This document shows positions 1-64,000 of a stretch of 64,000 nt of DNA, in pieces. Source of the DNA: a virus; the IMG/VR virus record IMGVR_UViG_3300045988_122072, positions 99,338-163,337 of that record. One strand, given 5' to 3'. The translations under genes were made by a program, and so were the position numbers. The notes beneath the pieces are model-generated. The model did no database searches. It was not told where the DNA came from and was given only the letters and a program-made list of their open reading frames with translations. Every line of letters begins with the position of its first letter. Within the stretch, counting starts at the first letter, position 1.

Positions 1-56
1 AACTAGAGGAATTAAAATTAGAAAATGAACGTCTTAAGCAAGAACTATGTAAGTAA
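1..56 (+). CDS. 3' end of an upstream gene truncated by the window edge (..LEELKLENERLKQELCK*)
   Basis: Frame 3 is open from the window edge to TAA at 54-56. The tail is coiled-coil-like. No start is visible. Confidence 0.3.
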   Translation, partial: LEELKLENERLKQELCK

Positions 57-122
57 ATTATAACCCGTGCTATCAATGGATCGGGTAGCATGGGTTATTA
101 TTTTTTTGTTATTAGGAGAGAT

Positions 123-767
123 ATGATGAGTAAGTGGAAGCAAGTAACTATAATTTTTGGACTTTTATTATTTGTAATTATTATTAACATATTGAATAAA
201 AAAGATTATGTAGCATCAGAAAATGCTAGTTTATATAAAGAACCTTTATTCATAGAATATGAATCAGAAACAAACCCGCCAATTAACAAGCTTAATATTT
301 ATGAACAGGCAGTACTATATCAGGAAGAAATTTTCGAACAGCAACAAGAAACATTAAAGCAAGAAGAATTAGATGATATTTTATCAAAGTGTAGTATATA
401 TTGTGACGTGTCTGAAATCAAATTTGTAGATACAGATACACAATATACAGATTATGAGAAACAACTATTAGCCCAATGTCTATATTGTGAAGCCGGAAGC
501 ACATCATGGGAGTGTCAAGTAATTACATTGTCTGCCATTCTTAATCATTGTGACGAATACGGTGGATTATGGGTATTAAATTCTGAAAATCATTTTGCAG
601 TTGCTCCATATTATCAATATGTTATGCCACAAGAAGAACAATATAAAGTTGTTGATTATGTATTATCTGGACATAGAATTACAGACGTTGTATATTTTAG
701 AATACATACATTCCATAGTTTTGGTACGCCAATGTTATATGTAGATGGAGTATATTTCTCAAAATAA
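123..767 (+). CDS. Membrane-anchored cell wall hydrolase, SleB/Hydrolase_2-like C-terminal domain
   Basis: ORF track 90..767. AGGAG at 114-118 favours ATG 123 or 126. There is an N-terminal TM segment (VTIIFGLLLFVIIINIL). The C-terminal 'LLAQCLYCEAGSTSWECQVITLSAILNH' resembles the SleB-family 'EARGE..GQ.AVA.VILNR' signature. Confidence 0.6.
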   Translation: MMSKWKQVTIIFGLLLFVIIINILNKKDYVASENASLYKEPLFIEYESETNPPINKLNIYEQAVLYQEEIFEQQQETLKQEELDDILSKCSIYCDVSEIKFVDTDTQYTDYEKQLLAQCLYCEAGSTSWECQVITLSAILNHCDEYGGLWVLNSENHFAVAPYYQYVMPQEEQYKVVDYVLSGHRITDVVYFRIHTFHSFGTPMLYVDGVYFSK

Positions 768-770
768 AAT

Positions 771-797
771 AGTGGGCAATAACCCACTATTTTTTTA
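771..797 (+). terminator. Rho-independent terminator
   Basis: Stem AGTGGG (771-776) / CCCACT (783-788), 6-nt loop, then ATTTTTTT. Confidence 0.7.
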
Positions 798-806
798 TGC
801 AATGGG

Positions 807-862
807 TTGACAAATTGTAAATACATGATATACTAATACAGGGTAAACAATACAAAATTAAT
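807..862 (+). promoter_or_regulatory. Sigma70-like promoter plus conserved leader box
   Basis: TTGACA 807-812, 16-nt spacer, TATACT 829-834. Box ACAATACAAAATTAAT lies at 847-862, directly before the RBS-like AGAGGATGG and ATG 879. Confidence 0.65.
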
Positions 863-878
863 AGAGGATGGTGTATAT

Positions 879-1034
879 ATGAAAACAGATAAGTATATTT
901 TATTTTTCAAACACAATGGAGTTAATAAATGGATTGACGCAAATAATCTATCACTGCTTAAAACAGTGCCGAATATTTGCGGGTGGATGACAGAATACAA
1001 AATTATTGACAGTATAACTGGAGAGGAGGTATAA
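879..1034 (+). CDS. Small hypothetical protein (51 aa, MKTDKYILFFKHNGVNKWID...)
   Basis: ATG 879 follows the promoter, box and a purine-rich RBS. Stop is TAA 1032-1034. It is below the ORF-track size cutoff and was translated by hand. Confidence 0.35.
   Translation: MKTDKYILFFKHNGVNKWIDANNLSLLKTVPNICGWMTEYKIIDSITGEEV
994..1006 (+). promoter_or_regulatory. Variant copy of the leader box (AATACAAAATTAT)
   Basis: Matches the core of the recurrent box. Lies about 30 nt upstream of ATG 1036, ahead of the RBS GGAGAGGAGG. Confidence 0.35.
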
Positions 1035-1035
1035 A

Positions 1036-2136
1036 ATGAGGGTGTATATGGACAATGCTGCTACAACTCCCATTTGTGAAGCAGCAAAGAAAGCTATTCT
1101 AGAAAATTTGGATGAGTTCTATAATCCCAACAGTTCTTATGAGACGGCTCGTACTGTCAAAGTAAAGGTAGAAGAAGCACGTGAAAAGATTGCGGAATTG
1201 ATTGGGGCAGAATCCAACGAAATCTATTTCACGTCTGGTGGATCAGAAGCAAATTCATGGGTGATGTGTAATGGATTTTCTGTTGCTTCTAATATTGAAC
1301 ATCATTCTATTAAATCAGATTTTAAAATTAATGTAAATTCAAATGGATTGATTGATTGTACAAAGTTTAAAACAAAGATACATGAAATGAAAGACAATGA
1401 TTTTTGTATTTCACCAAGCATTGCGTCATGTATGTTTGTAAATAACGAAATAGGGGTAATTGAACCAATTAAATACTTGGCAAAGATTGCACATGACAAT
1501 AATATGTTGTTTCATTCAGACGCAGTACAGGCCTTCCCTCATATGAAGATTGATGTAAAAAATCTTGGCGTAGATATGATGTCGTGTTCGGGGCACAAGT
1601 TTGGCTCTCCTAAGGGGATCGGCTTCCTGTATATTAAAAATGGAATTAGTGTTAATCCATTAATTAATGGTGGCGGACAAGAAAGAGGGATCCGAGGCGG
1701 CACGACCAATGTACTGGGCATCCTTGCAATGGCAGCAGCTTTAGAATATACAATCACGCATATGGATGAAAATAATGCTAAACTCTCTTGCTTATCAAAG
1801 AAATTAAAGGATAACTTACTTGGGGTAAAAGGAGTCACACTTAATGCAATTGATGCAAAAACTCCATGTATAGAAAGTATTTTAAACCTCAGGATTGACG
1901 ATGTGAAGAGTTCTGACCTAGTCACAATGTGTGATCTATATGGCATTGAGATTAGCTCTGGGTCGGCATGTAACGAAGGAACAGCAGAACCTTCTCATGT
2001 GCTCAAAGCTATTAGGCTCACAACCGAACAGGCATTAAGCAGCATTAGAATCTCACTATCTCATCTAAACACTGAAGAAGAAATCGACTATGTTTCTAAA
2101 ATGTTACCAAAAATTATTTCCAGATTACGCCAGTAA
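1036..2136 (+). CDS. Cysteine desulfurase / class V PLP aminotransferase (NifS/IscS-like)
   Basis: 366 aa. N-terminus 'YMDNAATTP', 'FTSGGSEAN', PLP-lysine context 'SCSGHKFGSPKGIGFLY', and C-terminal 'SSGSACN' with the active-site Cys context typical of NifS/IscS. Confidence 0.85.
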   Translation: MRVYMDNAATTPICEAAKKAILENLDEFYNPNSSYETARTVKVKVEEAREKIAELIGAESNEIYFTSGGSEANSWVMCNGFSVASNIEHHSIKSDFKINVNSNGLIDCTKFKTKIHEMKDNDFCISPSIASCMFVNNEIGVIEPIKYLAKIAHDNNMLFHSDAVQAFPHMKIDVKNLGVDMMSCSGHKFGSPKGIGFLYIKNGISVNPLINGGGQERGIRGGTTNVLGILAMAAALEYTITHMDENNAKLSCLSKKLKDNLLGVKGVTLNAIDAKTPCIESILNLRIDDVKSSDLVTMCDLYGIEISSGSACNEGTAEPSHVLKAIRLTTEQALSSIRISLSHLNTEEEIDYVSKMLPKIISRLRQ

Positions 2137-2141
2137 GGTAC

Positions 2142-2186
2142 TTGACAAATGAAGATTCCATGCTATAATAACAATACAAAATTAAT
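2142..2186 (+). promoter_or_regulatory. Sigma70-like promoter (extended -10) plus leader box
   Basis: TTGACA 2142-2147, 16-nt spacer, TGcTATAAT (TATAAT 2164-2169). Box ACAATACAAAATTAAT at 2171-2186, then GAAAGGAG. Confidence 0.7.
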
Positions 2187-2204
2187 TGAAAGGAGATTGA
2201 CACC

Positions 2205-2375
2205 ATGACAGAGGACAATCGTATTAAGGAAGAAGCCAAGAAGCAGAGAAATTTTTGGACATGTCCACGACCAGTGACTAAGGTTCTGCGCAACGCTAAG
2301 GCATACAACAGAGCCAAGGATCGTAAGGATAAACGATTGTATGAGGAAGATGAGGGTGTTGTCGAAGAAAGATAA
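2205..2375 (+). CDS. Small basic hypothetical protein (56 aa, MTEDNRIKEEAKKQRNFW...)
   Basis: ATG 2205 lies 9 nt after AGGAG (2191-2195) and directly downstream of the promoter/box. Stop is TAA 2373-2375. It overlaps the annotated start of the next ORF in another frame. Confidence 0.3.
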   Translation: MTEDNRIKEEAKKQRNFWTCPRPVTKVLRNAKAYNRAKDRKDKRLYEEDEGVVEER

Positions 2376-2769
2376 AAGTTATTTTAGAGCAGCTCAGGCA
2401 GTTAGTACACTATCGGATTTTAAAAGAGTAAATGTAGGAGCAGTATTGGTTTATAAACACAGAATTATTTCTAGCTCTTGCAATTCTCAGCGGACGCATC
2501 CTTTGCAGCAAAAACTTAATAAAGAGCGTTTTGAAGAGGAAACTCCTGCAAAGCTACATGCTGAAGTTAGTTGTCTTATTCCGCTGCTTGGAAATAAAGA
2601 TATTAAGTGGAGAGATTGCGAACTCTACGTATACAGAGAATATAAGCGTGGTGGGCTGGCGATGAGTCGCCCTTGCCCCTCCTGCCAAAAATTAATTAAA
2701 GAACTTGGCATTAAGACTGTCCATTACACGACTAACGGGGGATATGCCACAGAAGAATTTGAAATTTAA
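2341..2769 (+). CDS. dCMP/cytidine deaminase (zinc-dependent, ComEB-like)
   Basis: 'HAEVSCL' (H-A-E zinc/catalytic motif) and 'PCPSCQKLI' (PCxxC). About 140 aa, typical size. The start is uncertain (ATG 2341 or 2350). Confidence 0.8.
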   Translation: MRKMRVLSKKDKSYFRAAQAVSTLSDFKRVNVGAVLVYKHRIISSSCNSQRTHPLQQKLNKERFEEETPAKLHAEVSCLIPLLGNKDIKWRDCELYVYREYKRGGLAMSRPCPSCQKLIKELGIKTVHYTTNGGYATEEFEI

Positions 2770-2779
2770 GGAGATAGTT

Positions 2780-2938
2780 ATGAAAGAAGCATATTCTAAT
2801 CTATGTAAAGCATGTTATATTCGCATTATGAAGCCTTCAAAGAAAGAAATTAAGAAAATTGTAATGACGCCATATGAAACAGAATGTGAATGTTGCCATA
2901 AGACCAAACAGGTGGTTGATTATGCGGAGGACGATTAA
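2780..2938 (+). CDS. Small Cys-rich hypothetical protein
   Basis: AAGGAG lies 6 nt upstream of ATG 2780, an internal Met of track ORF 2705..2938. CxxC...CxCC pattern (CKAC...CECC). Confidence 0.45.
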   Translation: MKEAYSNLCKACYIRIMKPSKKEIKKIVMTPYETECECCHKTKQVVDYAEDD

Positions 2939-3171
2939 TGAAAGGTCTTCCATCTAAAGAAATTATTATGACAGAGATCAAGTCTCTAAAAGGCGAAACA
3001 TTTTATGTTACAACGACAGCTTTGCGCGACATATATTATATTTATAAAATTGCGGACAATGTTGCTACAAAACTTGGTAGTGGAAAGAGCCCAATGGTTT
3101 TGGAAGATAAGTACATTGGAGACCGAGATAAAGCATTAAAAAGATTGGAGAAAATGATAGATGGGCAATGA
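2938..3171 (+). CDS. Hypothetical protein
   Basis: 77-aa ORF tightly packed with its neighbours (start overlaps the previous stop). No motif recognised. Confidence 0.45.
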   Translation: MKGLPSKEIIMTEIKSLKGETFYVTTTALRDIYYIYKIADNVATKLGSGKSPMVLEDKYIGDRDKALKRLEKMIDGQ

Positions 3172-3559
3172 ATATAAAGATTATTATGAAGACCTTTATT
3201 GTGAGTTTGAAGACAGAGTTGAGGCACTAGATTTTCTACCGGATGGCTGGGTTAATAGTTTTGTGCCAAAGCTGAAAGAAGAACTCTTTGGTATTATTGG
3301 TAGTTATACTGAAAACTTTGAAATTGTACAGGCGAAGGAAAAGTGGGGAGAACTAAGAGTGTATTGGAGCTGGGAAGACAAGGATTATTCCGACCTAGAA
3401 GTTGCTGATATGAATGAATTATATGACAAGATTGAAAATATACTTGAAAAATACGCCACTATTAGCCGGAAAACTTGTGCGGTGTGTGGAAAGTTAGCGA
3501 CGTCATATACGACTGGATGGGTACTTCCTGTTTGTGAAGAATGCAAGGAGGAAGCGTAA
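3161..3559 (+). CDS. Hypothetical protein with C-terminal CxxC...CxxC zinc-ribbon-like end
   Basis: 132-aa ORF overlapping the previous gene end. C-terminus 'CAVCGK...CEEC'. Confidence 0.5.
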   Translation: MGNEYKDYYEDLYCEFEDRVEALDFLPDGWVNSFVPKLKEELFGIIGSYTENFEIVQAKEKWGELRVYWSWEDKDYSDLEVADMNELYDKIENILEKYATISRKTCAVCGKLATSYTTGWVLPVCEECKEEA

Positions 3560-3598
3560 TTATGACAGAAGAAAATAGTATAAATATGGAGGGCAAAG

Positions 3599-4420
3599 AT
3601 GACATCTGAAACTAAAATCTTAGTTTTTCAAAAGCTTTTAAATGAGTTTGAAACAGAAGAAATTAAACTATATTGCGAAGATATGATTGAACAAATTCCA
3701 AATTACATATTCGATATGCCAAGTAGTACAACAGGTAAGCACCATAATAAAACACAATGTATGCTTCATGGGCAAATTTACCACATCATTATGTTTGGAA
3801 CAATTGCAAATTATAGACTTGGACTTAAGTATAATAAAGAAAAGAAGTTCCCAGACCCAAGAATTAGAGATGCTATTAGATGTACAGCGATTTTCCATGA
3901 TGCATTGAAATGTGGCGACGGAACATCTCAATATACGGTTCATGAGCATCCTCTTCTCGCGGAAGAATGGATAAGAACAGCAAAAGTCAAACATGATATT
4001 GATTCAGAAATTAAAGAGTTTATGGCACATCTTTGCGCAGCACATTCAGGAGAATGGACAACTGCAAGACGTGGAAGTAAGACCGTTCTTCCAGAACCTC
4101 AGAATGAAGCTGAAATTTTTGTTCACGAATGTGACTATCTTGCAAGCCGTAGCGATATTGATATGACAATTCCAGAATATTTGAATGAAATTTTCTCAGA
4201 ATCTGACGTCAATGCAGTTAACAATTTTGATGTAGATAATTATGTAATGCAGTTTGGCAAATACAAGGGACAGAAAATTATCGATGTGTATCATGAACAT
4301 CCAGACTATTTGCAATGGTGTGAAGAAAACATTGGCCGCAGAGATGTTCTAGATGCTATTGCAGCTTGTAAGAAGAAAGCGGAAGAAAAGATTGAGGCCG
4401 ATGACGATATTGATTTGTAA
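3599..4420 (+). CDS. HD-domain phosphohydrolase-like protein with C-terminal 'FGKYKGQ..YLQW' module
   Basis: 273 aa. 'GKHHNK', 'IFHDALK' (H..HD pattern) and 'HECDYLASR'. The C-terminal 'FGKYKGQKIIDVYHEHPDYLQWC' resembles the DUF3820 / ExoX-C-terminal-like motif. RBS GGAGGG upstream. Confidence 0.55.
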   Translation: MTSETKILVFQKLLNEFETEEIKLYCEDMIEQIPNYIFDMPSSTTGKHHNKTQCMLHGQIYHIIMFGTIANYRLGLKYNKEKKFPDPRIRDAIRCTAIFHDALKCGDGTSQYTVHEHPLLAEEWIRTAKVKHDIDSEIKEFMAHLCAAHSGEWTTARRGSKTVLPEPQNEAEIFVHECDYLASRSDIDMTIPEYLNEIFSESDVNAVNNFDVDNYVMQFGKYKGQKIIDVYHEHPDYLQWCEENIGRRDVLDAIAACKKKAEEKIEADDDIDL

Positions 4421-4521
4421 TAAATGGAGCTATTAATGAGCTTACAAATACACTCAATGAGTGTAAAGTTTGTAATTGGGTAGCAAAAACATCTACATGG
4501 AATTAATAAGGAGAATAACTT

Positions 4522-5001
4522 ATGAGCACGAATTTTTATATGATTACAAAGAACAAAAAGCTGGCTCAACGGTATGCCCCGTATTCTTATGAACTTACAG
4601 ATGAGCCATATTTTGGGTATGAGATTCACGTAGCCAAGACTAGTTGCGGCTGGCTTCCGGCTTGGCAGGGGCATAAAGATGGTATTAACTCTGTAGCAGA
4701 ATATAAAGCTGCATATGATACTGGTGAATTTAAAATCTATGATGAATATGGAACAGAATACAATTGGGACGCTTTTGATGATAGAGTGATTAAGTTTAAT
4801 GGCGGCGTTCTTGGAGCCAAGAAGCCAGAGAAGATTGAACAAGACAAAGATTCTCGCTGGTATGATAAAAATCTTCCAGACTATGGCCCAATTAGTCATA
4901 TTCCAGAAAGCCTACAGAGCTATAAGTTTGATAATTGGTTTGCAAATGACCACTTCAAAGATCCTGATGGATTTGAATTTTCAATGAGGAGCTTTTCATA
5001 A
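4522..5001 (+). CDS. Hypothetical protein
   Basis: 159-aa ORF with AAGGAG upstream. Its stop overlaps the start of the RNA ligase gene, suggesting translational coupling. Confidence 0.5.
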   Translation: MSTNFYMITKNKKLAQRYAPYSYELTDEPYFGYEIHVAKTSCGWLPAWQGHKDGINSVAEYKAAYDTGEFKIYDEYGTEYNWDAFDDRVIKFNGGVLGAKKPEKIEQDKDSRWYDKNLPDYGPISHIPESLQSYKFDNWFANDHFKDPDGFEFSMRSFS

Positions 5002-6107
5002 TGTATCATCTTGAACTTAGAGATTTTATTCTCTCCCATGAAAACTGGGAAGAACTACTTACAACTGATCCTTACAACCTAAAGATTTCTCGTGATGGCG
5101 ATTATATTATGTTCAAGTATAATCAAATCTCTTCTGACTTCACAATTCCCCTGGTTCGTGAAGCACGTGGAATTATTTTCAGAGAAAGTGATTGGGGATG
5201 TGTCTGCGAAAAATTTACAAAATTCGGTAATTACGGCGAGTCTTATTGCCCAGACATTGATTGGGCAACTGCTTCTGTGCAGGAAAAAGTTGATGGATCG
5301 CTTATTGGCATGTTTTATGATAATGGATGGCATATTTGTACCAATGGTACGATTGATGCTTTTAAAGCGGAGCTTAATGATGTGAAGTATCCTACTTTTG
5401 GTGCTTTGGTAGAAGATGCTATGCCAATATCATGGGGAGAATGGGAAGAAACAGCAGATCAGAAGTGTACATATATGTTTGAACTTGTGTCTCCGTATAA
5501 CCGTGTCGTAATTCCATATGAAGAAACTAAGCTATATTTTCTTGGTATGCGCGATATGGAAGATGGGAAAGAATGGAATCCAGAAGATTCTGATATGAGC
5601 TATGTTTTTGAAATGCCTAAGCGTTATCCTCTTCATTCTCTTGAAGACGTACAGAAGGCAGCAAATGCACTTCCTTGGGACGAAGAAGGTTATGTTGTAT
5701 GTGACGCAAAGTTTAACAGAGTCAAGATCAAATCAAGTGCTTATATTTTAGCACATTATGCTCGTAATAATGGAGTAGTCAATACAGAACGTCTTGTTCA
5801 AATTGTGCTTGATGGAGAACAGGAAGAATTCCTTACTTATGCATCCGATTATGCTGACGAGTTGAAGCAAGCGGAAGAAGCAATGCATGAGATTGGATAC
5901 AAAGCACTTGATAAGCTTAAAGAAATTTTTAACATGAAAGAGTTTGAAACTCGTGGTGCTTATGCTCGTGAAGTTATGAAATACCCAATGTATATGAAGG
6001 ATTTTCTATTCCATTGTTTTGATTCTAGAATCTTTTGGGATTATGCAAAGTCTTGGGATACAAATAAATGGGTTAAAGCTATTAATGAATTAAATGGAGG
6101 TATTTAA
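5001..6107 (+). CDS. rnlA: RNA ligase, T4 Rnl1 (RnlA) family
   Basis: 368 aa. Adenylylation motif 'QEKVDGSL' (KxDGSL). 'EARGIIFRE', 'FELVSPYNRVVIPY' and 'EGYVVCDAKFNRVKIKSSAY' run parallel to T4 Rnl1 'ECRGIMFE', 'FEFVAPTNRIVLAY' and '[20 protein letters not shown]'. Confidence 0.8.
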   Translation: MYHLELRDFILSHENWEELLTTDPYNLKISRDGDYIMFKYNQISSDFTIPLVREARGIIFRESDWGCVCEKFTKFGNYGESYCPDIDWATASVQEKVDGSLIGMFYDNGWHICTNGTIDAFKAELNDVKYPTFGALVEDAMPISWGEWEETADQKCTYMFELVSPYNRVVIPYEETKLYFLGMRDMEDGKEWNPEDSDMSYVFEMPKRYPLHSLEDVQKAANALPWDEEGYVVCDAKFNRVKIKSSAYILAHYARNNGVVNTERLVQIVLDGEQEEFLTYASDYADELKQAEEAMHEIGYKALDKLKEIFNMKEFETRGAYAREVMKYPMYMKDFLFHCFDSRIFWDYAKSWDTNKWVKAINELNGGI

Positions 6108-6109
6108 AT

Positions 6110-6376
6110 ATGCAGAATAATATTGGATCAATTATTGGAATTATTGGAGTAGTGATTTTGTGGATTCTTTCTCCTATCCTCATTTTTGGCGCAGGTTGGT
6201 TTGGTGGTTGGATTCTGATGAATATTGTTGGTGGAGCAATGGCATCTGGTCTAAACACACTATTTGGAACGACTAGATTTGTTCCAGAATTAATTCCTGT
6301 TGTATGTGGAGCTCTAGCAGTTATTGGAAGTTTCTTTAAGGCTACTGTAAGTAGTAGCAAGGTGATGACAAAATGA
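6110..6376 (+). CDS. Small integral membrane protein (2-3 TM)
   Basis: 88 aa, almost entirely hydrophobic and Gly-rich helices (IIGIIGVVILWILSPILIFGAGWFGGWILMNIV...). Confidence 0.5.
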   Translation: MQNNIGSIIGIIGVVILWILSPILIFGAGWFGGWILMNIVGGAMASGLNTLFGTTRFVPELIPVVCGALAVIGSFFKATVSSSKVMTK

Positions 6377-7182
6377 ATTATCATTCAGATCAGTGGATTA
6401 TGGATAGGGTTCAAGAGCACTATAATGAGGCTCTTGAATCCTTTCCGAAGGACAGAATTGTTGGCATCTTCTATCAAGGCAGTGGCAATTATGGGCTTGA
6501 TTATGAAGGTTCAGATGTTGACACCAAACTGATTGTAACACCAACATTTAAGGATATTGCAATGAATAAGAATCCCGTTAGTACAACTCATATTCGAGCC
6601 AACGACGAACATACAGACTGGAAGGACATTAGGCTCTATATTCAGACATTTAGGAAGCAGAACTTGAATTTTCTAGAAATTCTTTTCACAACATACAAAG
6701 TCCTAAATCCTATGTATGAGGGACAGTGGAACAGACTTATTGATGCCAGAGAAGGTATTGCACGTTACTCTCCCATTCAAGCCATTAAGTCTATGAGAGG
6801 AATCGCTAAAGAAAAGTATTTTGCAATGGAACATCATTATCCGTCTCGTATGGAGTGGATTAACAAATTTGGATACGATCCAAAACAACTACACCATCTA
6901 TTACGTGTAGAGGAGTATATTGAAAGATATATTAATGGTGAGTCCTATGAGAAATGCCTACAATCAAAAATGCCGGAGTTTCTCAAACAGGTAAAGACTG
7001 GAGAGTCTTTTGATTGGGGCACAGCAAGAATTGTGGCGGAAAAGTCAATTGGTCATATTGACGAAATGTGTGATAAGTTCTTAAAAAGAGAATGGAGCGT
7101 TGACGAAATTATTAATGCTTTGTTAGACAGTGTACAGTATGAAATTATGAGGATTGCAATTAAGAAAGAGATTGGTGGTTAA
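6373..7182 (+). CDS. Pol-beta-superfamily nucleotidyltransferase, RlaP-like (RNA-repair-associated, PF10127-type)
   Basis: 269 aa. N-terminal 'FYQGSGNYGLDYEGSDVDTKLIV' is the GS...DxD nucleotidyltransferase signature. Size and architecture match the YcgL/RlaP family. Confidence 0.6.
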   Translation: MNYHSDQWIMDRVQEHYNEALESFPKDRIVGIFYQGSGNYGLDYEGSDVDTKLIVTPTFKDIAMNKNPVSTTHIRANDEHTDWKDIRLYIQTFRKQNLNFLEILFTTYKVLNPMYEGQWNRLIDAREGIARYSPIQAIKSMRGIAKEKYFAMEHHYPSRMEWINKFGYDPKQLHHLLRVEEYIERYINGESYEKCLQSKMPEFLKQVKTGESFDWGTARIVAEKSIGHIDEMCDKFLKREWSVDEIINALLDSVQYEIMRIAIKKEIGG

Positions 7183-7818
7183 ATGATTAACATTCGTCAA
7201 GACTTGATTCAAAAAGAACTTGAAAGAGGCTGCACTAATAGGCTTACGTTTCGAAAATTAAAGCCTAGTAACAGATTTATTGATAAGCTTTTTAATCATT
7301 ACTATGTTGTCGAACATACAGAGCATTTTTATGATTCTGAACCAGAATATGATGATGAAGAATTCAACATGTATATGGATTACGATTATATTAACCATAG
7401 AATAGATCCTGTTTCTGGCGCTGCTCTTTTTAATACAATTCTTAATTCTGCAGAAATAGCAAAAGAACAAGAAGACTGCCGCTTTTCAGAAGGGGAACAT
7501 ACGATGGAAGAACTTAAGCAAGCGTATGATAAAATTACACAACAAAGAAAAGATTATGAGTCACGCAGAATTGAGTTTAACAATTGGATAGAACCTTATT
7601 TTAAGGGTAATTGGGGTATATCTCAGAAAGATGTTAACAAAATTGGTAGAAAACATCTTGAAGGCACGAAAAAATGTGGAGTGAGTTATAACGGTAGACT
7701 TTACATTGCAGAAGATGGAGATTCAATTTTCATTTATTACTATGGCAGAGATTTTGCACTAGTAGATTATTGGTGGATTTTCGAGAGGAAAAGAAAGAGA
7801 TCGGTGATGGAAAAATGA
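7183..7818 (+). CDS. Hypothetical protein
   Basis: 211-aa ORF. Its stop overlaps the next start (ATGA at 7815-7818). Confidence 0.45.
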   Translation: MINIRQDLIQKELERGCTNRLTFRKLKPSNRFIDKLFNHYYVVEHTEHFYDSEPEYDDEEFNMYMDYDYINHRIDPVSGAALFNTILNSAEIAKEQEDCRFSEGEHTMEELKQAYDKITQQRKDYESRRIEFNNWIEPYFKGNWGISQKDVNKIGRKHLEGTKKCGVSYNGRLYIAEDGDSIFIYYYGRDFALVDYWWIFERKRKRSVMEK

Positions 7819-8696
7819 ATAGACCCACTTTAATACTGCTTGTCGGGCCCAGCGGCTCCGGTAAGACTACATATGCTGAGAAATATATCTCAGAGCACAC
7901 CAATACGGTTCATTTAAGCTCAGATAAGATTCGCAAAGAATTATGGGGAAACGAAGCTATTCAAGGTGACAATAATGAAATATTTGGAAGAATGCAAACT
8001 AGGGCAGTTGCTGGCTTGAATTTCGGTTATGATGTCATTTATGATTGCACGAGCATGACCAGAAAGGACAGAGCCGGAATTATTGCAGCTTGTCCTAAGT
8101 TTGCTAAGATTGAAGCACACATTATTTGGGCACCAATTGAAACTTGCATTGAGCGTGATGCCGCAAGAAAGCGTACAGTTGGTAAAGAAGTTATTGACAG
8201 AATGTTGAAGCGGTTTCAGGCTCCTTATTATGATGAGGGTATTAATGAAATTAAGGTGATTTTGCCAGACAATTTCAATCAGCAAAAGTACATAGATGAT
8301 TCTATGAATGCAATGAAAATCCCGCATGACAATCCACATCATACCTTAGACATTTACAATCATTGTGAGTCGGCATATAAGCATGCTGTAAGTAACGATA
8401 TGTGTGATAATACTCTTGCGCTTGCGGCATCATTGCACGATATTGGTAAGCCATACGTCAAAGCATTTGTCAATGCAAAAGGTGAACCAAGTGATATCGC
8501 GCACTACTATCAACATCAATGTATTGGAGCTTGGATGGCGTATGGCCTTGTTGTAAATGAAATCAACATGGATGTTGCTTGGCTTGTCAGCACACATATG
8601 GCGCCATTTTTAAACGAGAAATATTATAAAAATCTACCAACATATCTAAAGATAATGGTAGATCAGCTACATGAGTGTGATATTCTGGCACATTAA
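7815..8696 (+). CDS. Bifunctional end-healing-type enzyme: P-loop (AAA_33-like) polynucleotide kinase fused to a C-terminal HD phosphoesterase
   Basis: ATG 7815 is coupled to the upstream stop. Walker A 'LLVGPSGSGKTTYA' and a kinase-like 'YDCTSMTRKDR'. The C-terminal half carries 'HH..D...H' and 'SLHDIGKP' HD-domain motifs. Confidence 0.7.
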   Translation: MNRPTLILLVGPSGSGKTTYAEKYISEHTNTVHLSSDKIRKELWGNEAIQGDNNEIFGRMQTRAVAGLNFGYDVIYDCTSMTRKDRAGIIAACPKFAKIEAHIIWAPIETCIERDAARKRTVGKEVIDRMLKRFQAPYYDEGINEIKVILPDNFNQQKYIDDSMNAMKIPHDNPHHTLDIYNHCESAYKHAVSNDMCDNTLALAASLHDIGKPYVKAFVNAKGEPSDIAHYYQHQCIGAWMAYGLVVNEINMDVAWLVSTHMAPFLNEKYYKNLPTYLKIMVDQLHECDILAH

Positions 8697-8702
8697 CCAA
8701 TT

Positions 8703-8730
8703 GGTACGGCATTTTCGCCGTACCTTTTGT
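8703..8730 (+). terminator. Rho-independent terminator
   Basis: Perfect 8-bp stem GGTACGGC (8703-8710) / GCCGTACC (8717-8724), 6-nt loop, then TTTTGT. Confidence 0.75.
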
Positions 8731-8743
8731 GCATATTGACAAC

Positions 8744-8803
8744 TTGACAAATAGTAAATTCGTGTTATAATAATGGCAGAAACAAGAACAATACAAAATT
8801 AAA
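8744..8803 (+). promoter_or_regulatory. Sigma70-like promoter plus leader box
   Basis: TTGACA 8744-8749 (a second TTGACA lies at 8736-8741), 16-nt spacer, TGtTATAAT (TATAAT 8766-8771). Box ACAATACAAAATTAAA at 8788-8803 abuts the RBS AGGAGG. Confidence 0.65.
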
Positions 8804-8816
8804 GGAGGATAAATAT

Positions 8817-17725: not shown

Positions 17726-18278
17726 TAGAAAAACTATTTTCTTAATTCTAGGGGAAAGTGGTTGTGGTAAAGACTATTTGGTGGACAGACTTTGCAAAAC
17801 TGGTCTAAAAAAACTTATTAGTCATACAACCCGTGAAAAGCGTAAAGACGAACCTGACACTAGCCACATTTTTTCAACATACGAAGATTATCAGAACGCC
17901 AAAACATCGAATGATATTATTGCAGAGACTTGTATCAATGATGTGTTATATTGGAGTACAAAGAGTCAGTTGGCAGATGCGGATTTGTATATTATCGACA
18001 ATGTTGGAACTGACATGTTGCTAAAGATGGGGTTGCCGTATAGATTTGTACGTATTTATATTAATGTACCAAAGGCTATTCGCAGAGAAAGAGCTGTTAA
18101 ACGCGGAGATAACATGGATACATATGCCAAACGTGCCGCTGACGAATTTGAGCAGTTCGCAAATATGAAGATTCACAATAGATATGATTATGCAGTTTCT
18201 AATATTGACAGTGCAAAAGCTGGTAGCATTATTAGATGGATTATTAATACCGAAAGAATTGGCACAGTACAAAATTAA
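17718..18278 (+). CDS. Guanylate-kinase-like P-loop nucleotide (dNMP) kinase
   Basis: 'ILGESGCGKDYL' (P-loop) and 'ISHTTREKRKDE' (compare the guanylate kinase 'SHTTR.PR.GE'). 186 aa. Confidence 0.65.
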   Translation: MDDRKTIFLILGESGCGKDYLVDRLCKTGLKKLISHTTREKRKDEPDTSHIFSTYEDYQNAKTSNDIIAETCINDVLYWSTKSQLADADLYIIDNVGTDMLLKMGLPYRFVRIYINVPKAIRRERAVKRGDNMDTYAKRAADEFEQFANMKIHNRYDYAVSNIDSAKAGSIIRWIINTERIGTVQN

Positions 18279-18279
18279 A
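18264..18279 (+). promoter_or_regulatory. Leader box copy (ACAGTACAAAATTAAA) overlapping the stop of the kinase gene
   Basis: The box encodes the last codons (..TVQN*) of 17718..18278 and sits directly before AGGAG and ATG 18291. Only a weak promoter candidate is present (TTGACA 18205-18210 / CATTAT 18227-18232). Confidence 0.45.
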
Positions 18280-18290
18280 AGGAGTTTATT

Positions 18291-18866
18291 ATGAAGTATA
18301 TTGTAGCTTTAGATTGTGATTGCGTCCTGAATAACCTTATTGAAAGAACTTGCCAGATGTTTAATGAAAGATATGGTGCAGATATTTCAGAAGAAACTTT
18401 CACTCAATATGATGTTTATAAGTGCCTATCATTTGAAGATGCAGAAAAGTTTAAGGCTCTGTGGCACGAACGTGAACTATGGGATTCTCTATCTCCAACA
18501 TATCATTCTCAGTGGGGAGCTAAAAAGCTTGTAGATGATGGGTTTAGTGTTTACATTGCAACCAGTACGCACTACGAAAACTTCCCATGGAAAGTTGAGT
18601 GGCTGAAACATTATTTCAAGTTCATTGATGAACGCCATATTATCTGTATTGGTGACAAGAGTATTCTAAACGTGGACGTTATGGTAGATGACCATACAGA
18701 TAATCTTATCAATAATTTACATTGTAATAGAGTCCTTGTAGAAAAACCTTGGAATATGAACGTGCACGATGAAGCTTATAGCATTAAACGTTGCACGAAT
18801 TGGGATGAAATTGTTGAGGCAGTGGAAGAATTTTATAAGCAGGATAAGGAGCTGATGAAGGATTGA
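18291..18866 (+). CDS. 5'(3')-deoxyribonucleotidase (HAD superfamily, NT5C/YorS-like)
   Basis: The N-terminal 'IVALDCDCVLNNL' is a variant of the HAD 'DxDxV' nucleophile motif. 'VMVDDHTDNL' is the terminal acidic motif. 191 aa, typical size. Confidence 0.6.
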   Translation: MKYIVALDCDCVLNNLIERTCQMFNERYGADISEETFTQYDVYKCLSFEDAEKFKALWHERELWDSLSPTYHSQWGAKKLVDDGFSVYIATSTHYENFPWKVEWLKHYFKFIDERHIICIGDKSILNVDVMVDDHTDNLINNLHCNRVLVEKPWNMNVHDEAYSIKRCTNWDEIVEAVEEFYKQDKELMKD

Positions 18867-19468
18867 ATACAAGAATTAATTATATTTCAGATTCTTGGAC
18901 AAGAATAAAAAATCATTGTAGAACAACTGTCAATAAGAAATTCACAGAAAAAGAGCCAACTGATAAGTTTAAGGAAGAACTTTTAATTAGCGAACATTCT
19001 CCTATTAGATGTCTTGAGGTTGATTGGACATGGGAGAATATTCCTTATTGGGTAAGTACGGAACTAAGCCGCCATAAGCATGAAAAGTTTATTAGTTCAC
19101 AGCGTGATGACAGAAATAATAATGAAATTCCTCGCGGAAAGAAACCACAAGATTCTCCCGTCACTCATGACGCATATGCAAATGCCCAGAATCTAATTGA
19201 CATGATGCGTAAAAGACTTTGTTTTATGGCAACCAAAGAAGCTAGAGAAGCGGCAGAAAATTTGAAATATGAACTACATAATTACGAACCACAACTAGCA
19301 AATGTGCTTATGCCGAATTGCTTATATAGAGCAGGATGTCCAGAGTTTGAAACTTGCGGATTTTGGAAGAAGTTCAAGGAAAAACATCCAGATGTAGATA
19401 TGACCGATATTAAAGAAAGATATCGAGCATATAATGAAGATTTTTATAAGAAATTTAATGAGGAGTGA
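18863..19468 (+). CDS. thyX: ThyX-like (flavin-dependent thymidylate synthase family), divergent
   Basis: 'EHSPIRCLEVDWTWENIPYWVSTELSRHKHEKFISSQRDD' parallels the ThyX 'H.S.lEh..ftf.i.gvSr....ql.RHR..S.sqqSqRY' block. It is short (201 aa) and starts at TTG, so the assignment is tentative. Confidence 0.5.
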   Translation: MNTRINYISDSWTRIKNHCRTTVNKKFTEKEPTDKFKEELLISEHSPIRCLEVDWTWENIPYWVSTELSRHKHEKFISSQRDDRNNNEIPRGKKPQDSPVTHDAYANAQNLIDMMRKRLCFMATKEAREAAENLKYELHNYEPQLANVLMPNCLYRAGCPEFETCGFWKKFKEKHPDVDMTDIKERYRAYNEDFYKKFNEE

Positions 19469-20271
19469 TGTCTGTGACTGTAGAACAATGGCTTGGTAAA
19501 GATAATAAAATTGGTATTGATATTTGGCACAAGAAATATCAGTACAACAATGAAAATTTTGACGAATGGTTAGATAGAGTAAGCGCTGGAGATAAAGAGC
19601 TAAAACAACTTATCATTGAAAAGAAATTTTTAATGGGTGGTAGAACACTTGCTAATCGTGGTACAAATAGTACTGGTAGCCTGTTTAATTGTTACTCCAG
19701 AGGCTATGTTGAAGATGACTATTCTGATATTATGGATGCTGCAAAAGACATTGGCGTAACATTTAAGGCTCAGGGAGGACAGGGCATTTCTCTTACTAAG
19801 CTTCGTCCAAAGGGCACACCAATCAAGAAAGAATATTTTTCTGATGGTATTGTACCATTTATGAAGATTTTTAATGAAGTTACCGCAGGGACTTCTCAGG
19901 GTGGGGCTCGAAAGGGAGCGCTTATGCTTTCTGTCGATGCTAGGCACAAGGAAGCAGAAACATTCATTAAGATTAAGTCAAAGGACGGAGAGATTGAAAA
20001 GGCGAATCTATCTCTTGAAATCGATGATGAATTTATGAGAGCCATTGAGAAGTATTATGATACTGGAGAAGTTGTCGTGCTGCATGAAAAGCGTAATTAT
20101 GCTGGTCATGAAGTAGAATATGATGTAACGCCAATTAACATTTTCAATATGCTTGTAGATAATTGTTATGATTGGGCAGATCCTGCATGTTTGTTTGTTA
20201 ATAGGTTTAGAAATTATAATCTAATGCAGTATGATGATGAATATGAAATTGAAACTTGCAATCCTTGTGGT
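19465..20271 (+). CDS. nrdJ: Class II (B12-dependent) ribonucleotide reductase NrdJ, exon 1
   Basis: The ORF reads through to '..IETCNPCG' and then runs into junk and a stop (WLTCRK*). The conserved active-site motif NPCGEQPL is completed only by exon 2. The exact start is ambiguous (19465, 19468 or 19474). Confidence 0.8.
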
Positions 20272-20716
20272 TGGTTAACTTGCCGCAAGTAAAACATCCC
20301 GTAAAATCGGTGAAGCCTACACCGAAAGGCATGGTAATACCGAGTTCCCACTGCATCACAGGGGAATGTAACGCATAGGCGATGAGCGGATATGAGAGCA
20401 ATAATTCGCCCACGAGTACGGGACATTGGCACATAACGGAGTGATAATATTGATTATATATAAAGTAATAAACATTATTAATGGCAAGGTGTACAAATGA
20501 ATATTATCAATGAAAAATATGATCTTAAAGACATTAGAAGCCTATATCCTTGCTTTAATGTTAAAAATTCAAAAGATCTTGCAAACTGTTTAAAAGATTA
20601 TGTGCTAAATGAAAATATATGCTGAACTGGTCTGAACTGACAGACGTATCGGGTTATACCCGTATGAGAGAAATCTCCAGAAGCTATGGATAAAAAGCCA
20701 TAGCGATAACACACAG
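20272..20716 (+). ncRNA. Group I-like self-splicing intron in nrdJ (445 nt, no intact HEG)
   Basis: The 5' exon ends in U (20271) and the intron ends in G (20716). A P1 can form between exon CUUGUGGU (20264-20271) and intron GCCGCAAG (20282-20289), with a U.G pair at the splice site. GC-richer paired-looking flanks surround an AT-rich central insert. Removal restores NPCG|EQPLPKHGACCLSSLNLSEFV in frame. Confidence 0.7.
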
Positions 20717-22189
20717 GAGCAACCACTTCCAAAGCATGGAGCATGTTGCTTGTCATCCCTTAACCTATCTGAGTTTGTTGTAAACCCATATACTCCAACT
20801 GCGCATTTGAACACAGAAGATTTCCTTCATGCTATTGATGTTGGAATTAGAACTCTTGATAAGCTAATTGACGAAAACTACAATAGGCACCCGCTACAGC
20901 AGCAAAGAGATATGTCATATAATTATAGAAACATTGGTCTCGGCATTTTTGGATATGCAACTGCTCTAATGAAGCTTGGACTTAAGTATGGTTCAAATGA
21001 AGCAATCGAATTTACTGATGATGTATTTTCACTTTTATTCAAACGAGCAGTATTCGCAAGCAATAATCTTGCAAAAGAATTAGGTACATATCCGAAGTAT
21101 AAGGAGTGCGTATTTGATAGCGACATTATTAAGAATCATTTTACACCAGATGAAATTGATGGTCTAAAAGAACACGGTCTTAGAAACTGCTCTTTAATTT
21201 CAATTGCTCCGAATGGGTCTCTTGCTACTTTACTTGGAGAATCTGGTGGATGTGAGCCTGAGTTTGCACTTAAGTATACACGTAGAACTGTCGGTATGAC
21301 AGACGGCGAAGATACTTATTATGATGTTTACTGTAAAGCAGCAAAAGAATATATGGATGCAAACCATACAGATATCCTTCCAGACTATTTTGTTGGCTCT
21401 GCAGATATTCCTTGGCAAAATAGAGTGCTAACACAGGCGGCTATGCAAAACCATGTAGATACTGCAATTAGTTCTACAGTAAATATGCCTAATTCTGCTA
21501 CAAAAGAAGATGTAGCTCATATGTATTTACTTGCGTGGTCAACTGGCTGTAAGGGCATTACGATGTTTAGAGATGGATGTAAACGCCTTGGCATTCTGAC
21601 AACAGACAAATCTGAAAGTGGCACAGACGAAAATGGAATTAAGCCTTATGAACTTCCACGTGGCGCTATTATTGAATGTTCTAGTGACCTAGTTGGTAAA
21701 AAGCGCAAGCTTACTACGGGGTGTGGTAGTTTACATGTTCTTGCATTTTTTGACCCATATGATGGCTCACTACAAGAAGCATATTTCAATAAGGGGTCAA
21801 CTGGAGGATGCGCCAACTTTATGACTGGTCTTAGCAGAACAGTTTCACTATTGTGCAGAGCAGGTGTTGATATTATGACCATTAAAGATCAACTAGATTC
21901 TACTGGCGCTTGTCCGAGCTATGCCGCAAGAACTGCAACTAGACATGATACATCTAAGGGGTCATGTTGTCCAATGGCAATTGGTAATGCATTAGTTGAA
22001 ATGTATAATGAGATGCAACAAGATATTGGTGATAATGAAGAGGAAATTAATACTGATACAGTTGTTCATCAGATAACGAAGCCTGAACAAATTAATTCAA
22101 ACGATAGATGCCCAGAATGTGGGTCTATTCTTGAACACGTTGGCGGCTGTGATTTGTGTAAAAATTGTGGATTTACTCACTGTGGGTAA
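20717..22189 (+). CDS. nrdJ: Class II ribonucleotide reductase NrdJ, exon 2
   Basis: The in-frame extension upstream of track ORF 20750.. reads EQPLPKHGACCLSSLNLSEFV. 'KLTTGCGSLHVLAFFDP.DGSL.E.YFNKGSTGGCANF' is the NrdJ C-terminal signature, followed by a terminal Cys4 zinc ribbon. Confidence 0.8.
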   Translation, partial: EQPLPKHGACCLSSLNLSEFVVNPYTPTAHLNTEDFLHAIDVGIRTLDKLIDENYNRHPLQQQRDMSYNYRNIGLGIFGYATALMKLGLKYGSNEAIEFTDDVFSLLFKRAVFASNNLAKELGTYPKYKECVFDSDIIKNHFTPDEIDGLKEHGLRNCSLISIAPNGSLATLLGESGGCEPEFALKYTRRTVGMTDGEDTYYDVYCKAAKEYMDANHTDILPDYFVGSADIPWQNRVLTQAAMQNHVDTAISSTVNMPNSATKEDVAHMYLLAWSTGCKGITMFRDGCKRLGILTTDKSESGTDENGIKPYELPRGAIIECSSDLVGKKRKLTTGCGSLHVLAFFDPYDGSLQEAYFNKGSTGGCANFMTGLSRTVSLLCRAGVDIMTIKDQLDSTGACPSYAARTATRHDTSKGSCCPMAIGNALVEMYNEMQQDIGDNEEEINTDTVVHQITKPEQINSNDRCPECGSILEHVGGCDLCKNCGFTHCG

Positions 22190-22190
22190 T

Positions 22191-22206
22191 ACAATACAAA
22201 ATTAAT
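22191..22206 (+). promoter_or_regulatory. Leader box copy (ACAATACAAAATTAAT) immediately after the nrdJ stop
   Basis: Perfect 16-mer starting 2 nt after the nrdJ stop codon. Followed by GGAGG and, further on, the HNH-AP2 gene. No strong -35/-10 is visible upstream. Confidence 0.45.
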
Positions 22207-22247
22207 TTATTGGAGGAATGAAATATGGATAACAAGGTGGTGAATAA

Positions 22248-22991
22248 ATGGTTAAAGTAACGAATAATTTAATTGACAAAATATTCGGAAGGCTTACCGT
22301 CATAAAACAAGGCGAAGATTATATATGCCCAAATGGAAAACATGTTGCACAGTGGTATTGCAAATGTAGCTGCGGTAATCAAGATCTTAAATTAATACGT
22401 GGATCTAGTCTAACAAGTGGTAAAACAAAGTCGTGTGGATGTTTATCGAAAGAAAATGGAATTAAACAAGGAAAAAAGTTTAAAAAATATAATAAATATG
22501 ATTTATCTGGAGAATATGGAATTGGATATACTAACAAAAATGAAGAATTTTGGTTCGATATTGAAGACTATGATAAGATACGAAACTATTGTTGGTATTA
22601 TAATTCAAATGGTTATGTATGTTCACAAGATGAAGAACATAAGCACATCTATTTACATCGATTAATAATTGGGGTAACAGATCCCATGATAGTAATAGAC
22701 CATATTAAACATCCAGCAAATAAAGAACATAAAGTGGATAATAGAAAATCAAATTTAAGAAAAGTCACACAGGTTGAAAATAATAGAAATAAACATAAGC
22801 AGATAAACAATATTAGCGGCACTTCTGGTGTCTATTATGATAATAAAAATAAAAAATGGGTGGCTCAAATTAGTTTGAATAATAGAACAAAATATGTTGG
22901 ACAATCTAACGATATACAGGATGCAATTGACATTAGAAAAGAAGCGAAACAAAAATATTATCAAGAATATGCATTTAATATAAATAATTAA
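22248..22991 (+). CDS. Free-standing HNH (HNH_3) endonuclease with AP2 DNA-binding domain
   Basis: 'IDHIKHPANKEHKVDNRKSNLRKVTQVENNRN' is the HNH_3 motif. 'SGTSGVYYDNKNKKWVAQISLNNRTKYVGQSNDIQDAIDIRKEA' is an AP2 domain. The N-terminal 'FGRLTV...C.C.CG......SL.SG.TKSCGC' block is typical of phage homing endonucleases. Confidence 0.8.
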   Translation: MVKVTNNLIDKIFGRLTVIKQGEDYICPNGKHVAQWYCKCSCGNQDLKLIRGSSLTSGKTKSCGCLSKENGIKQGKKFKKYNKYDLSGEYGIGYTNKNEEFWFDIEDYDKIRNYCWYYNSNGYVCSQDEEHKHIYLHRLIIGVTDPMIVIDHIKHPANKEHKVDNRKSNLRKVTQVENNRNKHKQINNISGTSGVYYDNKNKKWVAQISLNNRTKYVGQSNDIQDAIDIRKEAKQKYYQEYAFNINN

Positions 22992-23004
22992 AGGAGAATG
23001 AGAC

Positions 23005-23313
23005 ATGGATAATAATATTAACACAAGAAAATATAGTTGTGCAGTATGTGGCAAAGAATATGATAGCATTGAAGATCGCAATAAGTGTGAAGCTCAGTGC
23101 ATTGCTGACCGCAAAAAGGCGGAAGCGGCACTTGCAAAGAAAAAGCTTGAGGACGAAAAGGCTGCTCGTAAGGCAGAAATTGATAAGAAGTACAAGGAAC
23201 TAAATGTTCTTATCGACAATTATATCAAGGACTATGGCTCCATTCAGATTGGTGAGGCTCGTTATTTTGATGATTTCCCTGCGCTATCTAAGCTGCTTGG
23301 AGGTTGGTTTTAA
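23005..23313 (+). CDS. Hypothetical coiled-coil protein with N-terminal CxxC...CxxxC
   Basis: 102-aa ORF with GGAGAATGAG upstream. 'CAVCGKEYDSIEDRNKCEAQC' is followed by a Lys/Ala/Glu-rich helix. Confidence 0.45.
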   Translation: MDNNINTRKYSCAVCGKEYDSIEDRNKCEAQCIADRKKAEAALAKKKLEDEKAARKAEIDKKYKELNVLIDNYIKDYGSIQIGEARYFDDFPALSKLLGGWF

Positions 23314-23819
23314 TGAATGTAAAGTTTGCAAAAGTAAGACCAAGCGCAAAGGCTCCAATTAAAGGAGATGCTGGCAACATGTGCTTTGATTTCTTCCCTT
23401 GTTTTGAGCAGGACTGGATTGAAATTAAGCCATTTGAAGTGAAGCTGGTACCTACTGGTATTGCGACCGCTTTTGATAACAGCCTAGGTCTAGTCTTTAG
23501 AGAGCGTGGCTCTACAGGGAAGATTAATCTCAAGGTTAATTCTGGTGTAGTAGACGCAAATTATAGAGGAGAAATTTTTGTGGCTCTCCTAAATTGTAAT
23601 AAAGACAGGTCAATCTTTATTTCTAAATTTGGAGATACTGGAGAACAGTCTCCTTTGACTGAACATCCAGATGGAATTCTTGTTCCATATGAAAAGGCTA
23701 TTTGCCAAGGAATGTTTTTACCAGTTCCTGAAATTGAACTTGAAGAAATTGGTTTTAATGAGCTATCTCAAATTCCCTCTGCAAGAGGAGCAAATTGTCT
23801 TGGTAGTAGCGGGCGCTAA
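23313..23819 (+). CDS. dut: dUTP diphosphatase (trimeric dUTPase)
   Basis: ATG 23313 is an internal Met of track ORF 23304... Motifs 'GDAGNMCFD', 'SGVVDANYRGEI' and C-terminal 'RGANCLGSSG' correspond to dUTPase motifs I, III and V. Confidence 0.85.
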   Translation: MNVKFAKVRPSAKAPIKGDAGNMCFDFFPCFEQDWIEIKPFEVKLVPTGIATAFDNSLGLVFRERGSTGKINLKVNSGVVDANYRGEIFVALLNCNKDRSIFISKFGDTGEQSPLTEHPDGILVPYEKAICQGMFLPVPEIELEEIGFNELSQIPSARGANCLGSSGR

Positions 23820-23832
23820 TTAAATAAAAAAT

Positions 23833-23865
23833 ACGGGACTACTGGAATAAAGCCAGTAGCCCCGT
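23833..23865 (+). terminator. Terminator-like hairpin after dut
   Basis: 13-bp stem ACGGGACTACTGG / CCAGTAGCCCCGT (one mismatch) with a 7-nt loop. The downstream U-tract is weak (AAAATTT), and the A-run upstream would give a U-tract on the opposite strand. Confidence 0.5.
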
Positions 23866-23939
23866 AAAATTTATATATAACAATGCAACCATTTAAATAA
23901 TTGCCATATTTATTTAAAAATATTCAAGGAGATGATATA

Positions 23940-24134
23940 ATGAAATATATTACCGTTAAACAATTATATGAAAAATTAAATGCACAACATCCTGGTATAA
24001 TAGGAATCAATTCTGTATATGATCTTGTCAAAAGAAAAGACTTCCCCTCCGTAAGAATCGGCAACAAATTTCTTATCATTGAAGATAAAGTTGATGCATG
24101 GTTCGAGAAAAAGACATTGGCATATAAAAAATAA
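23940..24134 (+). CDS. xis: Excisionase-family helix-turn-helix DNA-binding protein
   Basis: AAGGAG lies 6 nt upstream of ATG 23940. 'ITVKQLYEKLN...INSVYDLVKRKDFPSVRIGNKFLIIEDKVDAWFE' matches the HTH_17/excisionase pattern. It lies directly upstream of the integrase. Confidence 0.65.
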   Translation: MKYITVKQLYEKLNAQHPGIIGINSVYDLVKRKDFPSVRIGNKFLIIEDKVDAWFEKKTLAYKK

Positions 24135-24149
24135 TCATTAAGCCTTGCT

Positions 24150-24445
24150 ATGCATTGCAAATTGTGGTACAATCAAATTGTGGTAAATGATGTGGTCAAA
24201 TACAAAACACATTCACACAAACACTAGTCGAATCAATACTTTGAAGTTCTTACCTAGGTAGGTTTAGTTTATCCATTTGAATAAAAATTAGCGCAATAAA
24301 TATTATCATTATATAATCAACAAACCTAGTATTTTCAATGGATTAGCCCTAATATATAAATCATAAGCATTTCACTAACATTCATTGTTTTTGATGTTTT
24401 TTCACCATATTTAATACCATAATTGTGGTATAAATGTGGTACGAA
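24150..24445. repeat. Repeat-rich xis-int intergenic region (putative attP arm / operator sites)
   Basis: The 12-mer CAAATTGTGGTA occurs at 24158-24169 and 24174-24185. ATGTGGTC lies at about 24189-24196. AATTGTGGTA is at 24421-24430 and AAATGTGGTA at 24432-24441. Inverted ATACCA/TGGTAT occurs at about 24414-24431. A 10-bp palindrome TACCTAGGTA lies at 24251-24260. Confidence 0.55.
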
Positions 24446-24454
24446 ATTTACAAC

Positions 24455-24509
24455 TTGACCACATTAGTTAACATAAATTATAATAGTAGTACAATTAATT
24501 TTGTATTGT
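24455..24509 (+). promoter_or_regulatory. Sigma70-like promoter for int followed by an INVERTED leader box
   Basis: TTGACC 24455-24460, 18-nt spacer, TATAAT 24479-24484. ATTAATTTTGTATTGT at 24494-24509 is the reverse complement of ACAATACAAAATTAAT. Together with ACAAT at 24491-24495 it forms ACAAT-N9-ATTGT. Confidence 0.55.
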
Positions 24510-24525
24510 TAAAGGAGTGGTTATT

Positions 24526-25668
24526 GTGGCAAAGAAGAGAATGAACGGAGAAGGATCTTGGACACAGCGCGATAATGGTAAATGGAAGTTATCTGTATCA
24601 TACAAGGGGTTTGGCAGGAAATATTTCTATGGCACCAAGCAAGAGTGCTTAAACAAAAAGCAAGAATTTGAAGCGTTATTGTCAACAGGTATTGTTGGAG
24701 AGAAAGACGTTTTATTTAAGGATTTTGCTCATTCATGGCTTAAAAATATTAAACAGCCATCGATTAAACCAGCCTCATATGATAGACTTGCAGACATAAC
24801 AGAAAATTTTTTAATTAAACAGTTAGGGGATTTGGCGTTGCAACAAATAGATGATAGTTTAATTCAAACCATGATAATAAATAAGTTTAAAACAGACGGG
24901 TATTCACGTTCAACAATTCGCAAAGCTTATGGAACATTGGGGCAAATTTTTGATTATGCTATAGCCAGAGGGAAAGTAAACAAAAACCCAATAGACAATG
25001 TGGTGATGCCAAAACGAGAACTATTTGAAGAAAAAGAGCAAAGATTCTTTTCAGAAGAGGAAAGAGCTAGGTTGGTAAACGCCTGCTATATGAAATATAG
25101 TAACGGGGAAAGAAGATTTAAATATGGTGCATTTTATGTTTTCTTAATGTATACTGGGCTTAGACTTGGCGAAGGACTCGCACTTAAGTGGAAATATATT
25201 GACTTTGAAAAAAGGACAGTCTATGTATCAAGAACCATAGTATATGTAAAAGACCGAACAAAAAATGATGGAAGCAAAATTCTTATTGATCAATCAACTA
25301 CAAAGGGAGGAAGAGGGAGAACCGTATTTTTATCAGACATGGCAATAGAGGCTCTTAACGATCTGAAAGAAGAAAAAGGATATGATCCAGAACAGTACAT
25401 TATACGCTCAAGATATAATACAATGGTTCGCCCTGCTGATGCGTATAAGGTATTCCAGCGTATATTAAAACAAGCAGACATAGAACAGTGTGGGCCACAC
25501 TCATTGAGACACACGTTCGTAAGTGCGCTTATTGACCAAGGTGTTCCAATAACAATGATTTCGAAAATAGTTGGGCACGCAAAAATTGATGTTACAATGA
25601 CAGTATATTCTCATTTGTTGCAAGAAACACAAAATGCATCTATGTCTGTTATAAAAAATCTTAAGTAA
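24526..25668 (+). CDS. int: Tyrosine recombinase / phage integrase
   Basis: Catalytic contexts 'TGLRLGEGLAL' (Arg), 'HSLRHTF' (HxxR) and 'GHAKIDVTMTVYSHL' (His...Tyr). N-terminal 'GEGSWTQRDNGKWKLSV' arm-binding-type motif. The start is ambiguous: GTG 24526 (8 nt after AGGAG), track start 24517, or ATG 24541. Confidence 0.9.
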   Translation: MAKKRMNGEGSWTQRDNGKWKLSVSYKGFGRKYFYGTKQECLNKKQEFEALLSTGIVGEKDVLFKDFAHSWLKNIKQPSIKPASYDRLADITENFLIKQLGDLALQQIDDSLIQTMIINKFKTDGYSRSTIRKAYGTLGQIFDYAIARGKVNKNPIDNVVMPKRELFEEKEQRFFSEEERARLVNACYMKYSNGERRFKYGAFYVFLMYTGLRLGEGLALKWKYIDFEKRTVYVSRTIVYVKDRTKNDGSKILIDQSTTKGGRGRTVFLSDMAIEALNDLKEEKGYDPEQYIIRSRYNTMVRPADAYKVFQRILKQADIEQCGPHSLRHTFVSALIDQGVPITMISKIVGHAKIDVTMTVYSHLLQETQNASMSVIKNLK

Positions 25669-25669
25669 T

Positions 25670-25697
25670 GAGTGGTTTTAACCACTCTTTTTATTTT
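25670..25697 (+). terminator. Rho-independent terminator after int
   Basis: GAGTGGTT / AACCACTC inverted repeat (25670-25687) followed by TTTTTATTTTT. Confidence 0.65.
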
Positions 25698-25753
25698 TGC
25701 ATTGCAAATGACACGAGAATGAAGTAAAATAATATGAGAGGGGAGTGATAAAT

Positions 25754-25918
25754 TTGGAAATAAAATCAACTGAAACGACAAACTTCACATTACGTATGCC
25801 GGTTTCGCAACGTTTTCAACTTGAATGTATAGCTAAAAAGCAAGGAAGAACTATCACGAATTTAATTAATTACGTAATGAGTCAATATATAGAGGATTAT
25901 AACAAGACAAAAAAATAG
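25754..25918 (+). CDS. Small ribbon-helix-helix (CopG/Arc-like) DNA-binding protein, 54 aa
   Basis: Hand-translated from TTG 25754, with GAGAGGGGAG upstream, to TAG 25916-25918. 'TNFTLRMPVSQRFQLECIAKKQGRTITNLINYVMSQYIE' shows the beta-strand plus two-helix RHH pattern. It is below the ORF-track cutoff. Confidence 0.5.
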   Translation: MEIKSTETTNFTLRMPVSQRFQLECIAKKQGRTITNLINYVMSQYIEDYNKTKK

Positions 25919-25943
25919 GAGCCTGAGATTTCTCTCAAGCTCC
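25918..25943 (-). terminator. Terminator of the leftward late operon (bidirectional hairpin)
   Basis: 11-bp stem GGAGCCTGAGA / TCTCAAGCTCC with loop TTTC. The single C-A mismatch becomes G.U on the minus-strand RNA. The minus-strand hairpin is followed by UAUUUUUUU. Confidence 0.65.
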
Positions 25944-25949
25944 TAAATC

Positions 25950-26411
25950 TTAAGCTTTTAGCCAATCTTGGCTTTTATAATAATTGGCTATTATATTATA
26001 ATTCTGCGTCCCTGTATGGTTACAGTGGAGGTCATTACTGTATTTTGTATACATTTCCTCTATATGTACCATTTCCTCTGGATATATCTTCATCCCACGA
26101 GCACACCTTGATGCATATTCAGACAATTCTGACTTAATTCTATCGCGTTCGTTCTCAAAAACTCTTTTATCCAATGTTTTAATACGATCATCTATTTTAT
26201 CTATACGTTCAAGAATCTCTCTAACATTGCCTTCGAGTGCTGTAATTTTAGCATTGATCTCTTTAACGGCAGCAGAAGTTTCATTTGCTTCAGATGTATG
26301 CTTAATCCAATTAACAATCTTTTTTCTCACTGGTTTAAAAATTGTAGTAACAAGTGCAATAAAGGCAGATATGCAACCAATAACAGCGGCAATATCTTTA
26401 ATTAATTCCAT
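25950..26411 (-). CDS. N-terminally membrane-anchored coiled-coil protein (function unknown; last gene of the late unit)
   Basis: 153 aa. TM segment 'IAAVIGCISAFIALVTTIF' is followed by heptad-rich 'KEINAKITALEGNVREILERIDKIDDRIKTLDKRVF'. Confidence 0.5.
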   Translation of the reverse strand: MELIKDIAAVIGCISAFIALVTTIFKPVRKKIVNWIKHTSEANETSAAVKEINAKITALEGNVREILERIDKIDDRIKTLDKRVFENERDRIKSELSEYASRCARGMKIYPEEMVHIEEMYTKYSNDLHCNHTGTQNYNIIANYYKSQDWLKA

Positions 26412-26462
26412 AATAAATCACCCATTCATAATAAATTATCTCCTTTTAACTTTTTATCATAA

Positions 26463-28244
26463 TCATTGATTCTTTTTTAATTCATCCACTTCTCGCTGCA
26501 GTTCTTGACATTTTTTCACCAATAAAGGGATAATCTCATCATATGCCAATGCATAGTTAAAACGTTCTTTGGTTGTATCATCTTCATCATAATAAACTAT
26601 CCCAGTTTTCTGATTATTAATTCCAGCTTTTATTAGCGCTTGTTCAACGTCTTGTGCAACAAATCCATAATGAATAATATCAGAATTGTCATTTGTTAAT
26701 CTATACTGTACCGGGTGAAGAGAACCTATAATATCAATATTGACATCCTGAATATTATTTTTTAAGTTTCTATCGGAATCAATTATTGGAGACGACACGA
26801 AATGAGCGTTCCAGAAGCAATCAAACCTTCCAGTATTATTGCTAACTTTTTGGGCATAACCACCAACTGCAACAGAGTTATTATCAGATGCTATATTGAT
26901 TGGAAGATTTTTTGTCCCAACATGAGAGATTACTTCATGCGCTCCTCCAACTGCGTCTGATATCACAATTTTAAAATCATATGCAGTATCTACCGCAAAT
27001 TCTGTTTTATCAGTAAAAGTATATTCTGTTTTATTACTTGTATCATTTCTTATTGTCACATTATGAGATGAAAATGTAGAATCTAAACTTTTCTTATTAT
27101 AAATAACAATTTTTACGGCATTTGTATTTTTAAGAGTATAAAACGATATATTAATTTTATGAGTTACATATACTCCAGCATTATTAATTGTACCGTCAGA
27201 ATTACTTCTAAATGAATTGCAAGAAGTAATAACTGGTGAATTGTAATCTTCAACATTAATATACTGTGTTTTACTAGCAGTTCTCCCACGTGTATCTGTA
27301 ATTGTTATAGTATATGCTTTATTCCCGCAGGTGGTTAAAATTGAACTAGTTGCGCTGTACGTATTTGTAGAAGCCGCTGTCTCATAAGATAAATTTGGGC
27401 CACTGATAACGCATTTTTTAATAGTAGATCCATATACTCCAGAGACCGAAGCAGTCCACCTAACAGTTGAATTATTTTTAACATATAATCCACAATTTTG
27501 CGGTTTTGTTGAGGCTATAGACGGATTAAAACTGTTTATTACTGGCGCTATATTGGAAGGAATGTTCAAAGTAAAATTAATAGATTTTTGCCCAACATTA
27601 GTTCCCCCACTAAAGGTTGTACACCAAATTGTCCCATACCCGGATGTAGCACTCGGTATTTGAGATGCTAAATCTAGCGGAGGTGTCCACGATATAGATG
27701 AACTAGATGTCTGTGTCGCGAGAGTTCCAGTTCTATTACCAAATTGCCACGTTAGTGTATGGGTAAAAGAAGATACAGCTTTTGAAATAGAAATTGTTAA
27801 TGGAGAACCCATGGTACTTCCACTAACACTAATACTTGACGCTCTTGGTATTTGAGGAAGATCTACAGAATAACCATACCTCGTACTACTAACTGCATAT
27901 GTATAAACTGCAGCTTCCGCCCAAGCTGTTAAAACAGCATTACCATAAGAATTATGCGTTAAAGTAAAACTACCAGACCCTAGCGTCGCTCCAACCCACA
28001 TTTCAAATCTATCCGCTCTACTATAAACAGTTGTGCCAGCTATATTAACCGTAACTGGGCCAGCCATAACATATCCCCATGAACCGCCAGCAGACTTCAC
28101 TGTCCAATAAATAGTGGATGTATTATTAGCCACACTTTGTGAAGAAGACCATTCTACTCTAATTCTATTTGGATATACGCTACCAGCAGCATCGTATACA
28201 CTTGTTTCAAACGCACCACTTGATGCAGTTGCCATATTGCTCAC
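26463..28244 (-). CDS. Receptor-binding tail fibre with C-terminal intramolecular chaperone (peptidase S74-type) domain
   Basis: 593 aa. The N-terminal region resembles siphovirus DUF859-type RBPs. The C-terminal 'SDRNLKNNIQDV....YGFVAQDVEQAL...YALAYDEIIPLLVKKCQELQREVDELKK' is the S74 autoproteolytic chaperone signature (SDxxxKxNI). Confidence 0.75.
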   Translation of the reverse strand: MSNMATASSGAFETSVYDAAGSVYPNRIRVEWSSSQSVANNTSTIYWTVKSAGGSWGYVMAGPVTVNIAGTTVYSRADRFEMWVGATLGSGSFTLTHNSYGNAVLTAWAEAAVYTYAVSSTRYGYSVDLPQIPRASSISVSGSTMGSPLTISISKAVSSFTHTLTWQFGNRTGTLATQTSSSSISWTPPLDLASQIPSATSGYGTIWCTTFSGGTNVGQKSINFTLNIPSNIAPVINSFNPSIASTKPQNCGLYVKNNSTVRWTASVSGVYGSTIKKCVISGPNLSYETAASTNTYSATSSILTTCGNKAYTITITDTRGRTASKTQYINVEDYNSPVITSCNSFRSNSDGTINNAGVYVTHKINISFYTLKNTNAVKIVIYNKKSLDSTFSSHNVTIRNDTSNKTEYTFTDKTEFAVDTAYDFKIVISDAVGGAHEVISHVGTKNLPINIASDNNSVAVGGYAQKVSNNTGRFDCFWNAHFVSSPIIDSDRNLKNNIQDVNIDIIGSLHPVQYRLTNDNSDIIHYGFVAQDVEQALIKAGINNQKTGIVYYDEDDTTKERFNYALAYDEIIPLLVKKCQELQREVDELKKNQ

Positions 28245-28253
28245 CTCCTATAA

Positions 28254-31200
28254 TTATGTTGCAACAATCGATAAACTACCATTGCTTTCTATTTGAATCT
28301 TGAATTTTCCGCCTAAAGATATCGAAGGAGTTGACGATTTTGTGCCAACTTTTATATCTCCTTCTACTTCAGCTTTCTTCATATATGCAGTGTCATTAGC
28401 AAAATAAGTTATTGGCACACCAAATTTAATTTCGGGGTCTACAAAATTTTCATTAATAGCTCTGGCTTCATAGAAAGGTGACTCAACTTTATATATAAAA
28501 TCTGGATTCTTATAATAATCATAATACATAACACCATTATCGTTGTGTTCATATAATATATAGTCATAATAATTATCTGCTTTATATGTTGGTTCTGATG
28601 TTACAGTTTTTATCCTTGCTTTTCTACAAAATTCAATTCTTTGAGCAGACACTCTAGAAAAATATTCTTTGTTTTTATTTTCTCCAACAATCAGACCATT
28701 ATCGCCATCAAAACTAAAATATGATAATTTTTCTGCTGCGTCTCCCTTATTCATTGTAACAGTGCCATCTTTAGCTACTTTAAACGCATACGTTCCGTCA
28801 TCTTGTAATCCAATGCAGATTTCTCCACCAATGATACTGCTGCCTTCAATAAGCCCAGCGCTAACGCACCCTGCCAATACACCCCAATATGTTTCACCTT
28901 CAATTGTATAACTACCGAATACTGATTTTGTTGTTTTGAAATTATCATCAGAATATAAGAATTTATTATTCGTAATCCAGCCTTCATGTTTATCTAGAAC
29001 ACCATCTACCATTTTGCGCAAATGGATACCATAATTATCCCATGATACATCTTGCCCCGCAGAACTAGACCTAATAGATGTAGTTGCATCAATAAGGCCC
29101 TGCCTAATTTTTTCATCAATTGCAGTAGCAATATCATATCCTTTTTGCCAATACGAAGAACCGCTCGCCACAGATTTCCCAGCATTTACAGCTTGTGCCA
29201 ATAAGTCTGCGTGTATATCTCCTTGGTCTTTAACTGATAATAAATCACCAAATGTACAGGAGAAATTACTTAAATCATTAAAGTTTAATTGTACTTCGAG
29301 CAATCTAGCCTTTTTAATAAAATCTTTTCTTATCATAACTCTGATAAAATTGCCGAGACTAAATTGATGCAAAATTGGCTCAAATTCTGGCATTGCATAG
29401 ATATTTTTCATTGATGCGGAAAAGGATAAAGTTGGTTTAGAAATTGCTTTTAATTTTTTGCTACCAGCTACTAATAATTCTTTTTGCGTATTGATTATAT
29501 CCAAATCTGTATCTATATCTGTTGTACAGAAACAATCATCTGTATATTCATCTTCACGTAAAAATAATGACAATCTATCTAGACTATCTGGTGAGAAGTT
29601 TTTACTAATATCAATGTCTTCTGATATAAATTGAATTTTTTCTCTAACTTTTTGTATTTGCTCTGCAATTCCGTCTACCATATTTTGTTTTTCTTCTAAC
29701 TGTTTTTTAGCGTCTTGCAATTTATTTAAGTTATCAATATAGCTTTTATATTCCTCGCTATCTTTTGGCTTTTGATCCCATTCTGCTGCAATTTGTACAT
29801 CATTAATAGATGAATATATATCTATTTTTTCTTTCAAAGAATTGATTCCATCACTACCAAAAACTAAATCCCTCTCGTTCCAAACATATGTATATTTATT
29901 TTCTTCGTGCCCGTCTTCGTCAACTTGCACAGACATTTTCATTTCACATACATAATATTTACAAGCGATGTCATTATAAGTGATATTCCCGTCTTCTTCT
30001 ACTTTGTTCTGATTGACAATCTTATATACTTCACCGAGATGTTCAATATCTGCTTCGGGCAAGAACATATCTGCTTGGTCGTAGTTATCAGGGTTTAATT
30101 TAATTTCTGTAATTTTATATTCATCAGGTACAGAATTTTCCTCTGCCAATCTATTATCAATAAGTCTATATAATTCCTTTAAAACTTCTGTATAACTTTC
30201 TACTTTTATAACATAGTCTCCAATTTTAGGAGTATAAGACTTAAGAACAGGGGTCACATCATCGATTAAAATTTCTCCGGCTTGAGGATTAGCACTTACG
30301 ATTAATAATGCGTCTACCGAATCAATTGTTTTAACTCTGATTCTATCTCCATTATTAAGAGGGACATATATCGTTAAGACACGGGTTCCGCTATTATATT
30401 CATACCCGTCTGGCCCCTCTACAAGGGTCTCAAATTCAAGAGAACCAGCATTTCTTTTTTCAACAATATGCCTAAGTCCAATTTCATTTAATAATGTAAA
30501 ATGATTATCAATGAATTCAACTGACACAATGTCTGTAAATTTTAACGCATCTGAAATAGTCAACGCACCAGATTTAAATGTATAATTGCTAGTCTTTGTT
30601 CCGTTAATTGCAACAAAAGTCGGACTCCAATTTATAAATTCTGGCAATTGGAATGTAGTCTGAATTGTGTTTATCTGAATCGTACTGCCTACAGTTAAAG
30701 AATCATCATTGATAATTAAAATATTATTACTAGAATCAAATTCATATTCTGTGATTTTATTGTCATTTATAGAGATTGATTCTATCTTCCCAGTAAATGA
30801 TGTTACATTGAAATAGTTTTCTACAAAATTAACTACGATGTTACTATCACTCATTAATAAAGATGAAGTTATAGTTAATTTATTATTGATATAATTATAC
30901 CCATCCTCTTTAATGGTAACACCATCTATAACAATAGAAGTTATTTTTCTTCTGTCTATATCTATTTGAAATGAGGTGTCAATAGAGACTACTTCTATTA
31001 CCTCTCCTGCAAATAAAGTTGGTAATGAAGATATTGTTAATTTCATTGTAGATTCATCAAAGCTATAAATATTATTTGGAATTTCTTCAAAATCAATACT
31101 GACCGATAATAATCTATCTTTCTTTTGTGGAATAGTAAAAACATTATTTGCCATATTAATAGTGACCTTATCGCCAGCAGTAATATTTTGATTGTTAATA

Positions 31201-33170
31201 GTTAAGACATAAGTATTAATATCTAAACTATAATCAGATTGCGGTACTTCATTTTGATTAATATAGACACTAACTAAAGATTTATCTTTATGTGACGATA
31301 CATCAAAATGAGTATCGATAGACTCGACGGAAACGACATCTCCATCCTTCAATGCACTATTAATTGTCAATAGCGCATTTTGCAATTGATACGCATTGGT
31401 TTCTTTGCCATTAATTTTTACAGAAACAATTTTATCTCTTAAATTCTGCAGAGTAAATTTATTATTAATTAACTCTATAACAATAGTATCCTCATATTGT
31501 AAAATTGAGGTGTCAGTAAATAATAAATAACTTCCATTAATTTGATATTTACTACTATCAATTATCTCACCATTAATTTTAACCACTACAATTTTATTAG
31601 ATGGATTTTTTAAAGAAAACCTAGTAGAAAGTGCGGCTTTCGGTGTCTCAACCTTTATGGTATTTCCATCTGACATCGGCGCGGCAATCGTTAGTTCTTT
31701 TGTTAACTTGTCATATGTATACTGATCGTTACTTATAAGTTCACCCTCAATATATACTTTGGTGTCTTCTGGCACAATAATTTCATTAATAAGTGTAAAT
31801 GTATTTTCTTGTGCGTTTGCAGTAAAAGTTTCTGATAAAATTTCTGGCTGATTAAATTGCTGTGATTCACTTTCAATATCGAATTCCTCAATTTCGCTTT
31901 CTATATCAAATTCAATAGAAATTTTATCAATATCCATAATTGTATTTTCGCTATCCACACTAAGAGAGCTGGCGTCTCCATTTGCTATAAATTTTTGAGT
32001 ATGCCCAACAACAAAATCCTGCTTAATTGGAGATATGTCAAAAACTTCTTCGGTAGAGCCACTGATATCTTTACTATAAAAACCACCCATATATTTATCT
32101 TGTTTGTCCATATACGCAAGGTATTCATAATAAAGTTTATCTCCCATCCATTCTGGCGTACAGTAATAATCAAGATTCATAATTGACGGCAATCCGAAAT
32201 TAACGCTGCGAATATCTAAATCATCCGCTCCTTTTACAGTCAATACTGTTTTAATATCATCGGAGGAATAATTAACATGCATTTCATTAGATAAATTTTC
32301 AAATGCAACAATAACATCCGTGTCATATTTACTTTTAAAATCATTGGTTATTTCTACAATATCACCTTGTGCCGGTGCGATAGAAAGAAGTAAGTTATTT
32401 GTTTCTTGATTATACGTATATTGCGTTATAATATGCCCGTTTATAGTTACTGTACTTGTATCTGAAAAATCACCAGACAATTTAAATGTTGTTGTTGTTC
32501 CATCGCCTATAAATCGTTCAATTTCATTTTCCGAATATACATTAATAATATTATTAATAGTATCAAACTCTACATAGCATTTAAATGTATCGCACATTTC
32601 GTTCATGATAAAGTCATAAATAGACTCTCTATCAACCTCAAAGCTACGACCTTGTGATGCCAATTCTGCGTCCACATGACCAATAGTCCATCCGTATGCT
32701 TTTTTCAATATTAAATGCAGAAGGCTATGTTCAACGTCTGTTGGGTTATATAATATAACTCCATCAATACTTCCAATTGTATCACCAGTATCTCCCATAT
32801 TAATAATAAATGTTTCAAGATATCGCTGAGATAGAGAATACTCTAACGAATAAGCATTCAATTGCTTATATTCCTGTATTCCATCACTATATAATTCTGG
32901 ATCTTGAAGTTGGAAATATCCGAACCCTTCAAGATAGACCAAGCGCAACCCCTCGATGTAATTATAATATGGAGTTCGCTTTTGTTCTCCTGTAATTAAA
33001 TCATGATAAATAGAAGGGATATTAAATGAGATTTCGGAGTATCCATTAAATTTAAATGTTCCGTTTAAATCATTCACATCTAACTGGCAAATTTTATCTT
33101 TATTTGTCTGACATAATATAACCTTTGGTGTTTTATATGTGTCGGATAACAAATCTTTAGGTAATCGCAT
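28254..33170 (-). CDS. Tail-associated lysin / tail tip protein (Tal; prophage-tail-endopeptidase-type N-terminus) with a long internal repeat array
   Basis: 1638 aa, located directly after Dit. About ten tandem ~65-75-aa modules with the pattern '..V.ING..I....Y......LTI.....GD.I.V..' span about 30320-31850. A coiled-coil and a C-terminal beta-rich region follow. The call rests mainly on synteny and size. Confidence 0.6.
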   Translation of the reverse strand: MRLPKDLLSDTYKTPKVILCQTNKDKICQLDVNDLNGTFKFNGYSEISFNIPSIYHDLITGEQKRTPYYNYIEGLRLVYLEGFGYFQLQDPELYSDGIQEYKQLNAYSLEYSLSQRYLETFIINMGDTGDTIGSIDGVILYNPTDVEHSLLHLILKKAYGWTIGHVDAELASQGRSFEVDRESIYDFIMNEMCDTFKCYVEFDTINNIINVYSENEIERFIGDGTTTTFKLSGDFSDTSTVTINGHIITQYTYNQETNNLLLSIAPAQGDIVEITNDFKSKYDTDVIVAFENLSNEMHVNYSSDDIKTVLTVKGADDLDIRSVNFGLPSIMNLDYYCTPEWMGDKLYYEYLAYMDKQDKYMGGFYSKDISGSTEEVFDISPIKQDFVVGHTQKFIANGDASSLSVDSENTIMDIDKISIEFDIESEIEEFDIESESQQFNQPEILSETFTANAQENTFTLINEIIVPEDTKVYIEGELISNDQYTYDKLTKELTIAAPMSDGNTIKVETPKAALSTRFSLKNPSNKIVVVKINGEIIDSSKYQINGSYLLFTDTSILQYEDTIVIELINNKFTLQNLRDKIVSVKINGKETNAYQLQNALLTINSALKDGDVVSVESIDTHFDVSSHKDKSLVSVYINQNEVPQSDYSLDINTYVLTINNQNITAGDKVTINMANNVFTIPQKKDRLLSVSIDFEEIPNNIYSFDESTMKLTISSLPTLFAGEVIEVVSIDTSFQIDIDRRKITSIVIDGVTIKEDGYNYINNKLTITSSLLMSDSNIVVNFVENYFNVTSFTGKIESISINDNKITEYEFDSSNNILIINDDSLTVGSTIQINTIQTTFQLPEFINWSPTFVAINGTKTSNYTFKSGALTISDALKFTDIVSVEFIDNHFTLLNEIGLRHIVEKRNAGSLEFETLVEGPDGYEYNSGTRVLTIYVPLNNGDRIRVKTIDSVDALLIVSANPQAGEILIDDVTPVLKSYTPKIGDYVIKVESYTEVLKELYRLIDNRLAEENSVPDEYKITEIKLNPDNYDQADMFLPEADIEHLGEVYKIVNQNKVEEDGNITYNDIACKYYVCEMKMSVQVDEDGHEENKYTYVWNERDLVFGSDGINSLKEKIDIYSSINDVQIAAEWDQKPKDSEEYKSYIDNLNKLQDAKKQLEEKQNMVDGIAEQIQKVREKIQFISEDIDISKNFSPDSLDRLSLFLREDEYTDDCFCTTDIDTDLDIINTQKELLVAGSKKLKAISKPTLSFSASMKNIYAMPEFEPILHQFSLGNFIRVMIRKDFIKKARLLEVQLNFNDLSNFSCTFGDLLSVKDQGDIHADLLAQAVNAGKSVASGSSYWQKGYDIATAIDEKIRQGLIDATTSIRSSSAGQDVSWDNYGIHLRKMVDGVLDKHEGWITNNKFLYSDDNFKTTKSVFGSYTIEGETYWGVLAGCVSAGLIEGSSIIGGEICIGLQDDGTYAFKVAKDGTVTMNKGDAAEKLSYFSFDGDNGLIVGENKNKEYFSRVSAQRIEFCRKARIKTVTSEPTYKADNYYDYILYEHNDNGVMYYDYYKNPDFIYKVESPFYEARAINENFVDPEIKFGVPITYFANDTAYMKKAEVEGDIKVGTKSSTPSISLGGKFKIQIESNGSLSIVAT

Positions 33171-33184
33171 TTTCTAGCACCACC

Positions 33185-34285
33185 TTATCCTTTAATTTGT
33201 ATATCATTAAAATGTTTTTTGATAATTAATCTTCCGTCTTGCACTTCGGCATTAAATTCATCAAATGGGCATTCGTTACCGCTATCATCAACAATTAGAG
33301 TGCCATTATTTTCACTAAATGCAGAGATACCAACATCGGTTTTGACGTTTTTAACATCTCCTCGTACAATCATTGTCTCGCCAGCTATTTTTATATTAAT
33401 ACCAGTGGGGGGCTCTAATGTTATATCTCCTCTAATTTTAACGATGTTATTATCAACATAAATAATAACGGCATTTTTAATCTCGTAGTTATTTAATAAT
33501 CCATCTGATACTTTCATAGGATATCTAAAAGACATTGTTAATTCTCCACTACCAGAAGCTTGGAAACTATTTATGCCAGCAGATAATGCAGGAAAAACAA
33601 AATTAAAATCATCGTTGAAAATTCTTGCGGTATTATCAGAATACGCAACAAAATTATTATCTATTGTTATCGTTTCCCCTTGCTGCAGCTGCTTAAAACT
33701 TGTCTCTTCACCAATAGTATTATTTTTAACTGAAAAGCTTGCGCCATTTTGATTATTTTTAAATATCATGCGAGGATAAATACACGAGTATAAATCATCG
33801 CTTTCGTTATCTATATTAAAATTTGTCTCACCATTTAAAGTAATCTTTACTGTTTTAACCTCTGAATATGCCCATGGGCTAACTGATGTAAATTCGGCTC
33901 TAATACCAATAACTCTAGCATCCATTTTCTGCAATTTAATATCTGTAAATCTTCCTAGATATGAGCATACAATTTCTCCATCCATATTATAAACATCCAT
34001 CCAAGCATTCTTTCTTGATCCAGTAAGCCACCTTAAAACAGATCTGACTTTAAACGGCTGAATATCATCACCATCGATATCTACAAATGTAACTGACGGT
34101 TTTGCTACATCGTTATATTTTGCCCCATAATCTGTGCGCATTGAACCATCAAAATTATCCGTATAAACTGGTTCCATAGTCAAATAGGTATCTGTTTCTC
34201 CAGAATCAGGGTTAAATGTTGCGACAACGAGTCTCTCATCATAATTGCTTCTATTTCTAAATTCAATCTTAGGATGGTAAATCAC
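33185..34285 (-). CDS. Distal tail protein (Dit)-like
   Basis: 366 aa with a GTG start and AGGAGGTG upstream. It lies immediately downstream of the tape measure gene and upstream of Tal, the canonical siphovirus TMP-Dit-Tal order. Confidence 0.6.
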   Translation of the reverse strand: MIYHPKIEFRNRSNYDERLVVATFNPDSGETDTYLTMEPVYTDNFDGSMRTDYGAKYNDVAKPSVTFVDIDGDDIQPFKVRSVLRWLTGSRKNAWMDVYNMDGEIVCSYLGRFTDIKLQKMDARVIGIRAEFTSVSPWAYSEVKTVKITLNGETNFNIDNESDDLYSCIYPRMIFKNNQNGASFSVKNNTIGEETSFKQLQQGETITIDNNFVAYSDNTARIFNDDFNFVFPALSAGINSFQASGSGELTMSFRYPMKVSDGLLNNYEIKNAVIIYVDNNIVKIRGDITLEPPTGINIKIAGETMIVRGDVKNVKTDVGISAFSENNGTLIVDDSGNECPFDEFNAEVQDGRLIIKKHFNDIQIKG

Positions 34286-34320
34286 TTGACCACACCTCCT
34301 ATAAACTACTTTATGTAATT

Positions 34321-34350
34321 AAAGGAGAGGCACCGAAGTACCTCTCCTTT
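34321..34350 (-). terminator. Strong hairpin between the tape measure gene and dit (attenuator/terminator-like)
   Basis: 10-bp stem AAAGGAGAGG / CCTCTCCTTT plus an inner 2 bp around a CGAA loop. The U-tract on the minus strand is modest (UUUAAUUA). Confidence 0.4.
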
Positions 34351-34357
34351 TTATATA

Positions 34358-37300
34358 TCATCTTGTGAACCTTTTTAAACTATTGTTAACGCCCTTCATA
34401 TAAGAATCTAGTTGAGCCTTAACTGCATCCTTAATATCAGGTATAGAATCCCTATCAGCATGTTCGATATTGATCATATTGCCGAATGACATATTAAGCT
34501 CAATACTATTATTGATAATATAAGGAGCGCCAATCTTAGGTTTATTTCTGTCAAGAATATCTTTCGGATCTAGAGTCCCAAGCTTCATAAGATTATCAGT
34601 AATATCACTTGGAATCACAGAACTGCCTTTACTTAGATATTGTAACCTACCATTCGTGTCTGCATGTAATACTAATTCTTCTAGCCCAAGTTCGTCAGTA
34701 ATTGCAAATTGGTCGTTTGGAACTTTCTTAATACCTTTTGCATATCCCTCTATGTCGCTTAACTTGATCCAGCCAGTATACTGTCCGTTTCTGCCAATTA
34801 GCACTTCAGAGCCACTAACTTGATAAACAGTAAATGTAGAACCAGGAACCCAAGATTGCATTCTAGTACCATTGCCGCCATCTCTAGTAAAGTGAGTAGC
34901 AGACTTCTTAACAGTCACGCTAGAACCATTAGCCGGAGCAGCAGGTTTTTGAGGAGCACTAGGTTGTTGTGGAGTAGATGGCGTTGGAGTAGTATATGTC
35001 GCACTAGATGTCTTGTTGGCATTTTGATTAGTAGCGTCAATTAAATGTCTTGCTGTCTCATCCGCCGCAGCTTGTAAATCAAGAAGTTGTTTCTTAATTG
35101 CTTCTAGTTGCGCAGTAAACGCACTTGTAGATGTATTTAATTGATCTTGATAAGTACCTATCGCAATTACGCCTTGTTCCCAAGGATTTGTAATTGCTTC
35201 TGACAAATTAATGCCATATTCATCGGCAATTTCTTTTAATGTCCCTGCAACTACTTCTGTATTTCCAGTAATTGTCGCAAAACTATCAGCGATTACTTGC
35301 TCAACATTCTTTAGATATTCATCAAGAGCTTCCATCTCTTTTTCTTTTTCGTCTTGATAGTTCTCTGCTTGATCGTCCAACGCATCTTGTTGTTTCTCGA
35401 TACTATGACTATAATATAACTCATCTAATTCTTCTTGTGCTGCGGCAAGTTCCGCTTCAAGCTTCTTTCTTCTGGCAATAGCACTTGCGGAATTATCCCC
35501 AGCTATTGCAGCAAGTTGCTTTTGAATATTTGCAATATTCTTTTGTTGCTCTTCTACCTGCTTAGAGAAATCATGAGCATCTTTAGAAAGTTGCAATTCC
35601 TCTTTCTTTTTATTTATAAGCTCATTATAAGCGTCAATTTCCTCTTGCATCGCATTTTTTGCAGCATCAACACGAGTTTTATTAAGAGCAATAAGAGCAT
35701 CTTTTGCAGCCTCATATGACTTTATACTATCCCATTGTCCGTCTTTGAGTTCTTGTAGTTTTTCGTTATACTCATCTGTACTATACTTTCCAGCGGCATA
35801 TTCTTGATTAAGGTATTCAATTTGTTCTGCATATTGTTTTGCCCTATATTGGGCGCGTTCCATTTCTTGGGCAAGTAGACCCATTTTAGTGATGCCCTCA
35901 TTAGTCCAATTGCCCATTTCATCGGCAATATCCTCATCATCGATTAAATCGCCTAAATTAGATATTTCATTGCCGACATTATCAATAGCTTTAATAAGAC
36001 CATCAAAGTTATCCCAGTGTAACTGATTGATAGAATTTTGGAATCCTTCAATCTCTTTACGGCAGTCAATAATAGCCTTGTCAACATCTTGAATTGCGGC
36101 GACCCCTTCATACCATTCCTCAGAGCCGACATCAATATTGCCAGCAGAAACCTGAGCATCAAATTCTTTTTGCATGTCATTGCGTTTCTTTTGAAGTTCA
36201 TCGAGTTCTTTGATGCTATTCTTAATCATTTCTTCATACATTACTGCAGAAGTACGTTCGCCTTGCTCGTCTATCAGATCAACGTTCGCCTGAAGCAAAT
36301 CGTTAAGAGTTGTAATCTTAGTAATAACTCTATCATACTCATCCGCAATAGTTTGCACTTTTTGTAATGAGAGTGATGTAATTTCTTTCTTGACTTGTTG
36401 CTGTTGTGTTCTTACATCTGATGCTTTTTGTGCCCATTCACGATAGTTATTAATTGCCTCTACAACTTCTTGATTAGCTTCTCCTAAGAATTCTGTTAAA
36501 GCAACACCGCCATTTTTAGCAAGCTCTTGATATTGCTGTGGTATCTTCTCTAAAAGTTGTGCGGCATAATCCGCATAAAGTTTATAACCTTCTCCAAGTT
36601 CTGTCAATTTATACTTATTAACATTGATCATTTGATCTTGAATATCATTTTTAGCAGAAATACCTACGGCATTTTCTAGTGCTGCGGACATATAATTTAA
36701 ATCATCATCAATCTCTTCAAGCAAAACTGCGAACCAATCGAACATTTCTTCAAAATCATTGGCAGCATCAGAAAGATCATCTCCAGCGTCAGATAAACTA
36801 TCTGCTGCATCATTCAAATCTGTCCAGAAATTATCATTCTTAGCGCCACTATAATAAGTTGGCGTCGTATAATCTGGAACGATTGTTACATGTGCATTAC
36901 CTTCAGAGTAGGCTTTGCCACGAGAATTGATATGCCCGTTCTTGAACAACTCTTCGGTTTGCTTGTGATTAAAGATAATTGCATTCTTTGGCAAATCTAC
37001 AAATTCTGCGCCATTATCTCCAACAGTATAATATTTGCCAGTTTTAGGGTCTACAACGGTTTCCATCCCGAGTTCGCCAACTAAAGCATCATCTTCTGCT
37101 TGTGGCAATCCCCAATTACCAGATGCATGAGCTGTGCCATCTGCATATATTGTCAGTCGTCCGCTCGCACCAGGAGTATGAACTGTTTGTTCGGTTCCCT
37201 TACCGATGGTTTGATAAGCTGTTGTAATTGTAAATGTTTTATCACTAATGCTTGTCGCATTAAGCTTATCAAGTTTCGCTTGAACTGCACTTACGTTTTC

Positions 37301-40300
37301 TCCTGTTGCTACAAGCTCAGAAGATGTAGATTCAATCTCGCTTTCTAGATTTGAAATAGCTCCAGTATCTCCAACATAATGGAGTAATTTAGCCGTTTTA
37401 TCTGCATCCTGACCAATACCTTCAAGAAGATTCTTAACGACAACTCCATCAACTTCCAATCCTTTGGTATCAAGTTGGAATAGTTCATCACTTGTCCATT
37501 TCCCATCATTTTGCTTCGCTTCGTCAATAAGTCCCCAGATATACTTATCTACAGTATTGGAGTCAAGCAATTGTGGGCCATTTTCTGTCTGTAAAATCGG
37601 AGTAAACGATATGTCTTCTCCATCAAATTCACCAACAGAACTTAATAAAGTGGAATATGTGCCAACCAAATCATCGGCTTTCATGCCCCAACTATCTATT
37701 GCGTCGCCATACTTATCAAGTGACTCTTCGTCCCAATATAGTTCCTGACGATCATTAGTATCTACATTCCCATATTTTGTTTGAGATAAATCTGTGCCAA
37801 TGTCATCTGCAAGAGATTTAGCATTAAGTACATCTGTTACATATTGATTAATAAGATTGTCAAGTTCTCTCATTCCGTCAGAAGTGTCATCAATGGCAGA
37901 CGCTACCTCTTTGCCAGTATAAGAACCGTTGCCCTGCAAATCTTTTACAACGCCAGCAAGGCCAACTGAACTAAAGCCAGATGATTCAACGGCTTTGTCT
38001 CCGCCGAGACTAAACATTTCCATAATAGTATTAAGATAACCATCTTTATATTTGGAAAGTTCGCCCTCAAATCCAGTCCAATCTTTTTCATCATACTCTC
38101 CAGGAACAGCACGAATAACCAAGTTATACTTATCAGAATCAAGAAGATCCTGCGTTGATCCATTCGTGACAAGACCATCTATATAGTCGGCAAGTGCATC
38201 AGATGTTAAAACATCTCCATTCTCAAGAACAGGAGTAATATCAATAGTATACTTATTCTTATCCCCAATTGTTACAGTCTCTGCGGAAGTACTTGCATAG
38301 ATTTCTCCGTCAGAGCCGATGAATGAATTGTATCCTCCACCCATAGCAAGATCATGTTCATACGATGGAGATAAATGTGGACGTTTACGAAGGTCTACAT
38401 TACCGTTTACCAATTTTTCATATTGCGCGCACATTTCTTCAGCATATTTAGCAAGCTTATTAAGTTTTAGCTTATCAAATATGTTGCTGATAACATTTGT
38501 CCCGCTTGCATATGCTTTGCCTCTACTATTAATATAACCATTTTTAAGCAGAGATTTTGTTTGCTTATGGTTAAATATAATATCGCCTTTTTTGACATCA
38601 GCAAACTCTGCGCCATTTTCTCCAAGCATATCCCAACGATTTCCACGCACACGAAGTTCTGGGCCTAATTCACCAACTAAAGATGTATCAGCTGATTCTG
38701 CACCCCAATTGCCAGAAGCGTGAGCCGTACCATTAGCCATTGTAGAATTTAATTCATAACGGCTACGACGTCCACTATGCTTCGTCGCTGTCTGATTTTC
38801 ATTTACCTCACGATATGTAGTAGTTACAGTAACACCAGTAGGAACTCTGTCAATTGCGTCAATCAAATTATTAATTGATTTTACGGCAGCAGTGCTATCA
38901 ACACTTGGGTCTGGGAGTGCCTCAATAGCCTTCTTCGCTGCTTCTGCGGCAGTTTTTACTTCTTCAATTTGTGCCTTTGCCTCTTCTTTATTTTCAACAA
39001 GAAGGTTAATAACTCCTTTGTCATTCAATAAATCCACGTACTGTTGTAGCTTCTGACGCTCATCATCAGTGATCTCTACATCTGGCTTGATTTTATATCT
39101 ACCATCTTCTCCAAGCTCTACAAGCTTACTATCATCTATATTAGCTATATTCGCTTTGACTGCCAGCTCGTTATTATTTGCTTTCCACACAGCCATTTGA
39201 GAGTCTATGTCATCTAACGCAAGCTGAATTGATACCTCTGTGGGTTCTTCTAGATTGTACTTTTTCTTTAATGCCTCTCCAAGTTGTTCAGTTAATTCTT
39301 TAACTTTTTTAGTTTGTGCATTTATTTCTTCTTGAGTATATCCACTATTAGGTTGATTCATTTCATTCAGCTTTTTCGTAGCTTGTTCAACTTCATCTTT
39401 TAAATTTGTGACTTCCTTCGTGACATTTTGATACTCTACAGCATTCTTTCTTGCATCTTCTGCGCAACCTTGTAGCTTACTATTAGCTTCCTGATATTTT
39501 TGTGCCCATTCTTCAACGCCAATTTCATTATTTGCTAAAGCGACATCCAGCTCCGCCAAATTTTTAGTCGCCATAAAAATATTGCCTTCAAGACCTAAGT
39601 CAAGCTGGTCGAAAACGGAACCAAAGTCTCCATTTAACCATTCTGCATCATAAGAATCAATTTCTGTAAACATTGCAAAAGCCATTTCTTTTGTAATTTT
39701 CATCTTATCACAGAAATCATCTAATGTTTTAATATCACTTGAAAGCTCAAAATGTTGCCAATCACCTTTATTTGTAAATACCCCTTTTTCTTGAGCGCTT
39801 TCAATGAACGCCTGAACATTATCTAAGGTCATCTCTGCGCTTTCAAGGGTGCCATCATCACTAAATTTCAATGTAAAATATTTACTGAAATCCGAATTCT
39901 TTAAATAATTGGCAATAGCAGCGACTTTTTCTTCTACCGTATCAAAACCAGCATAAACATCTTCTGGAATCATACCTGCCACAGCAGCCTTAAAAGATTC
40001 TGTTCCAAGTTTTGCTGATTGCAATCCTTCAATAAGTCCAGAAATCATATCTTCTGCTTTGCTGCCATAATCCTTTGCTTCATCGGCAGATTTTGCGTCT
40101 TCATATTTTTGATATGCATCCGCAGCTCCAAGCAACTTCTGTTCAAGAAGGCTATACTTTGCGATTGTTCTTTCTACTGCTCCCATTTCTTTATAAAGAG
40201 CATTAATTTCTTTTGCGTTAGCTTGCGCGAGTTCGCCATTTGCTCCAGTTAATTGCTTAATTTTCTTATACAGCTCATAATACTTTAATCTAGCTTGAGA

Positions 40301-42892
40301 CCTTTCAGTTCTTGCATTTTGAGCAGCTTCTTGTCTCTTCTTTGTAATCAGCTTGTTAAGCAGTGACGCATTTTTAACCACGTATCCATTTGTTGTGTCA
40401 ATTGCATCTGCATATTCTTTTTCATCACCAATGAGTGTTTTTAATGCTTCGCCCTGTTCGTCAGTAAGTTTTATTTTATCATAAACTACTTCGTTTTGAA
40501 CAGATTGTGCACTAGTAACTTTATCAATTTCATCAGCATAATTAGAAAAAGTACTACCAACTGGATCGACTTTATTAAGCTCAGCGTGTGCGGCGGCAGA
40601 ACCTAAAGAATTAATTTGATCCACAGCATCTTGTGTACTAAGCCCAATTTTATTTAACTCATTCCTAAATTCGCTATAATCTGAACCATTTAACGAATCT
40701 GCTGTAAGTTCTCCAGTCTCCGCCAAAGAATATAATTTCTTTTTAACCTCTGGATACTTTTCTAATAGAGCATCAAATTGTTCGGTATAATATTCACCTG
40801 GGTTAATTGTTTTATCTATATCAAGTGCCATTTGCTTAAGCTTATTTGCGAAATCATCATCGACATTTTCGCCATAATTATCTAGATAATCATATAGCTC
40901 TGTTCCATATGTAGATAATGTTTCTTTAAGATTTTGCATTGATGATTCAATTGACTTCTTTTTAGAATCTAGGGCAGACTTTTCGTCCTCACTCATTGCA
41001 CTAGTATCTGTATTAATAAGCTCATTCCATTCTTGCCTTAACTCATTATATTTTTCAATGCCCTTTTGAATATAGCCTTCTTTGTCTATACTACCATCAG
41101 AAATATATTTTAAATCTCCATTCAGTTCATCAGATATTTGTGCCTCAACTCTTAGTAACTCTGCTACTGCCTCATCGCTTAATTCTCCCCATTGCGATAC
41201 ATCGGCAAGCATATTATACAACTTTTCAGAATACGGTTTAATTGCATTTCTTAAATTATCATTAATGATTTGATTATTTTTTGCATTTTCTATTTCAGCC
41301 TTGGCAATTGTGGCATTACCATACCTTTCGTCATCTTTATTGGTTTTAACTTCTTCTATGCTTAAGTTTTTAACATTAAAATCTTTTTTATAATCTTCTT
41401 TTGTTTCTTTCTGTAGTTCTTTTTGCTTAGAATCTTTGCTTTCGTTTAACAGTCTTAATCTTCTTTCCAATTCCTCATTGGTTTGTTTTAAAGTTTCTAA
41501 TTCTTCTTTTTCTACAAAAGATAGGTTATGTTTTCCTTCTAGCTCTTCAATTCTATTTTTAGTAGTCTCAAGTTCAGAATTTAGGCTTTCAATTTCATTA
41601 TTTAGATCTTGAATTTCATTCTTTAATTTCTCTGATGCTGGAGTCATATTAGCTATCCAAGTAACCAACGATATAACTAAAGTAATAGCCATCAAAATCC
41701 ATCCAACCGGATTAGACGCCATTAAAGATTTCAGTGCTGCCGCAACGCCATGAATAGACGTAGAAAGTCCTTGATTCGCAGCGGTCAAACCAAATGCAGA
41801 TATAATTTCTGCGCCCTGAGCGGCAGTTAATGTCCCCGTTGCTACCGCTTCTTGAACTTTTGCTAATGTCAGTTCTGTTTCTCCCTGAGTTAAAAGCCAG
41901 TTGGTTGATTCAGCAGAAAGCTTTACTGCTCCCTCAGCAGCCATTGCTGCAGCATTTGCAGCAGTAACCGTAGTTTGTTCAGTTTTTGCAGTCGTTACTT
42001 GGGCCTCTGATACTGCCTGTTGTATATTCGCTTTATCTACTCCGTTTTTGGCCATTGCTTCTTCTATTTGTGCCTTTGTTAAACCAGCAGAAGCAAGAGC
42101 TGCCGCCTGTTGCTTCGCGGTTAAATCACTAACTGCGGCAGCATACGCACTAAGATTTTGCACATTAAATTCGGCAGCAGATATTTTACCAGCTTCTCCA
42201 AGTCCATTTAATGATTGAATTGCCTTAATTTTCTCCAATGCCTGTCCATAATTAGATACATTGGCGGAAATTTCTTTAAACATAGTAACTGGGTTTATCT
42301 TTTTAGAGATTAATAAATATGAAACTACTCCTGCTAATACTGATTTAAATAACCCAAATGAGTCTACAGCTTTTACAACTGCGGTTCCTAAATTAACGAA
42401 AAATTTAATCCAGCTACTGTCGAGCGCATCAGACCACATTGTCTGAACTGCATTTTTAAATAGGGTGATTCTTCCCTGAATGCTGTTAAGTTGTTTTTCA
42501 TTTTCAGCCATTGCAGAACCTTCTGCATCTAATGCGTCTTGATATGCACCTTCAAGGTCTTCAATATTGGTAAGCATTGCAGCCATAGCATTTGAACGGT
42601 TTTTACCAGCGAGCATTTCAAGTAATGCCGCCTGATCAATGTCGCTCATATCTTTCCAGACAGTCGCAATTTCTTTTATAATATCATATGTTGCCTTATA
42701 GTCGCCGGTTTCAGTTAAAATATCTACACCAGTTAAAGCTTTAACTTTAGATTGAAGCTTGCTGACACTCTCTACTACATTATCAGTTTCTTCGCCTAGT
42801 GATTCCAATTCCTCTACACTTGTACCTCTAATACGTAGTGAGATGGTACGGAGGGCACTTCCTACGCTTGATGGATCCTGTAATACTTTATT
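34358..42892 (-). CDS. Tape measure protein, exon 2 (2,844 codons)
   Basis: The in-frame extension upstream of track ORF (34358..42808) reads NKVLQDPSSVGSALRTISLRIRGTSVEELESLGEE.., the second half of the TP901-type TMP core. TM segments (WILMAITLVISLVTWI) are followed by about 2,000 aa of helical sequence. There are two copies of the 'GTAHASGNWG...LVGELG.E....FNHKQT....NG.INSRGKAY' end module and a C-terminal SH3-like segment. Confidence 0.8.
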   Translation of the reverse strand, partial: NKVLQDPSSVGSALRTISLRIRGTSVEELESLGEETDNVVESVSKLQSKVKALTGVDILTETGDYKATYDIIKEIATVWKDMSDIDQAALLEMLAGKNRSNAMAAMLTNIEDLEGAYQDALDAEGSAMAENEKQLNSIQGRITLFKNAVQTMWSDALDSSWIKFFVNLGTAVVKAVDSFGLFKSVLAGVVSYLLISKKINPVTMFKEISANVSNYGQALEKIKAIQSLNGLGEAGKISAAEFNVQNLSAYAAAVSDLTAKQQAAALASAGLTKAQIEEAMAKNGVDKANIQQAVSEAQVTTAKTEQTTVTAANAAAMAAEGAVKLSAESTNWLLTQGETELTLAKVQEAVATGTLTAAQGAEIISAFGLTAANQGLSTSIHGVAAALKSLMASNPVGWILMAITLVISLVTWIANMTPASEKLKNEIQDLNNEIESLNSELETTKNRIEELEGKHNLSFVEKEELETLKQTNEELERRLRLLNESKDSKQKELQKETKEDYKKDFNVKNLSIEEVKTNKDDERYGNATIAKAEIENAKNNQIINDNLRNAIKPYSEKLYNMLADVSQWGELSDEAVAELLRVEAQISDELNGDLKYISDGSIDKEGYIQKGIEKYNELRQEWNELINTDTSAMSEDEKSALDSKKKSIESSMQNLKETLSTYGTELYDYLDNYGENVDDDFANKLKQMALDIDKTINPGEYYTEQFDALLEKYPEVKKKLYSLAETGELTADSLNGSDYSEFRNELNKIGLSTQDAVDQINSLGSAAAHAELNKVDPVGSTFSNYADEIDKVTSAQSVQNEVVYDKIKLTDEQGEALKTLIGDEKEYADAIDTTNGYVVKNASLLNKLITKKRQEAAQNARTERSQARLKYYELYKKIKQLTGANGELAQANAKEINALYKEMGAVERTIAKYSLLEQKLLGAADAYQKYEDAKSADEAKDYGSKAEDMISGLIEGLQSAKLGTESFKAAVAGMIPEDVYAGFDTVEEKVAAIANYLKNSDFSKYFTLKFSDDGTLESAEMTLDNVQAFIESAQEKGVFTNKGDWQHFELSSDIKTLDDFCDKMKITKEMAFAMFTEIDSYDAEWLNGDFGSVFDQLDLGLEGNIFMATKNLAELDVALANNEIGVEEWAQKYQEANSKLQGCAEDARKNAVEYQNVTKEVTNLKDEVEQATKKLNEMNQPNSGYTQEEINAQTKKVKELTEQLGEALKKKYNLEEPTEVSIQLALDDIDSQMAVWKANNNELAVKANIANIDDSKLVELGEDGRYKIKPDVEITDDERQKLQQYVDLLNDKGVINLLVENKEEAKAQIEEVKTAAEAAKKAIEALPDPSVDSTAAVKSINNLIDAIDRVPTGVTVTTTYREVNENQTATKHSGRRSRYELNSTMANGTAHASGNWGAESADTSLVGELGPELRVRGNRWDMLGENGAEFADVKKGDIIFNHKQTKSLLKNGYINSRGKAYASGTNVISNIFDKLKLNKLAKYAEEMCAQYEKLVNGNVDLRKRPHLSPSYEHDLAMGGGYNSFIGSDGEIYASTSAETVTIGDKNKYTIDITPVLENGDVLTSDALADYIDGLVTNGSTQDLLDSDKYNLVIRAVPGEYDEKDWTGFEGELSKYKDGYLNTIMEMFSLGGDKAVESSGFSSVGLAGVVKDLQGNGSYTGKEVASAIDDTSDGMRELDNLINQYVTDVLNAKSLADDIGTDLSQTKYGNVDTNDRQELYWDEESLDKYGDAIDSWGMKADDLVGTYSTLLSSVGEFDGEDISFTPILQTENGPQLLDSNTVDKYIWGLIDEAKQNDGKWTSDELFQLDTKGLEVDGVVVKNLLEGIGQDADKTAKLLHYVGDTGAISNLESEIESTSSELVATGENVSAVQAKLDKLNATSISDKTFTITTAYQTIGKGTEQTVHTPGASGRLTIYADGTAHASGNWGLPQAEDDALVGELGMETVVDPKTGKYYTVGDNGAEFVDLPKNAIIFNHKQTEELFKNGHINSRGKAYSEGNAHVTIVPDYTTPTYYSGAKNDNFWTDLNDAADSLSDAGDDLSDAANDFEEMFDWFAVLLEEIDDDLNYMSAALENAVGISAKNDIQDQMINVNKYKLTELGEGYKLYADYAAQLLEKIPQQYQELAKNGGVALTEFLGEANQEVVEAINNYREWAQKASDVRTQQQQVKKEITSLSLQKVQTIADEYDRVITKITTLNDLLQANVDLIDEQGERTSAVMYEEMIKNSIKELDELQKKRNDMQKEFDAQVSAGNIDVGSEEWYEGVAAIQDVDKAIIDCRKEIEGFQNSINQLHWDNFDGLIKAIDNVGNEISNLGDLIDDEDIADEMGNWTNEGITKMGLLAQEMERAQYRAKQYAEQIEYLNQEYAAGKYSTDEYNEKLQELKDGQWDSIKSYEAAKDALIALNKTRVDAAKNAMQEEIDAYNELINKKKEELQLSKDAHDFSKQVEEQQKNIANIQKQLAAIAGDNSASAIARRKKLEAELAAAQEELDELYYSHSIEKQQDALDDQAENYQDEKEKEMEALDEYLKNVEQVIADSFATITGNTEVVAGTLKEIADEYGINLSEAITNPWEQGVIAIGTYQDQLNTSTSAFTAQLEAIKKQLLDLQAAADETARHLIDATNQNANKTSSATYTTPTPSTPQQPSAPQKPAAPANGSSVTVKKSATHFTRDGGNGTRMQSWVPGSTFTVYQVSGSEVLIGRNGQYTGWIKLSDIEGYAKGIKKVPNDQFAITDELGLEELVLHADTNGRLQYLSKGSSVIPSDITDNLMKLGTLDPKDILDRNKPKIGAPYIINNSIELNMSFGNMINIEHADRDSIPDIKDAVKAQLDSYMKGVNNSLKRFTR

Positions 42893-42934
42893 CTTTTATA
42901 TTTAATACGTTTCGCAACAACGTATTGCATGTTA

Positions 42935-44080
42935 TTATTGATAATATTTATTTAAAAATTCATTCCATTGTTCCTCAGTGTTGTCACCATAACCATAAAT
43001 ATTATGAAATTGCTTATGAATATTTTCTGATATACATATATAACTATGATATTTTTCTTGCAAATCAAAAAATGTTTGGAATAATTCGTCTATTTGTTCT
43101 CCCGAATATTCTTTTACATCACTATATATTGGAAAGTTTATCTTATCAATTGCTTCGTCCAATATTAAATTAAACCCTCTTATATGATGAACAACTATAT
43201 GGGAGCGGCATCCAGTTATTTTACATGTATAATTATTTGCTTCTTTTATTTTATTTTTCCAAGGAATAAGCTTTTTTCTAATATATTCCGCAATAGTATC
43301 ATATCCCCTTTTATCTATTGGCCTATATAGTTTTAAGCTCCATAAATGTTGTGCAATTGCTTTTACTCCCCTATTAAGATACGATGCCAATTCTTCATTT
43401 GTATATTTTAAATAATTTTCTTTTAAATACAAATTCTCTTCTTCTGTATATGTTCGATTGGAATAATAAAAACTTTTTAAATTCAATTTTCTAGCTTGTC
43501 CTAATATCGACGATTTTGTACGTTTTGGGAGCATTGCCATTACCTCATCAAACGATATATTTGAATAATTCTCTTTTAAAATATCTATTTCATCATTTGA
43601 CCATTCTCTGTTAGATGTTAAATTTAATTCTACTGCCTTCCTGCTTATTTCTTTAACGGATCTATTGTTATTAAGCAAAGTACGAATATTTTTATATGGA
43701 ATTTTCCCATAATTGTTCATTAGTATATTTATTTCATTATCATTCCACGAAATAGCATTATAACGACATTCTTTAGAACAATAATGATGTGTATTCTTAT
43801 CAACTTCAGATATTTTTCTAAAGAATTGTCTTCCACAAAATTCGCATTTGCATTCTTCCTTCTTTTCTGTAGATTTTGTTCTACATTCAACACTACAAAA
43901 AATTTGTCCAGAATAAGCTGGCCTAAATCTTTCTCCACAAATCTCACAATTTCTATATTTTAGTTTTCCGTTATTTCTTTTAAATTCATTCATACAGTTT
44001 CTACTACAATACTTAGTATTTTCAAAATAATCTGAAAATTCTTTTTTGCAATTATTACATATATGATTATATTTTCCCAT
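42935..44080 (-). CDS. Intron-encoded HNH homing endonuclease with N-terminal zinc fingers and SANT/Myb-like repeats
   Basis: 381 aa. Three CxxC...CxxxC units (CNNCKKEF..CSRNC, CEICGERF..CSVEC, CEFCGRQF..CSKEC). Three 'W(S/N)(N/D)xEIxIL.xNY'-type repeats. C-terminal HNH 'CKITGCRSHIVVHHIRGFN...NIHKQFH'. Confidence 0.8.
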   Translation of the reverse strand: MGKYNHICNNCKKEFSDYFENTKYCSRNCMNEFKRNNGKLKYRNCEICGERFRPAYSGQIFCSVECRTKSTEKKEECKCEFCGRQFFRKISEVDKNTHHYCSKECRYNAISWNDNEINILMNNYGKIPYKNIRTLLNNNRSVKEISRKAVELNLTSNREWSNDEIDILKENYSNISFDEVMAMLPKRTKSSILGQARKLNLKSFYYSNRTYTEEENLYLKENYLKYTNEELASYLNRGVKAIAQHLWSLKLYRPIDKRGYDTIAEYIRKKLIPWKNKIKEANNYTCKITGCRSHIVVHHIRGFNLILDEAIDKINFPIYSDVKEYSGEQIDELFQTFFDLQEKYHSYICISENIHKQFHNIYGYGDNTEEQWNEFLNKYYQ

Positions 44081-44113
44081 AATTTTATCTCCCGTATATT
44101 ATCAAAATAAATT

Positions 44114-44287
44114 TCATTTTCTACTATAAAAAATAGCCAATGCATTAAAAAGATCTGACGATTTTGTATATTTATATGTAGTTACACCATTTATAATTTT
44201 AACAAAGGATGGTTTTATACCAATTGTTAATAAATAATCTCTCTCTGGTGTATATTGCGTAGAATATTCTTTATCAAATTTTTTCAT
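44114..44287 (-). CDS. Small intron-borne hypothetical protein (57 aa)
   Basis: GAGAGGGA lies upstream of ATG 44287, an internal Met of track ORF 44114..44311. It is the first ORF after the intron-internal promoter/leader. No family could be assigned with confidence. Confidence 0.4.
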   Translation of the reverse strand: MKKFDKEYSTQYTPERDYLLTIGIKPSFVKIINGVTTYKYTKSSDLFNALAIFYSRK

Positions 44288-44525
44288 ATTTCCCTCTCTA
44301 AATAATAACATGCCAATATATTTCTATATTGAATAGACCATATCTTCATCCTCAGCATTACCTGTTAGGAGCACACCATTTCGTTTAAAGGTATTTAACC
44401 AACGCCATTTGCGATTGCGTCCTACTCCTATTGATTTGAGTATTCGGGATTTTACCCTTATTTTATAATCAATTAGATATTCTCAAATCCCTTCATGGGG
44501 ATGGCCGTTGAACCTTTTGCTTGAT

Positions 44526-44571
44526 TTTAATTTTGTATTGTATATTATATCACAAAATTTAAATTTGTCAA
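44526..44571 (-). promoter_or_regulatory. Intron-internal sigma70-like promoter (extended -10) plus leader box
   Basis: On the minus strand: TTGACA (44571-44566), 16-nt spacer, TGaTATAAT (TATAAT 44549-44544), then ACAATACAAAATTAAA (44541-44526). Confidence 0.65.
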
Positions 44572-44722
44572 GCAACTTGGATGCTGATTGCCCAATCTTT
44601 ATAATTTTTAAACATTCACACCTGTTATTACTAACTATGTTGTAGTTTATAAAGCTCTAAGGGTTTCCCAGCAATTAAATGTGTTCAAATCATATATTTC
44701 TATATGAACAGCCATAAAATAT

Positions 44723-47700
44723 AGCTGCAGCAACCAGTGCTACACTTTGTTCAAGATTATTACCAGCAGCCATTAAGGAGCTTGCAGAATCTTGCAGTGC
44801 AGTCGCAATTCCGTCACTTGAGATTGCGAAATTGTTACCAATTTCATTTAACACGTCAACTACGTGCATACTATCTTTTGCGGCATATCCAAACGCCTGA
44901 ATAGTCGAGATAAGTGCCTCAGATGCCTTATCAGCATCAGTAAATTCAGAAACATTCAATAAGACGGCAGTACTCTTGGCGAGTTCTCCAGCTTCTTCAA
45001 TAGAATAACCAAGACGCGCCCAGGTTGCCGCCATATTGGTCAAATCAGATGTGGTTGCACCAACATTTGCTCCAGTCTGAGCCATTGTCTTTAAGAATCT
45101 CGCATATGTTTCATCTGTCTCATCAGTAACCTTTTTAAGTTCTGTTAATGCGGAATCTATATCTTGCACATATTGAGCGCCTTGTTTTATTGCACCCCAT
45201 ATTCTGTAAATGCTACCAAACGAAGCAAGATAAGTCCCTACTTCCTTAAATTTTCCTTTAATGCCATTAATAAAACTCTCAAATCCAGTTTCAACTGGCT
45301 TGATTTTTCCAGGTATAATTTCAACAGCGTTTCCTAACTCTCCCATGATCATTGTCATTTCTTGTACTTCATGCTTGCCAGTTCTTACTTCATAAGTCAT
45401 GGTACGAGTTTCTGCATTAAAGCCCTTAAAATTTGCTCCCTCAACAGAACTTACATAGCTTAACATTGCATTTTTAACAGCATCAATATCTTTTGGATTA
45501 ACATTAGCAAAGAATTTTTGGACATCCAAATCTGCTTGTTGCGAATTAATTTTACGTTGCGCTTCGTCCGCGCCTAACAATGCCTTTTCTGCCTCGGTCG
45601 CTCTATCTGCCAAAAGCTTCAATGCGGCTTGCTCTCCGTCAGAATCAGATAATAGTTTGCCGCTCTGAGCGAGTTCATCTTTTTTTTTCTTCAAAGCGTC
45701 TAAAGCATTAAAATATTCTTTGACAACAGTTACGTCATTAACATTAACGCTTTGATCGTTATATGAACTTAATGCTTGCTTAACATATTCTTCTCTACCA
45801 AGAACTTTTGTGGCGCTATTATATCCATATGCGTCTTTAGACTTCCCAATAATACCATTTCCAAGTTTGACCAATTCTTCTTGCGCAGCTTTTAACTTGT
45901 CAATGTTTTCATCAAGATTATCTGCAGCACTATTTCTAACAGCCTCTTGAGCCGTCCCATATGCCTTCATTGCTTCCTGATAAGCTTGCATTTCTTCGCT
46001 ATCCTTATCAAAGAACCCTTCTTTTTGTCCATCAACAATAGCCTGATTAATTTTATGAATAGAAGCAGTAACATTATCACAAGAATCTTGAAGCTTTTCA
46101 GATTGAATATAAGCAGCGTTAAATGCGTCACTCCAACTCATAATGACACTTGTTATTTTGCCATCAGCATCTACCATATCAAAAGATATCTTATCTTTAA
46201 CGAAATCATATTGGCTAAAATCATATTGGCTATTTTTAGATGTAGCATATTGTTTAGCGTAAGCTTCCATAATAGCTTGGCGATCTGTAAATAGCGTATT
46301 TTCTGAAATCTTATTATCTCCAGATATGATTCTGCCTTCTTTATCAAGCGCCTGATATGCGCTTTGTATCTTCGCATTTTTGGTTAATTCTGTTTGTAGC
46401 TCTTTGACTTTTGACACAGCACTGTCTAGTTTCTGAAGATCAGCATCGGTAATGACAGTTCCATTTTCTCCTTTTGCGCGAATATCCGCCGCTATCTGTT
46501 GTAGCTCTTTAAATTTGTTTGCATATTCTTGGACTTCGATATTATCTGTGCCAAGAATTTTTTGAATATCAGCATAATTCTTATCGTTCCAACTAAGTGC
46601 CTTACCAGCGTCTTTAATTGATCTTTTTGTCCACGCGGAAGTAGAGTCTGGATTAAGGGCGTCCATCTGAGCTTTTGTCAGAGTAGATTTAACCTCTTTA
46701 GTAGTTTCTTCTATTTCTTTTGTACCAATGCCAAGAGCCTCTTTTAGCTTAGACATTTCGGCGGCAATTTCATCAGCAGACAAACCTTTATATTCATTAT
46801 AGAATCCTCGCTCATAAGAAGTAAGCTTTTTACTCTCTAATGTAGCAAATAATGTGCGCATAGCCTGAGTCAATTGATCTGGCAGTGCGCTGTATTCTGT
46901 TGCAATACCGCCCATTGATTTATCATATTCACGATTTAGAATCTGAGAAATAAAATCTCCACCAAACTCTTTGGACAATAAATCTCTAATAACTCCTACA
47001 TAATCTTGTTTAGAAACATTAGTGTCATTATTTAATACACGGTCGTAATAAGACTGGAAATTGGCAATAACATTCCTTAATTTACTGTATTCTTCATCTG
47101 TTATAGAATATTGTTCACCAACATCATGCCCAGTGGAAATGTCGGATATTGACAGCATACCTCCGGCTTCTTTCACAACTCTTTGGAGATATCCATTAAG
47201 CATTCTTGCCATTTCTCCAGAATTTTGAGCGGCAATATCCTCTCCATTCGCAGTAGAGAACATGGCAGTGATAACATCGTTGATTATTGGATATTTTTCT
47301 GCGATATCTAAAGCAGTTCCAAAAGAATCTTTTCCTAAATCTATAGACATCATTTGACGCCCATAAATCATATTATATTTTTTTAAATTATTTTCGTCCG
47401 CAAAATCTGCCAATTGTTCAATATCTGAAAGGGAGAACATTAAATTATTGGTGCCTTTTTTATAAGCATGGGAATGCGTCATAGAATCTATTTCTTGTTC
47501 TATCTTATCAAACGTAACTTGGAACAGATTGCCTACTGCAAACTCAATTGCCTTCCCATCTTTTTCCGTAAAGCCATATTCTACATTTTGTTTTGAAACG
47601 TCTTTGCCATTATCAATTGCATTAGTTAGTGCAAGAATTGCAGTTTTAAATTGCTGGAACGTTTTTACGTTATTAAGCTCTGCGACATCAGTTGCTCTAT

Positions 47701-50700
47701 TTTCTTCATAGCCTAAAAGTTGTCTGGATTTTGCCGTATTAGTGCCTGCCTGTTTAAGTGCAGTAAGTTTATCATTGGCTAGTTTTTCTAATGCCGCAAG
47801 ACGAGCCTCTTGTTCTTTTTTGGTCATTTCAGAAACATCTTTTAATCCAGCAGCCGCAGATTCAGATCCAGCAGTCGCACTTTCAATGCCTTTTTCTATA
47901 GCTTTTTTAGCAACCTCCGATGTCTTCTTGACAACTTGTTCTGCACCAGTCTTGACAGTTTCAGCTATTGGAGTAGAATCAACTTCGCCAATTAATATAT
48001 CAAGATTTTGAATGTCAGAATCTGATCCGCCATACAACTTAGCATATGCTCTATTGCGAGCTTCTGTTATATTAGCAATTTCTTCTTTTGATATACCACC
48101 ATAGGCTTTCTGCTGTTCTATAGATAACTCTGCATCTCTAACTTCTCTTTCCAAAGCTTCTTTAATTCCAAGGAAATATGCATTTTTCTTTCTGTATAGA
48201 TCTGCTAGATTTACGCGGAATCCTTTGCCATCGGTAAATACTTTATCTTCAGCAGTTTCTTCTTCTAAACGAGTAACATCTTCAGAAATTGTACTCATAT
48301 ATGCCGAGATGCTTTCTCCTAACTTTTTATTTACAGAATCATATATTCTCTTACGGAGACTTTTTTCTAATTCATCTGCTTGATTAAAAACGGTACTAAC
48401 TTGCTTACCAAATGCTGTTTCAACTTGATCTTTGCCAGTACCCTTTGTCATTGTCATTCCACTTAATTTTGATTGTAAAATTCCTTTAAGCTGATCATCG
48501 ACAGAATCTTCTCCAAAATTTTCAACCAATAATTTAGCGAAATTGTCATAATAAATATCAAAGAATTTTTGTGTCTTTTTATTAATAATATTTTTAATCT
48601 CTTCTCCATTATTTAACGATGCTCTTTTAACATCAAAAATACCTCTTACACGAGAAATTTCGCTTATCAGCTCATCGTTAGACAAGTCTTCATTCTTTAA
48701 TATTTCTTCTATCGCAGCATTTTCGGCATTATTTATTTTTCTAAGTCTAGACTCTATTGCCTCTTGAATTTCCTGCTCCATAGTTGCCTGAGCAGTGTCC
48801 CATGCAGTTTGATGTAAAGCCACGCCAGCTTCATCATATTTAGACTTAACAAAATTAGAAGCAACATCTTGGTACATATTGTTTATTACTTCAGAAATAC
48901 GATTAGCAATTGCATTTTGAAGCTCATCAACTTTTTCTTGTGCTTTTTCATATAATGACGCCCTATAAGTTCTAAATTCATCTGTAGATGTGTAATTTGA
49001 AACGAACATCTTTTGCAGATTGTCTGCCGCAGATGATTTATTACCATATATAGTAGTAAATCCACCTTGCTCTTTATTGAATGTAAGCTTTTGTGCTTTC
49101 TGAACATCTTTCGTATAATCTCCAAGCTTGCTAATTTGTTCATTATTTCTGATAATGACTTGTTGAAGCTCTTGAATTTTTTTAAGTGCATTAAACTTTT
49201 TCTGCTCAGGGGACAAACTTTCATCAAAAATATTGGATGAGTTAATGCCGTTAATTTCTTTAAGCTTATTATATAACTCTGTTACTTCTGTATTTATAAT
49301 GTTTAAAGCTTGTGTTTTTTCACTAAGAGTTACTGGCGATGCCCCAGATTCCTCAAGCCTATTAATTTCCCGTACAAGTTCAAGCTCTTCGCTCTTTTTT
49401 TGATTATATTCAACTTGCAATTGAGCTACTTGTTTGTTTCTTTCTGCAATTTTTAATTCCTGTTCTGCTTTTTGAACTTGATTGTCTAAAGATTCTCTTT
49501 CTAACTCAATAGACTTTTTTTGTTCTACCAATGGCATCAACGAGGATCTTTGCGATGCAACAGTATCTTCATATTTATTAACAACGCTATTGCCAACTTC
49601 GTATTGTTGTAAAGGAAGTTTTGCCTTTTTAATATACGTACCATATTGCTGAATAATCGAAGAAATATAATTATTGATAACAGAATTTAGATTACTAATA
49701 TCAGCGTTAATTTCTTTTTTTGATCTTGCATTATCAACAGATTCTTTCAAAGCATCTATTTTACGCTGTAAGATTGCCTGAATTTCAGTGCTCCCTTTAT
49801 CATTCGCTTCTTTTAATCTTTGTTTATAATCCTTTAATTCAGCCTTCGCATTATCATAGTTACTTTTTTCATTAAATAATTCCGCTCTTTGCTGTAATAA
49901 AGTTTGTAGCTCTTTTGGGAAAATTTCTAAATTTGATAAATCAAAGTTCTTGCTATTTTTAAATTGTTGAAGGGCATCAATCTGTTGTTTTAAAGAATCA
50001 CGTACATTTTTTGAATTATAAAATGACTGTTTATCCATTCCAGCGAACAAATCTTTCAAATCTGCATCGTTTAACCCTAAATCATTGCTAATATTCATAA
50101 TAGAATCAAATAGGCCGTTTAAACTCTCTTGTGCTGTTTGAATTTGAACTGCGACTTTATCATATTCCGCTGTTCCGGCCTGTTTCCCTTTAAGGATTTT
50201 CTCAAGAGAAGATAAATCCTGCTGCCTTTGTTTGTATTCCTCAATAGTGGTCTGTAACTGTTCAAAAAGATTATCATCAAGTTTCTGTTTTTGTTCTGTA
50301 ACAGATTGCTGAATTTGTCTATTAATTTCCTGCAAAGTAGTCTCTTGTTCTTTTGCTTTTGATTCAAATTCAGAAGAAACTTTTTCTCCCTTTTGAACCT
50401 TAGTATAATTAACAAGTCTACTTTTACTTTGTTCTAACTCATTTTGTTTATCTGCTAATTCAATTTGATATTTAGACAACAATCCCTTATTTTCAGATTC
50501 CTTTGCGGCCGAAATTTTAGATTCAATTTCTTTAATTTCTTTGTCAATCGCTTCTTGTTTTTTTTGCTCAGTAGAAATGGCTTTACTTAAAAGCTCTGGA
50601 GATTCTTCGTATTTTTTATACTGCTTGGAAGTATTTACAGTAGTGGCCAATCTTGATTCTACTTGCTTTTTTGCCTCAAGTAGTTGAATATAATTATCAG

Positions 50701-53700
50701 ATAAGTTTTTCCCTTCAAACTTTAATGTGCTTTTATTTGGAGTTTTGCTCTGATACTTAACCATCAGATCATAAATGTCTTTTTGTTGTTTATAATCTGA
50801 TTTAAGTGATTCTATTTCTGAAGATTCAGAATAAGAAAAAGATTTAACACTATCGAGCACACTTTGTGCTGAAGCAACTCCGTCTCTAGCAACCTGCAGC
50901 TTTTGATTTATTTCTTCTTCTTGCTTTGCGAGTTGAGCAAATTTTTCATCTCTTGCTTTCTTAGCTGCCTCTAATTGTTCAGAACTCTTTTGAATATTTT
51001 CTTCAGCGACAGAAAGCCTTTCTCCCCAATCAATAGAATATTCATCATTTACTTTAATTTGAGACACGTCAAACGGTGCGGGTCTTGGGTTATCTTTTGA
51101 ATAGAATTGGGTTTGCGCACTTAACTTTGCGTTCTTATTCAAAAGATTATTAATCATTCTTAATGCTTTACGTTTTGACGTAGGGGAATCAGATCTGTCT
51201 ATTATCGTAGGTCTATTAATACCTTCATAATAAATATCGGCATTCAGATCAGACAACATATTATTGGAGATACCATAAGCTGTCATTTTACCTTTGCCAT
51301 TTTTCGCACTAGCTATTTTTAGTCCGGCTCCCTTTTCTCCTTTTCCAAGTTGTCCCAATAATGTCTGTCTAGAAATAACAACATTATCACCAGCAACCAT
51401 GCGATTTAACCAACTAACAATATCATTGGCAATTTTTGTAGACGCGTCATCCCCAGAAATTTTAGACATTGCATCAATAGCTGTTCTAAGAGCATCCCCA
51501 TGTATAATTTCTTCAGATGGATTAACCCCAACCATAGAATTTAAAAGAGTTTTTGTATCCTCACTTGCAGTCCCATAAAACTGCTTAAACATGTTTAATA
51601 ATGCAGTATACTCATTGCTCTCGCCTTTGGATAAGCCTTTAGTGGCAATCACTTGTTTGTTGTATTCATTTATATTAGAATATAATGTATTAATTGACTT
51701 CCCAATTTCATCAATATTAGCTTTATATTCTTCAGAAGAAGTTGTAGATTGTAAATCCTTTAAAAAACTACCTAGTTCAGATAACAGCTGCTTAGTGTCA
51801 CCTTTTTCTCCTTTAAGCGAATCAATAACGTCTGCCGTTCTTGCATATTTCTGATAAAACTTTAGCATTTCTGGAGCATTATAGTCTCTATTAATTTTTT
51901 CATTGCCAGAAATTGTAGATAAGCCTAAAGATTTAAACAGAGATTCTAATGTGCCGCTTTTACCAAGTAACGGGGATAATAGAGCAGTTTGATTCTTATA
52001 AGATCCCTTCCATTTACCTGATAGATCGGATAAGTCTGACCCCAAAAGTTCTCCCTTGAATCCGCCTGTCTTAGTATTCTTTTGCAAAAGCCCGGTTAAA
52101 ACATTTCTCACATATTCTTCTGTCATTTTTGACAAATCAGTATCTTCGCCAAAAATATTCTGCAAATAATTCGCCATAGGAGATAGCTTTGCCACTTTTC
52201 CATTTGTCATCTTCACAGTTCTGTCGCTAACTTCTTCACCCTTGGCAATTTTATCATTCATTGCTTTTTGTTTTGAAAGTGACTTATAATATGTCTCTCC
52301 AAAATTTTTAGCAAATGCAGTAAGCTGGGCAACCGTTTTTGACATCAGCACCGCGCTCTTACTATTTTCTGTAGATGCCATTTTCTGATCTCTTGCGGCA
52401 TCCGATTGAGCATCAGCAGCTCCTAAATTTTCAGAAGCAGCTTTAGATTGATCTGACGCGGCGCTTGCTTGAGTATTTGCAGCAGAACTTTGAGTATCAG
52501 CAGCGGATGCACTAGAAGTTGTAACCCCACTACCCAAAACTGGCATTACTCCGCCAGAATAAGTTGCCCCAGAAATGTTTGCAGATATATTAAATGTCTT
52601 ACTATTGAGAACATTTTCAATTTCTCCAATTAAAAACTCGCCATCTACATACAGTTTTAATGGCTGTTCGTTAAATAATGCTTCCATTGCAGAAGTAATA
52701 TTGCTAATATCTTTATTATCAAGTTTTAGCATATTCATCAATTGAGCTTTAATTTCTCTAGCATCCGCTTCAATTGAAGTTCTTGCATCATGAATAGACT
52801 TTTTTAACGATTCTAGTTGTTCTTTTAATTTTGCAGATGGATCTGTTTTTTCGCCTTCGCCTTCTTGTTTACTATCGTCAAACGCTATTGACATCGGGAT
52901 TTTTTTGATTCTTGTCGTTTGTTTAATAATTTTATCAATAAAACCATTAATCTTTTCTACATATGCATCAATTTCTGCATCTGCAGGAACATCAAGCTTT
53001 AATTCTATAGACTTCAGACCTGCTTTTTCAAGCATTTCTTGTAGCTGGCCTGATAATTGTTGCACGGACTCTTTTGCACTATTCAATCTATTTTCTAATT
53101 CAGTTACAACTTTGTCTAAATTAGACCCATATGTACTTATTTCTTCCTTGAATGCCGAGCTGTTAATTCCAAGATCTTTTGATAAACTTCCAGAATATTT
53201 ACGTCCGATTGCTATAATATTTTGAAGAACGTCTCCGAGCTTTTGTAGCTTATCTATAGGAAGATTTTGCAAAAAGTCAACATCGACATCATTCCAGCCA
53301 ACGATTTTATCAAATTCGTCACCTAGCTTGCCGAATTCTTTAACTATATCTTTATTTTTTAAATCAATTGTAATTTCTGGATTTTTTAACTTTGCTAAAA
53401 AGTCTTCCATTTCCTTGCCCTTTTTGGCAAGACCCATATCAGAATTTTTAAATTTATTTACCACATTAATAGCCGCATTAAAAGATGTAACAATCTTATT
53501 TGCAGTCTGTTCTACACTAGTTTGTGTTTTGACTGCATCAACTGTAATATCTTTAAAAAAAGTTTTTCCAGTTGGATGATTACTTTTATATTGTTGTCCA
53601 ATCGTATTATAAAACCCAACAATTTTTGCAGCAAGCCCATCGAACCCTTCACCGGCCTCCGAAAGCTGTGGCATCATGCCCTTAAGATCGGTCAAAGTTT

Positions 53701-54319
53701 GTGCAAGCGCTCTGCTGCTTACGTCCCACCCCTTGTTTGTTGCTTGTGTAAGACCAATCTGAAACTCACTAACCATTTGGGTCAATTGCCCCATTAAAGA
53801 GCTAAGCTTTTCTTTATCGGTTGATTTGCTAATATCATTAATAATGCCTTTAATAGACTCTGCGGTATCCTTAAGTTTACCAGTCGCTCCCTTTTCGTCA
53901 TAAACAAATAGATCTGAAAGTCTGGAAAATAGATCAGACGGAAGTGATTTAACAGTATCACTAAGGCTTGCAAAATTTTCTCTAATATCTTTGATACTTC
54001 CAGAAAGTTTTGCAATATCATCCCTATTTTGCTTTAATCCGTCAAAAATCTTAGGTGCGCTAACGCCGCCTAATTCTCTTTCAAGCTGAAGCAATCTATC
54101 TACAGATTCAACAATGTCCGCAGTTTGCTGTTTTACTTGCTCAAATCCTTTATTCCCTTTATTCTGAATACCAGAGTCAAAACTCTTTTGCGTTGCTTTA
54201 ATTTTTTTATCTAAATTTTCTAAACCATCACTTAATGTTTTTAATTCTTTTTGATAATCTTTATTTAATTCAACAGTAATACCATACGCATATTGCGCAC
54301 TAGGCCCTCTGCTACCCAT
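44723..54319 (-). CDS. Tape measure protein, exon 1 (about 3,199 codons from ATG 54319; track start TTG 54337)
   Basis: GAGGTG lies 8 nt upstream of ATG 54319. About 3,000 aa of Lys/Glu/Gln-rich coiled-coil sequence runs into the first half of the TP901-type TMP core ('TYARFLKTMAQTGANVGATTSDLTNMAATWARLGYSIEEAGE...AISSDGIATALQDSASSLMAAGNNLEQSVALVAAA'). After that the frame decays into IFYGCSYRNI*. Confidence 0.8.
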
Positions 54320-54329
54320 ACTTTTCACC

Positions 54330-54821
54330 TCACCCAATTCTTCTTAATCCTTGTGACTGGAAATAAGAATCCATTTCAAATATATATGTTTCTTCAAATT
54401 TTTCCATTTTTTCTCCAACTGGCGTTCCAATAAAAGTGCCTGAATATCCTGGCCAGCCATGTGCTCCGATAGCAAAATCGCTCATAATAATACCACCAAT
54501 ACCAGAACCCCATCCATCTTTTGCGCCAACATCTCGATTGTACACTTTAGAGAAATCTGCCCCTCTGTCCGTAAATCTTACTCCTGTTTGTATTTTATTT
54601 GCATTCCATAATGTATATGGAGCATAACCATAATCTCTTAAAGTATCTGTTCTTTCGTAATTATCAGAACTATATTCGCTATAATAATTATCCATCCAGC
54701 GCTTTGCCTCTTTCGTAAAATCAACTCTCGCCTTTTTTGCTGCCCCGTTAACAATGCCTCTGGTATTTTTCTCCGTATCTTGCATAATCTTATCAATAAA
54801 AGCTTTCATGGTTGATGCCAT
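54330..54821 (-). CDS. Hypothetical protein upstream of the tape measure gene
   Basis: 163 aa with AAAGGAGCGG upstream. Its stop lies 8-10 nt before the TMP ATG. No family recognised. Confidence 0.5.
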   Translation of the reverse strand: MASTMKAFIDKIMQDTEKNTRGIVNGAAKKARVDFTKEAKRWMDNYYSEYSSDNYERTDTLRDYGYAPYTLWNANKIQTGVRFTDRGADFSKVYNRDVGAKDGWGSGIGGIIMSDFAIGAHGWPGYSGTFIGTPVGEKMEKFEETYIFEMDSYFQSQGLRRIG

Positions 54822-54835
54822 ATTTATCCGCTCCT

Positions 54836-55402
54836 TTACATGGCATTAAGAAATTTTTGCAGTCCTTCTAAATCAGACGCATTTAAATTCATTTGAAAAT
54901 CATTTATCTTGTTTTGAACTGTCTCAATAAGCCCAGATAGAGATCCAGATAATTTTTGAACGCCAGATCCAACAACATTAGAAATATTATTATTATTTTC
55001 AATCATATCTCCATACATCATATTTAATATGTCATTTGTTTTTCTGTAATCATCTTCAAAAGTTGCAATAACAGGGTCTAATAACCCATTCTCACATAAC
55101 ATGTCATACTCTTTATATAAATCAAGCCCACTTGCAGAAAACTCTAGATTCGTATGTGCTTGTAATATTGCAATTGTAAATTGAAAATATTTCTTAAAAG
55201 AATCTACTTTAATGATTCCGAATTCCTCTTCAGTGCATTCTGATAAAACATTATTAACTAAGCGTAATTTATCAATCACAGGAATATAATCCTTAACTTC
55301 CAATGTCTTTTTAATAAAATCAGACATTGCGTTTGCGTTAGTTTTGCTATAAATTTTGCCCTTGTTGGCTTCCATAATCTCTACAAATTTCTCGATTTTC
55401 AT
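54836..55402 (-). CDS. Tail assembly chaperone-like protein
   Basis: 188 aa, acidic. It has the pattern 'Y.P...K..LVN.VL....EE.G....DS....F...I..AHTNLEF' seen in Gram-positive siphophage gpG-like chaperones, and lies two genes upstream of the TMP. The call rests on position and a weak pattern only. Confidence 0.4.
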   Translation of the reverse strand: MKIEKFVEIMEANKGKIYSKTNANAMSDFIKKTLEVKDYIPVIDKLRLVNNVLSECTEEEFGIIKVDSFKKYFQFTIAILQAHTNLEFSASGLDLYKEYDMLCENGLLDPVIATFEDDYRKTNDILNMMYGDMIENNNNISNVVGSGVQKLSGSLSGLIETVQNKINDFQMNLNASDLEGLQKFLNAM

Positions 55403-55446
55403 TGTATAACTCCTCCTAAAATAATTTATTTAATACGGCGTCACCA

Positions 55447-55941
55447 TTAGATTTCGATATCAATATCATTATTTCTCATTCGGTGGAATCCTGCATTAAT
55501 GCAGCAAGCTTCCATTTCATCTTCATATCTATCAATTCCAAATTCATTTTTTGCAAATTCAATACTTTGATTCTTAAGTTCTTCTCTCTTTACTTTCGGC
55601 CCTTGCCTAAATTTAAGTGCAGAACGCCATTGAGTTGGAGCAATAACACGGAACCCAATGTCCATTGCATAACACATACCCATAATAGCCCCTTGCAACT
55701 GACATAATACTTTATATGTTGCTCCATTTCCTCCCTGCATTTGTGTATCTTCTATTACAACTAAACTTGGTTTCTCCATATCAATGACTTCATGTATGCC
55801 CTCATACATTTCTTTAAATCTACTTTGTAAATCTTTATTTTTATGCTTATCTACAAGACCGCTATGATCATATTCGCCATTAATAAACACGCTGTATCCT
55901 GAACGAGTCGTACTTTGATCAAACGCCAATATTACACTCAT
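55447..55941 (-). CDS. RuvC-like Holliday junction resolvase
   Basis: GAGGAGG lies upstream of ATG 55941, an internal Met of the track ORF. 'ILAFDQSTTRSGYSV' carries the first catalytic Asp, 'PSLVVIEDTQ' the Glu/Asp, and 'MEACCINAGF' is C-terminal. About 164 aa, typical of the lactococcal-phage RuvC type. Confidence 0.7.
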   Translation of the reverse strand: MSVILAFDQSTTRSGYSVFINGEYDHSGLVDKHKNKDLQSRFKEMYEGIHEVIDMEKPSLVVIEDTQMQGGNGATYKVLCQLQGAIMGMCYAMDIGFRVIAPTQWRSALKFRQGPKVKREELKNQSIEFAKNEFGIDRYEDEMEACCINAGFHRMRNNDIDIEI

Positions 55942-56036
55942 ATAACTCCTCCTCATCATCATTACAAATTTCCGTAAACCTACATTACGAGTTGCAAACT
56001 TACGCAAACCTATAATGCAACTCCTTTTATCCTTTT

Positions 56037-56060
56037 AAAAAAGGGGAGCATAAGCTCCCC
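56037..56060 (-). terminator. Rho-independent terminator after the lysis cassette
   Basis: On the minus strand: GGGGAGC-UUAU-GCUCCCC (56060-56043) followed by UUUUUU (56042-37), starting 6 nt after the holin stop. Confidence 0.75.
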
Positions 56061-56065
56061 TAATA

Positions 56066-56395
56066 TTACCATTCAACTTTAGTTCTTAACTCAGTAACAG
56101 CCGCCTTAATATAAGCAGTTAGTTCCTCATCAGAAATTGTAATGCCCTTCTTTGCCAAAGCCTTCTTTGCTTCATTCCATGCATATTCTGCCTTAGTAAG
56201 ACCGAGTTTTTCAAGGTCGCCAGTAATCTGCAACTCCTGTGCGGCACTTACAACCTGTGATGCAATCTCAATGGCTGTCTTTATTTTCTCATTCTTTAGC
56301 TTAGTGTTAATCCAAGGAATAACGAATGTGGTAATGACAGTACTCAATAGACCAATTAATGCGATAACAATCTTAGTAATATCAACAGATCCCAT
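56066..56395 (-). CDS. Holin, LL-H family-like (N-terminal TM plus soluble tail)
   Basis: 109 aa. TM segment 'IVIALIGLLSTVITTFVIPWI'. The tail 'GLTKAEYAWNEAKKALAKKGITISDEELTAYIKAAV' matches the LL-H holin pattern. Confidence 0.6.
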   Translation of the reverse strand: MGSVDITKIVIALIGLLSTVITTFVIPWINTKLKNEKIKTAIEIASQVVSAAQELQITGDLEKLGLTKAEYAWNEAKKALAKKGITISDEELTAYIKAAVTELRTKVEW

Positions 56396-56411
56396 AATAT
56401 CTCCTCCTCGC

Positions 56412-56669
56412 TTAATACTGATCCTTAAATGTATCTTCTGTCGGTTCTATGCCATATTTTTGCATTAGCTTAATCTTATTTTCTGCCTTTGCTTTGGCAT
56501 AATAAAAACCCGTCCCAGTCGCTACCTCACCCGCAACAGACGGGATTAAATAGCATAATGGGGACAGGTCTCGTGTAATGGCGATCATTGCGCAAGAAAA
56601 CCCAACGACAAGTATGTTAATAATAGCGGCAACAATAAGAATCTTTTTTGAAAATTCCATTTTCAACAC
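56412..56669 (-). CDS. Holin-like small membrane protein (2 TM)
   Basis: 85 aa. Two hydrophobic segments are followed by the charged tail 'YYAKAKAENKIKLMQKYG'. It lies immediately after the endolysin gene. Confidence 0.55.
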   Translation of the reverse strand: MLKMEFSKKILIVAAIINILVVGFSCAMIAITRDLSPLCYLIPSVAGEVATGTGFYYAKAKAENKIKLMQKYGIEPTEDTFKDQY

Positions 56670-56670
56670 C

Positions 56671-57867
56671 TCATTTTAAATATCCACTATGCATGAATCC
56701 AACTTTACCAGAAGCGGTTTGTACATATAGCCATTCTCCAGTATAATAACCAAAACATTGTACCTTAGTACCATATGGTAAAATACCTAAACTTGTCTTG
56801 TTGGAACCTGCACCAGCTCTTAGATGTAAACCAACATCTGCATTGACCGTATATGTGCCTTCCTTAGACTTGCTAAAACTTTGTGGATTCTCAACGTTGC
56901 CTTTTGCAGGTGCATTTGCCGTATAAACAACATTGCCCTTGTCATCAAACACACTATACCCAGTCTTGCATGCCTTCTTCGCATTCTCCAAAGAACTGTA
57001 CGCACCAAGCTGAGAAGATGCATCTGCCCAAGTCTTTCTTACACGATATAATGTAGCTGGGGCCGATGCAACAGGATATACTACATTACCCTTTTCATCA
57101 AATACCTTATATCCATTTGGGCAAGACTTCTTCGCATTTTCCAAAGAAGAGAATGCACCAATTTGCGAGGACACATCCGCCCAAGACTTTCTCACACGAT
57201 ATAGCTGCTTTGCTGGAGCAGGAGTAGGAGTTGAAGTGTTTGTTTTAAGTAACTCATTAACACGTCTTCTTAACATGCCCATTGTATAGCCGTGTCTTGG
57301 CCACCAGTTATCAGGGTCATTATGATCGCTGCCATACCCACGCTGACCAGCTTCATTATGCGAAACGATTTCTGTAATTGATGGATAGGCACGCATTAAG
57401 TGTGCACATAACTCTGCGGCAAGTTCAAATGTCTCTTTGCAATAGTTTGCGCTAGAATGGTCATCTTCACAAATCTCAAACTGAATTGCACAATTATTGT
57501 AAGAGCCATATCTACCAGCGCCAACGCCCCAGCAGCGCATTTCCCATGGTAGAGTTTGTACTACTGCCAATGAGCCATCGGATATCTTGCCTAGAAATGC
57601 ATGTACACAGACCTGTAAACCGCCTCTATTCCAATCATTTCTATAATTATTTGTGCCAAGAATAGATAACATCTCTGTACGAGAAAATGTTTTTCTTTGC
57701 GGTAAATACTCTTCCATGCCGCTAGTCTGCCCAGAATATGGCTGAACATAACGTTTTACTGTGTTGTTATTTGCACCAGTACTATGTACTACAATTTTTG
57801 TCGGAGTAATTTTTACCCCTCTCTTATAACAGTCATTTTGTTCTAATAAACATTGATATAACTTCAT
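56671..57867 (-). CDS. Endolysin: N-acetylmuramoyl-L-alanine amidase (amidase_2/PGRP-like) plus two ~42-aa wall-binding repeats plus an SH3-like domain
   Basis: N-terminal 'IVVHSTGANN' and 'IVSHNEAGQRGYGSDHNDPDNWW' give the Zn-amidase His/His/Asp context. Tandem 'LYRVRK(S/T)WAD.SSQ.GA.SSLENAKK.C..GY.VFD.KGNVVY' occurs twice. C-terminal 'GTKVQCFGYYTGEWLYVQTASGKVGFMHSGYL' is SH3-like. Confidence 0.75.
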   Translation of the reverse strand: MKLYQCLLEQNDCYKRGVKITPTKIVVHSTGANNNTVKRYVQPYSGQTSGMEEYLPQRKTFSRTEMLSILGTNNYRNDWNRGGLQVCVHAFLGKISDGSLAVVQTLPWEMRCWGVGAGRYGSYNNCAIQFEICEDDHSSANYCKETFELAAELCAHLMRAYPSITEIVSHNEAGQRGYGSDHNDPDNWWPRHGYTMGMLRRRVNELLKTNTSTPTPAPAKQLYRVRKSWADVSSQIGAFSSLENAKKSCPNGYKVFDEKGNVVYPVASAPATLYRVRKTWADASSQLGAYSSLENAKKACKTGYSVFDDKGNVVYTANAPAKGNVENPQSFSKSKEGTYTVNADVGLHLRAGAGSNKTSLGILPYGTKVQCFGYYTGEWLYVQTASGKVGFMHSGYLK

Positions 57868-57900
57868 AATAATATTTCCTCCCTTTTATCCATAAAATAG

Positions 57901-58986
57901 TTAAGGTTCCCAAGTAATAGAATAATAAAGAGACTTTAAACCACCAGCAGCGACCCAAATACCATTCTCATTACACACCTTATTAACTGCCATAGTTACC
58001 TCTGTGCATTGCGTCCATGTTTGCCCATCTGTAGAATAATATAGACCATTTGATGAACTTTTCCCACATGCTATCCAGACACCATTAGAATAATAAAGGT
58101 AATTAAATGAACCAGTTGTTATATTACTTGCAGTCCATGTTGTTCCATCAGAAGAATAGTATAGTCCGTTACCACCATTACCTCCTGCAACCCATATGCC
58201 ATTGTTGCGGCAAACACAACTACATGCAGAAGTAATATTCGACGCTACCCATACTCTGCCGTTTGCAGAACGGTATATACCTGCATTACCACAAGCAATC
58301 CATAATCCATCTGCAAAATAAACATCCCACCAAGATCCCCCAGACACAGTTCCGCTCGACCATGTGTACCCATCGGTGGAGTACCATAACCCTTGGCCCC
58401 CGCTTGCCGTAACCCAAATTCCATCTGCACAATAAACAGAAAAGATAGTACTGGATGTTAATGCTGTACTTTTCCTCCATTTTGTTTTTGGGCTATTAGA
58501 ATAATAAATACCATTGTCTGCAAGCCCAGCAATCCAATATGTTCCAGATTTATATAATAAAATACAATTATTTGTAGTAAGGCTAGACTGAGTCCATGTT
58601 TTACCATCTTCTGAATAATATATGCCATTACCGTAGCTACCAGCAAGCCAAAGGCCATCGGCATAGGCAACAACGGCAAAAGGAATTGTTAGCCCTGCAC
58701 TCGTCCAGTTCTTACCATCTGTTGACCAAAACAAACTTTTGTCACCAGAAGATGCCGCAACCCAAATACCATTACCATAACAAACATCAGCAAAAGACAC
58801 CGCAGTAGTAGCGGCGCTCTTTGTCCATTTTGTCCCATTAGGATATGGTTCCTTGATGCTATTAATTGCTGTTACCATGCCAGTTGGACATGATAATTCT
58901 CCTGTACTACCGGACTTTATGCGTATAGCATCTGCAATAGTAGTCATAGTTGTACCTTTAATTAAATATTCATCTGCTACCGCCAT
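57901..58986 (-). CDS. BNR/Asp-box repeat beta-propeller protein (virion- or fibre-associated)
   Basis: 361 aa with at least 6 Asp-box-like repeats: FWSTDGKNWT, YYSEDGKTWT, WYSTDGYTWS, YRSANGRVW, YYSSDGTTWT, YYSTDGQTWT (SxDxGxTW), each about 45-50 aa apart. Confidence 0.65.
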   Translation of the reverse strand: MAVADEYLIKGTTMTTIADAIRIKSGSTGELSCPTGMVTAINSIKEPYPNGTKWTKSAATTAVSFADVCYGNGIWVAASSGDKSLFWSTDGKNWTSAGLTIPFAVVAYADGLWLAGSYGNGIYYSEDGKTWTQSSLTTNNCILLYKSGTYWIAGLADNGIYYSNSPKTKWRKSTALTSSTIFSVYCADGIWVTASGGQGLWYSTDGYTWSSGTVSGGSWWDVYFADGLWIACGNAGIYRSANGRVWVASNITSACSCVCRNNGIWVAGGNGGNGLYYSSDGTTWTASNITTGSFNYLYYSNGVWIACGKSSSNGLYYSTDGQTWTQCTEVTMAVNKVCNENGIWVAAGGLKSLYYSITWEP

Positions 58987-59516
58987 TAGAAATTCACTCC
59001 TTCCGCACTAGGAACTGCAACTGCTCGCCAATACCCATTTACAACCCTCATGAACTTTCCATTATCTGCTTGTGACGCCGTTTTTTCAAGCAGAGCAGTA
59101 TTTCCATAAGAAAATCCTTCCTCGCTAGAAAAATATGCTGCTAGAGTTGGGTCTGCCGCTTCAAGTGGTTTAACCCAAATTTCTTTATACCAGAATGGAT
59201 CGTCCGACACATACTCACGAATTACTTGTCTGACAGTACTGCCATTGCAATTTGACGTTGTAATAGTTAAGTATTCTCTAGAATTGTAACCCCCTGCCAA
59301 ATCAATGTAATACATACCATCATCCATTAGATATGTACCATCAGGATTAAGCATAAATCCCCAATATTGTGAGGTATTCGCTGCATCCCCGCCATTTTCA
59401 AGCATCTTAGTATACTGCGGAGTCCAATCAACAAATGGAGATGTAGTTACATCACCGGTCTTACCATTAACCGATGTAACAATAGGAGTCACAATTTGTA
59501 ATTTTTTAGTTGACAT
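58986..59516 (-). CDS. Hypothetical structural protein
   Basis: AAGGAGGAGG lies upstream of ATG 59516, an internal Met of track ORF 58986..59579. About 176 aa. Confidence 0.45.
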   Translation of the reverse strand: MSTKKLQIVTPIVTSVNGKTGDVTTSPFVDWTPQYTKMLENGGDAANTSQYWGFMLNPDGTYLMDDGMYYIDLAGGYNSREYLTITTSNCNGSTVRQVIREYVSDDPFWYKEIWVKPLEAADPTLAAYFSSEEGFSYGNTALLEKTASQADNGKFMRVVNGYWRAVAVPSAEGVNF

Positions 59517-59583
59517 TCTTACATCCTCCTCCTTATTTTTAATATTTATAATGGCGCAAGGATGCTGGCCCTGCGCCATATAT

Positions 59584-61842
59584 TTAGTTTATTGCTGTTG
59601 CACTAATAGTACCGCTATCGTCAACGGTAATCCTAAAACGTTTCGTACTATTAGGCGTTGAAGATTTTAAAATCAATGCAGTTCCTTCAATAGTTCCTGC
59701 AAACCAACCATTGCCATTGTTGTCAACGGTATGAGCATTTGAACGATTCGTATTAGAATTTCCATTGCCTACAATGTGTAGATATTTAGAGTTAGAATCT
59801 TCAATATTATATCTACCCTGAACATGCTGATTGGCACTTGATGCAATAGTGCCTTCTCCTTCTGTATGAGTGAAAGTTCCCATTGCTCTTGTTTTATAAC
59901 CTTCACTATGGGAATAACCACCAGCAGCAATTGTTTCATATCCTTCTGCATGAGCACAACTATCTAGAGCCAAAGTGTCGTCGCCCTCTGTATGGCATTG
60001 ATCATATTTAGCAAGATTAAACTTCGTAGTTTCCCAAGTAGTAATAATCGTATCCTTGTTAGTCGAGGTTGTAATAGAAGAAGGAATATCATTTGATCCT
60101 CTTCCTTCCGCATGTGAAGAGTGACCCATAGCGTTGGTACTATATCCTTCAGCATGTGCAGTCTGCCCACTAGCTATACTGCCTTGTCCCTCTGCGTGAG
60201 AAGCGTTTCCTGACGCTATTGTAACCGAACCTTCAGCGTGCGAGCACCCTTCTTGTGCAATTGACTGATATCCCTCAGCATGTGAATATTGCCCATTTGC
60301 TTGCGTAGTAAATCCCTCTGCGTGAGAAACATAATTACCAGCTTTACTTTTATATCCTTCTACATGTGAATACTTACCAATTGCAGAATTAGTTGTATAA
60401 TCATTAAAAATCTCAGAATGTTGACCACTACCAGATTTACCAATTAAATTTGGCTTGTTATATAAATTGTTATAATTACCGTCAAAATCACTGGCTCCTA
60501 TATTATATCTTACTTGCGCTTGTTGCATCTGTGTCAGTACCTGTTGAGTAGTCCTGAGAATATCATTTGGGATATACTTGCTATCGATTGTATGAATAAT
60601 GGTAGTATCTTTATTAATTTGTATACTATGCGTTCCTCCACTATTCTCAGTCTTCACATAAACTGTATTGCTAGTATTAGAATAACTTGCAGCGGTAGGC
60701 TCTGGGGCACAATAAATATCAATGTAAAACGGTTCCCCCGTATCTTCCATCTCCGAAGTCTCTAACGACGCATTGCCTAAATATGTGTATCTAGAATTAG
60801 AATATGCTCTGCAAGTATATGGAGTATTATCCCATATAACAATGTATAAATCTCCGAGCACCAAATCAAGATCAAACGGGTTCTCAAGATAATCATCACT
60901 AAATGTTAAAGTTCTGCTAGAAAGAATTTCAGTAAAACTAGCATCTTCTGAATAAAATGGCCTATTATTAATGTATCCTATTTGAGAACTATTATTTTGA
61001 TTCCAATTTGGCTGTTGACTTAACATAGCAGTAGTAATTTGAGATTGCACACTTGTAGTACCAACAAGGGTCTGCAACATATCCACACTTTCAACTGTAG
61101 CAAAGTCACTAGCATGCTTATTGTCAACAGTATCAGCGTTACCGCCATTTGCTGGCAATGACGTTGGTTTATCTGTCAGATTATTATAACTATGTGTATG
61201 ATTATCAATTGCGTTAGATATCTGCGATTGTACACTTGTGCTGCCAACCAAAGTTTCCATGGCACTCATTGATTCGGCGGTGGCAAAGTCATTTGCGTGT
61301 TTACCATCCACGGTGTCTGCATTTCCACCATTAGCTGGGAGCGAAGTTGGCTTATTCGTTAAATCGTTATAATTATGAACATGATCTTCCTCTGCTGCGC
61401 CAATACTGGTCGGAGTTATAGCGCTAACCGCAGTTGATATCTGAGACTGGACACTAGTACTTCCAACAAGGGTTTGAAGCATATCTACTGATTCCACAGT
61501 CGCAAAATCTGCGGCGTGTTTGCCATCTACAGTATCAGAATTGCCGCCATTCGCAGGAAGAGCAGTCGGAATAACTGGCTTATCTTCTAAGTCATTATAA
61601 CTATGGGTATGTCCAATAAGAGCATACCCAGTATGAGAATGATTTACCAGAGCATATTCAGAATGCTCATGGTTAATTGGAGAATATTCGTTATGCGTAT
61701 GATTTACATTTGCTTTACCGGTTTGTAAAGTATCAATATCTGCTCCCATATCTTCAAGATGATTTGTGAGGCACTGCGCTGTATAAGTATCGTACCATAT
61801 GTTATTAGTAGAATACATAGGCTCAAAGTCACCATTTGGCAT
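59584..61842 (-). CDS. Tail fibre protein with tandem repeats and YadA-head-like 'SHAEG' repeats
   Basis: 752 aa. An HxH-rich N-terminal tract is followed by three tandem ~60-70-aa repeats 'LPANGGN.DTVD.KHA.DFAT.ES...L.TLVG.TSVQSQI' (about nt 61020-61570). The C-terminal run has repeated 'SHAEG(Y/S/Q/R)' units and 'SNAHTVDNNGNGWFAG'. Confidence 0.7.
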   Translation of the reverse strand: MPNGDFEPMYSTNNIWYDTYTAQCLTNHLEDMGADIDTLQTGKANVNHTHNEYSPINHEHSEYALVNHSHTGYALIGHTHSYNDLEDKPVIPTALPANGGNSDTVDGKHAADFATVESVDMLQTLVGSTSVQSQISTAVSAITPTSIGAAEEDHVHNYNDLTNKPTSLPANGGNADTVDGKHANDFATAESMSAMETLVGSTSVQSQISNAIDNHTHSYNNLTDKPTSLPANGGNADTVDNKHASDFATVESVDMLQTLVGTTSVQSQITTAMLSQQPNWNQNNSSQIGYINNRPFYSEDASFTEILSSRTLTFSDDYLENPFDLDLVLGDLYIVIWDNTPYTCRAYSNSRYTYLGNASLETSEMEDTGEPFYIDIYCAPEPTAASYSNTSNTVYVKTENSGGTHSIQINKDTTIIHTIDSKYIPNDILRTTQQVLTQMQQAQVRYNIGASDFDGNYNNLYNKPNLIGKSGSGQHSEIFNDYTTNSAIGKYSHVEGYKSKAGNYVSHAEGFTTQANGQYSHAEGYQSIAQEGCSHAEGSVTIASGNASHAEGQGSIASGQTAHAEGYSTNAMGHSSHAEGRGSNDIPSSITTSTNKDTIITTWETTKFNLAKYDQCHTEGDDTLALDSCAHAEGYETIAAGGYSHSEGYKTRAMGTFTHTEGEGTIASSANQHVQGRYNIEDSNSKYLHIVGNGNSNTNRSNAHTVDNNGNGWFAGTIEGTALILKSSTPNSTKRFRITVDDSGTISATAIN

Positions 61843-61891
61843 AGAAAATTCCTCCCTTAAAATAAAGCTTTATCATTAGTTCAACGATTTA

Positions 61892-62092
61892 TTAAATTGA
61901 TGTATTCGTTCCAGTCTTTACGCCTTCATCTCCGGCGAAGACCTTACCAGAACGAACATCTTCAGGGGTAGCGGTAAAGACAGTTAAATTATCAACTAGA
62001 ACACCAGTGATTTCTTTTCCGTTTTTATCTGTTAAAACATAGGTCTTTGGATTACCGAATCCTCCGCATACATTTCCGTATAAACCACTCAT
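61892..62092 (-). CDS. Small hypothetical structural protein
   Basis: 66 aa. Its start overlaps the stop of the upstream fibre gene (ATGA). Confidence 0.4.
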   Translation of the reverse strand: MSGLYGNVCGGFGNPKTYVLTDKNGKEITGVLVDNLTVFTATPEDVRSGKVFAGDEGVKTGTNTSI

Positions 62093-64000
62093 ATAACTGT
62101 CACCTCCTGTACTCTAACTTGTACTGAAATTGCGCTGCTTGGCTTACCGCCAGCTACATAAACACGCACAGTACCATTTCCGCTCAAAGTTGTAAATGCA
62201 AGCCCGTCATCCTGCCAAGAGTTAAGCTGCTCTGGCGTCGGTTGCAAATCAACAATGCTTGTCTCTGTTACACAACTTAGTGCAATATCCTGATAATATG
62301 GGCTTGCGTCTCCAACCCAATTAGATGTCAGTGTGATTGTTGTGACCTTTGGCAACAGACTTTGCAGCATGGCAATCGTAGCATATGTATCTGCGATGTT
62401 GTTTCCATTCGCATCTGCCGTAGCTTGTGCAACTGCTCCATACACATCTGCACCATCAGTTTTTGTCAGACCTTCAATAACCCATGCTGTGCCATCATAA
62501 ACCACAGTAAACGGCTTATTGAGAGCAATCCAGTTGGTGCTATATCCTTGCTGTAAGCTAGTTGTTAGAGAGCTTAGTCTGCGTCTAATTGGCTTAGCGC
62601 CTAGCCCGTTAACATTTAATGTTGGTGCTTTACTTGTACTTGCTTTATTTGGAATCATAATAAAGCTTGCGCCAACAGTCAATGAATCAATACCAGAAAC
62701 TGTGGCAGTGTATGCAACTCCATCAGTACTTTCCGCTGTTGCAGTATATACTGCGTCGGCAGCTGAAGGCTTACTATCGATAGCTGCTTGCATTGTTTCA
62801 ATAGTAGAAGCAGAAGCGGCTCCAACGTCACTTGCAGTTAATGTGATATTATCTGACAGGGCTTTGCCGTTAATGGTTGTAGTCTTTAGAGCGTAAGAGC
62901 CTTCATCGCCAAGTTCTTCCCAAATAGCACCATTCCAAACGAATTCTTTATGGTCATCCTTACCAAGAATTACATCACCTTTTTCTTTTGTGGTATAATT
63001 TGCGATTTGAGGGTCAGTTGTTGAGCCGTCGGTAATATCAACAGCAGCTTTACCAATAAAGTGCATTGCGCCTGTTAGGCCACCAAGTTGGTTATTGATG
63101 GTGGTCATCTGACCGTCAACATACTCTTCTGTTGCTAACTTCTTTGAACCATCATCTTTATTGGTTCCAGAAGTAGAACCAACATAAACATCTCCTGCAA
63201 ACCAAGCATTACCCGACCAATCAAGAGTATGGGCATTGGACTGCGTATCAGTATTTGTACCATTGCCTACAATATGAGCGTATTTTCCTAATCTATCTTC
63301 AACATTGTACTTCCCTTGTACGTGCTGTCCAGAATTAGCATCCGTCCCCTTACCTTCAGCGTGCGAGGCTTCGCCAGATGCGCGACAATTAGTTCCTTCT
63401 GCATGAGAATTCTTCCCAACAGCAACTGAACCACCGCCTTCAGCATGAGCTGCTTCTCCACTAGCAATACTAGTACTGCCTTCAGCATGAGAATAATCTC
63501 CTTGTGCTGAAGTATAATAGCCTTCAGTATGCGACGCTGAACCACTTGCTAATGTGCCTTCACCTCCAGAAAAAGAGTTTTTACCTGGACTAAACATTAT
63601 GTCGCCATCACTAGCGTTGATCATTACTAAAGACCCTGTAGTCTTGCCATTAACTATGTTGGAGTTATTAGGTATTTTATCATTTACATAATCATATACT
63701 GCTTTCGCTCCTGCATATTGTCTATTTGTTGAACTTGAAGTAATACTTGTTGCAATAGGACGACGAGGGTTGAGTAGAACTGGCTTCCCACCAAAATCTG
63801 TCCCCACAAGTGTACTACCATAAGGCATTTCATCAGCTGTAACGTAAGTATCCTTATAATCTGGATGTTCCAGTGTTAAAGTTGATGTACCAGTAAAACC
63901 ATTCAATGACACAGATGGAGGCATAGCATAAGAAGAGGATTGTTTATATAACATTGCACTTCTAACTGTGCCATCAAACTTTGGGGATGCATTATCTGCA
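62089..64000 (-). CDS. Tail fibre protein with 'SHAEG' (YadA-head-like) repeats; the 5' end may lie beyond the window
   Basis: Track ORF 62089..63954 (621 aa), but the same frame stays open to nt 64000 (..ADNASPKFDGTVRSAMLYKQ..). Repeats 'SHTEGY..SHAEGS..AHAEGG..SHAEGT..SHAEGK' and 'SNAHTLDWSGNAWFAGDVYVG' are shared with the 752-aa fibre. Confidence 0.65.
   Translation of the reverse strand, partial: ADNASPKFDGTVRSAMLYKQSSSYAMPPSVSLNGFTGTSTLTLEHPDYKDTYVTADEMPYGSTLVGTDFGGKPVLLNPRRPIATSITSSSTNRQYAGAKAVYDYVNDKIPNNSNIVNGKTTGSLVMINASDGDIMFSPGKNSFSGGEGTLASGSASHTEGYYTSAQGDYSHAEGSTSIASGEAAHAEGGGSVAVGKNSHAEGTNCRASGEASHAEGKGTDANSGQHVQGKYNVEDRLGKYAHIVGNGTNTDTQSNAHTLDWSGNAWFAGDVYVGSTSGTNKDDGSKKLATEEYVDGQMTTINNQLGGLTGAMHFIGKAAVDITDGSTTDPQIANYTTKEKGDVILGKDDHKEFVWNGAIWEELGDEGSYALKTTTINGKALSDNITLTASDVGAASASTIETMQAAIDSKPSAADAVYTATAESTDGVAYTATVSGIDSLTVGASFIMIPNKASTSKAPTLNVNGLGAKPIRRRLSSLTTSLQQGYSTNWIALNKPFTVVYDGTAWVIEGLTKTDGADVYGAVAQATADANGNNIADTYATIAMLQSLLPKVTTITLTSNWVGDASPYYQDIALSCVTETSIVDLQPTPEQLNSWQDDGLAFTTLSGNGTVRVYVAGGKPSSAISVQVRVQEVTVI

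Follow-up and report, generated by a model that had tools for sequence, protein, structure and literature searches.

A repeated asymmetric box in a large temperate gut phage, a putative operator of an MrpR-family repressor

In the Bacillus phage SPβ, the repressor MrpR binds a 15-bp element, the SPBRE, at about 10 promoter regions, as established by ChAP-seq, EMSA and lacZ fusions, and represses PaimR and PyosX (PMC10516654). MrpR elutes as a monomer, its specificity in vitro is only moderate, and the authors suspect further factors (PMC10516654). SPβ also encodes the RNA polymerase YonO, whose transcription of the late structural and lysis genes begins at a single site upstream of yonK (PMC5467207). 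A second described system is that of the stoperators of Cluster A mycobacteriophages (L5 gp71-type; PMC9283540, PMC6550527), which are many short asymmetric repressor sites across the genome, lying in short intergenic gaps in one orientation to transcription, both at promoters and inside operons, bound by a monomeric repressor and differing in sequence between sister lineages.

The window analyzed here, a stretch of 64 kb, comes from the excised form of an uncultured temperate phage (~155 kb) of gut Lachnospiraceae. An intact integrase and attP-like arm repeats are the signs of the excised form and of a temperate lifestyle. The lineage carries a YonO-type RNA polymerase gene (Pfam RdRP PF05183, 29.7 bits), found in close relatives of the window (L265 and L274), and its product is 28% identical to SPβ YonO (E = 3e-32).

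A first-pass annotation of the window had described a repeated box in about 10 copies. Nine exact copies of ACA(A/G)TACAAAATTAA(A/T) were confirmed, on the plus strand at 847, 2171, 8788, 15706, 17035, 18264 and 22191 and on the minus strand at 24494 and 44526, while the remaining copy, at 992, is a match with two mismatches. Dinucleotide shuffles gave 0.00 expected copies, and the box is by a wide margin the most over-represented 12-14-mer of the window. The palindromic core that had been proposed is not a general feature of the box, because the AATTAATT palindrome exists only in copies with T at position 16 and T at the next base. Another two-mismatch match, at 53579 on the minus strand, lies within a coding sequence and looks like chance. 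The boxes and their promoters are as follows:

807..834, plus strand: sigma-A-type promoter TTGACA-16-(TG)TATACT
847..862, plus strand: box ACAATACAAAATTAAT, 12 nt past the -10 of promoter 807-834, adjoining the RBS of ORF 879-1034
992..1007, plus strand: degenerate box AGAATACAAAATTATT (two mismatches), followed after 13 nt by the RBS of the NifS-like gene at 1036; may be a weak site
2142..2169, plus strand: consensus promoter TTGACA-16-(TG)TATAAT
2171..2186, plus strand: box, 1 nt past the -10 of promoter 2142-2169
8744..8771, plus strand: consensus promoter TTGACA-16-(TG)TATAAT
8788..8803, plus strand: box, 16 nt past the -10 of promoter 8744-8771, directly adjoining GGAGG of gene 8817-9398
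15660..15688, plus strand: hybrid promoter, with its -35 from the phage target site and its spacer and TATACT from a TnpB element
15706..15721, plus strand: box on the left end of the inserted TnpB element, 17 nt past the -10 of promoter 15660-15688
17006..17033, plus strand: promoter TTCACA-16-(TG)TATAAT, its -35 restored by the TnpB element's right end
17035..17050, plus strand: box with A4G, 1 nt past the -10 of promoter 17006-17033, preceding gene 17065-17394
18264..18279, plus strand: operon-internal box with A4G, its TAA being the stop codon of ORF 17718-18278, adjoining the RBS of the NT5C nucleotidase gene 18291-18866
22191..22206, plus strand: box without a strong promoter, 2 nt past the stop of the RNR ORF 20750-22189, preceding the RBS region of the HNH endonuclease gene 22248-22991
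24455..24484, plus strand: P_int, TTGACC-18-TATAAT, its -35 overlapping an inverted integrase arm-type repeat
24494..24509, minus strand: inverted box between the P_int -10 and the RBS of the integrase gene 24517-25668
44526..44541, minus strand: box within a group I intron-like element, 2 nt past the -10 of promoter 44571-44544
44544..44571, minus strand: consensus promoter TTGACA-16-(TG)TATAAT inside the intron

The sequence of the degenerate copy at 992..1007 was recovered in identical form only in L125 and L126. The reported link of six copies to promoters proved stronger than described: the six sigma-A-like promoters that rank highest in the window (scores of at least 11/12, all with an extended TG) are each followed by a box 1-17 nt past the -10, and P_int is followed by the inverted copy. 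For the copies at 18264 and 22191, overlap with or adjacency to the upstream stop codon was borne out. Their lack of a convincing promoter carries one caveat, a weak promoter-like site (TTGACA-16-CATTAT, 18205-18232) located 31 nt upstream of the 18264 box. Across the clade, a box lies within about -50 to +31 of 46 of 55 non-redundant TG-extended consensus promoters, and the nine box-less promoters represent one single orthologous promoter. Three placements recur, namely the -35/-10 spacer (TTG+box+nTGnTATAAT), 0-2 nt past the -10 and 10-18 nt past the -10. The second is the commonest (16 of 30 promoter-linked copies), with 29 such promoters in the non-redundant clade set, and one relative (L198) has a promoter with boxes on both sides of the -10. 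These positions are typical of operators.

A candidate for the protein that reads the box lies outside the window. Using SPβ MrpR as a phmmer query, we found homologues of ~295 aa in box-bearing contigs, including all eight of the eight close relatives of the window examined. The RHH regulator that the first-pass annotation had named for EMSA is not the strongest candidate. One of these genes (L213:10001-10888) matched PF22822 MrpR_N_CB with 53.5 bits and PF22823 MrpR_C_cat with 27.0 bits, the latter exactly at the cutoff, which is 27 for both families. A PDB sequence search with the protein returned the MrpR/YopR structures 8A0A, 8BJ6 and 8BJV as well as 9RD5 (E about 4e-10 to 2e-9), and along its full length it is 28% identical to SPβ MrpR. 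The protein has no Phage_integrase Pfam match, whereas the neighboring recombinase scores 110.9 bits, and the HxxR and GH..Y motifs were seen neither in its sequence nor in its alignment with MrpR. Judged by its sequence, the putative repressor has lost the catalytic residues of tyrosine recombinases.

The co-occurrence of this gene with the box is perfect. Each of the 19 loci of the close MrpR-like clade contains 2-6 exact boxes, and the 80 boxes counted in this way all lie on the gene strand, with none on the opposite one, whereas none of 11 loci with distant (22-28%) MrpR homologues holds a box. Furthermore, the spacer of the mrpR-like promoter contains an inverted near-box, with one or two mismatches, at 19 of 19 loci. 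Co-variation also speaks for the pairing: another repeated element, TAATGWTTTAATCAAAA, follows the same placement rules in a distant MrpR clade (L234, L237, L240), and a sister lineage consistently uses the variant box ACAATACAAAATTATA. Among the partial genomes searched, the gene was not found for some box-bearing contigs (e.g., 3300022661_000062) nor for the variant-box lineage. With a probability of about 80%, we conclude that the box serves as an operator in double-stranded DNA, being the asymmetric site of the MrpR-family master repressor of this phage and an element of the same kind as SPBRE. The predicted pairing of repressor and box draws on homology, co-occurrence and layout.

Alternatively, the MrpR-like gene could be merely co-inherited and the box could be the DNA site of another protein, either a host transcription factor or a different phage regulator (e.g., a lytic-cycle shut-off factor or the small HTH_17 Xis-like protein), which we consider unlikely. 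The box and the MrpR-like clade each mark the lineage, so shared ancestry could explain their co-occurrence, their pairing here is deduced from sequence, and the moderate in vitro specificity of SPβ MrpR, for which extra factors are suspected (PMC10516654), leaves room for such a protein. However, the homologous SPβ system pairs exactly MrpR with a repeated element (PMC10516654), the mrpR-like promoter itself carries the inverted near-box, and the distant MrpR clade and SPβ each have their own element under the same placement rules. When genome collections were scanned, every box in promoter context lay on a short metagenomic contig or on one of phage size; the isolate matches (L. bovis and Lachnospiraceae C7) are one coding-sequence match.

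The first-pass annotation had given an RNA-level role as much weight as a DNA operator. Its claim that nearly all copies adjoin an RBS holds for seven of the nine exact copies in the window, and the box lies 0-7 nt from the SD in 50 of 68 copies compared. Nearly all copies are in mRNA orientation, and intergenic copies without a strong promoter overlap or adjoin the upstream stop codon. These features would fit a box acting in the mRNA leader just 5' of the SD, where it would enhance translation, serve as a translational operator, or determine mRNA processing or stability. We nevertheless regard this reading as very unlikely, the balance falling on the putative DNA operator. The 2171 box begins 1 nt past the -10, so that the expected transcription start is inside the box; at this commonest spacing the first ~5 conserved bases would be missing from the RNA and about 10 nt would be transcribed. 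Spacer copies are not transcribed from their own promoter, one of them drives a tRNA gene without an RBS, and other boxes precede intron RNA without a nearby SD. The inverted copies of int and the mrpR-like gene would give complementary RNA, the box has no pairing potential to the SD, and an Rfam search was empty at the boxes. The SPβ equivalent adjoins the SD too, yet it is a proven protein-binding DNA site (PMC10516654). As for a 5'-UTR element, the spacer, 0-2 nt, inverted and tRNA copies do not place the full sense box in a transcript.

The reported absence of the box from late intergenic regions was corroborated. In the late (minus-strand) arm of the window, which spans 38 kb, the sole box is the one at 44526. 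It is carried by the intron-like element, which matches RF00028 (E = 3e-8) at a score under the gathering cutoff, and the box has ORF 44311-44114 and the HNH ORF 44080-42935 downstream of it. No boxes were found in the late regions of three relatives (L128-L130, 3 x 22 kb). This distribution argues against reading the box as a promoter for a phage-encoded single-subunit RNA polymerase of YonO type, since SPβ YonO reads late genes. According to that proposal, transcription would start at or just past the 3' end of the box, in a T7-like geometry, and genes read initially from the adjacent host promoters would receive their middle-phase expression in this way. The box does resemble phage RNA polymerase promoters (T7-type; SPβ YonO, PMC5467207), which are asymmetric, sharply bounded motifs of 15-23 nt, co-oriented with genes and near the RBS; it is itself asymmetric and sharply bounded, and purine-rich sequence and the SD follow it. 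In addition, the whole lineage encodes the YonO homologue, the YonO promoter sequence is not known even in SPβ (PMC5467207), 44 SD-adjacent copies have no recognizable sigma-A promoter, selfish genes carry the box, and the box varies in concert between sister clades. Several observations besides the box-less late operons make this proposal quite unlikely. Relative to the genes downstream of them, the int and mrpR copies point the opposite way, many boxes are built into host-type sigma-A spacers, and one promoter has two boxes flanking its -10. The variant-box clade has a strong sigma-A promoter driving yonO itself, where the box follows the -10 and precedes the SD. There is also no SPBRE near yonK in SPβ, and the presence of the box follows the MrpR clade perfectly.

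For the repressor-operator reading, SPβ is the known counterpart. Each of the two is a large temperate phage of Firmicutes that encodes a YonO-type RNA polymerase and repeats an asymmetric element of ~15 bp at many promoters, and in both the elements are co-oriented with transcription and are found after the -10 and adjoining the SD, in or next to the promoter, or directly before yonO. In SPβ, the SPBRE adjoins the SD at yopM and yopV, follows the promoter at yopV and precedes yonO, and the yonX promoter has two SPBRE around its -10, as in L198. Both repressors have a non-catalytic tyrosine-recombinase fold (MrpR_N_CB, MrpR_C_cat), with a genuine recombinase gene upstream. The consensus is ACARTACAAAATTAAW here versus (A)CAAATACAAAAAATATGTATAT in SPβ, which we derived from NC_001884. 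They have the 9-mer AATACAAAA in common and agree at 11 of 16 ungapped positions, and their promoter-embedded forms are similar (TAGACAAATACAAATAATATGTATATAAT vs TTGACAATACAAAATTAATATGATATAAT), but part of this match could be chance because both are A/T-rich. The two systems also differ: the repressors are only 28% identical, the host is a gut Lachnospiraceae rather than Bacillus, and a tyrosine integrase stands in place of the serine recombinase SprA, with no yopQ homologue between the recombinase and repressor genes. Copies are commoner here: the window has nine in 64 kb and one relative has at least 15, compared with roughly 12-13 for the entire SPβ genome. Many of the copies here have no strong promoter. 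Whereas binding was proven by experiment in SPβ, it is predicted from sequence here. Most likely, the system is a further example of this recently described type of switch and not a new type.

In a lysogen, a repressor bound to spacer boxes or to boxes 0-2 nt past the -10 would occlude the host sigma-A polymerase. Boxes 10-18 nt past the -10, or intergenic boxes without a strong promoter, could act as stoperator-like roadblocks to escaping or read-through polymerase. The predicted outcome is the silencing of all strong early promoters, of int and of the promoters of selfish genes (TnpB, intron and free-standing HNH endonucleases). Among the latter, the 15706 box precedes tnpB (15787-16899), which is driven by the hybrid promoter, and putatively controls it. 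The presence of the box on selfish genes could equally mean that it promotes their expression. In relatives, the gene for the YonO-type phage RNA polymerase would likewise be silenced, which would explain why late genes need no boxes. The inverted, slightly mismatched box in the promoter of the repressor gene would provide autoregulation.

The stoperator-type layout is also present here, with all 80 copies on the gene strand and 44 SD-adjacent copies without a recognizable promoter. As for stoperators (PMC9283540, PMC6550527), the sites are many, short and asymmetric, occupy short intergenic gaps, promoters and operon interiors, and vary between sister lineages; SPβ MrpR is a monomer as well. 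The concerted change of the box between sister clades would also fit co-evolution of a polymerase with its promoters. The folds are unrelated, with a two-domain HTH repressor there and a tyrosine-recombinase-like candidate binder here. The hosts belong to different phyla, and the roadblock was demonstrated for stoperators but is predicted here. The late arm is free of sites except for the intron copy, whereas stoperators are described as spread over the phage genome (PMC9283540). The tight spacing between box and SD and the near-absolute co-orientation with genes are more than a simple repressor requires; the parallels with SPβ and stoperators, together with short leaders, may explain them, but only by analogy.

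Tentatively, MrpR-type 'dead recombinase' repressors may act as orientation-dependent roadblocks and be a Firmicutes counterpart of stoperators that arose independently from a different fold, a possibility that we still consider doubtful. If so, orientation would set the outcome, with forward copies tightly silencing lytic genes and the inverted copies of repressor and integrase serving autoregulation. Resident selfish elements would have acquired the operator by capture, among them a TnpB insertion sequence whose ends rebuild promoters at the -35, and HNH genes that are intron-borne or free-standing; they would stay silent in lysogens and fire on induction. Finally, the site variants of sister clades (…TTAAT vs …TTATA) would define heteroimmunity groups among these abundant ~155 kb gut phages.

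The exact pattern ACARTACAAAATTAAW occurred nine times in the window, seven times on the plus strand (847-22206) and twice on the minus strand (24494 and 44526). Dinucleotide-preserving shuffles gave an expectation of none, and the recurrent box described in the first-pass annotation is real and lies where it had been placed. It was also the top over-represented 12-14-mer of the window, and the aligned copies had sharp boundaries. Allowing two mismatches added two matches, one at 992 that precedes an RBS and one at 53579 that lies within a coding sequence and looks like a chance match. No relevant paper came up in a full-text literature search for the box in either orientation. A consensus promoter scan of the window gave six top-ranking sites, all scoring at least 11/12 and all with an extended -10 TG.

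Promoters and genes of the window
807, plus strand: top-ranked promoter (consensus scan)
2142, plus strand: top-ranked promoter (consensus scan)
8744, plus strand: top-ranked promoter (consensus scan)
15660, plus strand: top-ranked promoter (consensus scan)
17006, plus strand: top-ranked promoter (consensus scan)
44571, minus strand: top-ranked promoter (consensus scan)
24455-24484: P_int, promoter of the integrase gene, followed by an inverted box
Left arm, plus strand: genes for a NifS-like protein, dCMP deaminase, a Thg1-like protein and NAD-dependent ligase
Left arm, plus strand: genes for a guanylate-kinase-like protein, NT5C nucleotidase, RNR and a dUTPase-like protein
Other genes: xis-like HTH_17 gene; tyrosine integrase
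Minus-strand arm: tail, tape-measure and lysis genes

The box was found 1-17 nt 3' of the -10 element in all six top-ranked promoters, and P_int carried an inverted one, which bears out the proposed link between box and promoter. Two copies without a strong promoter (18264 and 22191) had been assigned to the stops of upstream genes. Indeed, the ORF upstream of box 18264 ends on the TAA of that box and box 22191 begins 2 nt past the RNR stop, with the caveat that a weak TTGACA-16-CATTAT match lies 31 nt upstream of box 18264. The plus-strand left arm holds nucleotide-metabolism and DNA-repair genes, and this early arm has two unusual auxiliary genes, for a homologue of Thg1-like tRNA-His guanylyltransferase (10724-11557) and for a NifS-like class-V aminotransferase (1036-2136). 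In the region 19465-22991, an intron or intein probably divides the RNR gene, because the match of ORF 20750-22189 to the Pfam barrel domain begins at profile position 230. The good RBS behind box 22191 serves an 11-codon ORF starting at 22225, and 22248, in a different frame, is the start of an HNH endonuclease ORF. An Rfam scan of the whole window at gathering thresholds gave no match, and no tRNA was found.

When 48 kb of the window were compared by megablast with a collection of deposited phages, no close relative appeared. Scanning IMG/VR with the 15-mer yielded many contigs of 80-170 kb with several copies apiece, and exact-protein look-ups led to metagenomic contigs of 154-163 kb; the look-up of the first ORF of the window gave no record and that of a late-arm protein gave late-region context only. 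The nearest deposited relatives of the tail protein belong to Faecalimonas, Blautia and Evtepia phages, which makes a host among the Lachnospiraceae probable. Lachnobacterium bovis and Lachnospiraceae C7 were rejected as cultured lysogens, having a single identical match in a coding sequence with no promoter context. About 160 sites in the relatives were surveyed. In 50 of the 68 cases that could be scored, 0-7 nt separated the box from the SD, and the gap between -10 and box was bimodal (0-1 nt in 16 cases, 10-18 nt in 14). Forty-four SD-adjacent copies had no recognisable sigma-A promoter. Five copies were embedded in promoters as cTTG-ACAATACAAAATTAAT-nTGnTATAAT, one of them driving a tRNA gene. 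Spacer copies of this kind abound in a contig of 162.6 kb that was binned with a Faecalimonas MAG, and this contig also has a promoter whose -10 is flanked by two boxes.

Three readings of the box were weighed: that it acts in the RNA leader, that it is the promoter of a phage polymerase, or that it is an operator for a repressor. The RNA-level role suggested in the first-pass annotation is undercut by these layouts: spacer copies lie outside the transcripts of their promoter, transcription would start within the box at 0-2 nt spacing, one copy drives a tRNA, and the copies at P_int and at the promoter of an mrpR-like gene (see below) are inverted. A MotA-like activator site of the -35 type was rejected, because the RBS and start codon come so soon after the box, within about 10-20 nt, that a -10 element and a leader would not fit between them.

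That the box is a promoter for a YonO-type phage RNA polymerase became a live option when a gene of this type was found in box-bearing contigs; it is present across the lineage, including the close relatives of the window L265 and L274. A 656-aa ORF encodes a YonO-type two-barrel RNA polymerase with a DFDGD motif (Pfam RdRP, PF05183, 29.7 bits for a cutoff of 23.8; 28% identity to SPβ YonO, E = 3e-32). Genes of this type were seen in L244-L295 and lie, for example, at L084 345-2312 and L265 6001-7998 (contig 3300045988_107099). Relatives of this widespread single-subunit two-barrel type were encoded in 204 of 259 candidate IMG/VR stretches, and many of the 80 loci retained come from contigs of 80-170 kb. 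However, SPβ YonO serves the late operon, which it transcribes from one start upstream of yonK (PMC5467207), and late regions here are boxless except for one copy inside an intron. In agreement with the absence claimed for the late intergenic regions, three 22 kb late-region loci had no box and the 38 kb late arm of the window had the intron copy only. In several clades the box, or a variant of it particular to the clade, stands immediately 5' of the yonO-type gene itself. A sister lineage found via YonO (L259, L264, L266-L271 and L289) consistently used the variant ACAATACAAAATTATA, with this or a ...TTATT ending in 15 of 16 non-redundant copies (13 + 2), while the box of the window's clade ends in ...TTAAT or ...TTAAA. 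Its yonO follows a strong sigma-A promoter, 16 nt, the box and an SD. This variant may mark a separate immunity group.

The operator reading has a precedent in SPβ, where SPBRE (SPβ repeated element), a 15-bp element present in about ten promoter regions, is bound by MrpR (YopR), as determined by ChAP-seq, EMSA and lacZ fusions; MrpR is the master repressor and has the fold of a tyrosine recombinase but no catalytic activity (PMC10516654). We derived the SPBRE consensus (A)CAAATACAAAAAATATGTATAT from NC_001884 and mapped its copies. Closely paralleling the box, every functional SPBRE is co-oriented with transcription, and yopV has the order promoter, 6 nt, SPBRE, SD. SPBRE directly abuts the AGGAGG of yopM, and two sites flank the yonX promoter. 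Several copies are promoter-embedded, reading TAGACAAATACAAATAATATGTATATAAT in SPβ and TTGACAATACAAAATTAATATGATATAAT in the phage family of the window, and the 9-mer AATACAAAA is common to box and SPBRE, though part of this match between two A/T-rich elements could be chance. An SPBRE-like site lies directly 5' of yonO, with none near the mapped YonO start. In the literature searched, MrpR and SPBRE were described in Bacillus SPβ-like phages only.

A tblastn search with SPβ MrpR did not find a homologue, but phmmer against all translated ORFs returned ~295-aa homologues in three box-bearing contigs (E = 1e-10 to 1e-12). The MrpR-like protein (encoded at 10001-10888 of the metagenomic stretch L213, from IMG/VR contig 3300045988_141329, and in relatives, outside the window) matched the Pfam families MrpR_N_CB (53.5 bits) and MrpR_C_cat (27.0 bits, exactly at threshold), as well as MrpR/YopR structures in a PDB sequence search, and aligned over its full length with SPβ MrpR at 28% identity. 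It had no match to Phage_integrase, which scored 110.9 bits in the recombinase gene directly upstream, an arrangement recalling yopP-yopR of SPβ. Its promoter carries an inverted box in the spacer with one or two mismatches, TTGACTaaATTAATaTTGTATTGTATAAT. Of 30 loci with relatives of this protein, the 19 in the close clade (66-100% identity) contained 80 exact boxes, all on the strand of the gene, and all 19 had the inverted near-box; the 11 with distant homologues (22-28% identity) had no exact box. All eight close relatives of the window retrieved via ORF 8817-9398 were among the 19. One distant clade (L234, L237 and L240, ~25% identity) had its own element, (A)TAATGWTTTAATCAAAA, with six copies per 20 kb, all on one strand (in L234 at 494, 4460, 10966, 13297, 14112 and 16230). 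These copies adjoin an SD, come after a stop codon or stand immediately 5' of a -35. L235 had recurrent motifs of another kind, GAAAATAGGGGGTA and AAGGGTGGTGC.

Clade-wide, 46 of 55 non-redundant TG-extended consensus promoters carried the box, and the nine boxless ones represent one orthologous promoter just 3' of the repressor gene. This promoter (L213 11276-11303, orthologues in L217-L228) lies ~390 nt downstream of the mrpR-like gene, and its leader, with the hairpin aagggcac…gtgccctt, runs about 300 nt into the next box; it could be a transcript that switches between lysis and lysogeny. L213 and L103 also carry genes of a replication module resembling in kind those of SPβ yorG-yorL: an AAA_24/Sak4-like protein and a DnaB-like helicase in L213 (12855-16214), and in L103 a RecJ-like exonuclease and a PHP-type DNA polymerase III alpha of ~1070 aa, these last two labelled from a reading of the sequences.

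The box was also found on mobile elements. A TnpB-only IS200/IS605-type element (15676-17015, tnpB 15787-16899) has entered a phage promoter precisely at its -35; the empty site, in L122, reads cctcTTGACAAATA|TTATAAT. The element's left end brings a spacer, TATACT and its own box, creating a hybrid tnpB promoter, and its right end (…GGTAGTTCACAAATA) remakes a TTCACA -35 for the gene downstream. TTGAC may be its target-adjacent motif. The box itself was rejected as guide or target, as the omega-RNA scaffold ends near 16979, judged by eye, and the guide would then be flanking promoter sequence. A group I intron-like element (44314-44732, minus strand) matched the full-length RF00028 model with 39.9 bits (E = 3e-8), below the gathering score of 50. 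It sits between a 3215-aa tape-measure ORF and a 2816-aa ORF. Inside it lie a consensus promoter and a box, behind which come a 65-aa ORF and one for an HNH endonuclease (whole region 42935-44732). Operators on a TnpB element and with homing-endonuclease genes illustrate how selfish elements plug into a phage regulatory circuit.

The idea that the window's integrase binds the box, as a dead recombinase of the MrpR kind, was rejected: the integrase has intact catalytic motifs (R, HxxR and H..Y), and four or five arm-type repeats, ATTGTGGTA / ATGTGGT, lie in the attP-like xis-int gap (24135-24516). Hence the phage is temperate, and it was its excised form that was sequenced. An inverted arm-type repeat overlaps the -35 of P_int, suggesting that the integrase regulates its own promoter.

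Taking the observed sites, homologous protein, co-occurrence and layouts together, we infer that the box is an SPBRE-type operator with another consensus in an uncultured, abundant SPβ-like lineage of gut phages, where its use is denser and more stoperator-like than that of SPBRE in SPβ. By extension from the SPβ experiments, the MrpR-like protein would bind the boxes in the lysogen and repress. Copies in spacers or 0-2 nt 3' of the -10 would block access of RNA polymerase, and those further downstream or without a strong promoter would act as roadblocks, by analogy with mycobacteriophage stoperators (PMC9283540). Gating of yonO would keep late genes silent and make late boxes needless, the repressor would regulate its own gene through the inverted, imperfect copy in the promoter of that gene, and the inverted copy at P_int would keep the integrase off.

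Setting the box aside as a YonO promoter candidate narrows the search for that promoter. In phage genomes from metagenomes, the box could serve, together with the variants of single clades, as a marker of early promoters and of likely immunity groups. The MrpR/SPBRE switch, confined to Bacillus SPβ-like phages in the literature searched, would extend to gut Lachnospiraceae phages of ~150-170 kb. For these widespread uncultured temperate phages, the operator, the candidate repressor and the gating of yonO would provide testable predictions on the control of lysogeny.

Follow-up and report, generated by a model that had tools for sequence, protein, structure and literature searches.

A tape measure gene in two exons

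The window, a stretch of 64,000 nucleotides (positions 99,338 to 163,337 of IMG/VR virus record IMGVR_UViG_3300045988_122072), contains two giant open reading frames on the minus strand. In the ORF list, 54337..44690 comprises 3,215 codons counted from a TTG, and 42808..34358 runs for 2,816 codons, likewise counted from a TTG, its frame being open for 30 more codons upstream. The DNA has about 35% G+C, and frames of this length in such DNA are not due to chance. By sequence, the two ORFs are the halves of one TP901-type tape measure protein (TMP) gene. Two small ORFs directly upstream (54330..55402, minus strand; 188 and 163 aa) have no family match and, by position only, may be tail assembly chaperone genes. 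A G/GT chaperone frameshift was not found upstream of the TMP gene, where the overlap of the -1 frame is just 8 codons without a clear slippery site. Directly downstream, in the position of a distal tail protein, lies the gene for a 366-aa DUF6558 protein (33185..34285, minus strand). The identical gene in the related loci L079-L084 matches Pfam DUF6558 and DUF6558_C. It is followed by a minor tail protein (28254..33170, minus strand; 1,638 aa; PHROG 6211, E 1.5e-36) and a further tail protein. No major tail protein gene was located within the window.

Exon 1 (44723..54319, minus strand) has 3,199 codons. Its start is likely the ATG at 54319, with a ribosome binding site, GAGGTG, 6 nt upstream; in five of six independent assemblies, the 3,209-aa products called by gene callers extend from this ATG to an intron-internal stop. 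Exon 2 (34358..42892, minus strand) has 2,844 codons and a stop, and begins with AAT AAA GTA (NKV...). The splice sites were placed 3' of U 44723 and of G 42893, yielding a spliced TMP of 3,199 + 2,844 = 6,043 aa, or 6,049 aa if the TTG start is used. These counts coincide with the 3,199-3,205 and 2,844 codons given in a first, sequence-only reading of the locus. The joined exons read ...LVAAA/NKVLQDP... (slashes mark splice sites), ungapped against intronless relatives, eight of which contain AAANKVLQDP without a gap. The predicted junction is spanned by the tryptic peptide LVAAANKVLQDPSSVGSALR.

Exon 1 alone matches PF10145 at aa 3,084-3,204, and the match breaks off at profile position 123 of 201. 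The spliced junction region covers PF10145 from position 3 to 201 of 201 with 86.7 bits (cut-off 33.2) and matches TIGR01760 with 110 bits (cut-off 28.8). The tape measure profile PHROG 4211 aligns with exon 1 at positions 120-758 and with exon 2 at positions 785-1719, in order. The initial proposal of a spliced TMP of about 6,040 aa, for which a profile comparison of both exons had been suggested, is supported by the profiles completed on splicing, by this order and by the identical junction in intronless relatives. Contig 3300045988_120991 of IMG/VR encodes an uninterrupted TMP of 6,035 aa, and the TMPs of other relatives, 6,205 and 6,371 aa, have open frames once spliced; these relatives, from other assemblies, show the TMP to be one protein.

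The group I intron (42893..44722, minus strand) has 1,830 nt, with the 5' splice site after U 44723 and G 42893 as its terminal nucleotide. In P1, GCAGCU/AUA pairs with UAUGGCUGU, forming a U.G pair at the 5' splice site; the 3' end reads ...AAAAG/AAU. A P10 is possible, in which nucleotides 2-7 of exon 2 can pair with intron nucleotides 4-9. The ribozyme core from P1 to P9 (44314..44722, minus strand) was delimited by the Rfam alignment to RF00028, which covers the whole model (positions 1-253) with 39.9 bits and E 3.8e-8, a score below the gathering score of 50. At gathering thresholds no Rfam match was obtained in the window or in seven related loci; the intron matches emerge solely under an E-value threshold. 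The same core is kept in ORF-less copies in loci L024 (42.1 bits on RF00028), L032 and L050, and a second intron present in relatives reaches 52.1 bits.

The intron encodes an HNH homing endonuclease of 381 aa (42935..44080, minus strand), assigned by PHROG 1271 (E 1.3e-17) and PHROG 1891 (E 1.8e-6); the Pfam match was a weak one to NinG. An identical HNH protein occurs in 110 blocks of the public assembly collection. In the ORF-less copies of 503 nt at the same site, the HNH gene is deleted and its last 8 codons are left. The putative intronless target site of the enzyme would be GCTGCAGCT joined to AATAAAGTATTACAGGAT. A small intron ORF (44114..44311, minus strand) of 65 codons from the first ATG, called as 57 aa by gene callers, had no family match in Pfam or PHROG. 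The split ribonucleotide reductase gene had no group I intron match in Rfam.

Protein architecture and predicted tail length

The TP901-type core (42431..45163, minus strand) is split by the intron, corresponds to about aa 3,053-3,353 and is recognized by TIGR01760 and PF10145 after splicing. It is present as one unbroken piece in 113 GenBank phage records. Two hydrophobic, membrane-segment-like stretches follow, the first at 42305..42361 (minus strand; aa 3,377-3,395; Kyte-Doolittle mean 1.61 over 19 residues), the second at 41651..41707 (minus strand; aa 3,595-3,613; mean 2.27 over 19 residues). As first described, the middle of the protein contains both the core and the membrane segments. 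The composition is poor in proline and rich in helix formers across about 4,900 aa. Helix-poor are aa 2,241-2,480, 4,581-5,240 and 5,801-6,043, together about 1,100 of 6,043 residues. A glycine-rich, helix-poor region (36890..38752, minus strand) contains an approximately 85-aa motif twice, at aa 4,587 and 5,118 (GTAHASGNWG..LVGELG..NGAEF..IIFNHKQT..NG.INSRGKAY). A tape measure match, PHROG 167, covers the first copy; no Pfam domain was found in the region. The C-terminal 1,460 aa contain no significant lytic or other Pfam domain. Internal protein or DNA repeats were rejected as the source of the TMP length, as this motif, present twice, was the only repeat.

The N-terminal extension has no PDB sequence or Pfam match. 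Modelled with low confidence, aa 1-1,180 are 70% helix and 1% strand and include no confident globular enzyme. Inside the single ORFs of loci L003 and L011, the first 2,136 aa of the TMP find their counterparts in the same order, with 38-40% identity. The N-terminal part is the most variable module of the family: the core is located at about aa 550, 1,600, 2,100, 3,260, 3,470 or 4,150 in relatives, and TMP length among close relatives varies from 2,400 to 6,371 aa, for the most part through changes in one module. An origin by fusion with separate upstream genes was rejected, since 12 shorter relatives have no homologue of aa 1-2,870 at a distance of up to 10 kb from the core. A virion RNA polymerase of the P23-45 type was rejected as well: relatives do not conserve the sole DxDxD motif (aa 344), strand makes up 1% of the model of aa 1-1,180, and no PDB match was obtained.

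The N-terminal 3,000 aa had been taken for coiled coil. They are largely helical, but a conserved alpha/beta domain resembling JAMM/MPN proteins is embedded in them (46880..47599, minus strand; aa 2,241-2,480). The signature E-x(n)-H-x-H-x(7-11)-S-x-x-D of JAMM/MPN+ metalloproteases is present, and the candidate metal ligands E2247, H2282, H2284, S2296 and D2299 are invariant in eight sequences, down to 41% identity. The AF2 model has a pLDDT of 78.9 and a pTM of 0.78. In Foldseek searches against PDB, most of the top 30 matches were JAB1/MPN proteins, with weak values (E 0.02-0.2, probability up to 0.97, TM about 0.35); fold matches in BFVD include RadC-like JAB proteins and a deubiquitinase. 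At E up to 10, no JAB family in Pfam was matched, nor did the profile of the domain match any PDB chain. A sequence search of 1.84 billion representative proteins detected the domain in this TMP clade only. In all long-form relatives it precedes the core by 941-951 aa.

For the tail, a length of about 0.9 micrometre (range 0.75-0.95) is inferred from the size of the TMP. The mostly helical protein would extend along the inside of the tail tube, its C-terminus at the tip, and growth of the tube would stop at the N-terminus. On infection, the TMP would exit first, and the two hydrophobic segments would help to form a membrane channel. The JAMM-like domain would either trim the TMP or act in the host. 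The comparison of TMP and tail length in a related genome, proposed along with the first prediction, was possible for the closest cultured relative, Enterocloster phage PMBT24, and the ruler rule held: a TMP of 1,508 aa and a tail of 238 nm correspond to 1.58 Angstrom per residue. The TMP of P74-26 (5,006 aa) belongs to a tail described as nearly 1 micrometre long. The helix-poor residues, about 1,100, may fall short of 1.5 Angstrom each. Processing of the TMP, or a cargo role of its N-terminal half, is possible; processing is plausible because a protease-like domain lies inside the protein.

A shorter tail of roughly 0.45-0.6 micrometre would result if the N-terminal 2,500-3,000 aa were not a ruler but cargo or a cleaved pro-region, a reading regarded as rather unlikely. 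The N-terminus would be cleaved, for which the JAMM-like domain is a candidate, or would fold elsewhere or enter the host by ejection, and the core and the C-terminal half alone would set the tail length. P23-45, with an enzyme at the N-terminus of a giant TMP, provides a precedent, and the conserved protease-like domain 941-951 aa before the core, the variability of the N-terminal part and the shorter relatives without its homologue near the core are consistent with this reading. However, the extension outside the JAMM-like island has the proline-poor, helix-former-rich composition of ruler segments, the mainly helical model of aa 1-1,180 lacks a confident globular enzyme, the DxDxD motif is not conserved, PDB and Pfam have no matches, and the ruler rule fits PMBT24. 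More tentatively still, the N-terminal half may be a delivered effector module and not just a ruler, with the JAMM-like domain as an isopeptidase that acts in the host or cuts the TMP. The module would pass through the tail and leave it before the DNA; the JAMM-like domain would cut the TMP into functional pieces or, in the host cell, for example, strip ubiquitin-like conjugates attached by bacterial defence systems. If true, this would be the second independent case, after the polymerase fusion of P23-45, of a tape measure injecting enzymes.

Predicted splicing, intron mobility and assembly

The pre-mRNA would self-splice, and the ribosome would hence make the full-length TMP. Two separate proteins of 3,209 and 2,816 aa made in the absence of splicing, be they a split tape measure or unrelated tail proteins, are highly improbable. 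In favour of this rival, gene callers annotate the ORFs apart, the database entries for most relatives are products of about 3,150-3,360 aa that resemble exon 1, and the Rfam score is under the gathering score. Against this, the break falls at a codon boundary within a conserved domain, where intronless relatives read on, and the only start of exon 2 itself is a TTG with GAGG 2 nt upstream, a poor spacing. A full group I core with a homing endonuclease and ORF-less derivatives is present, and at least three different introns occupy sites less than 200 nt apart in close relatives. Surveys of TMP length miss such genes because gene callers split them at introns.

Conservation of the intron far exceeds that of its host gene. 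No difference was counted in 1,830 positions between strains whose exons diverge by 1-2%; the copy in locus L085 is 94.7% identical, while the flanking exons there are 71-77% identical. The intron sits in the most conserved segment of the TMP, its excision restores the host frame exactly, and intronless alleles exist. In a co-infection, the HNH enzyme would nick or cut such alleles, into which the intron would then be copied (homing). Synonymous to non-synonymous differences between strains were 100:42 and 127:48 in exon 1 and 67:29 and 94:27 in exon 2, a ratio of about 2.3-3.7 to 1, and this substitution pattern indicates that both TMP halves are under purifying selection.

An assembly artefact, whether chimeric or due to a repeat that was collapsed or expanded, is excluded, because at least six assemblies, independent and made from different samples (contigs of 105-166 kb), agree with the layout of the window, co-linear over 21 kb with 98.5-99.1% identity, and tandem or dispersed DNA repeats are absent between 34.0 and 54.5 kb; the exact intron ORF recurs in the 110 blocks, diverged relatives preserve the TMP architecture, and no evidence for an artefact was found. 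The artefact was considered only since the sequence-only reading had raised it. A single giant TMP gene, interrupted by a mobile, self-splicing group I intron and specifying a tail of about 0.9 micrometre, is the probable explanation as a whole.

The phage is gut-dwelling, with a genome of about 155-166 kb, and its hosts are likely gut Ruminococcus/Oscillospiraceae. The family has no cultured member. GenBank phages include no near-identical DNA, and in the literature searched neither a TMP above 5,006 aa nor the present family was found. The exceptional length claimed at first stands insofar as the TMP exceeds the 5,006 aa of P74-26; it is, however, neither unique nor the longest, as the family reaches 6,205 and 6,371 aa.

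Comparison with known tape measures and introns

The current tail-length record is held by thermophilic Thermus phages with TMPs of 5,002-5,006 aa: gp96 of P23-45 has 5,002 aa and P74p95 of P74-26 has 5,006 aa, and both phages are described among the longest-tailed known viruses. The N-terminal 1,200 aa of the P23-45 TMP are an enzyme, not a ruler. The present family is a recurrent human-gut phage lineage with TMPs of 6,035-6,371 aa, all longer than that of P74-26, and a natural series on which the ruler rule can be tested at its extreme. It bears on the assembly of micrometre-long tubes, on DNA delivery and on the reason why a gut phage would need such reach, and its JAMM-like domain is the second type of enzyme-like domain seen inside a giant TMP. 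Shared with the Thermus phages are the giant size, non-contractile tails and a long region N-terminal of the ruler and tip part with an embedded enzyme, here an enzyme-like domain. In contrast, a sequence relation is not detectable (the PDB sequence search was empty), and the present TMP has no conserved DxDxD and no beta-barrel-rich N-terminus. It is about 20% longer, has its TP901-type core in mid-protein and is split by an intron. The setting is the mesophilic gut, with likely Clostridia hosts.

In GenBank, SPbeta YomI, Brevibacillus phage Sundance and Bacillus phage FADO belong to the closest relatives of the core. Their TMPs (2,528 aa in Sundance, 3,080 aa in FADO) share 29-34% identity over about 370 aa of the core, and their siphophage genomes are likewise large (125-165 kb). 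Unlike the present protein, they are of half the length or less, have the core about 700 aa from the N-terminus and lack any counterpart of the N-terminal extension. A lytic transglycosylase is annotated in YomI and Sundance; no lytic domain was found in the TMP of the window. PMBT24 shows the same local order of holin, small ORFs, RuvC-like nuclease and TMP, 30% identity in the TP901-type core and a gut Clostridia host, and is a cultured gut siphovirus. Its TMP, however, is four times shorter and without the N-terminal extension.

The embedded domain resembles JAB/MPN (JAMM) metalloproteases in the E..HxH..SxxD signature and in an alpha/beta fold whose nearest structural neighbours, by weak matches, are JAB1/MPN proteins. 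It differs in being embedded in a TMP and in having no Pfam JAB or PDB sequence match. An MPN domain also occurs in the lambda tail protein K.

Phage group I introns with HNH endonucleases include the SPO1 DNA polymerase intron with I-HmuI and those of Staphylococcus phage Twort. For cluster J mycobacteriophages, a report describes introns in capsid and tail genes (PMC3706429). In common with these, the intron in the window has a group I core with a typical J8/7-P7 sequence (AAGAUAUGGUC), interrupts an essential gene where it is most conserved, carries the gene of an HNH enzyme and bears signs of horizontal spread. The score below the Rfam gathering score and the position of the ORFs after P9, near the 3' end, set it apart, as does the occurrence of at least three introns within 200 nt in close relatives. 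Its host gene, in contrast to theirs, encodes the core of a tape measure.

Predicted splicing of the tape measure gene

Two giant open reading frames lie on the minus strand, at 54337..44690 (3,215 codons from TTG) and at 42808..34358 (2,816 codons from TTG, with the frame open 30 codons further upstream). Such length in DNA of ~35% G+C is not a product of chance. The best start for the tape measure protein (TMP) is ATG 54319, with GAGGTG 6 nt before it. This ATG was picked by gene callers in five of the six independent assemblies shown, yielding a product of 3,209 aa. In exon 1 alone, the match to the TP901-type tape measure domain PF10145, here called the core, ends at profile position 123 of 201, at the end of the exon. 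The Rfam alignment pairs exon GCAGCU with intron UAUGGCUGU in P1, so that U 44723 takes part in the usual U.G pair. On the 3′ side, G 42893 is the sole G before the in-frame continuation of the domain (...AAATATAAAAG followed by AATAAAGTATTACAGGAT). These two splice sites define an intron at 44722-42893 (1,830 nt). Joining exon 1 (54319-44723) to exon 2 (42892-34358) gives 3,199 + 2,844 = 6,043 aa with the junction ...LVAAA/NKVLQDPSSVG..., in agreement with the spliced TMP of about 6,040 aa proposed in the sequence-only reading. The intron-split giant TMP gene is real, and that reading was correct.

Four independent lines of sequence comparison agree in assigning both exons to one protein. After splicing, PF10145 is complete (positions 3-201 of 201, 86.7 bits vs 55.8 unspliced), TIGR01760 scores 110 bits on the junction region, and this region aligns unbroken, as a single piece, to 113 GenBank phage records; the TP901 assignment made earlier is thereby confirmed across both exons. 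One PHROG tape measure profile is matched in order, by exon 1 at positions 120-758 and by exon 2 at 785-1719. A scan of IMG/VR returned 71 related loci, and AAANKV[LI]QDP is found ungapped in single ORFs of eight intronless relatives. The extended record IMGVR_UViG_3300045988_120991 carries a single unbroken ORF of 6,035 aa with the start MGKRGPSAQYAYGITIE as in the window. Separate translation of the N-terminal 3,000 aa had been named as an alternative. Residues 1-2,136 align collinearly (38-40% identity) within single ORFs of two relatives (L003 and L011), and this ordered alignment shows that the N-terminal half is no gene of its own but conserved coding sequence joined to the core. Synonymous differences between strains exceed non-synonymous ones in exon 1 (100:42 and 127:48) and in exon 2 (67:29 and 94:27), which indicates purifying selection on both halves. 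Nor is the region an assembly artefact, feared earlier as a mis-assembly or collapsed repeat: no tandem or dispersed repeats occur across the 20.5 kb, the exact HNH protein of the intron is recorded in 110 blocks of a public assembly collection (49 with contigs of 50-200 kb), and in six contigs (105-166 kb, each from a different sample) the gene order is the same, with 98.5-99.1% identity to the window along 21 kb of co-linear sequence.

Group I introns in the core

The Rfam group I model matches 44732-44314 over its full length (419 nt, E 3.8e-8); the score, 39.9 bits, falls short of the gathering score of 50. An intron ORF of 381 aa matches HNH endonuclease families (PHROG 1271, E 1.3e-17). 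A small minus-strand ORF of unknown function (44114-44311, 57-65 aa) separates the ribozyme core from the HNH gene; every strain retains it together with the intron, and ORF-less copies have lost it.

Comparison of strains and relatives indicates that the intron is mobile. Among window-like strains all 1,830 nt of it are identical, vs 1.0-1.9% divergence of the exons; the retrieval of these strains via the exact HNH protein may bias intron identity, a caveat that leaves the 684 non-HNH nt unaffected. The intron of L085 is 94.7% identical to that of the window, with 77% and 71% identity in the flanking 600 nt of exon. Three further loci (L024, L032 and L050) have a version of only 503 nt at this position. 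Both ORFs are absent from it, but the final eight HNH codons are still present and identify it as a deletion derivative.

The core is an intron hot spot. In close relatives, three distinct group I introns each occupy a site of their own inside a stretch of ~200 nt. A second intron (intron A) is located 170 nt upstream in L024, L032 and L050 (1,796 nt, 474-aa ORF, 52.1 bits). L013, a relative of 90-95% identity, has yet another group I intron, a short one, 27 nt downstream. The coordinates are 44723-44895 in the window, 8194-10674 in L024 and 10600-10930 in L013. For intron A, in L024 and in the merged contig 3300045988_106160, the only protein-restoring junction is ..IQA/YGYAA.., where the last exon nucleotide is C, usually U. 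Spliced at this junction, the contig has a frame open for 6,205 aa. The core is divided between two long ORFs in ~30 of the 71 related loci. A free-standing GIY-YIG/NUMOD endonuclease gene lies between the lysis genes and the TMP of L085 (8062-8877), again pointing to heavy traffic of homing endonucleases in the module. CB457P1, a relative of the cultured Enterocloster siphovirus PMBT24, is reported to have its TMP in two ORFs with an unrelated 157-aa ORF between them (PMC11035940); in view of the present family, a further overlooked intron or endonuclease insertion is the probable cause.

Protein anatomy and neighbouring genes

The core occupies ~aa 3,053-3,353 and is followed by two hydrophobic segments (aa 3,377-3,395 and 3,595-3,613), so its predicted position in the middle of the protein stands. 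The coiled-coil description of the N-terminal ~3,000 aa holds in part. The pre-core region has few Pro and many helix formers, and the AlphaFold prediction for aa 1-1,180 contains 70% helix and 1% strand at low confidence (pLDDT 54). However, the region is not uniform; the conservation profile reveals an alpha/beta island before the core, at aa 2,241-2,480. Its invariant pattern, N[IV]EYGF...THSH.Y.KG.NN..[FL]SL.D, corresponds to the JAMM/MPN+ signature E..HxH..SxxD. The island model is confident (pLDDT 78.9, pTM 0.78), and its best PDB neighbours are nearly all JAB1/MPN proteins (Prp8 Jab1, STAMBPL1, AMSH, AMSH-LP, Sst2) with weak scores (E 0.02-0.2, probability <=0.97). Viral structure matches include RadC-like JAB proteins and a deubiquitinase. 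Pfam and PDB sequence-profile searches with the island returned nothing. On the signature and the weak fold matches, without a match in these searches, it is called JAMM-like and not a JAMM family member. In an exhaustive HMMER search against 1.84 billion representative proteins, the island turned up in six clusters of giant TMPs and nowhere else except for one weak match. It is restricted to long-form relatives, always 941-951 aa upstream of the core.

The C-terminal half comprises a Gly-rich region and a Pro-rich, SH3-like end, with no recognisable lytic domain. In the Gly-rich region (36890-38752, minus strand), a motif of ~85 aa (GTAHASGNWG..LVGELG..NGAEF..IIFNHKQT..NG.INSRGKAY) occurs twice, ~530 aa apart, and after each copy comes a segment that opens with a GNVD motif; the repeated motif matches no Pfam family. 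An RNA polymerase of the type in Thermus phage P23-45 was looked for in the TMP and not found, the single DxDxD motif being unconserved.

Upstream of the TMP lie, in order, endolysin, holin, a RuvC-like Holliday junction resolvase (55447-57867 together, minus strand, within the tail gene block) and two small ORFs in chaperone position. The genes downstream encode a DUF6558 protein, a minor tail protein of 1,638 aa and another tail protein. The order holin, RuvC, TMP is common to the window and PMBT24. Relatives of the endolysin (56671-57867, minus strand) in species-level genomes are mostly from gut Ruminococcus/Oscillospiraceae MAGs and Ruminococcus callidus, and one GenBank core match came from human faeces; together, these suggest gut Clostridia as the likely host. 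Endolysin residues 104-317, probably the cell-wall-binding part, reach 81-84% identity to gut Ruminococcus/Oscillospiraceae genome segments, which points to this clade, and match several places in the R. callidus chromosome.

On the plus strand, the ribonucleotide reductase large subunit looks split (19465-22189). ORFs 19465-20292 and 20750-22189 cover profile positions 247-489 and 512-973, and the gap of ~457 nt has no Rfam match with an E-value of 0.01 or less; the N-terminal piece may correspond to ORF 18863-19468. The same block holds a transposase-like gene (15787-16899; PHROG 506, E 9e-136) and an integrase-like gene (24517-25668), the latter adjoining the strand switch at ~25.7-26 kb, where GC skew changes sign.

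Protein length, tail length and known phages

The 6,043-aa TMP is not the longest of its family. The intronless relative 3300045988_120991 has 6,035 aa, the doubly spliced contig 3300045988_106160 has 6,205 aa, and L085, with the same intron and site, has 4,185 + 2,186 = 6,371 aa. Shorter relatives among the IMG/VR loci have TMPs of ~5,343-5,681, 4,270, 4,100, 3,950, 2,600 and 2,420 aa. The distance from N-terminus to core changes stepwise among relatives (~550, 1,600, 2,100, 3,260, 3,470 and 4,150 aa), and the shorter ones have no homologue of aa 1-2,870 inside 10 kb. Both features mark the N-terminal part as a replaceable module. Its first 2,440 aa, compared with 5.8 billion proteins, matched 51 clusters, all from Logan or ENA assemblies and none named or of NCBI source.

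The classical ruler rule, established for lambda and TP901-1, is 1.5 Angstrom of tail per TMP residue; PMBT24 gives 1.58 (238 nm for 1,508 aa). Extrapolation to 6,043 aa at 1.5-1.58 Angstrom predicts a tail of 906-955 nm, and ~4,900 helix-rich residues only would give ~735 nm. A tail of at least 0.8 micrometre is slightly favoured. The rival reading, with the N-terminal half as cargo or as a part removed by cleavage, appears rather improbable; as a precedent, the TMP N-terminus of P23-45 holds an RNA polymerase.

A literature search found no paper on a TMP above 5,006 aa or on this phage family, an undescribed yet recurrent gut phage lineage. The best GenBank phage core matches are just 29-34% identical, and the relatives inspected there have TMPs of 2,528 aa (Sundance), 1,508 aa (PMBT24) and 3,080 aa (FADO). 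As anticipated, the protein exceeds the class of the Thermus phages P23-45 (5,002 aa; PMC10770324) and P74-26 (15,021 nt, 5,006 aa), by ~20%. The TMP belongs to a known kind, of which it is a quantitative extreme, but its architecture, which joins a core in mid-protein to a variable ~3,000-aa extension, an embedded JAMM-like domain and a mobile intron, is new.

Follow-up and report, generated by a model that had tools for sequence, protein, structure and literature searches.

The window (the whole 64,000-nt stretch of DNA that was analysed) derives from an uncultured gut phage lineage of ~150-170 kb. Its very long tape measure gene is interrupted within the PF10145 core by an insert that is very probably a mobile intron of group I (phage IA2 type), with Twort nrdE intron 2 as its closest characterised relative. 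The original prediction, that the insert is a group I intron which harbours a gene for an HNH-type endonuclease and has a consensus promoter inside it, was supported by homology, by the Rfam model RF00028 and by the set of alleles found in related phages.

Interruption of the tape measure gene

The two long minus-strand ORFs of the prediction were present (44690..54337, 3215 aa; 34358..42808, 2816 aa), and they were indeed the halves of one tape measure core, with the Pfam domain PF10145 (PhageMin_Tail) divided exactly at the junction. Profile positions 3-123 corresponded to exon 1 residues 3084-3204, up to ..VAAA, and positions 130-201 restarted 6 residues into the downstream frame. After ..NNLEQSVALVAAA the upstream ORF runs on for 10 codons (IFYGCSYRNI) to a stop, and the downstream frame, translated from 42892 on, reads NKVLQDPSSVGSALRTISLRIRGT... 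The parts of the gene are as follows.

44723..54337, minus strand: tape measure exon 1, 3205 codons, ending ..VAAA
42893..44722, minus strand: probable group I intron, 1830 nt, beginning AUAUUUUAUGG and ending ..AAAUAUAAAAG
34358..42892, minus strand: tape measure exon 2, 2844 codons and a stop, starting AAU AAA GUA (NKV...)

Joining 44723 to 42892 was confirmed to be in phase (..GTTGCTGCAGCT|AATAAAGTATTACAG..), with a T as the terminal base of exon 1 and a G as that of the insert. In the intron reading the T at 44723 supplies the U for the U.G pair of the splice site, and 42893 is omega-G, marking the 3' splice site. Excision would give VAAA|NKVLQDP, the same as the uninterrupted allele of the relative L026, and the reading of uninterrupted homologues is continuous through the junction point. 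The spliced product would be 3205 + 2844 = 6049 aa long, corresponding to a protein of ~650 kDa and, if 0.15 nm per residue holds, to a tail of about 0.9 um. Gene callers render this gene as two giant ORFs and two small genes.

Ribozyme core and related introns

Twort nrdE intron 2 (AF485080) shares 78% identity (E 6e-21) in its 5' half with positions 44723..44575; the similarity covers the first ~150 nt of the intron and stops just before I-TwoI. With sensitive blastn the intron core was common to 220 phage records, and 63 viral contigs contained the same core with an ORF-less P6. Megablast against 50,697 phage records gave no match, and the core was found only in the sensitive mode.

A covariance-model search, which had been proposed as a check, aligned the full RF00028 model (1-253) to 44732..44314 with 39.9 bits (E 8.7e-9, 531-nt query). 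This falls under the Rfam gathering score of 50 bits, the score being lowered by insertions of 58 nt in P6a and ~100 nt in P7.2. The ORF-less copy in L017, 99% identical, scored 42.1 bits and the neighbouring q443 intron of L017 scored 60.1 bits, over the gathering score. Broad Rfam searches gave no group I match in a 2.6-kb region (E<=10) or in the whole window (gathering score), and the Twort nrdE record likewise gave none with Rfam. As the 531-nt query later matched full length, we regard the broad negatives as filter-stage losses. A single case of this kind matters mainly for annotation, through split-gene calls and an intron that is missed by default Rfam scans.

The elements of the ribozyme were placed as follows, all on the minus strand.

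44314..44722: predicted complete ribozyme core (RF00028, family alignment, per-sequence table of P3, P7, P8 and P9)
44708..44728: P1 (sequence and RF00028 alignment)
44707-44690: P2
44684-44677 / 44381-44372: P3
44674-44668 / 44587-44582: P4
44663-44591: P5-P5abc
44580-79 / 44515-14: P6
44506-02 (GGCCA) / 44340-36 (UGGUC): P7
44501-44488: P7.1
44487-44387: P7.2 and extension
44370-44349: P8
44331-44314: P9, with a GAAA loop
44303..44313: P9.1 stem, 5' strand GCAUGUUAUUA, with 11-bp perfect complementarity to 42937-42927
42927..42937: P9.1 stem, 3' strand UAAUAACAUGC, which opens with the endonuclease stop codon
42926-42904: P9.2 hairpin AAUACGUU/AACGUAUU, followed by the 3' tail AAAUAUAAAAG to 42893

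All helices from P1 to P9 could be placed, and judged from the alignment they covary across family members. P1 was found as drawn in the original prediction, with exon GCAGCU (44728-44723) pairing to the internal guide sequence (IGS) GGCUGU (44713-44708) through U44723.G44713, and RF00028 agreed. It is extended by an intron AU that pairs with the AU ahead of the IGS, leaving a loop of 5 nt. The proposed P10 was offset by one base. P3-P9, without which the prediction would have failed, followed the canonical order along the full length of RF00028. The R element is GGUUCAACGGCCA and the S element GAAGAUAUGGUCUA.

Covariation was assessed on a 12-sequence alignment (A3, MAFFT) with RNAalifold. 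Compensatory double changes occurred in 25 of the 42 RNAalifold pairs, located in P3, P4, P5, P5a-c, P6 and P6a. MAFFT misaligned P3'/P8/P7' of the window because of the ~100 extra nt in its P7.2 region, and due to this misplacement of the 3' domain P7, P8 and P9 were not recovered by RNAalifold. These elements of the window (P3'/P8/P7' and P9) were therefore placed by anchored search or by hand, together with the Rfam alignment. P7 varied among members as GACUA/UAGUC, GACCA/UGGUC and GAUCA/UGAUC; the window has GGCCA/UGGUC, with a G.U where relatives have A-U. The sequence of P3 differed in each member, with a constant position just 5' of P8. Per-sequence shuffling of P3 was not significant taken alone, since the helices are short; the support for P3 comes from its position and from the covariation seen in the alignment.

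The predicted 3' hairpin AATACGTT/AACGTATT was located at 42926..42904, where it forms P9.2, and P9.2 was also present in the minimum free energy fold of the ORF-less copy. It had further been claimed that, in a ribozyme, the endonuclease ORF and the 3' core elements would have to overlap. This was wrong: P1-P9 are complete in the first ~410 nt (44722..44314), so the catalytic core lies wholly upstream of the ORFs and there is no overlap. Both ORFs lie inside the P9.1 loop, and only the stop codon touches the P9.1 stem.

Landthaler and colleagues reportedly demonstrated in 2002 by experiment that Twort nrdE intron 2, which carries I-TwoI, is self-splicing. It belongs to the same RNA family as the present intron, with 78% identity in the P1-P6 half, the same R and S elements (GUUCAACGNNNA .. 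GAUAUNGUC), and likewise P7.1/P7.2 and a P9 GAAA loop. The architecture of P1 is the same, with exon and IGS sequences that are different but matching. Both introns encode an endonuclease of HNH type (a predicted one in the present case), but of unrelated architecture: the Twort protein has 243 aa, the present one 381 aa, including zinc ribbons and Myb repeats. The Twort ORF lies in the P6a loop, whereas here P6a is the hairpin of the candidate promoter and the ORFs are in P9.1, with the 57-aa ORF as an extra. The host genes also differ, being ribonucleotide reductase in Twort and the tape measure gene here.

Tape measure genes with group I introns (TMP-IVS1/2/3) were described in prophages of the Bacillus cereus group (Tourasse & Kolsto 2008, PMC2504315), so the present intron is of a known kind and belongs to a family already described, tape measure genes included. 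By their description, those are IA1/IA2 introns at several sites in a conserved part of the tape measure gene, as here, and in both cases related introns are fitted to different sites via P1, with endonuclease loss and intron-minus alleles in the population (PMC2504315). The Bacillus prophages are cultured, with tape measure proteins of ~1200 aa and three sites, whereas the present lineage is uncultured, with a protein of ~6,000 aa and at least 8 sites. The view that tape measure introns are uncommon needs correcting: they are not new, with three sites described in 2008 (PMC2504315), and they are abundant in the present phage lineage.

Intron genes and the candidate P6a promoter

The two ORFs and the promoter of the insert were found as predicted, at the following positions.

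42935..44080, minus strand: predicted homing endonuclease gene, 381 aa (PHROG, conserved residues, AF2, PDB structure matches)
44114..44287, minus strand: ORF57, DUF5659-like, 57 aa, with a Shine-Dalgarno sequence (SD) GAGAGGG at 44298-44292; use of an ATG further upstream, at 44311, would give 65 aa
44517..44575, minus strand: P6a hairpin, 8-bp stem UUGCUUGA/UCAAGCAA and inner helix, holding the promoter and the box
44544..44571, minus strand: candidate sigma-70-type promoter facing the ORFs, TTGACA-16-TATAAT, 12/12
44527..44540, minus strand: lineage box CAATACAAAATTAA, intron copy of the 9-copy box set of the window

The 381-aa protein carries Cys4 zinc ribbons in its N-terminal part, three Myb/SANT-like repeats and, C-terminally, a probable HNH-type nuclease, and its ORF shares the frame of exon 2. 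It matched PHROG 1271 'HNH endonuclease' (E 1.3e-17). Over 32 homologues H298, H299, H355, H359, C286 and C349 were invariant, and N304 was conserved in at least 90%. In Foldseek searches of the PDB with the AF2 model (pLDDT 86), the best matches were the T5 SciA endonuclease, Myb repeats and zinc fingers, all at weak E values (0.026-0.09); the SciA match had a probability of 1.0 but an E of only 0.026. There was no HNH match in Pfam, and sequence searches of Pfam, NCBIfam and the PDB gave no useful match for either the endonuclease or ORF57. The HNH endonucleases I-HmuI and I-HmuII are encoded in the group I intron of the DNA polymerase gene of the Bacillus phages SPO1 and SP82. They likewise combine an HNH endonuclease (a predicted one in the present case) with a phage group I intron and a Gram-positive host, and their nicking-type homing is a plausible analogue; there, in contrast, P8 holds the ORF, the intron interrupts another gene, and the proteins have no sequence similarity to the present endonuclease. 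Both enzymes are entered in a table of PMC3073962.

ORF57 has homologues in at least 881 clusters, with a mean column identity of 83% and codon-position differences of 188:127:322. Its AF2 model (pLDDT 91.5) matched DUF5659 proteins among the viral predicted structures of BFVD (TM 0.84-0.86), and Foldseek against the PDB gave no significant match. The ORF stands directly behind P9 of this intron lineage in all contexts examined, and precedes endonucleases of at least 4 different families. It is conceivable, though rather unlikely, that ORF57 is a functional partner of the intron and not a passenger, e.g. a maturase-like splicing helper or a homing cofactor or regulator. The mobile unit would in that case be the ribozyme with ORF57, endonuclease modules being swapped in behind, and this would be the first function for DUF5659 proteins.

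The promoter was confirmed as a 12/12 match, with TG at -15/-14, at 44571..44544. Three perfect matches of this kind occurred in the 64 kb window versus 0.12 expected, and for the box CAATACAAAATTAA 9 copies were counted versus 0.14 expected. Both are genuine sequence features, and the former is a candidate promoter on the basis of its sequence. From P6a it would probably yield a separate endonuclease transcript without the 5' half of the ribozyme, and endonuclease expression would thereby no longer be coupled to that of the late structural gene, a situation known from the introns of T4 td, nrdB and nrdD. In these IA2 introns the endonuclease genes (I-TevI, -II and -III) are transcribed from intron-internal promoters, and thus independently of the class of the host gene (PMC2988022). 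The T4 promoters are of middle or late types immediately upstream of the ORF, with hairpins sequestering the ribosome binding site (RBS), whereas the present host-type sigma-70 consensus is in P6a, ~250 nt ahead of the ORF, and the 3' half of the ribozyme would serve as the leader.

A less probable, though by no means negligible, reading is that the intron is real and the promoter and box of P6a have no role beyond hairpin structure or are a relic, e.g. the remnant of a former P6a endonuclease cassette. Expression of ORF57 and the endonuclease would in that case depend solely on read-through of late tape measure transcripts or on excised intron RNA. Six of the nine boxes precede an SD and a start codon by 0-8 nt; the intron copy has neither behind it, and ~250 nt separate it from the closest downstream ORF start, so that a relic promoter is conceivable. 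In other tape measure introns of relatives the box stands immediately before the endonuclease RBS, and the Twort ORF occupies exactly the P6a loop. The more distant introns of the same family in L018 and L002 have a P6a without a promoter; on the other hand, the second, non-identical tape measure intron of L017 (q443) has a perfect TTGACA-17-TATAAT in its own P6a. The perfect extended -10 match, its correct orientation toward the ORFs and the use of internal promoters by T4 introns also argue for a working promoter, the reading that we favour. An operator over the promoter in the manner of I-TevI was considered, but the likeness to the homing site (~14/25 bases, by eye) is in AT-rich sequence and unconvincing. 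Together with the conserved ORF57, a host-type promoter borne by the intron gives testable leads on the control of endonucleases by introns of this kind.

Alleles, proposed splicing and homing

Related phages carried several alleles of the same site. L026, with 98% aa identity, has an empty site that reads ..VAAANKVLQDP.. (..GTAGCCGCTGCAAACAAAGTCCTTCAGGATCC..). The same intron with the same boundaries was found in an ORF-less form of 503 nt in L017, L029 and L030, and L025 has an ORF-less copy of 457 nt at identical boundaries; the deletion breakpoints of both forms are inside the P9.1 loop or at the P9.1 3' strand. The full-length intron was detected in at least 22 metagenome contigs from independent samples, the carriers being contigs of apparently complete 100-170 kb phages. 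In one of these contigs the endonuclease gene is split (84 + 261 aa). A gene in the peripheral P9.1 loop together with empty, ORF-less, pseudogene and full alleles is the pattern of a homing intron. In the natural population of this lineage every stage of the homing cycle is thus on view at a single site, from empty and invaded alleles to those with a decayed or a deleted endonuclease.

In the proposed splicing reaction, the first ~410 nt of the intron in the late pre-mRNA would fold as P1-P9 and the last ~45 nt would finish P9.1 and P9.2. A guanosine-initiated two-step transesterification would then take the intron out and join ..GCAGCU to AAUAAA.., giving one frame of 6,049 codons with ..VAAA-NKVLQDP...

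That the ribozyme is instead inactive or short of an absent protein cofactor, the gene being split by a selfish insertion and the tape measure made as two separate polypeptides, seems highly improbable. The sub-threshold RF00028 score, the G.U in P7 and the large P7.2 insertion speak in its favour. Genes split through endonuclease insertion are also known in T4-like phages. However, all core helices are intact and pairing, and independent deletions have dropped the ORFs and kept the whole core and both splice sites, as selection for splicing predicts. Moreover, PF10145 is interrupted in mid-domain, and exon 2 has no plausible start of its own: the earliest start codon, a TTG, comes 28 codons in and directly adjoins GAGGAA, with zero spacing. 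The presence of the same intron in the many contigs of apparently complete phages also favours active splicing. The chance that the insert is another element, i.e. an intein, a group II intron or an endonuclease cassette without a ribozyme, we consider virtually nil. Such an element would fit the endonuclease ORF being in the frame of exon 2, but it is already refuted by the sequence, which has 420 nt of non-coding structured RNA ahead of the ORFs and matches the group I model over its full length. An intein was ruled out by the stop 10 codons past exon 1 and the two stops behind the endonuclease ORF, and no Hint or intein match was found in Pfam. A group II intron was ruled out by the lack of a group II Rfam match and of a reverse transcriptase domain, and a free-standing endonuclease cassette was rejected on the same kind of sequence grounds.

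For the mobile group I intron, the P9.1 loop would act as a two-gene cassette of the DUF5659-like 57-aa protein and the 381-aa zinc-ribbon/Myb/HNH endonuclease. In co-infecting relatives, the latter is expected to cut or nick tape measure alleles that lack the intron, and during repair the intron would be copied in along with the exon sequence that flanks it. Comparison of the exons of the window with those of L026 gave 60/60 identity far from the site and 43-44/60 in the two flanking 60-nt bins, where nearly all differences were synonymous. At position -1 the intron-less allele has an A, a GCA to GCU change. The spike of synonymous divergence was limited to about -400..+60 nt around the insertion site, a pattern that reads as a co-conversion signature.

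The more interesting side findings are the number of insertion sites, the conserved DUF5659-like intron ORF and the predicted ~6,049-aa tape measure protein. Across relatives the tape measure gene has at least 8 insertion sites within ~190 codons, and up to three introns were found within 70 codons. This is an unusually dense intron hot spot, usable for studying the competition of introns and endonucleases between co-infecting phages.

Two long ORFs form one tape measure gene

On the minus strand, a 1.83-kb stretch separates the very long ORFs 44690..54337 (3215 aa) and 34358..42808 (2816 aa). The upstream ORF ends ..NNLEQSVALVAAA, runs on into IFYGCSYRNI and stops, and the frame of the downstream ORF starts with NKVLQDPSSVGSALRTISLRIRGT when read from 42892. 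The original prediction that these are halves of one tape measure core was borne out by Pfam, where PF10145 (PhageMin_Tail) was split exactly at the junction, with profile positions 3-123 up to ..VAAA and 130-201 from residue 6 of the downstream frame. The 123-aa spliced junction peptide also aligned without gaps with tape measure proteins (TMPs) of Enterocloster, Thomasclavelia, Bacillus, Lactococcus and Clostridioides phages. The proposed in-phase join 44723/42892, giving VAAANKVLQDP, is read in the same way in related locus L026 (98% aa identity), which lacks this intron and where ..GTAGCCGCTGCA is directly followed by AACAAAGTC.. at the empty site.

The spliced gene (34358..54337, minus strand) has 3205 + 2844 = 6049 codons, and the PF10145 core is located mid-protein (residues ~3084-3280 of ~6,049 aa). 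The regions flanking the core differ greatly in length among relatives. Tail length per TMP residue is ~0.15 nm, and the predicted tail is therefore ~0.9 um.

Identity and structure of the intron

With sensitive blastn, 44723..~44575 was found to be 78% identical (E 6e-21) to positions 2313-2455 of Staphylococcus phage Twort AF485080, the 5' half of nrdE intron 2, ending just upstream of the I-TwoI HNH gene. The intron core was common to 220 phage records, including Vibrio, Staphylococcus, Bacillus AR9/PBS1, T5-like and phiR1-37-like phages. In the window, 44515..44336 (AAGGUUCAACGGCCAUCCC..GAUAUGGUC) corresponds to the 3' half of the Twort intron (AAAGUUCAACGACUAUCCC..GAUAUAGUC..), and the P1 helices of the two introns share one architecture, each fitted to its own exon.

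The group I proposal was also supported by Rfam RF00028 (Intron_gpI), as the full-length model (1-253) aligned to 44732..44314 in a 531-nt search, with a score (39.9 bits, E 8.7e-9) under the 50-bit gathering score. An ORF-less copy in related locus L017, 99% identical to the window intron, scored 42.1 bits, and its sister intron 57 codons upstream scored 60.1 bits, over the gathering score. The outcome for this intron varied with the length of sequence searched: searches of 2.6 kb, 3.8 kb and 64 kb (the whole window) missed the intron family at 44314..44732 and in related locus L001. Because the 531-nt search matched, these negatives represent filter-stage losses, and routine annotation pipelines are thus likely to overlook such introns and call split genes. 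Judged from sequence, we are highly confident in predicting a group I intron that is able to splice and has been mobile recently.

Intron elements, all on the minus strand (window position = 44723 minus intron position)
44728-44723 (exon GCAGCU) + AU, paired with AU + GGCUGU 44713-44708: P1, U.G at the splice site
44707-44690: P2, GAAA loop
44684-44677 / 44381-44372: P3
44674-68 / 44587-82: P4
44663-44591: P5 and extension, hairpin capped by GUAA
44580-79 / 44515-14: P6
44575-44517: P6a hairpin, containing promoter and leader box
44506-02 (GGCCA) / 44340-36 (UGGUC): P7
44501-44488: P7.1
44487-44387: P7.2 and extension, long
44370-44349: P8
44331-44314: P9, GAAA loop
44313-03 (GCAUGUUAUUA) / 42937-27 (UAAUAACAUGC): P9.1 stem, 11 bp, enclosing ORF57 and the endonuclease gene
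42926-42904: P9.2
42893: omega-G

The P1 with its U.G pair is as originally drawn. All of the catalytic core precedes the ORFs, so the suggestion that the endonuclease ORF must overlap the 3' core elements was wrong; overlap with the P9.1 stem is limited to the stop codon. With this one anatomical correction, the original interpretation stands. RNAalifold recovered P3, P4, P5, P5a-c and P6a from a 12-sequence alignment, with compensatory double changes in 25 of 42 pairs. P7 was paired in each of its variants (GACUA/UAGUC, GACCA/UGGUC, GAUCA/UGAUC, GGCCA/UGGUC), P3 kept a constant position just 5' of P8 with a different sequence in every member, and in almost every member P9 was a hairpin with a GNRA cap. 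Scanning for GGGCAATCAGCATC-N5-35-GTTCAACG gave an ORF-less P6 in 63 viral contigs.

A terminator-like match was seen at 44726..44744 (minus strand; stem UGUAGCA..UGCUGCA, then GCUAUAUUUU), overlapping the 5' splice site and sharing its exon bases with P1. This match probably reflects an alternative exon hairpin, or chance, and not a terminator.

Alleles, insertion sites and mobility

An IMG/VR protein scan yielded 39 related loci on 100-170 kb contigs, and the insertion site of the window was uninterrupted in most of them. Three loci (L017, L029, L030) carry a 503-nt version with identical boundaries, in which a deletion between GGGAA(A)T repeats has removed the ORFs, and a separate, independent deletion left a 457-nt intron in L025. 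On one metagenome contig (L110, 3732-4877) the intron is otherwise identical and the endonuclease gene is split into 84-aa and 261-aa ORFs, an intermediate in endonuclease decay. The exact ORF65 protein (ORF57 read from an alternative ATG at 44311) was found on at least 22 contigs of independent runs, all with the layout TMP-N / ORF65 / 381-aa / TMP-C.

Exon identity between the window and L026 was 58-60/60 per bin from -1500 to -720, dropped to 43-44/60 in both site-flanking bins and was back to 60/60 at +60. The flanking changes, one of them GCA -> GCU at position -1, are nearly all synonymous. Such a drop is the signature that co-conversion would be expected to leave; L026 has an intron of its own 11 codons downstream, which may be partly responsible.

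The original interpretation took self-splicing introns in a tail-length gene to be uncommon. In Bacillus cereus-group prophages, three sites in TMP genes are occupied by IA1/IA2 group I introns, with endonuclease loss and P1 adaptation to different sites also described (Tourasse and Kolsto 2008, PMC2504315), and the window intron is thus not novel in kind. What goes beyond that work is the site density in relatives (at least 8 insertion sites in ~190 codons), the ORF57-endonuclease cassette in P9.1, the promoter in P6a and the host gene of 6049 codons when spliced. On a 1,000-residue spliced query with the window junction between 500 and 501, the sites are q411, q443, q~465, q500, q511, q~517, q527 and q597 (loci L011, L017, L018, L025, L026, L027, L031, L033, L002). 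Inserts in the PF10145 region belong to at least two intron families, some being Twort nrdE-I2-like and others T4 td-like. In L025, three introns occur in 70 codons, with exons of 57 codons and 33 nt between them.

Intron ORFs, promoter and leader box

Copies of ORF57
44114..44287 (minus strand): window
4931-5104: related locus L018
8503-8676: related locus L002
Also in related loci L113, L121 and L126

ORF57, a highly conserved DUF5659-like protein of 57 aa, has at least 881 homologous clusters (mean column identity 83%), and its codon-position differences (188:127:322) show that it is protein-coding. A Pfam search of ORF57 gave no match. Its AF2 model (pLDDT 91.5) folds as beta-alpha-beta-beta-alpha, has no PDB structural match and resembles DUF5659 viral models (TM 0.84-0.86). 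Wherever its context was examined, ORF57 directly follows P9 of a TMP intron, ~370 nt past the TMP exon end and 20-30 nt ahead of an endonuclease; the endonucleases behind it differ (381-aa family, 304-aa protein, 350-aa DUF4379 protein, 388-aa protein).

The 381-aa endonuclease (208 homologous clusters) matched PHROG 1271 'HNH endonuclease' (E 1.3e-17), and its H298 H299 .. N304 .. H355 .. H359, like several of its Cys pairs, show complete or almost complete conservation. The best matches of its AF2 model (pLDDT 86) were T5 SciA endonuclease (probability 1.0, E 0.026), Myb repeats and zinc fingers. As Pfam gave no HNH match for this protein, membership of the HNH family is rated likely, not proven.

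The complete promoter and leader box predicted within the insert were both found: the TTGACA-16-TATAAT promoter with TG matches at 12/12 positions (the window has 3 perfect matches, 0.12 being expected), and the box is in P6a. T4 introns are a precedent for endonuclease promoters inside an intron (PMC2988022). A different TMP intron (L017 2402-2430, q443) also has a perfect TTGACA-17-TATAAT in P6a, its spacer containing ACAAAATTAA; the presence of this second promoter argues for function. We consider it rather probable that the P6a promoter of the window intron is in use, though it may be a relic.

The 14-nt box CAATACAAAATTAA, or CA(A/G)TACAAAATTAA, has 9 copies in the window against 0.14 expected.

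Copies of the box in the window
848, 2172, 8789, 15707, 17036, 18265, 22192: plus strand
24495, 44527: minus strand

Some copies are downstream of a TTGACAAAT..TATAAT promoter, others between the genes of an operon. Since an SD and start codon follow within 0-8 nt in 6 of the 9 copies, whether or not a promoter is upstream, the box appears to belong to 5'-UTRs or intercistronic regions and not to the promoter, and to serve as a 5'-UTR, processing or translation signal specific to this lineage. Relatives have it immediately ahead of the endonuclease RBS in other TMP introns; that of the window intron lies within P6a with no RBS downstream.
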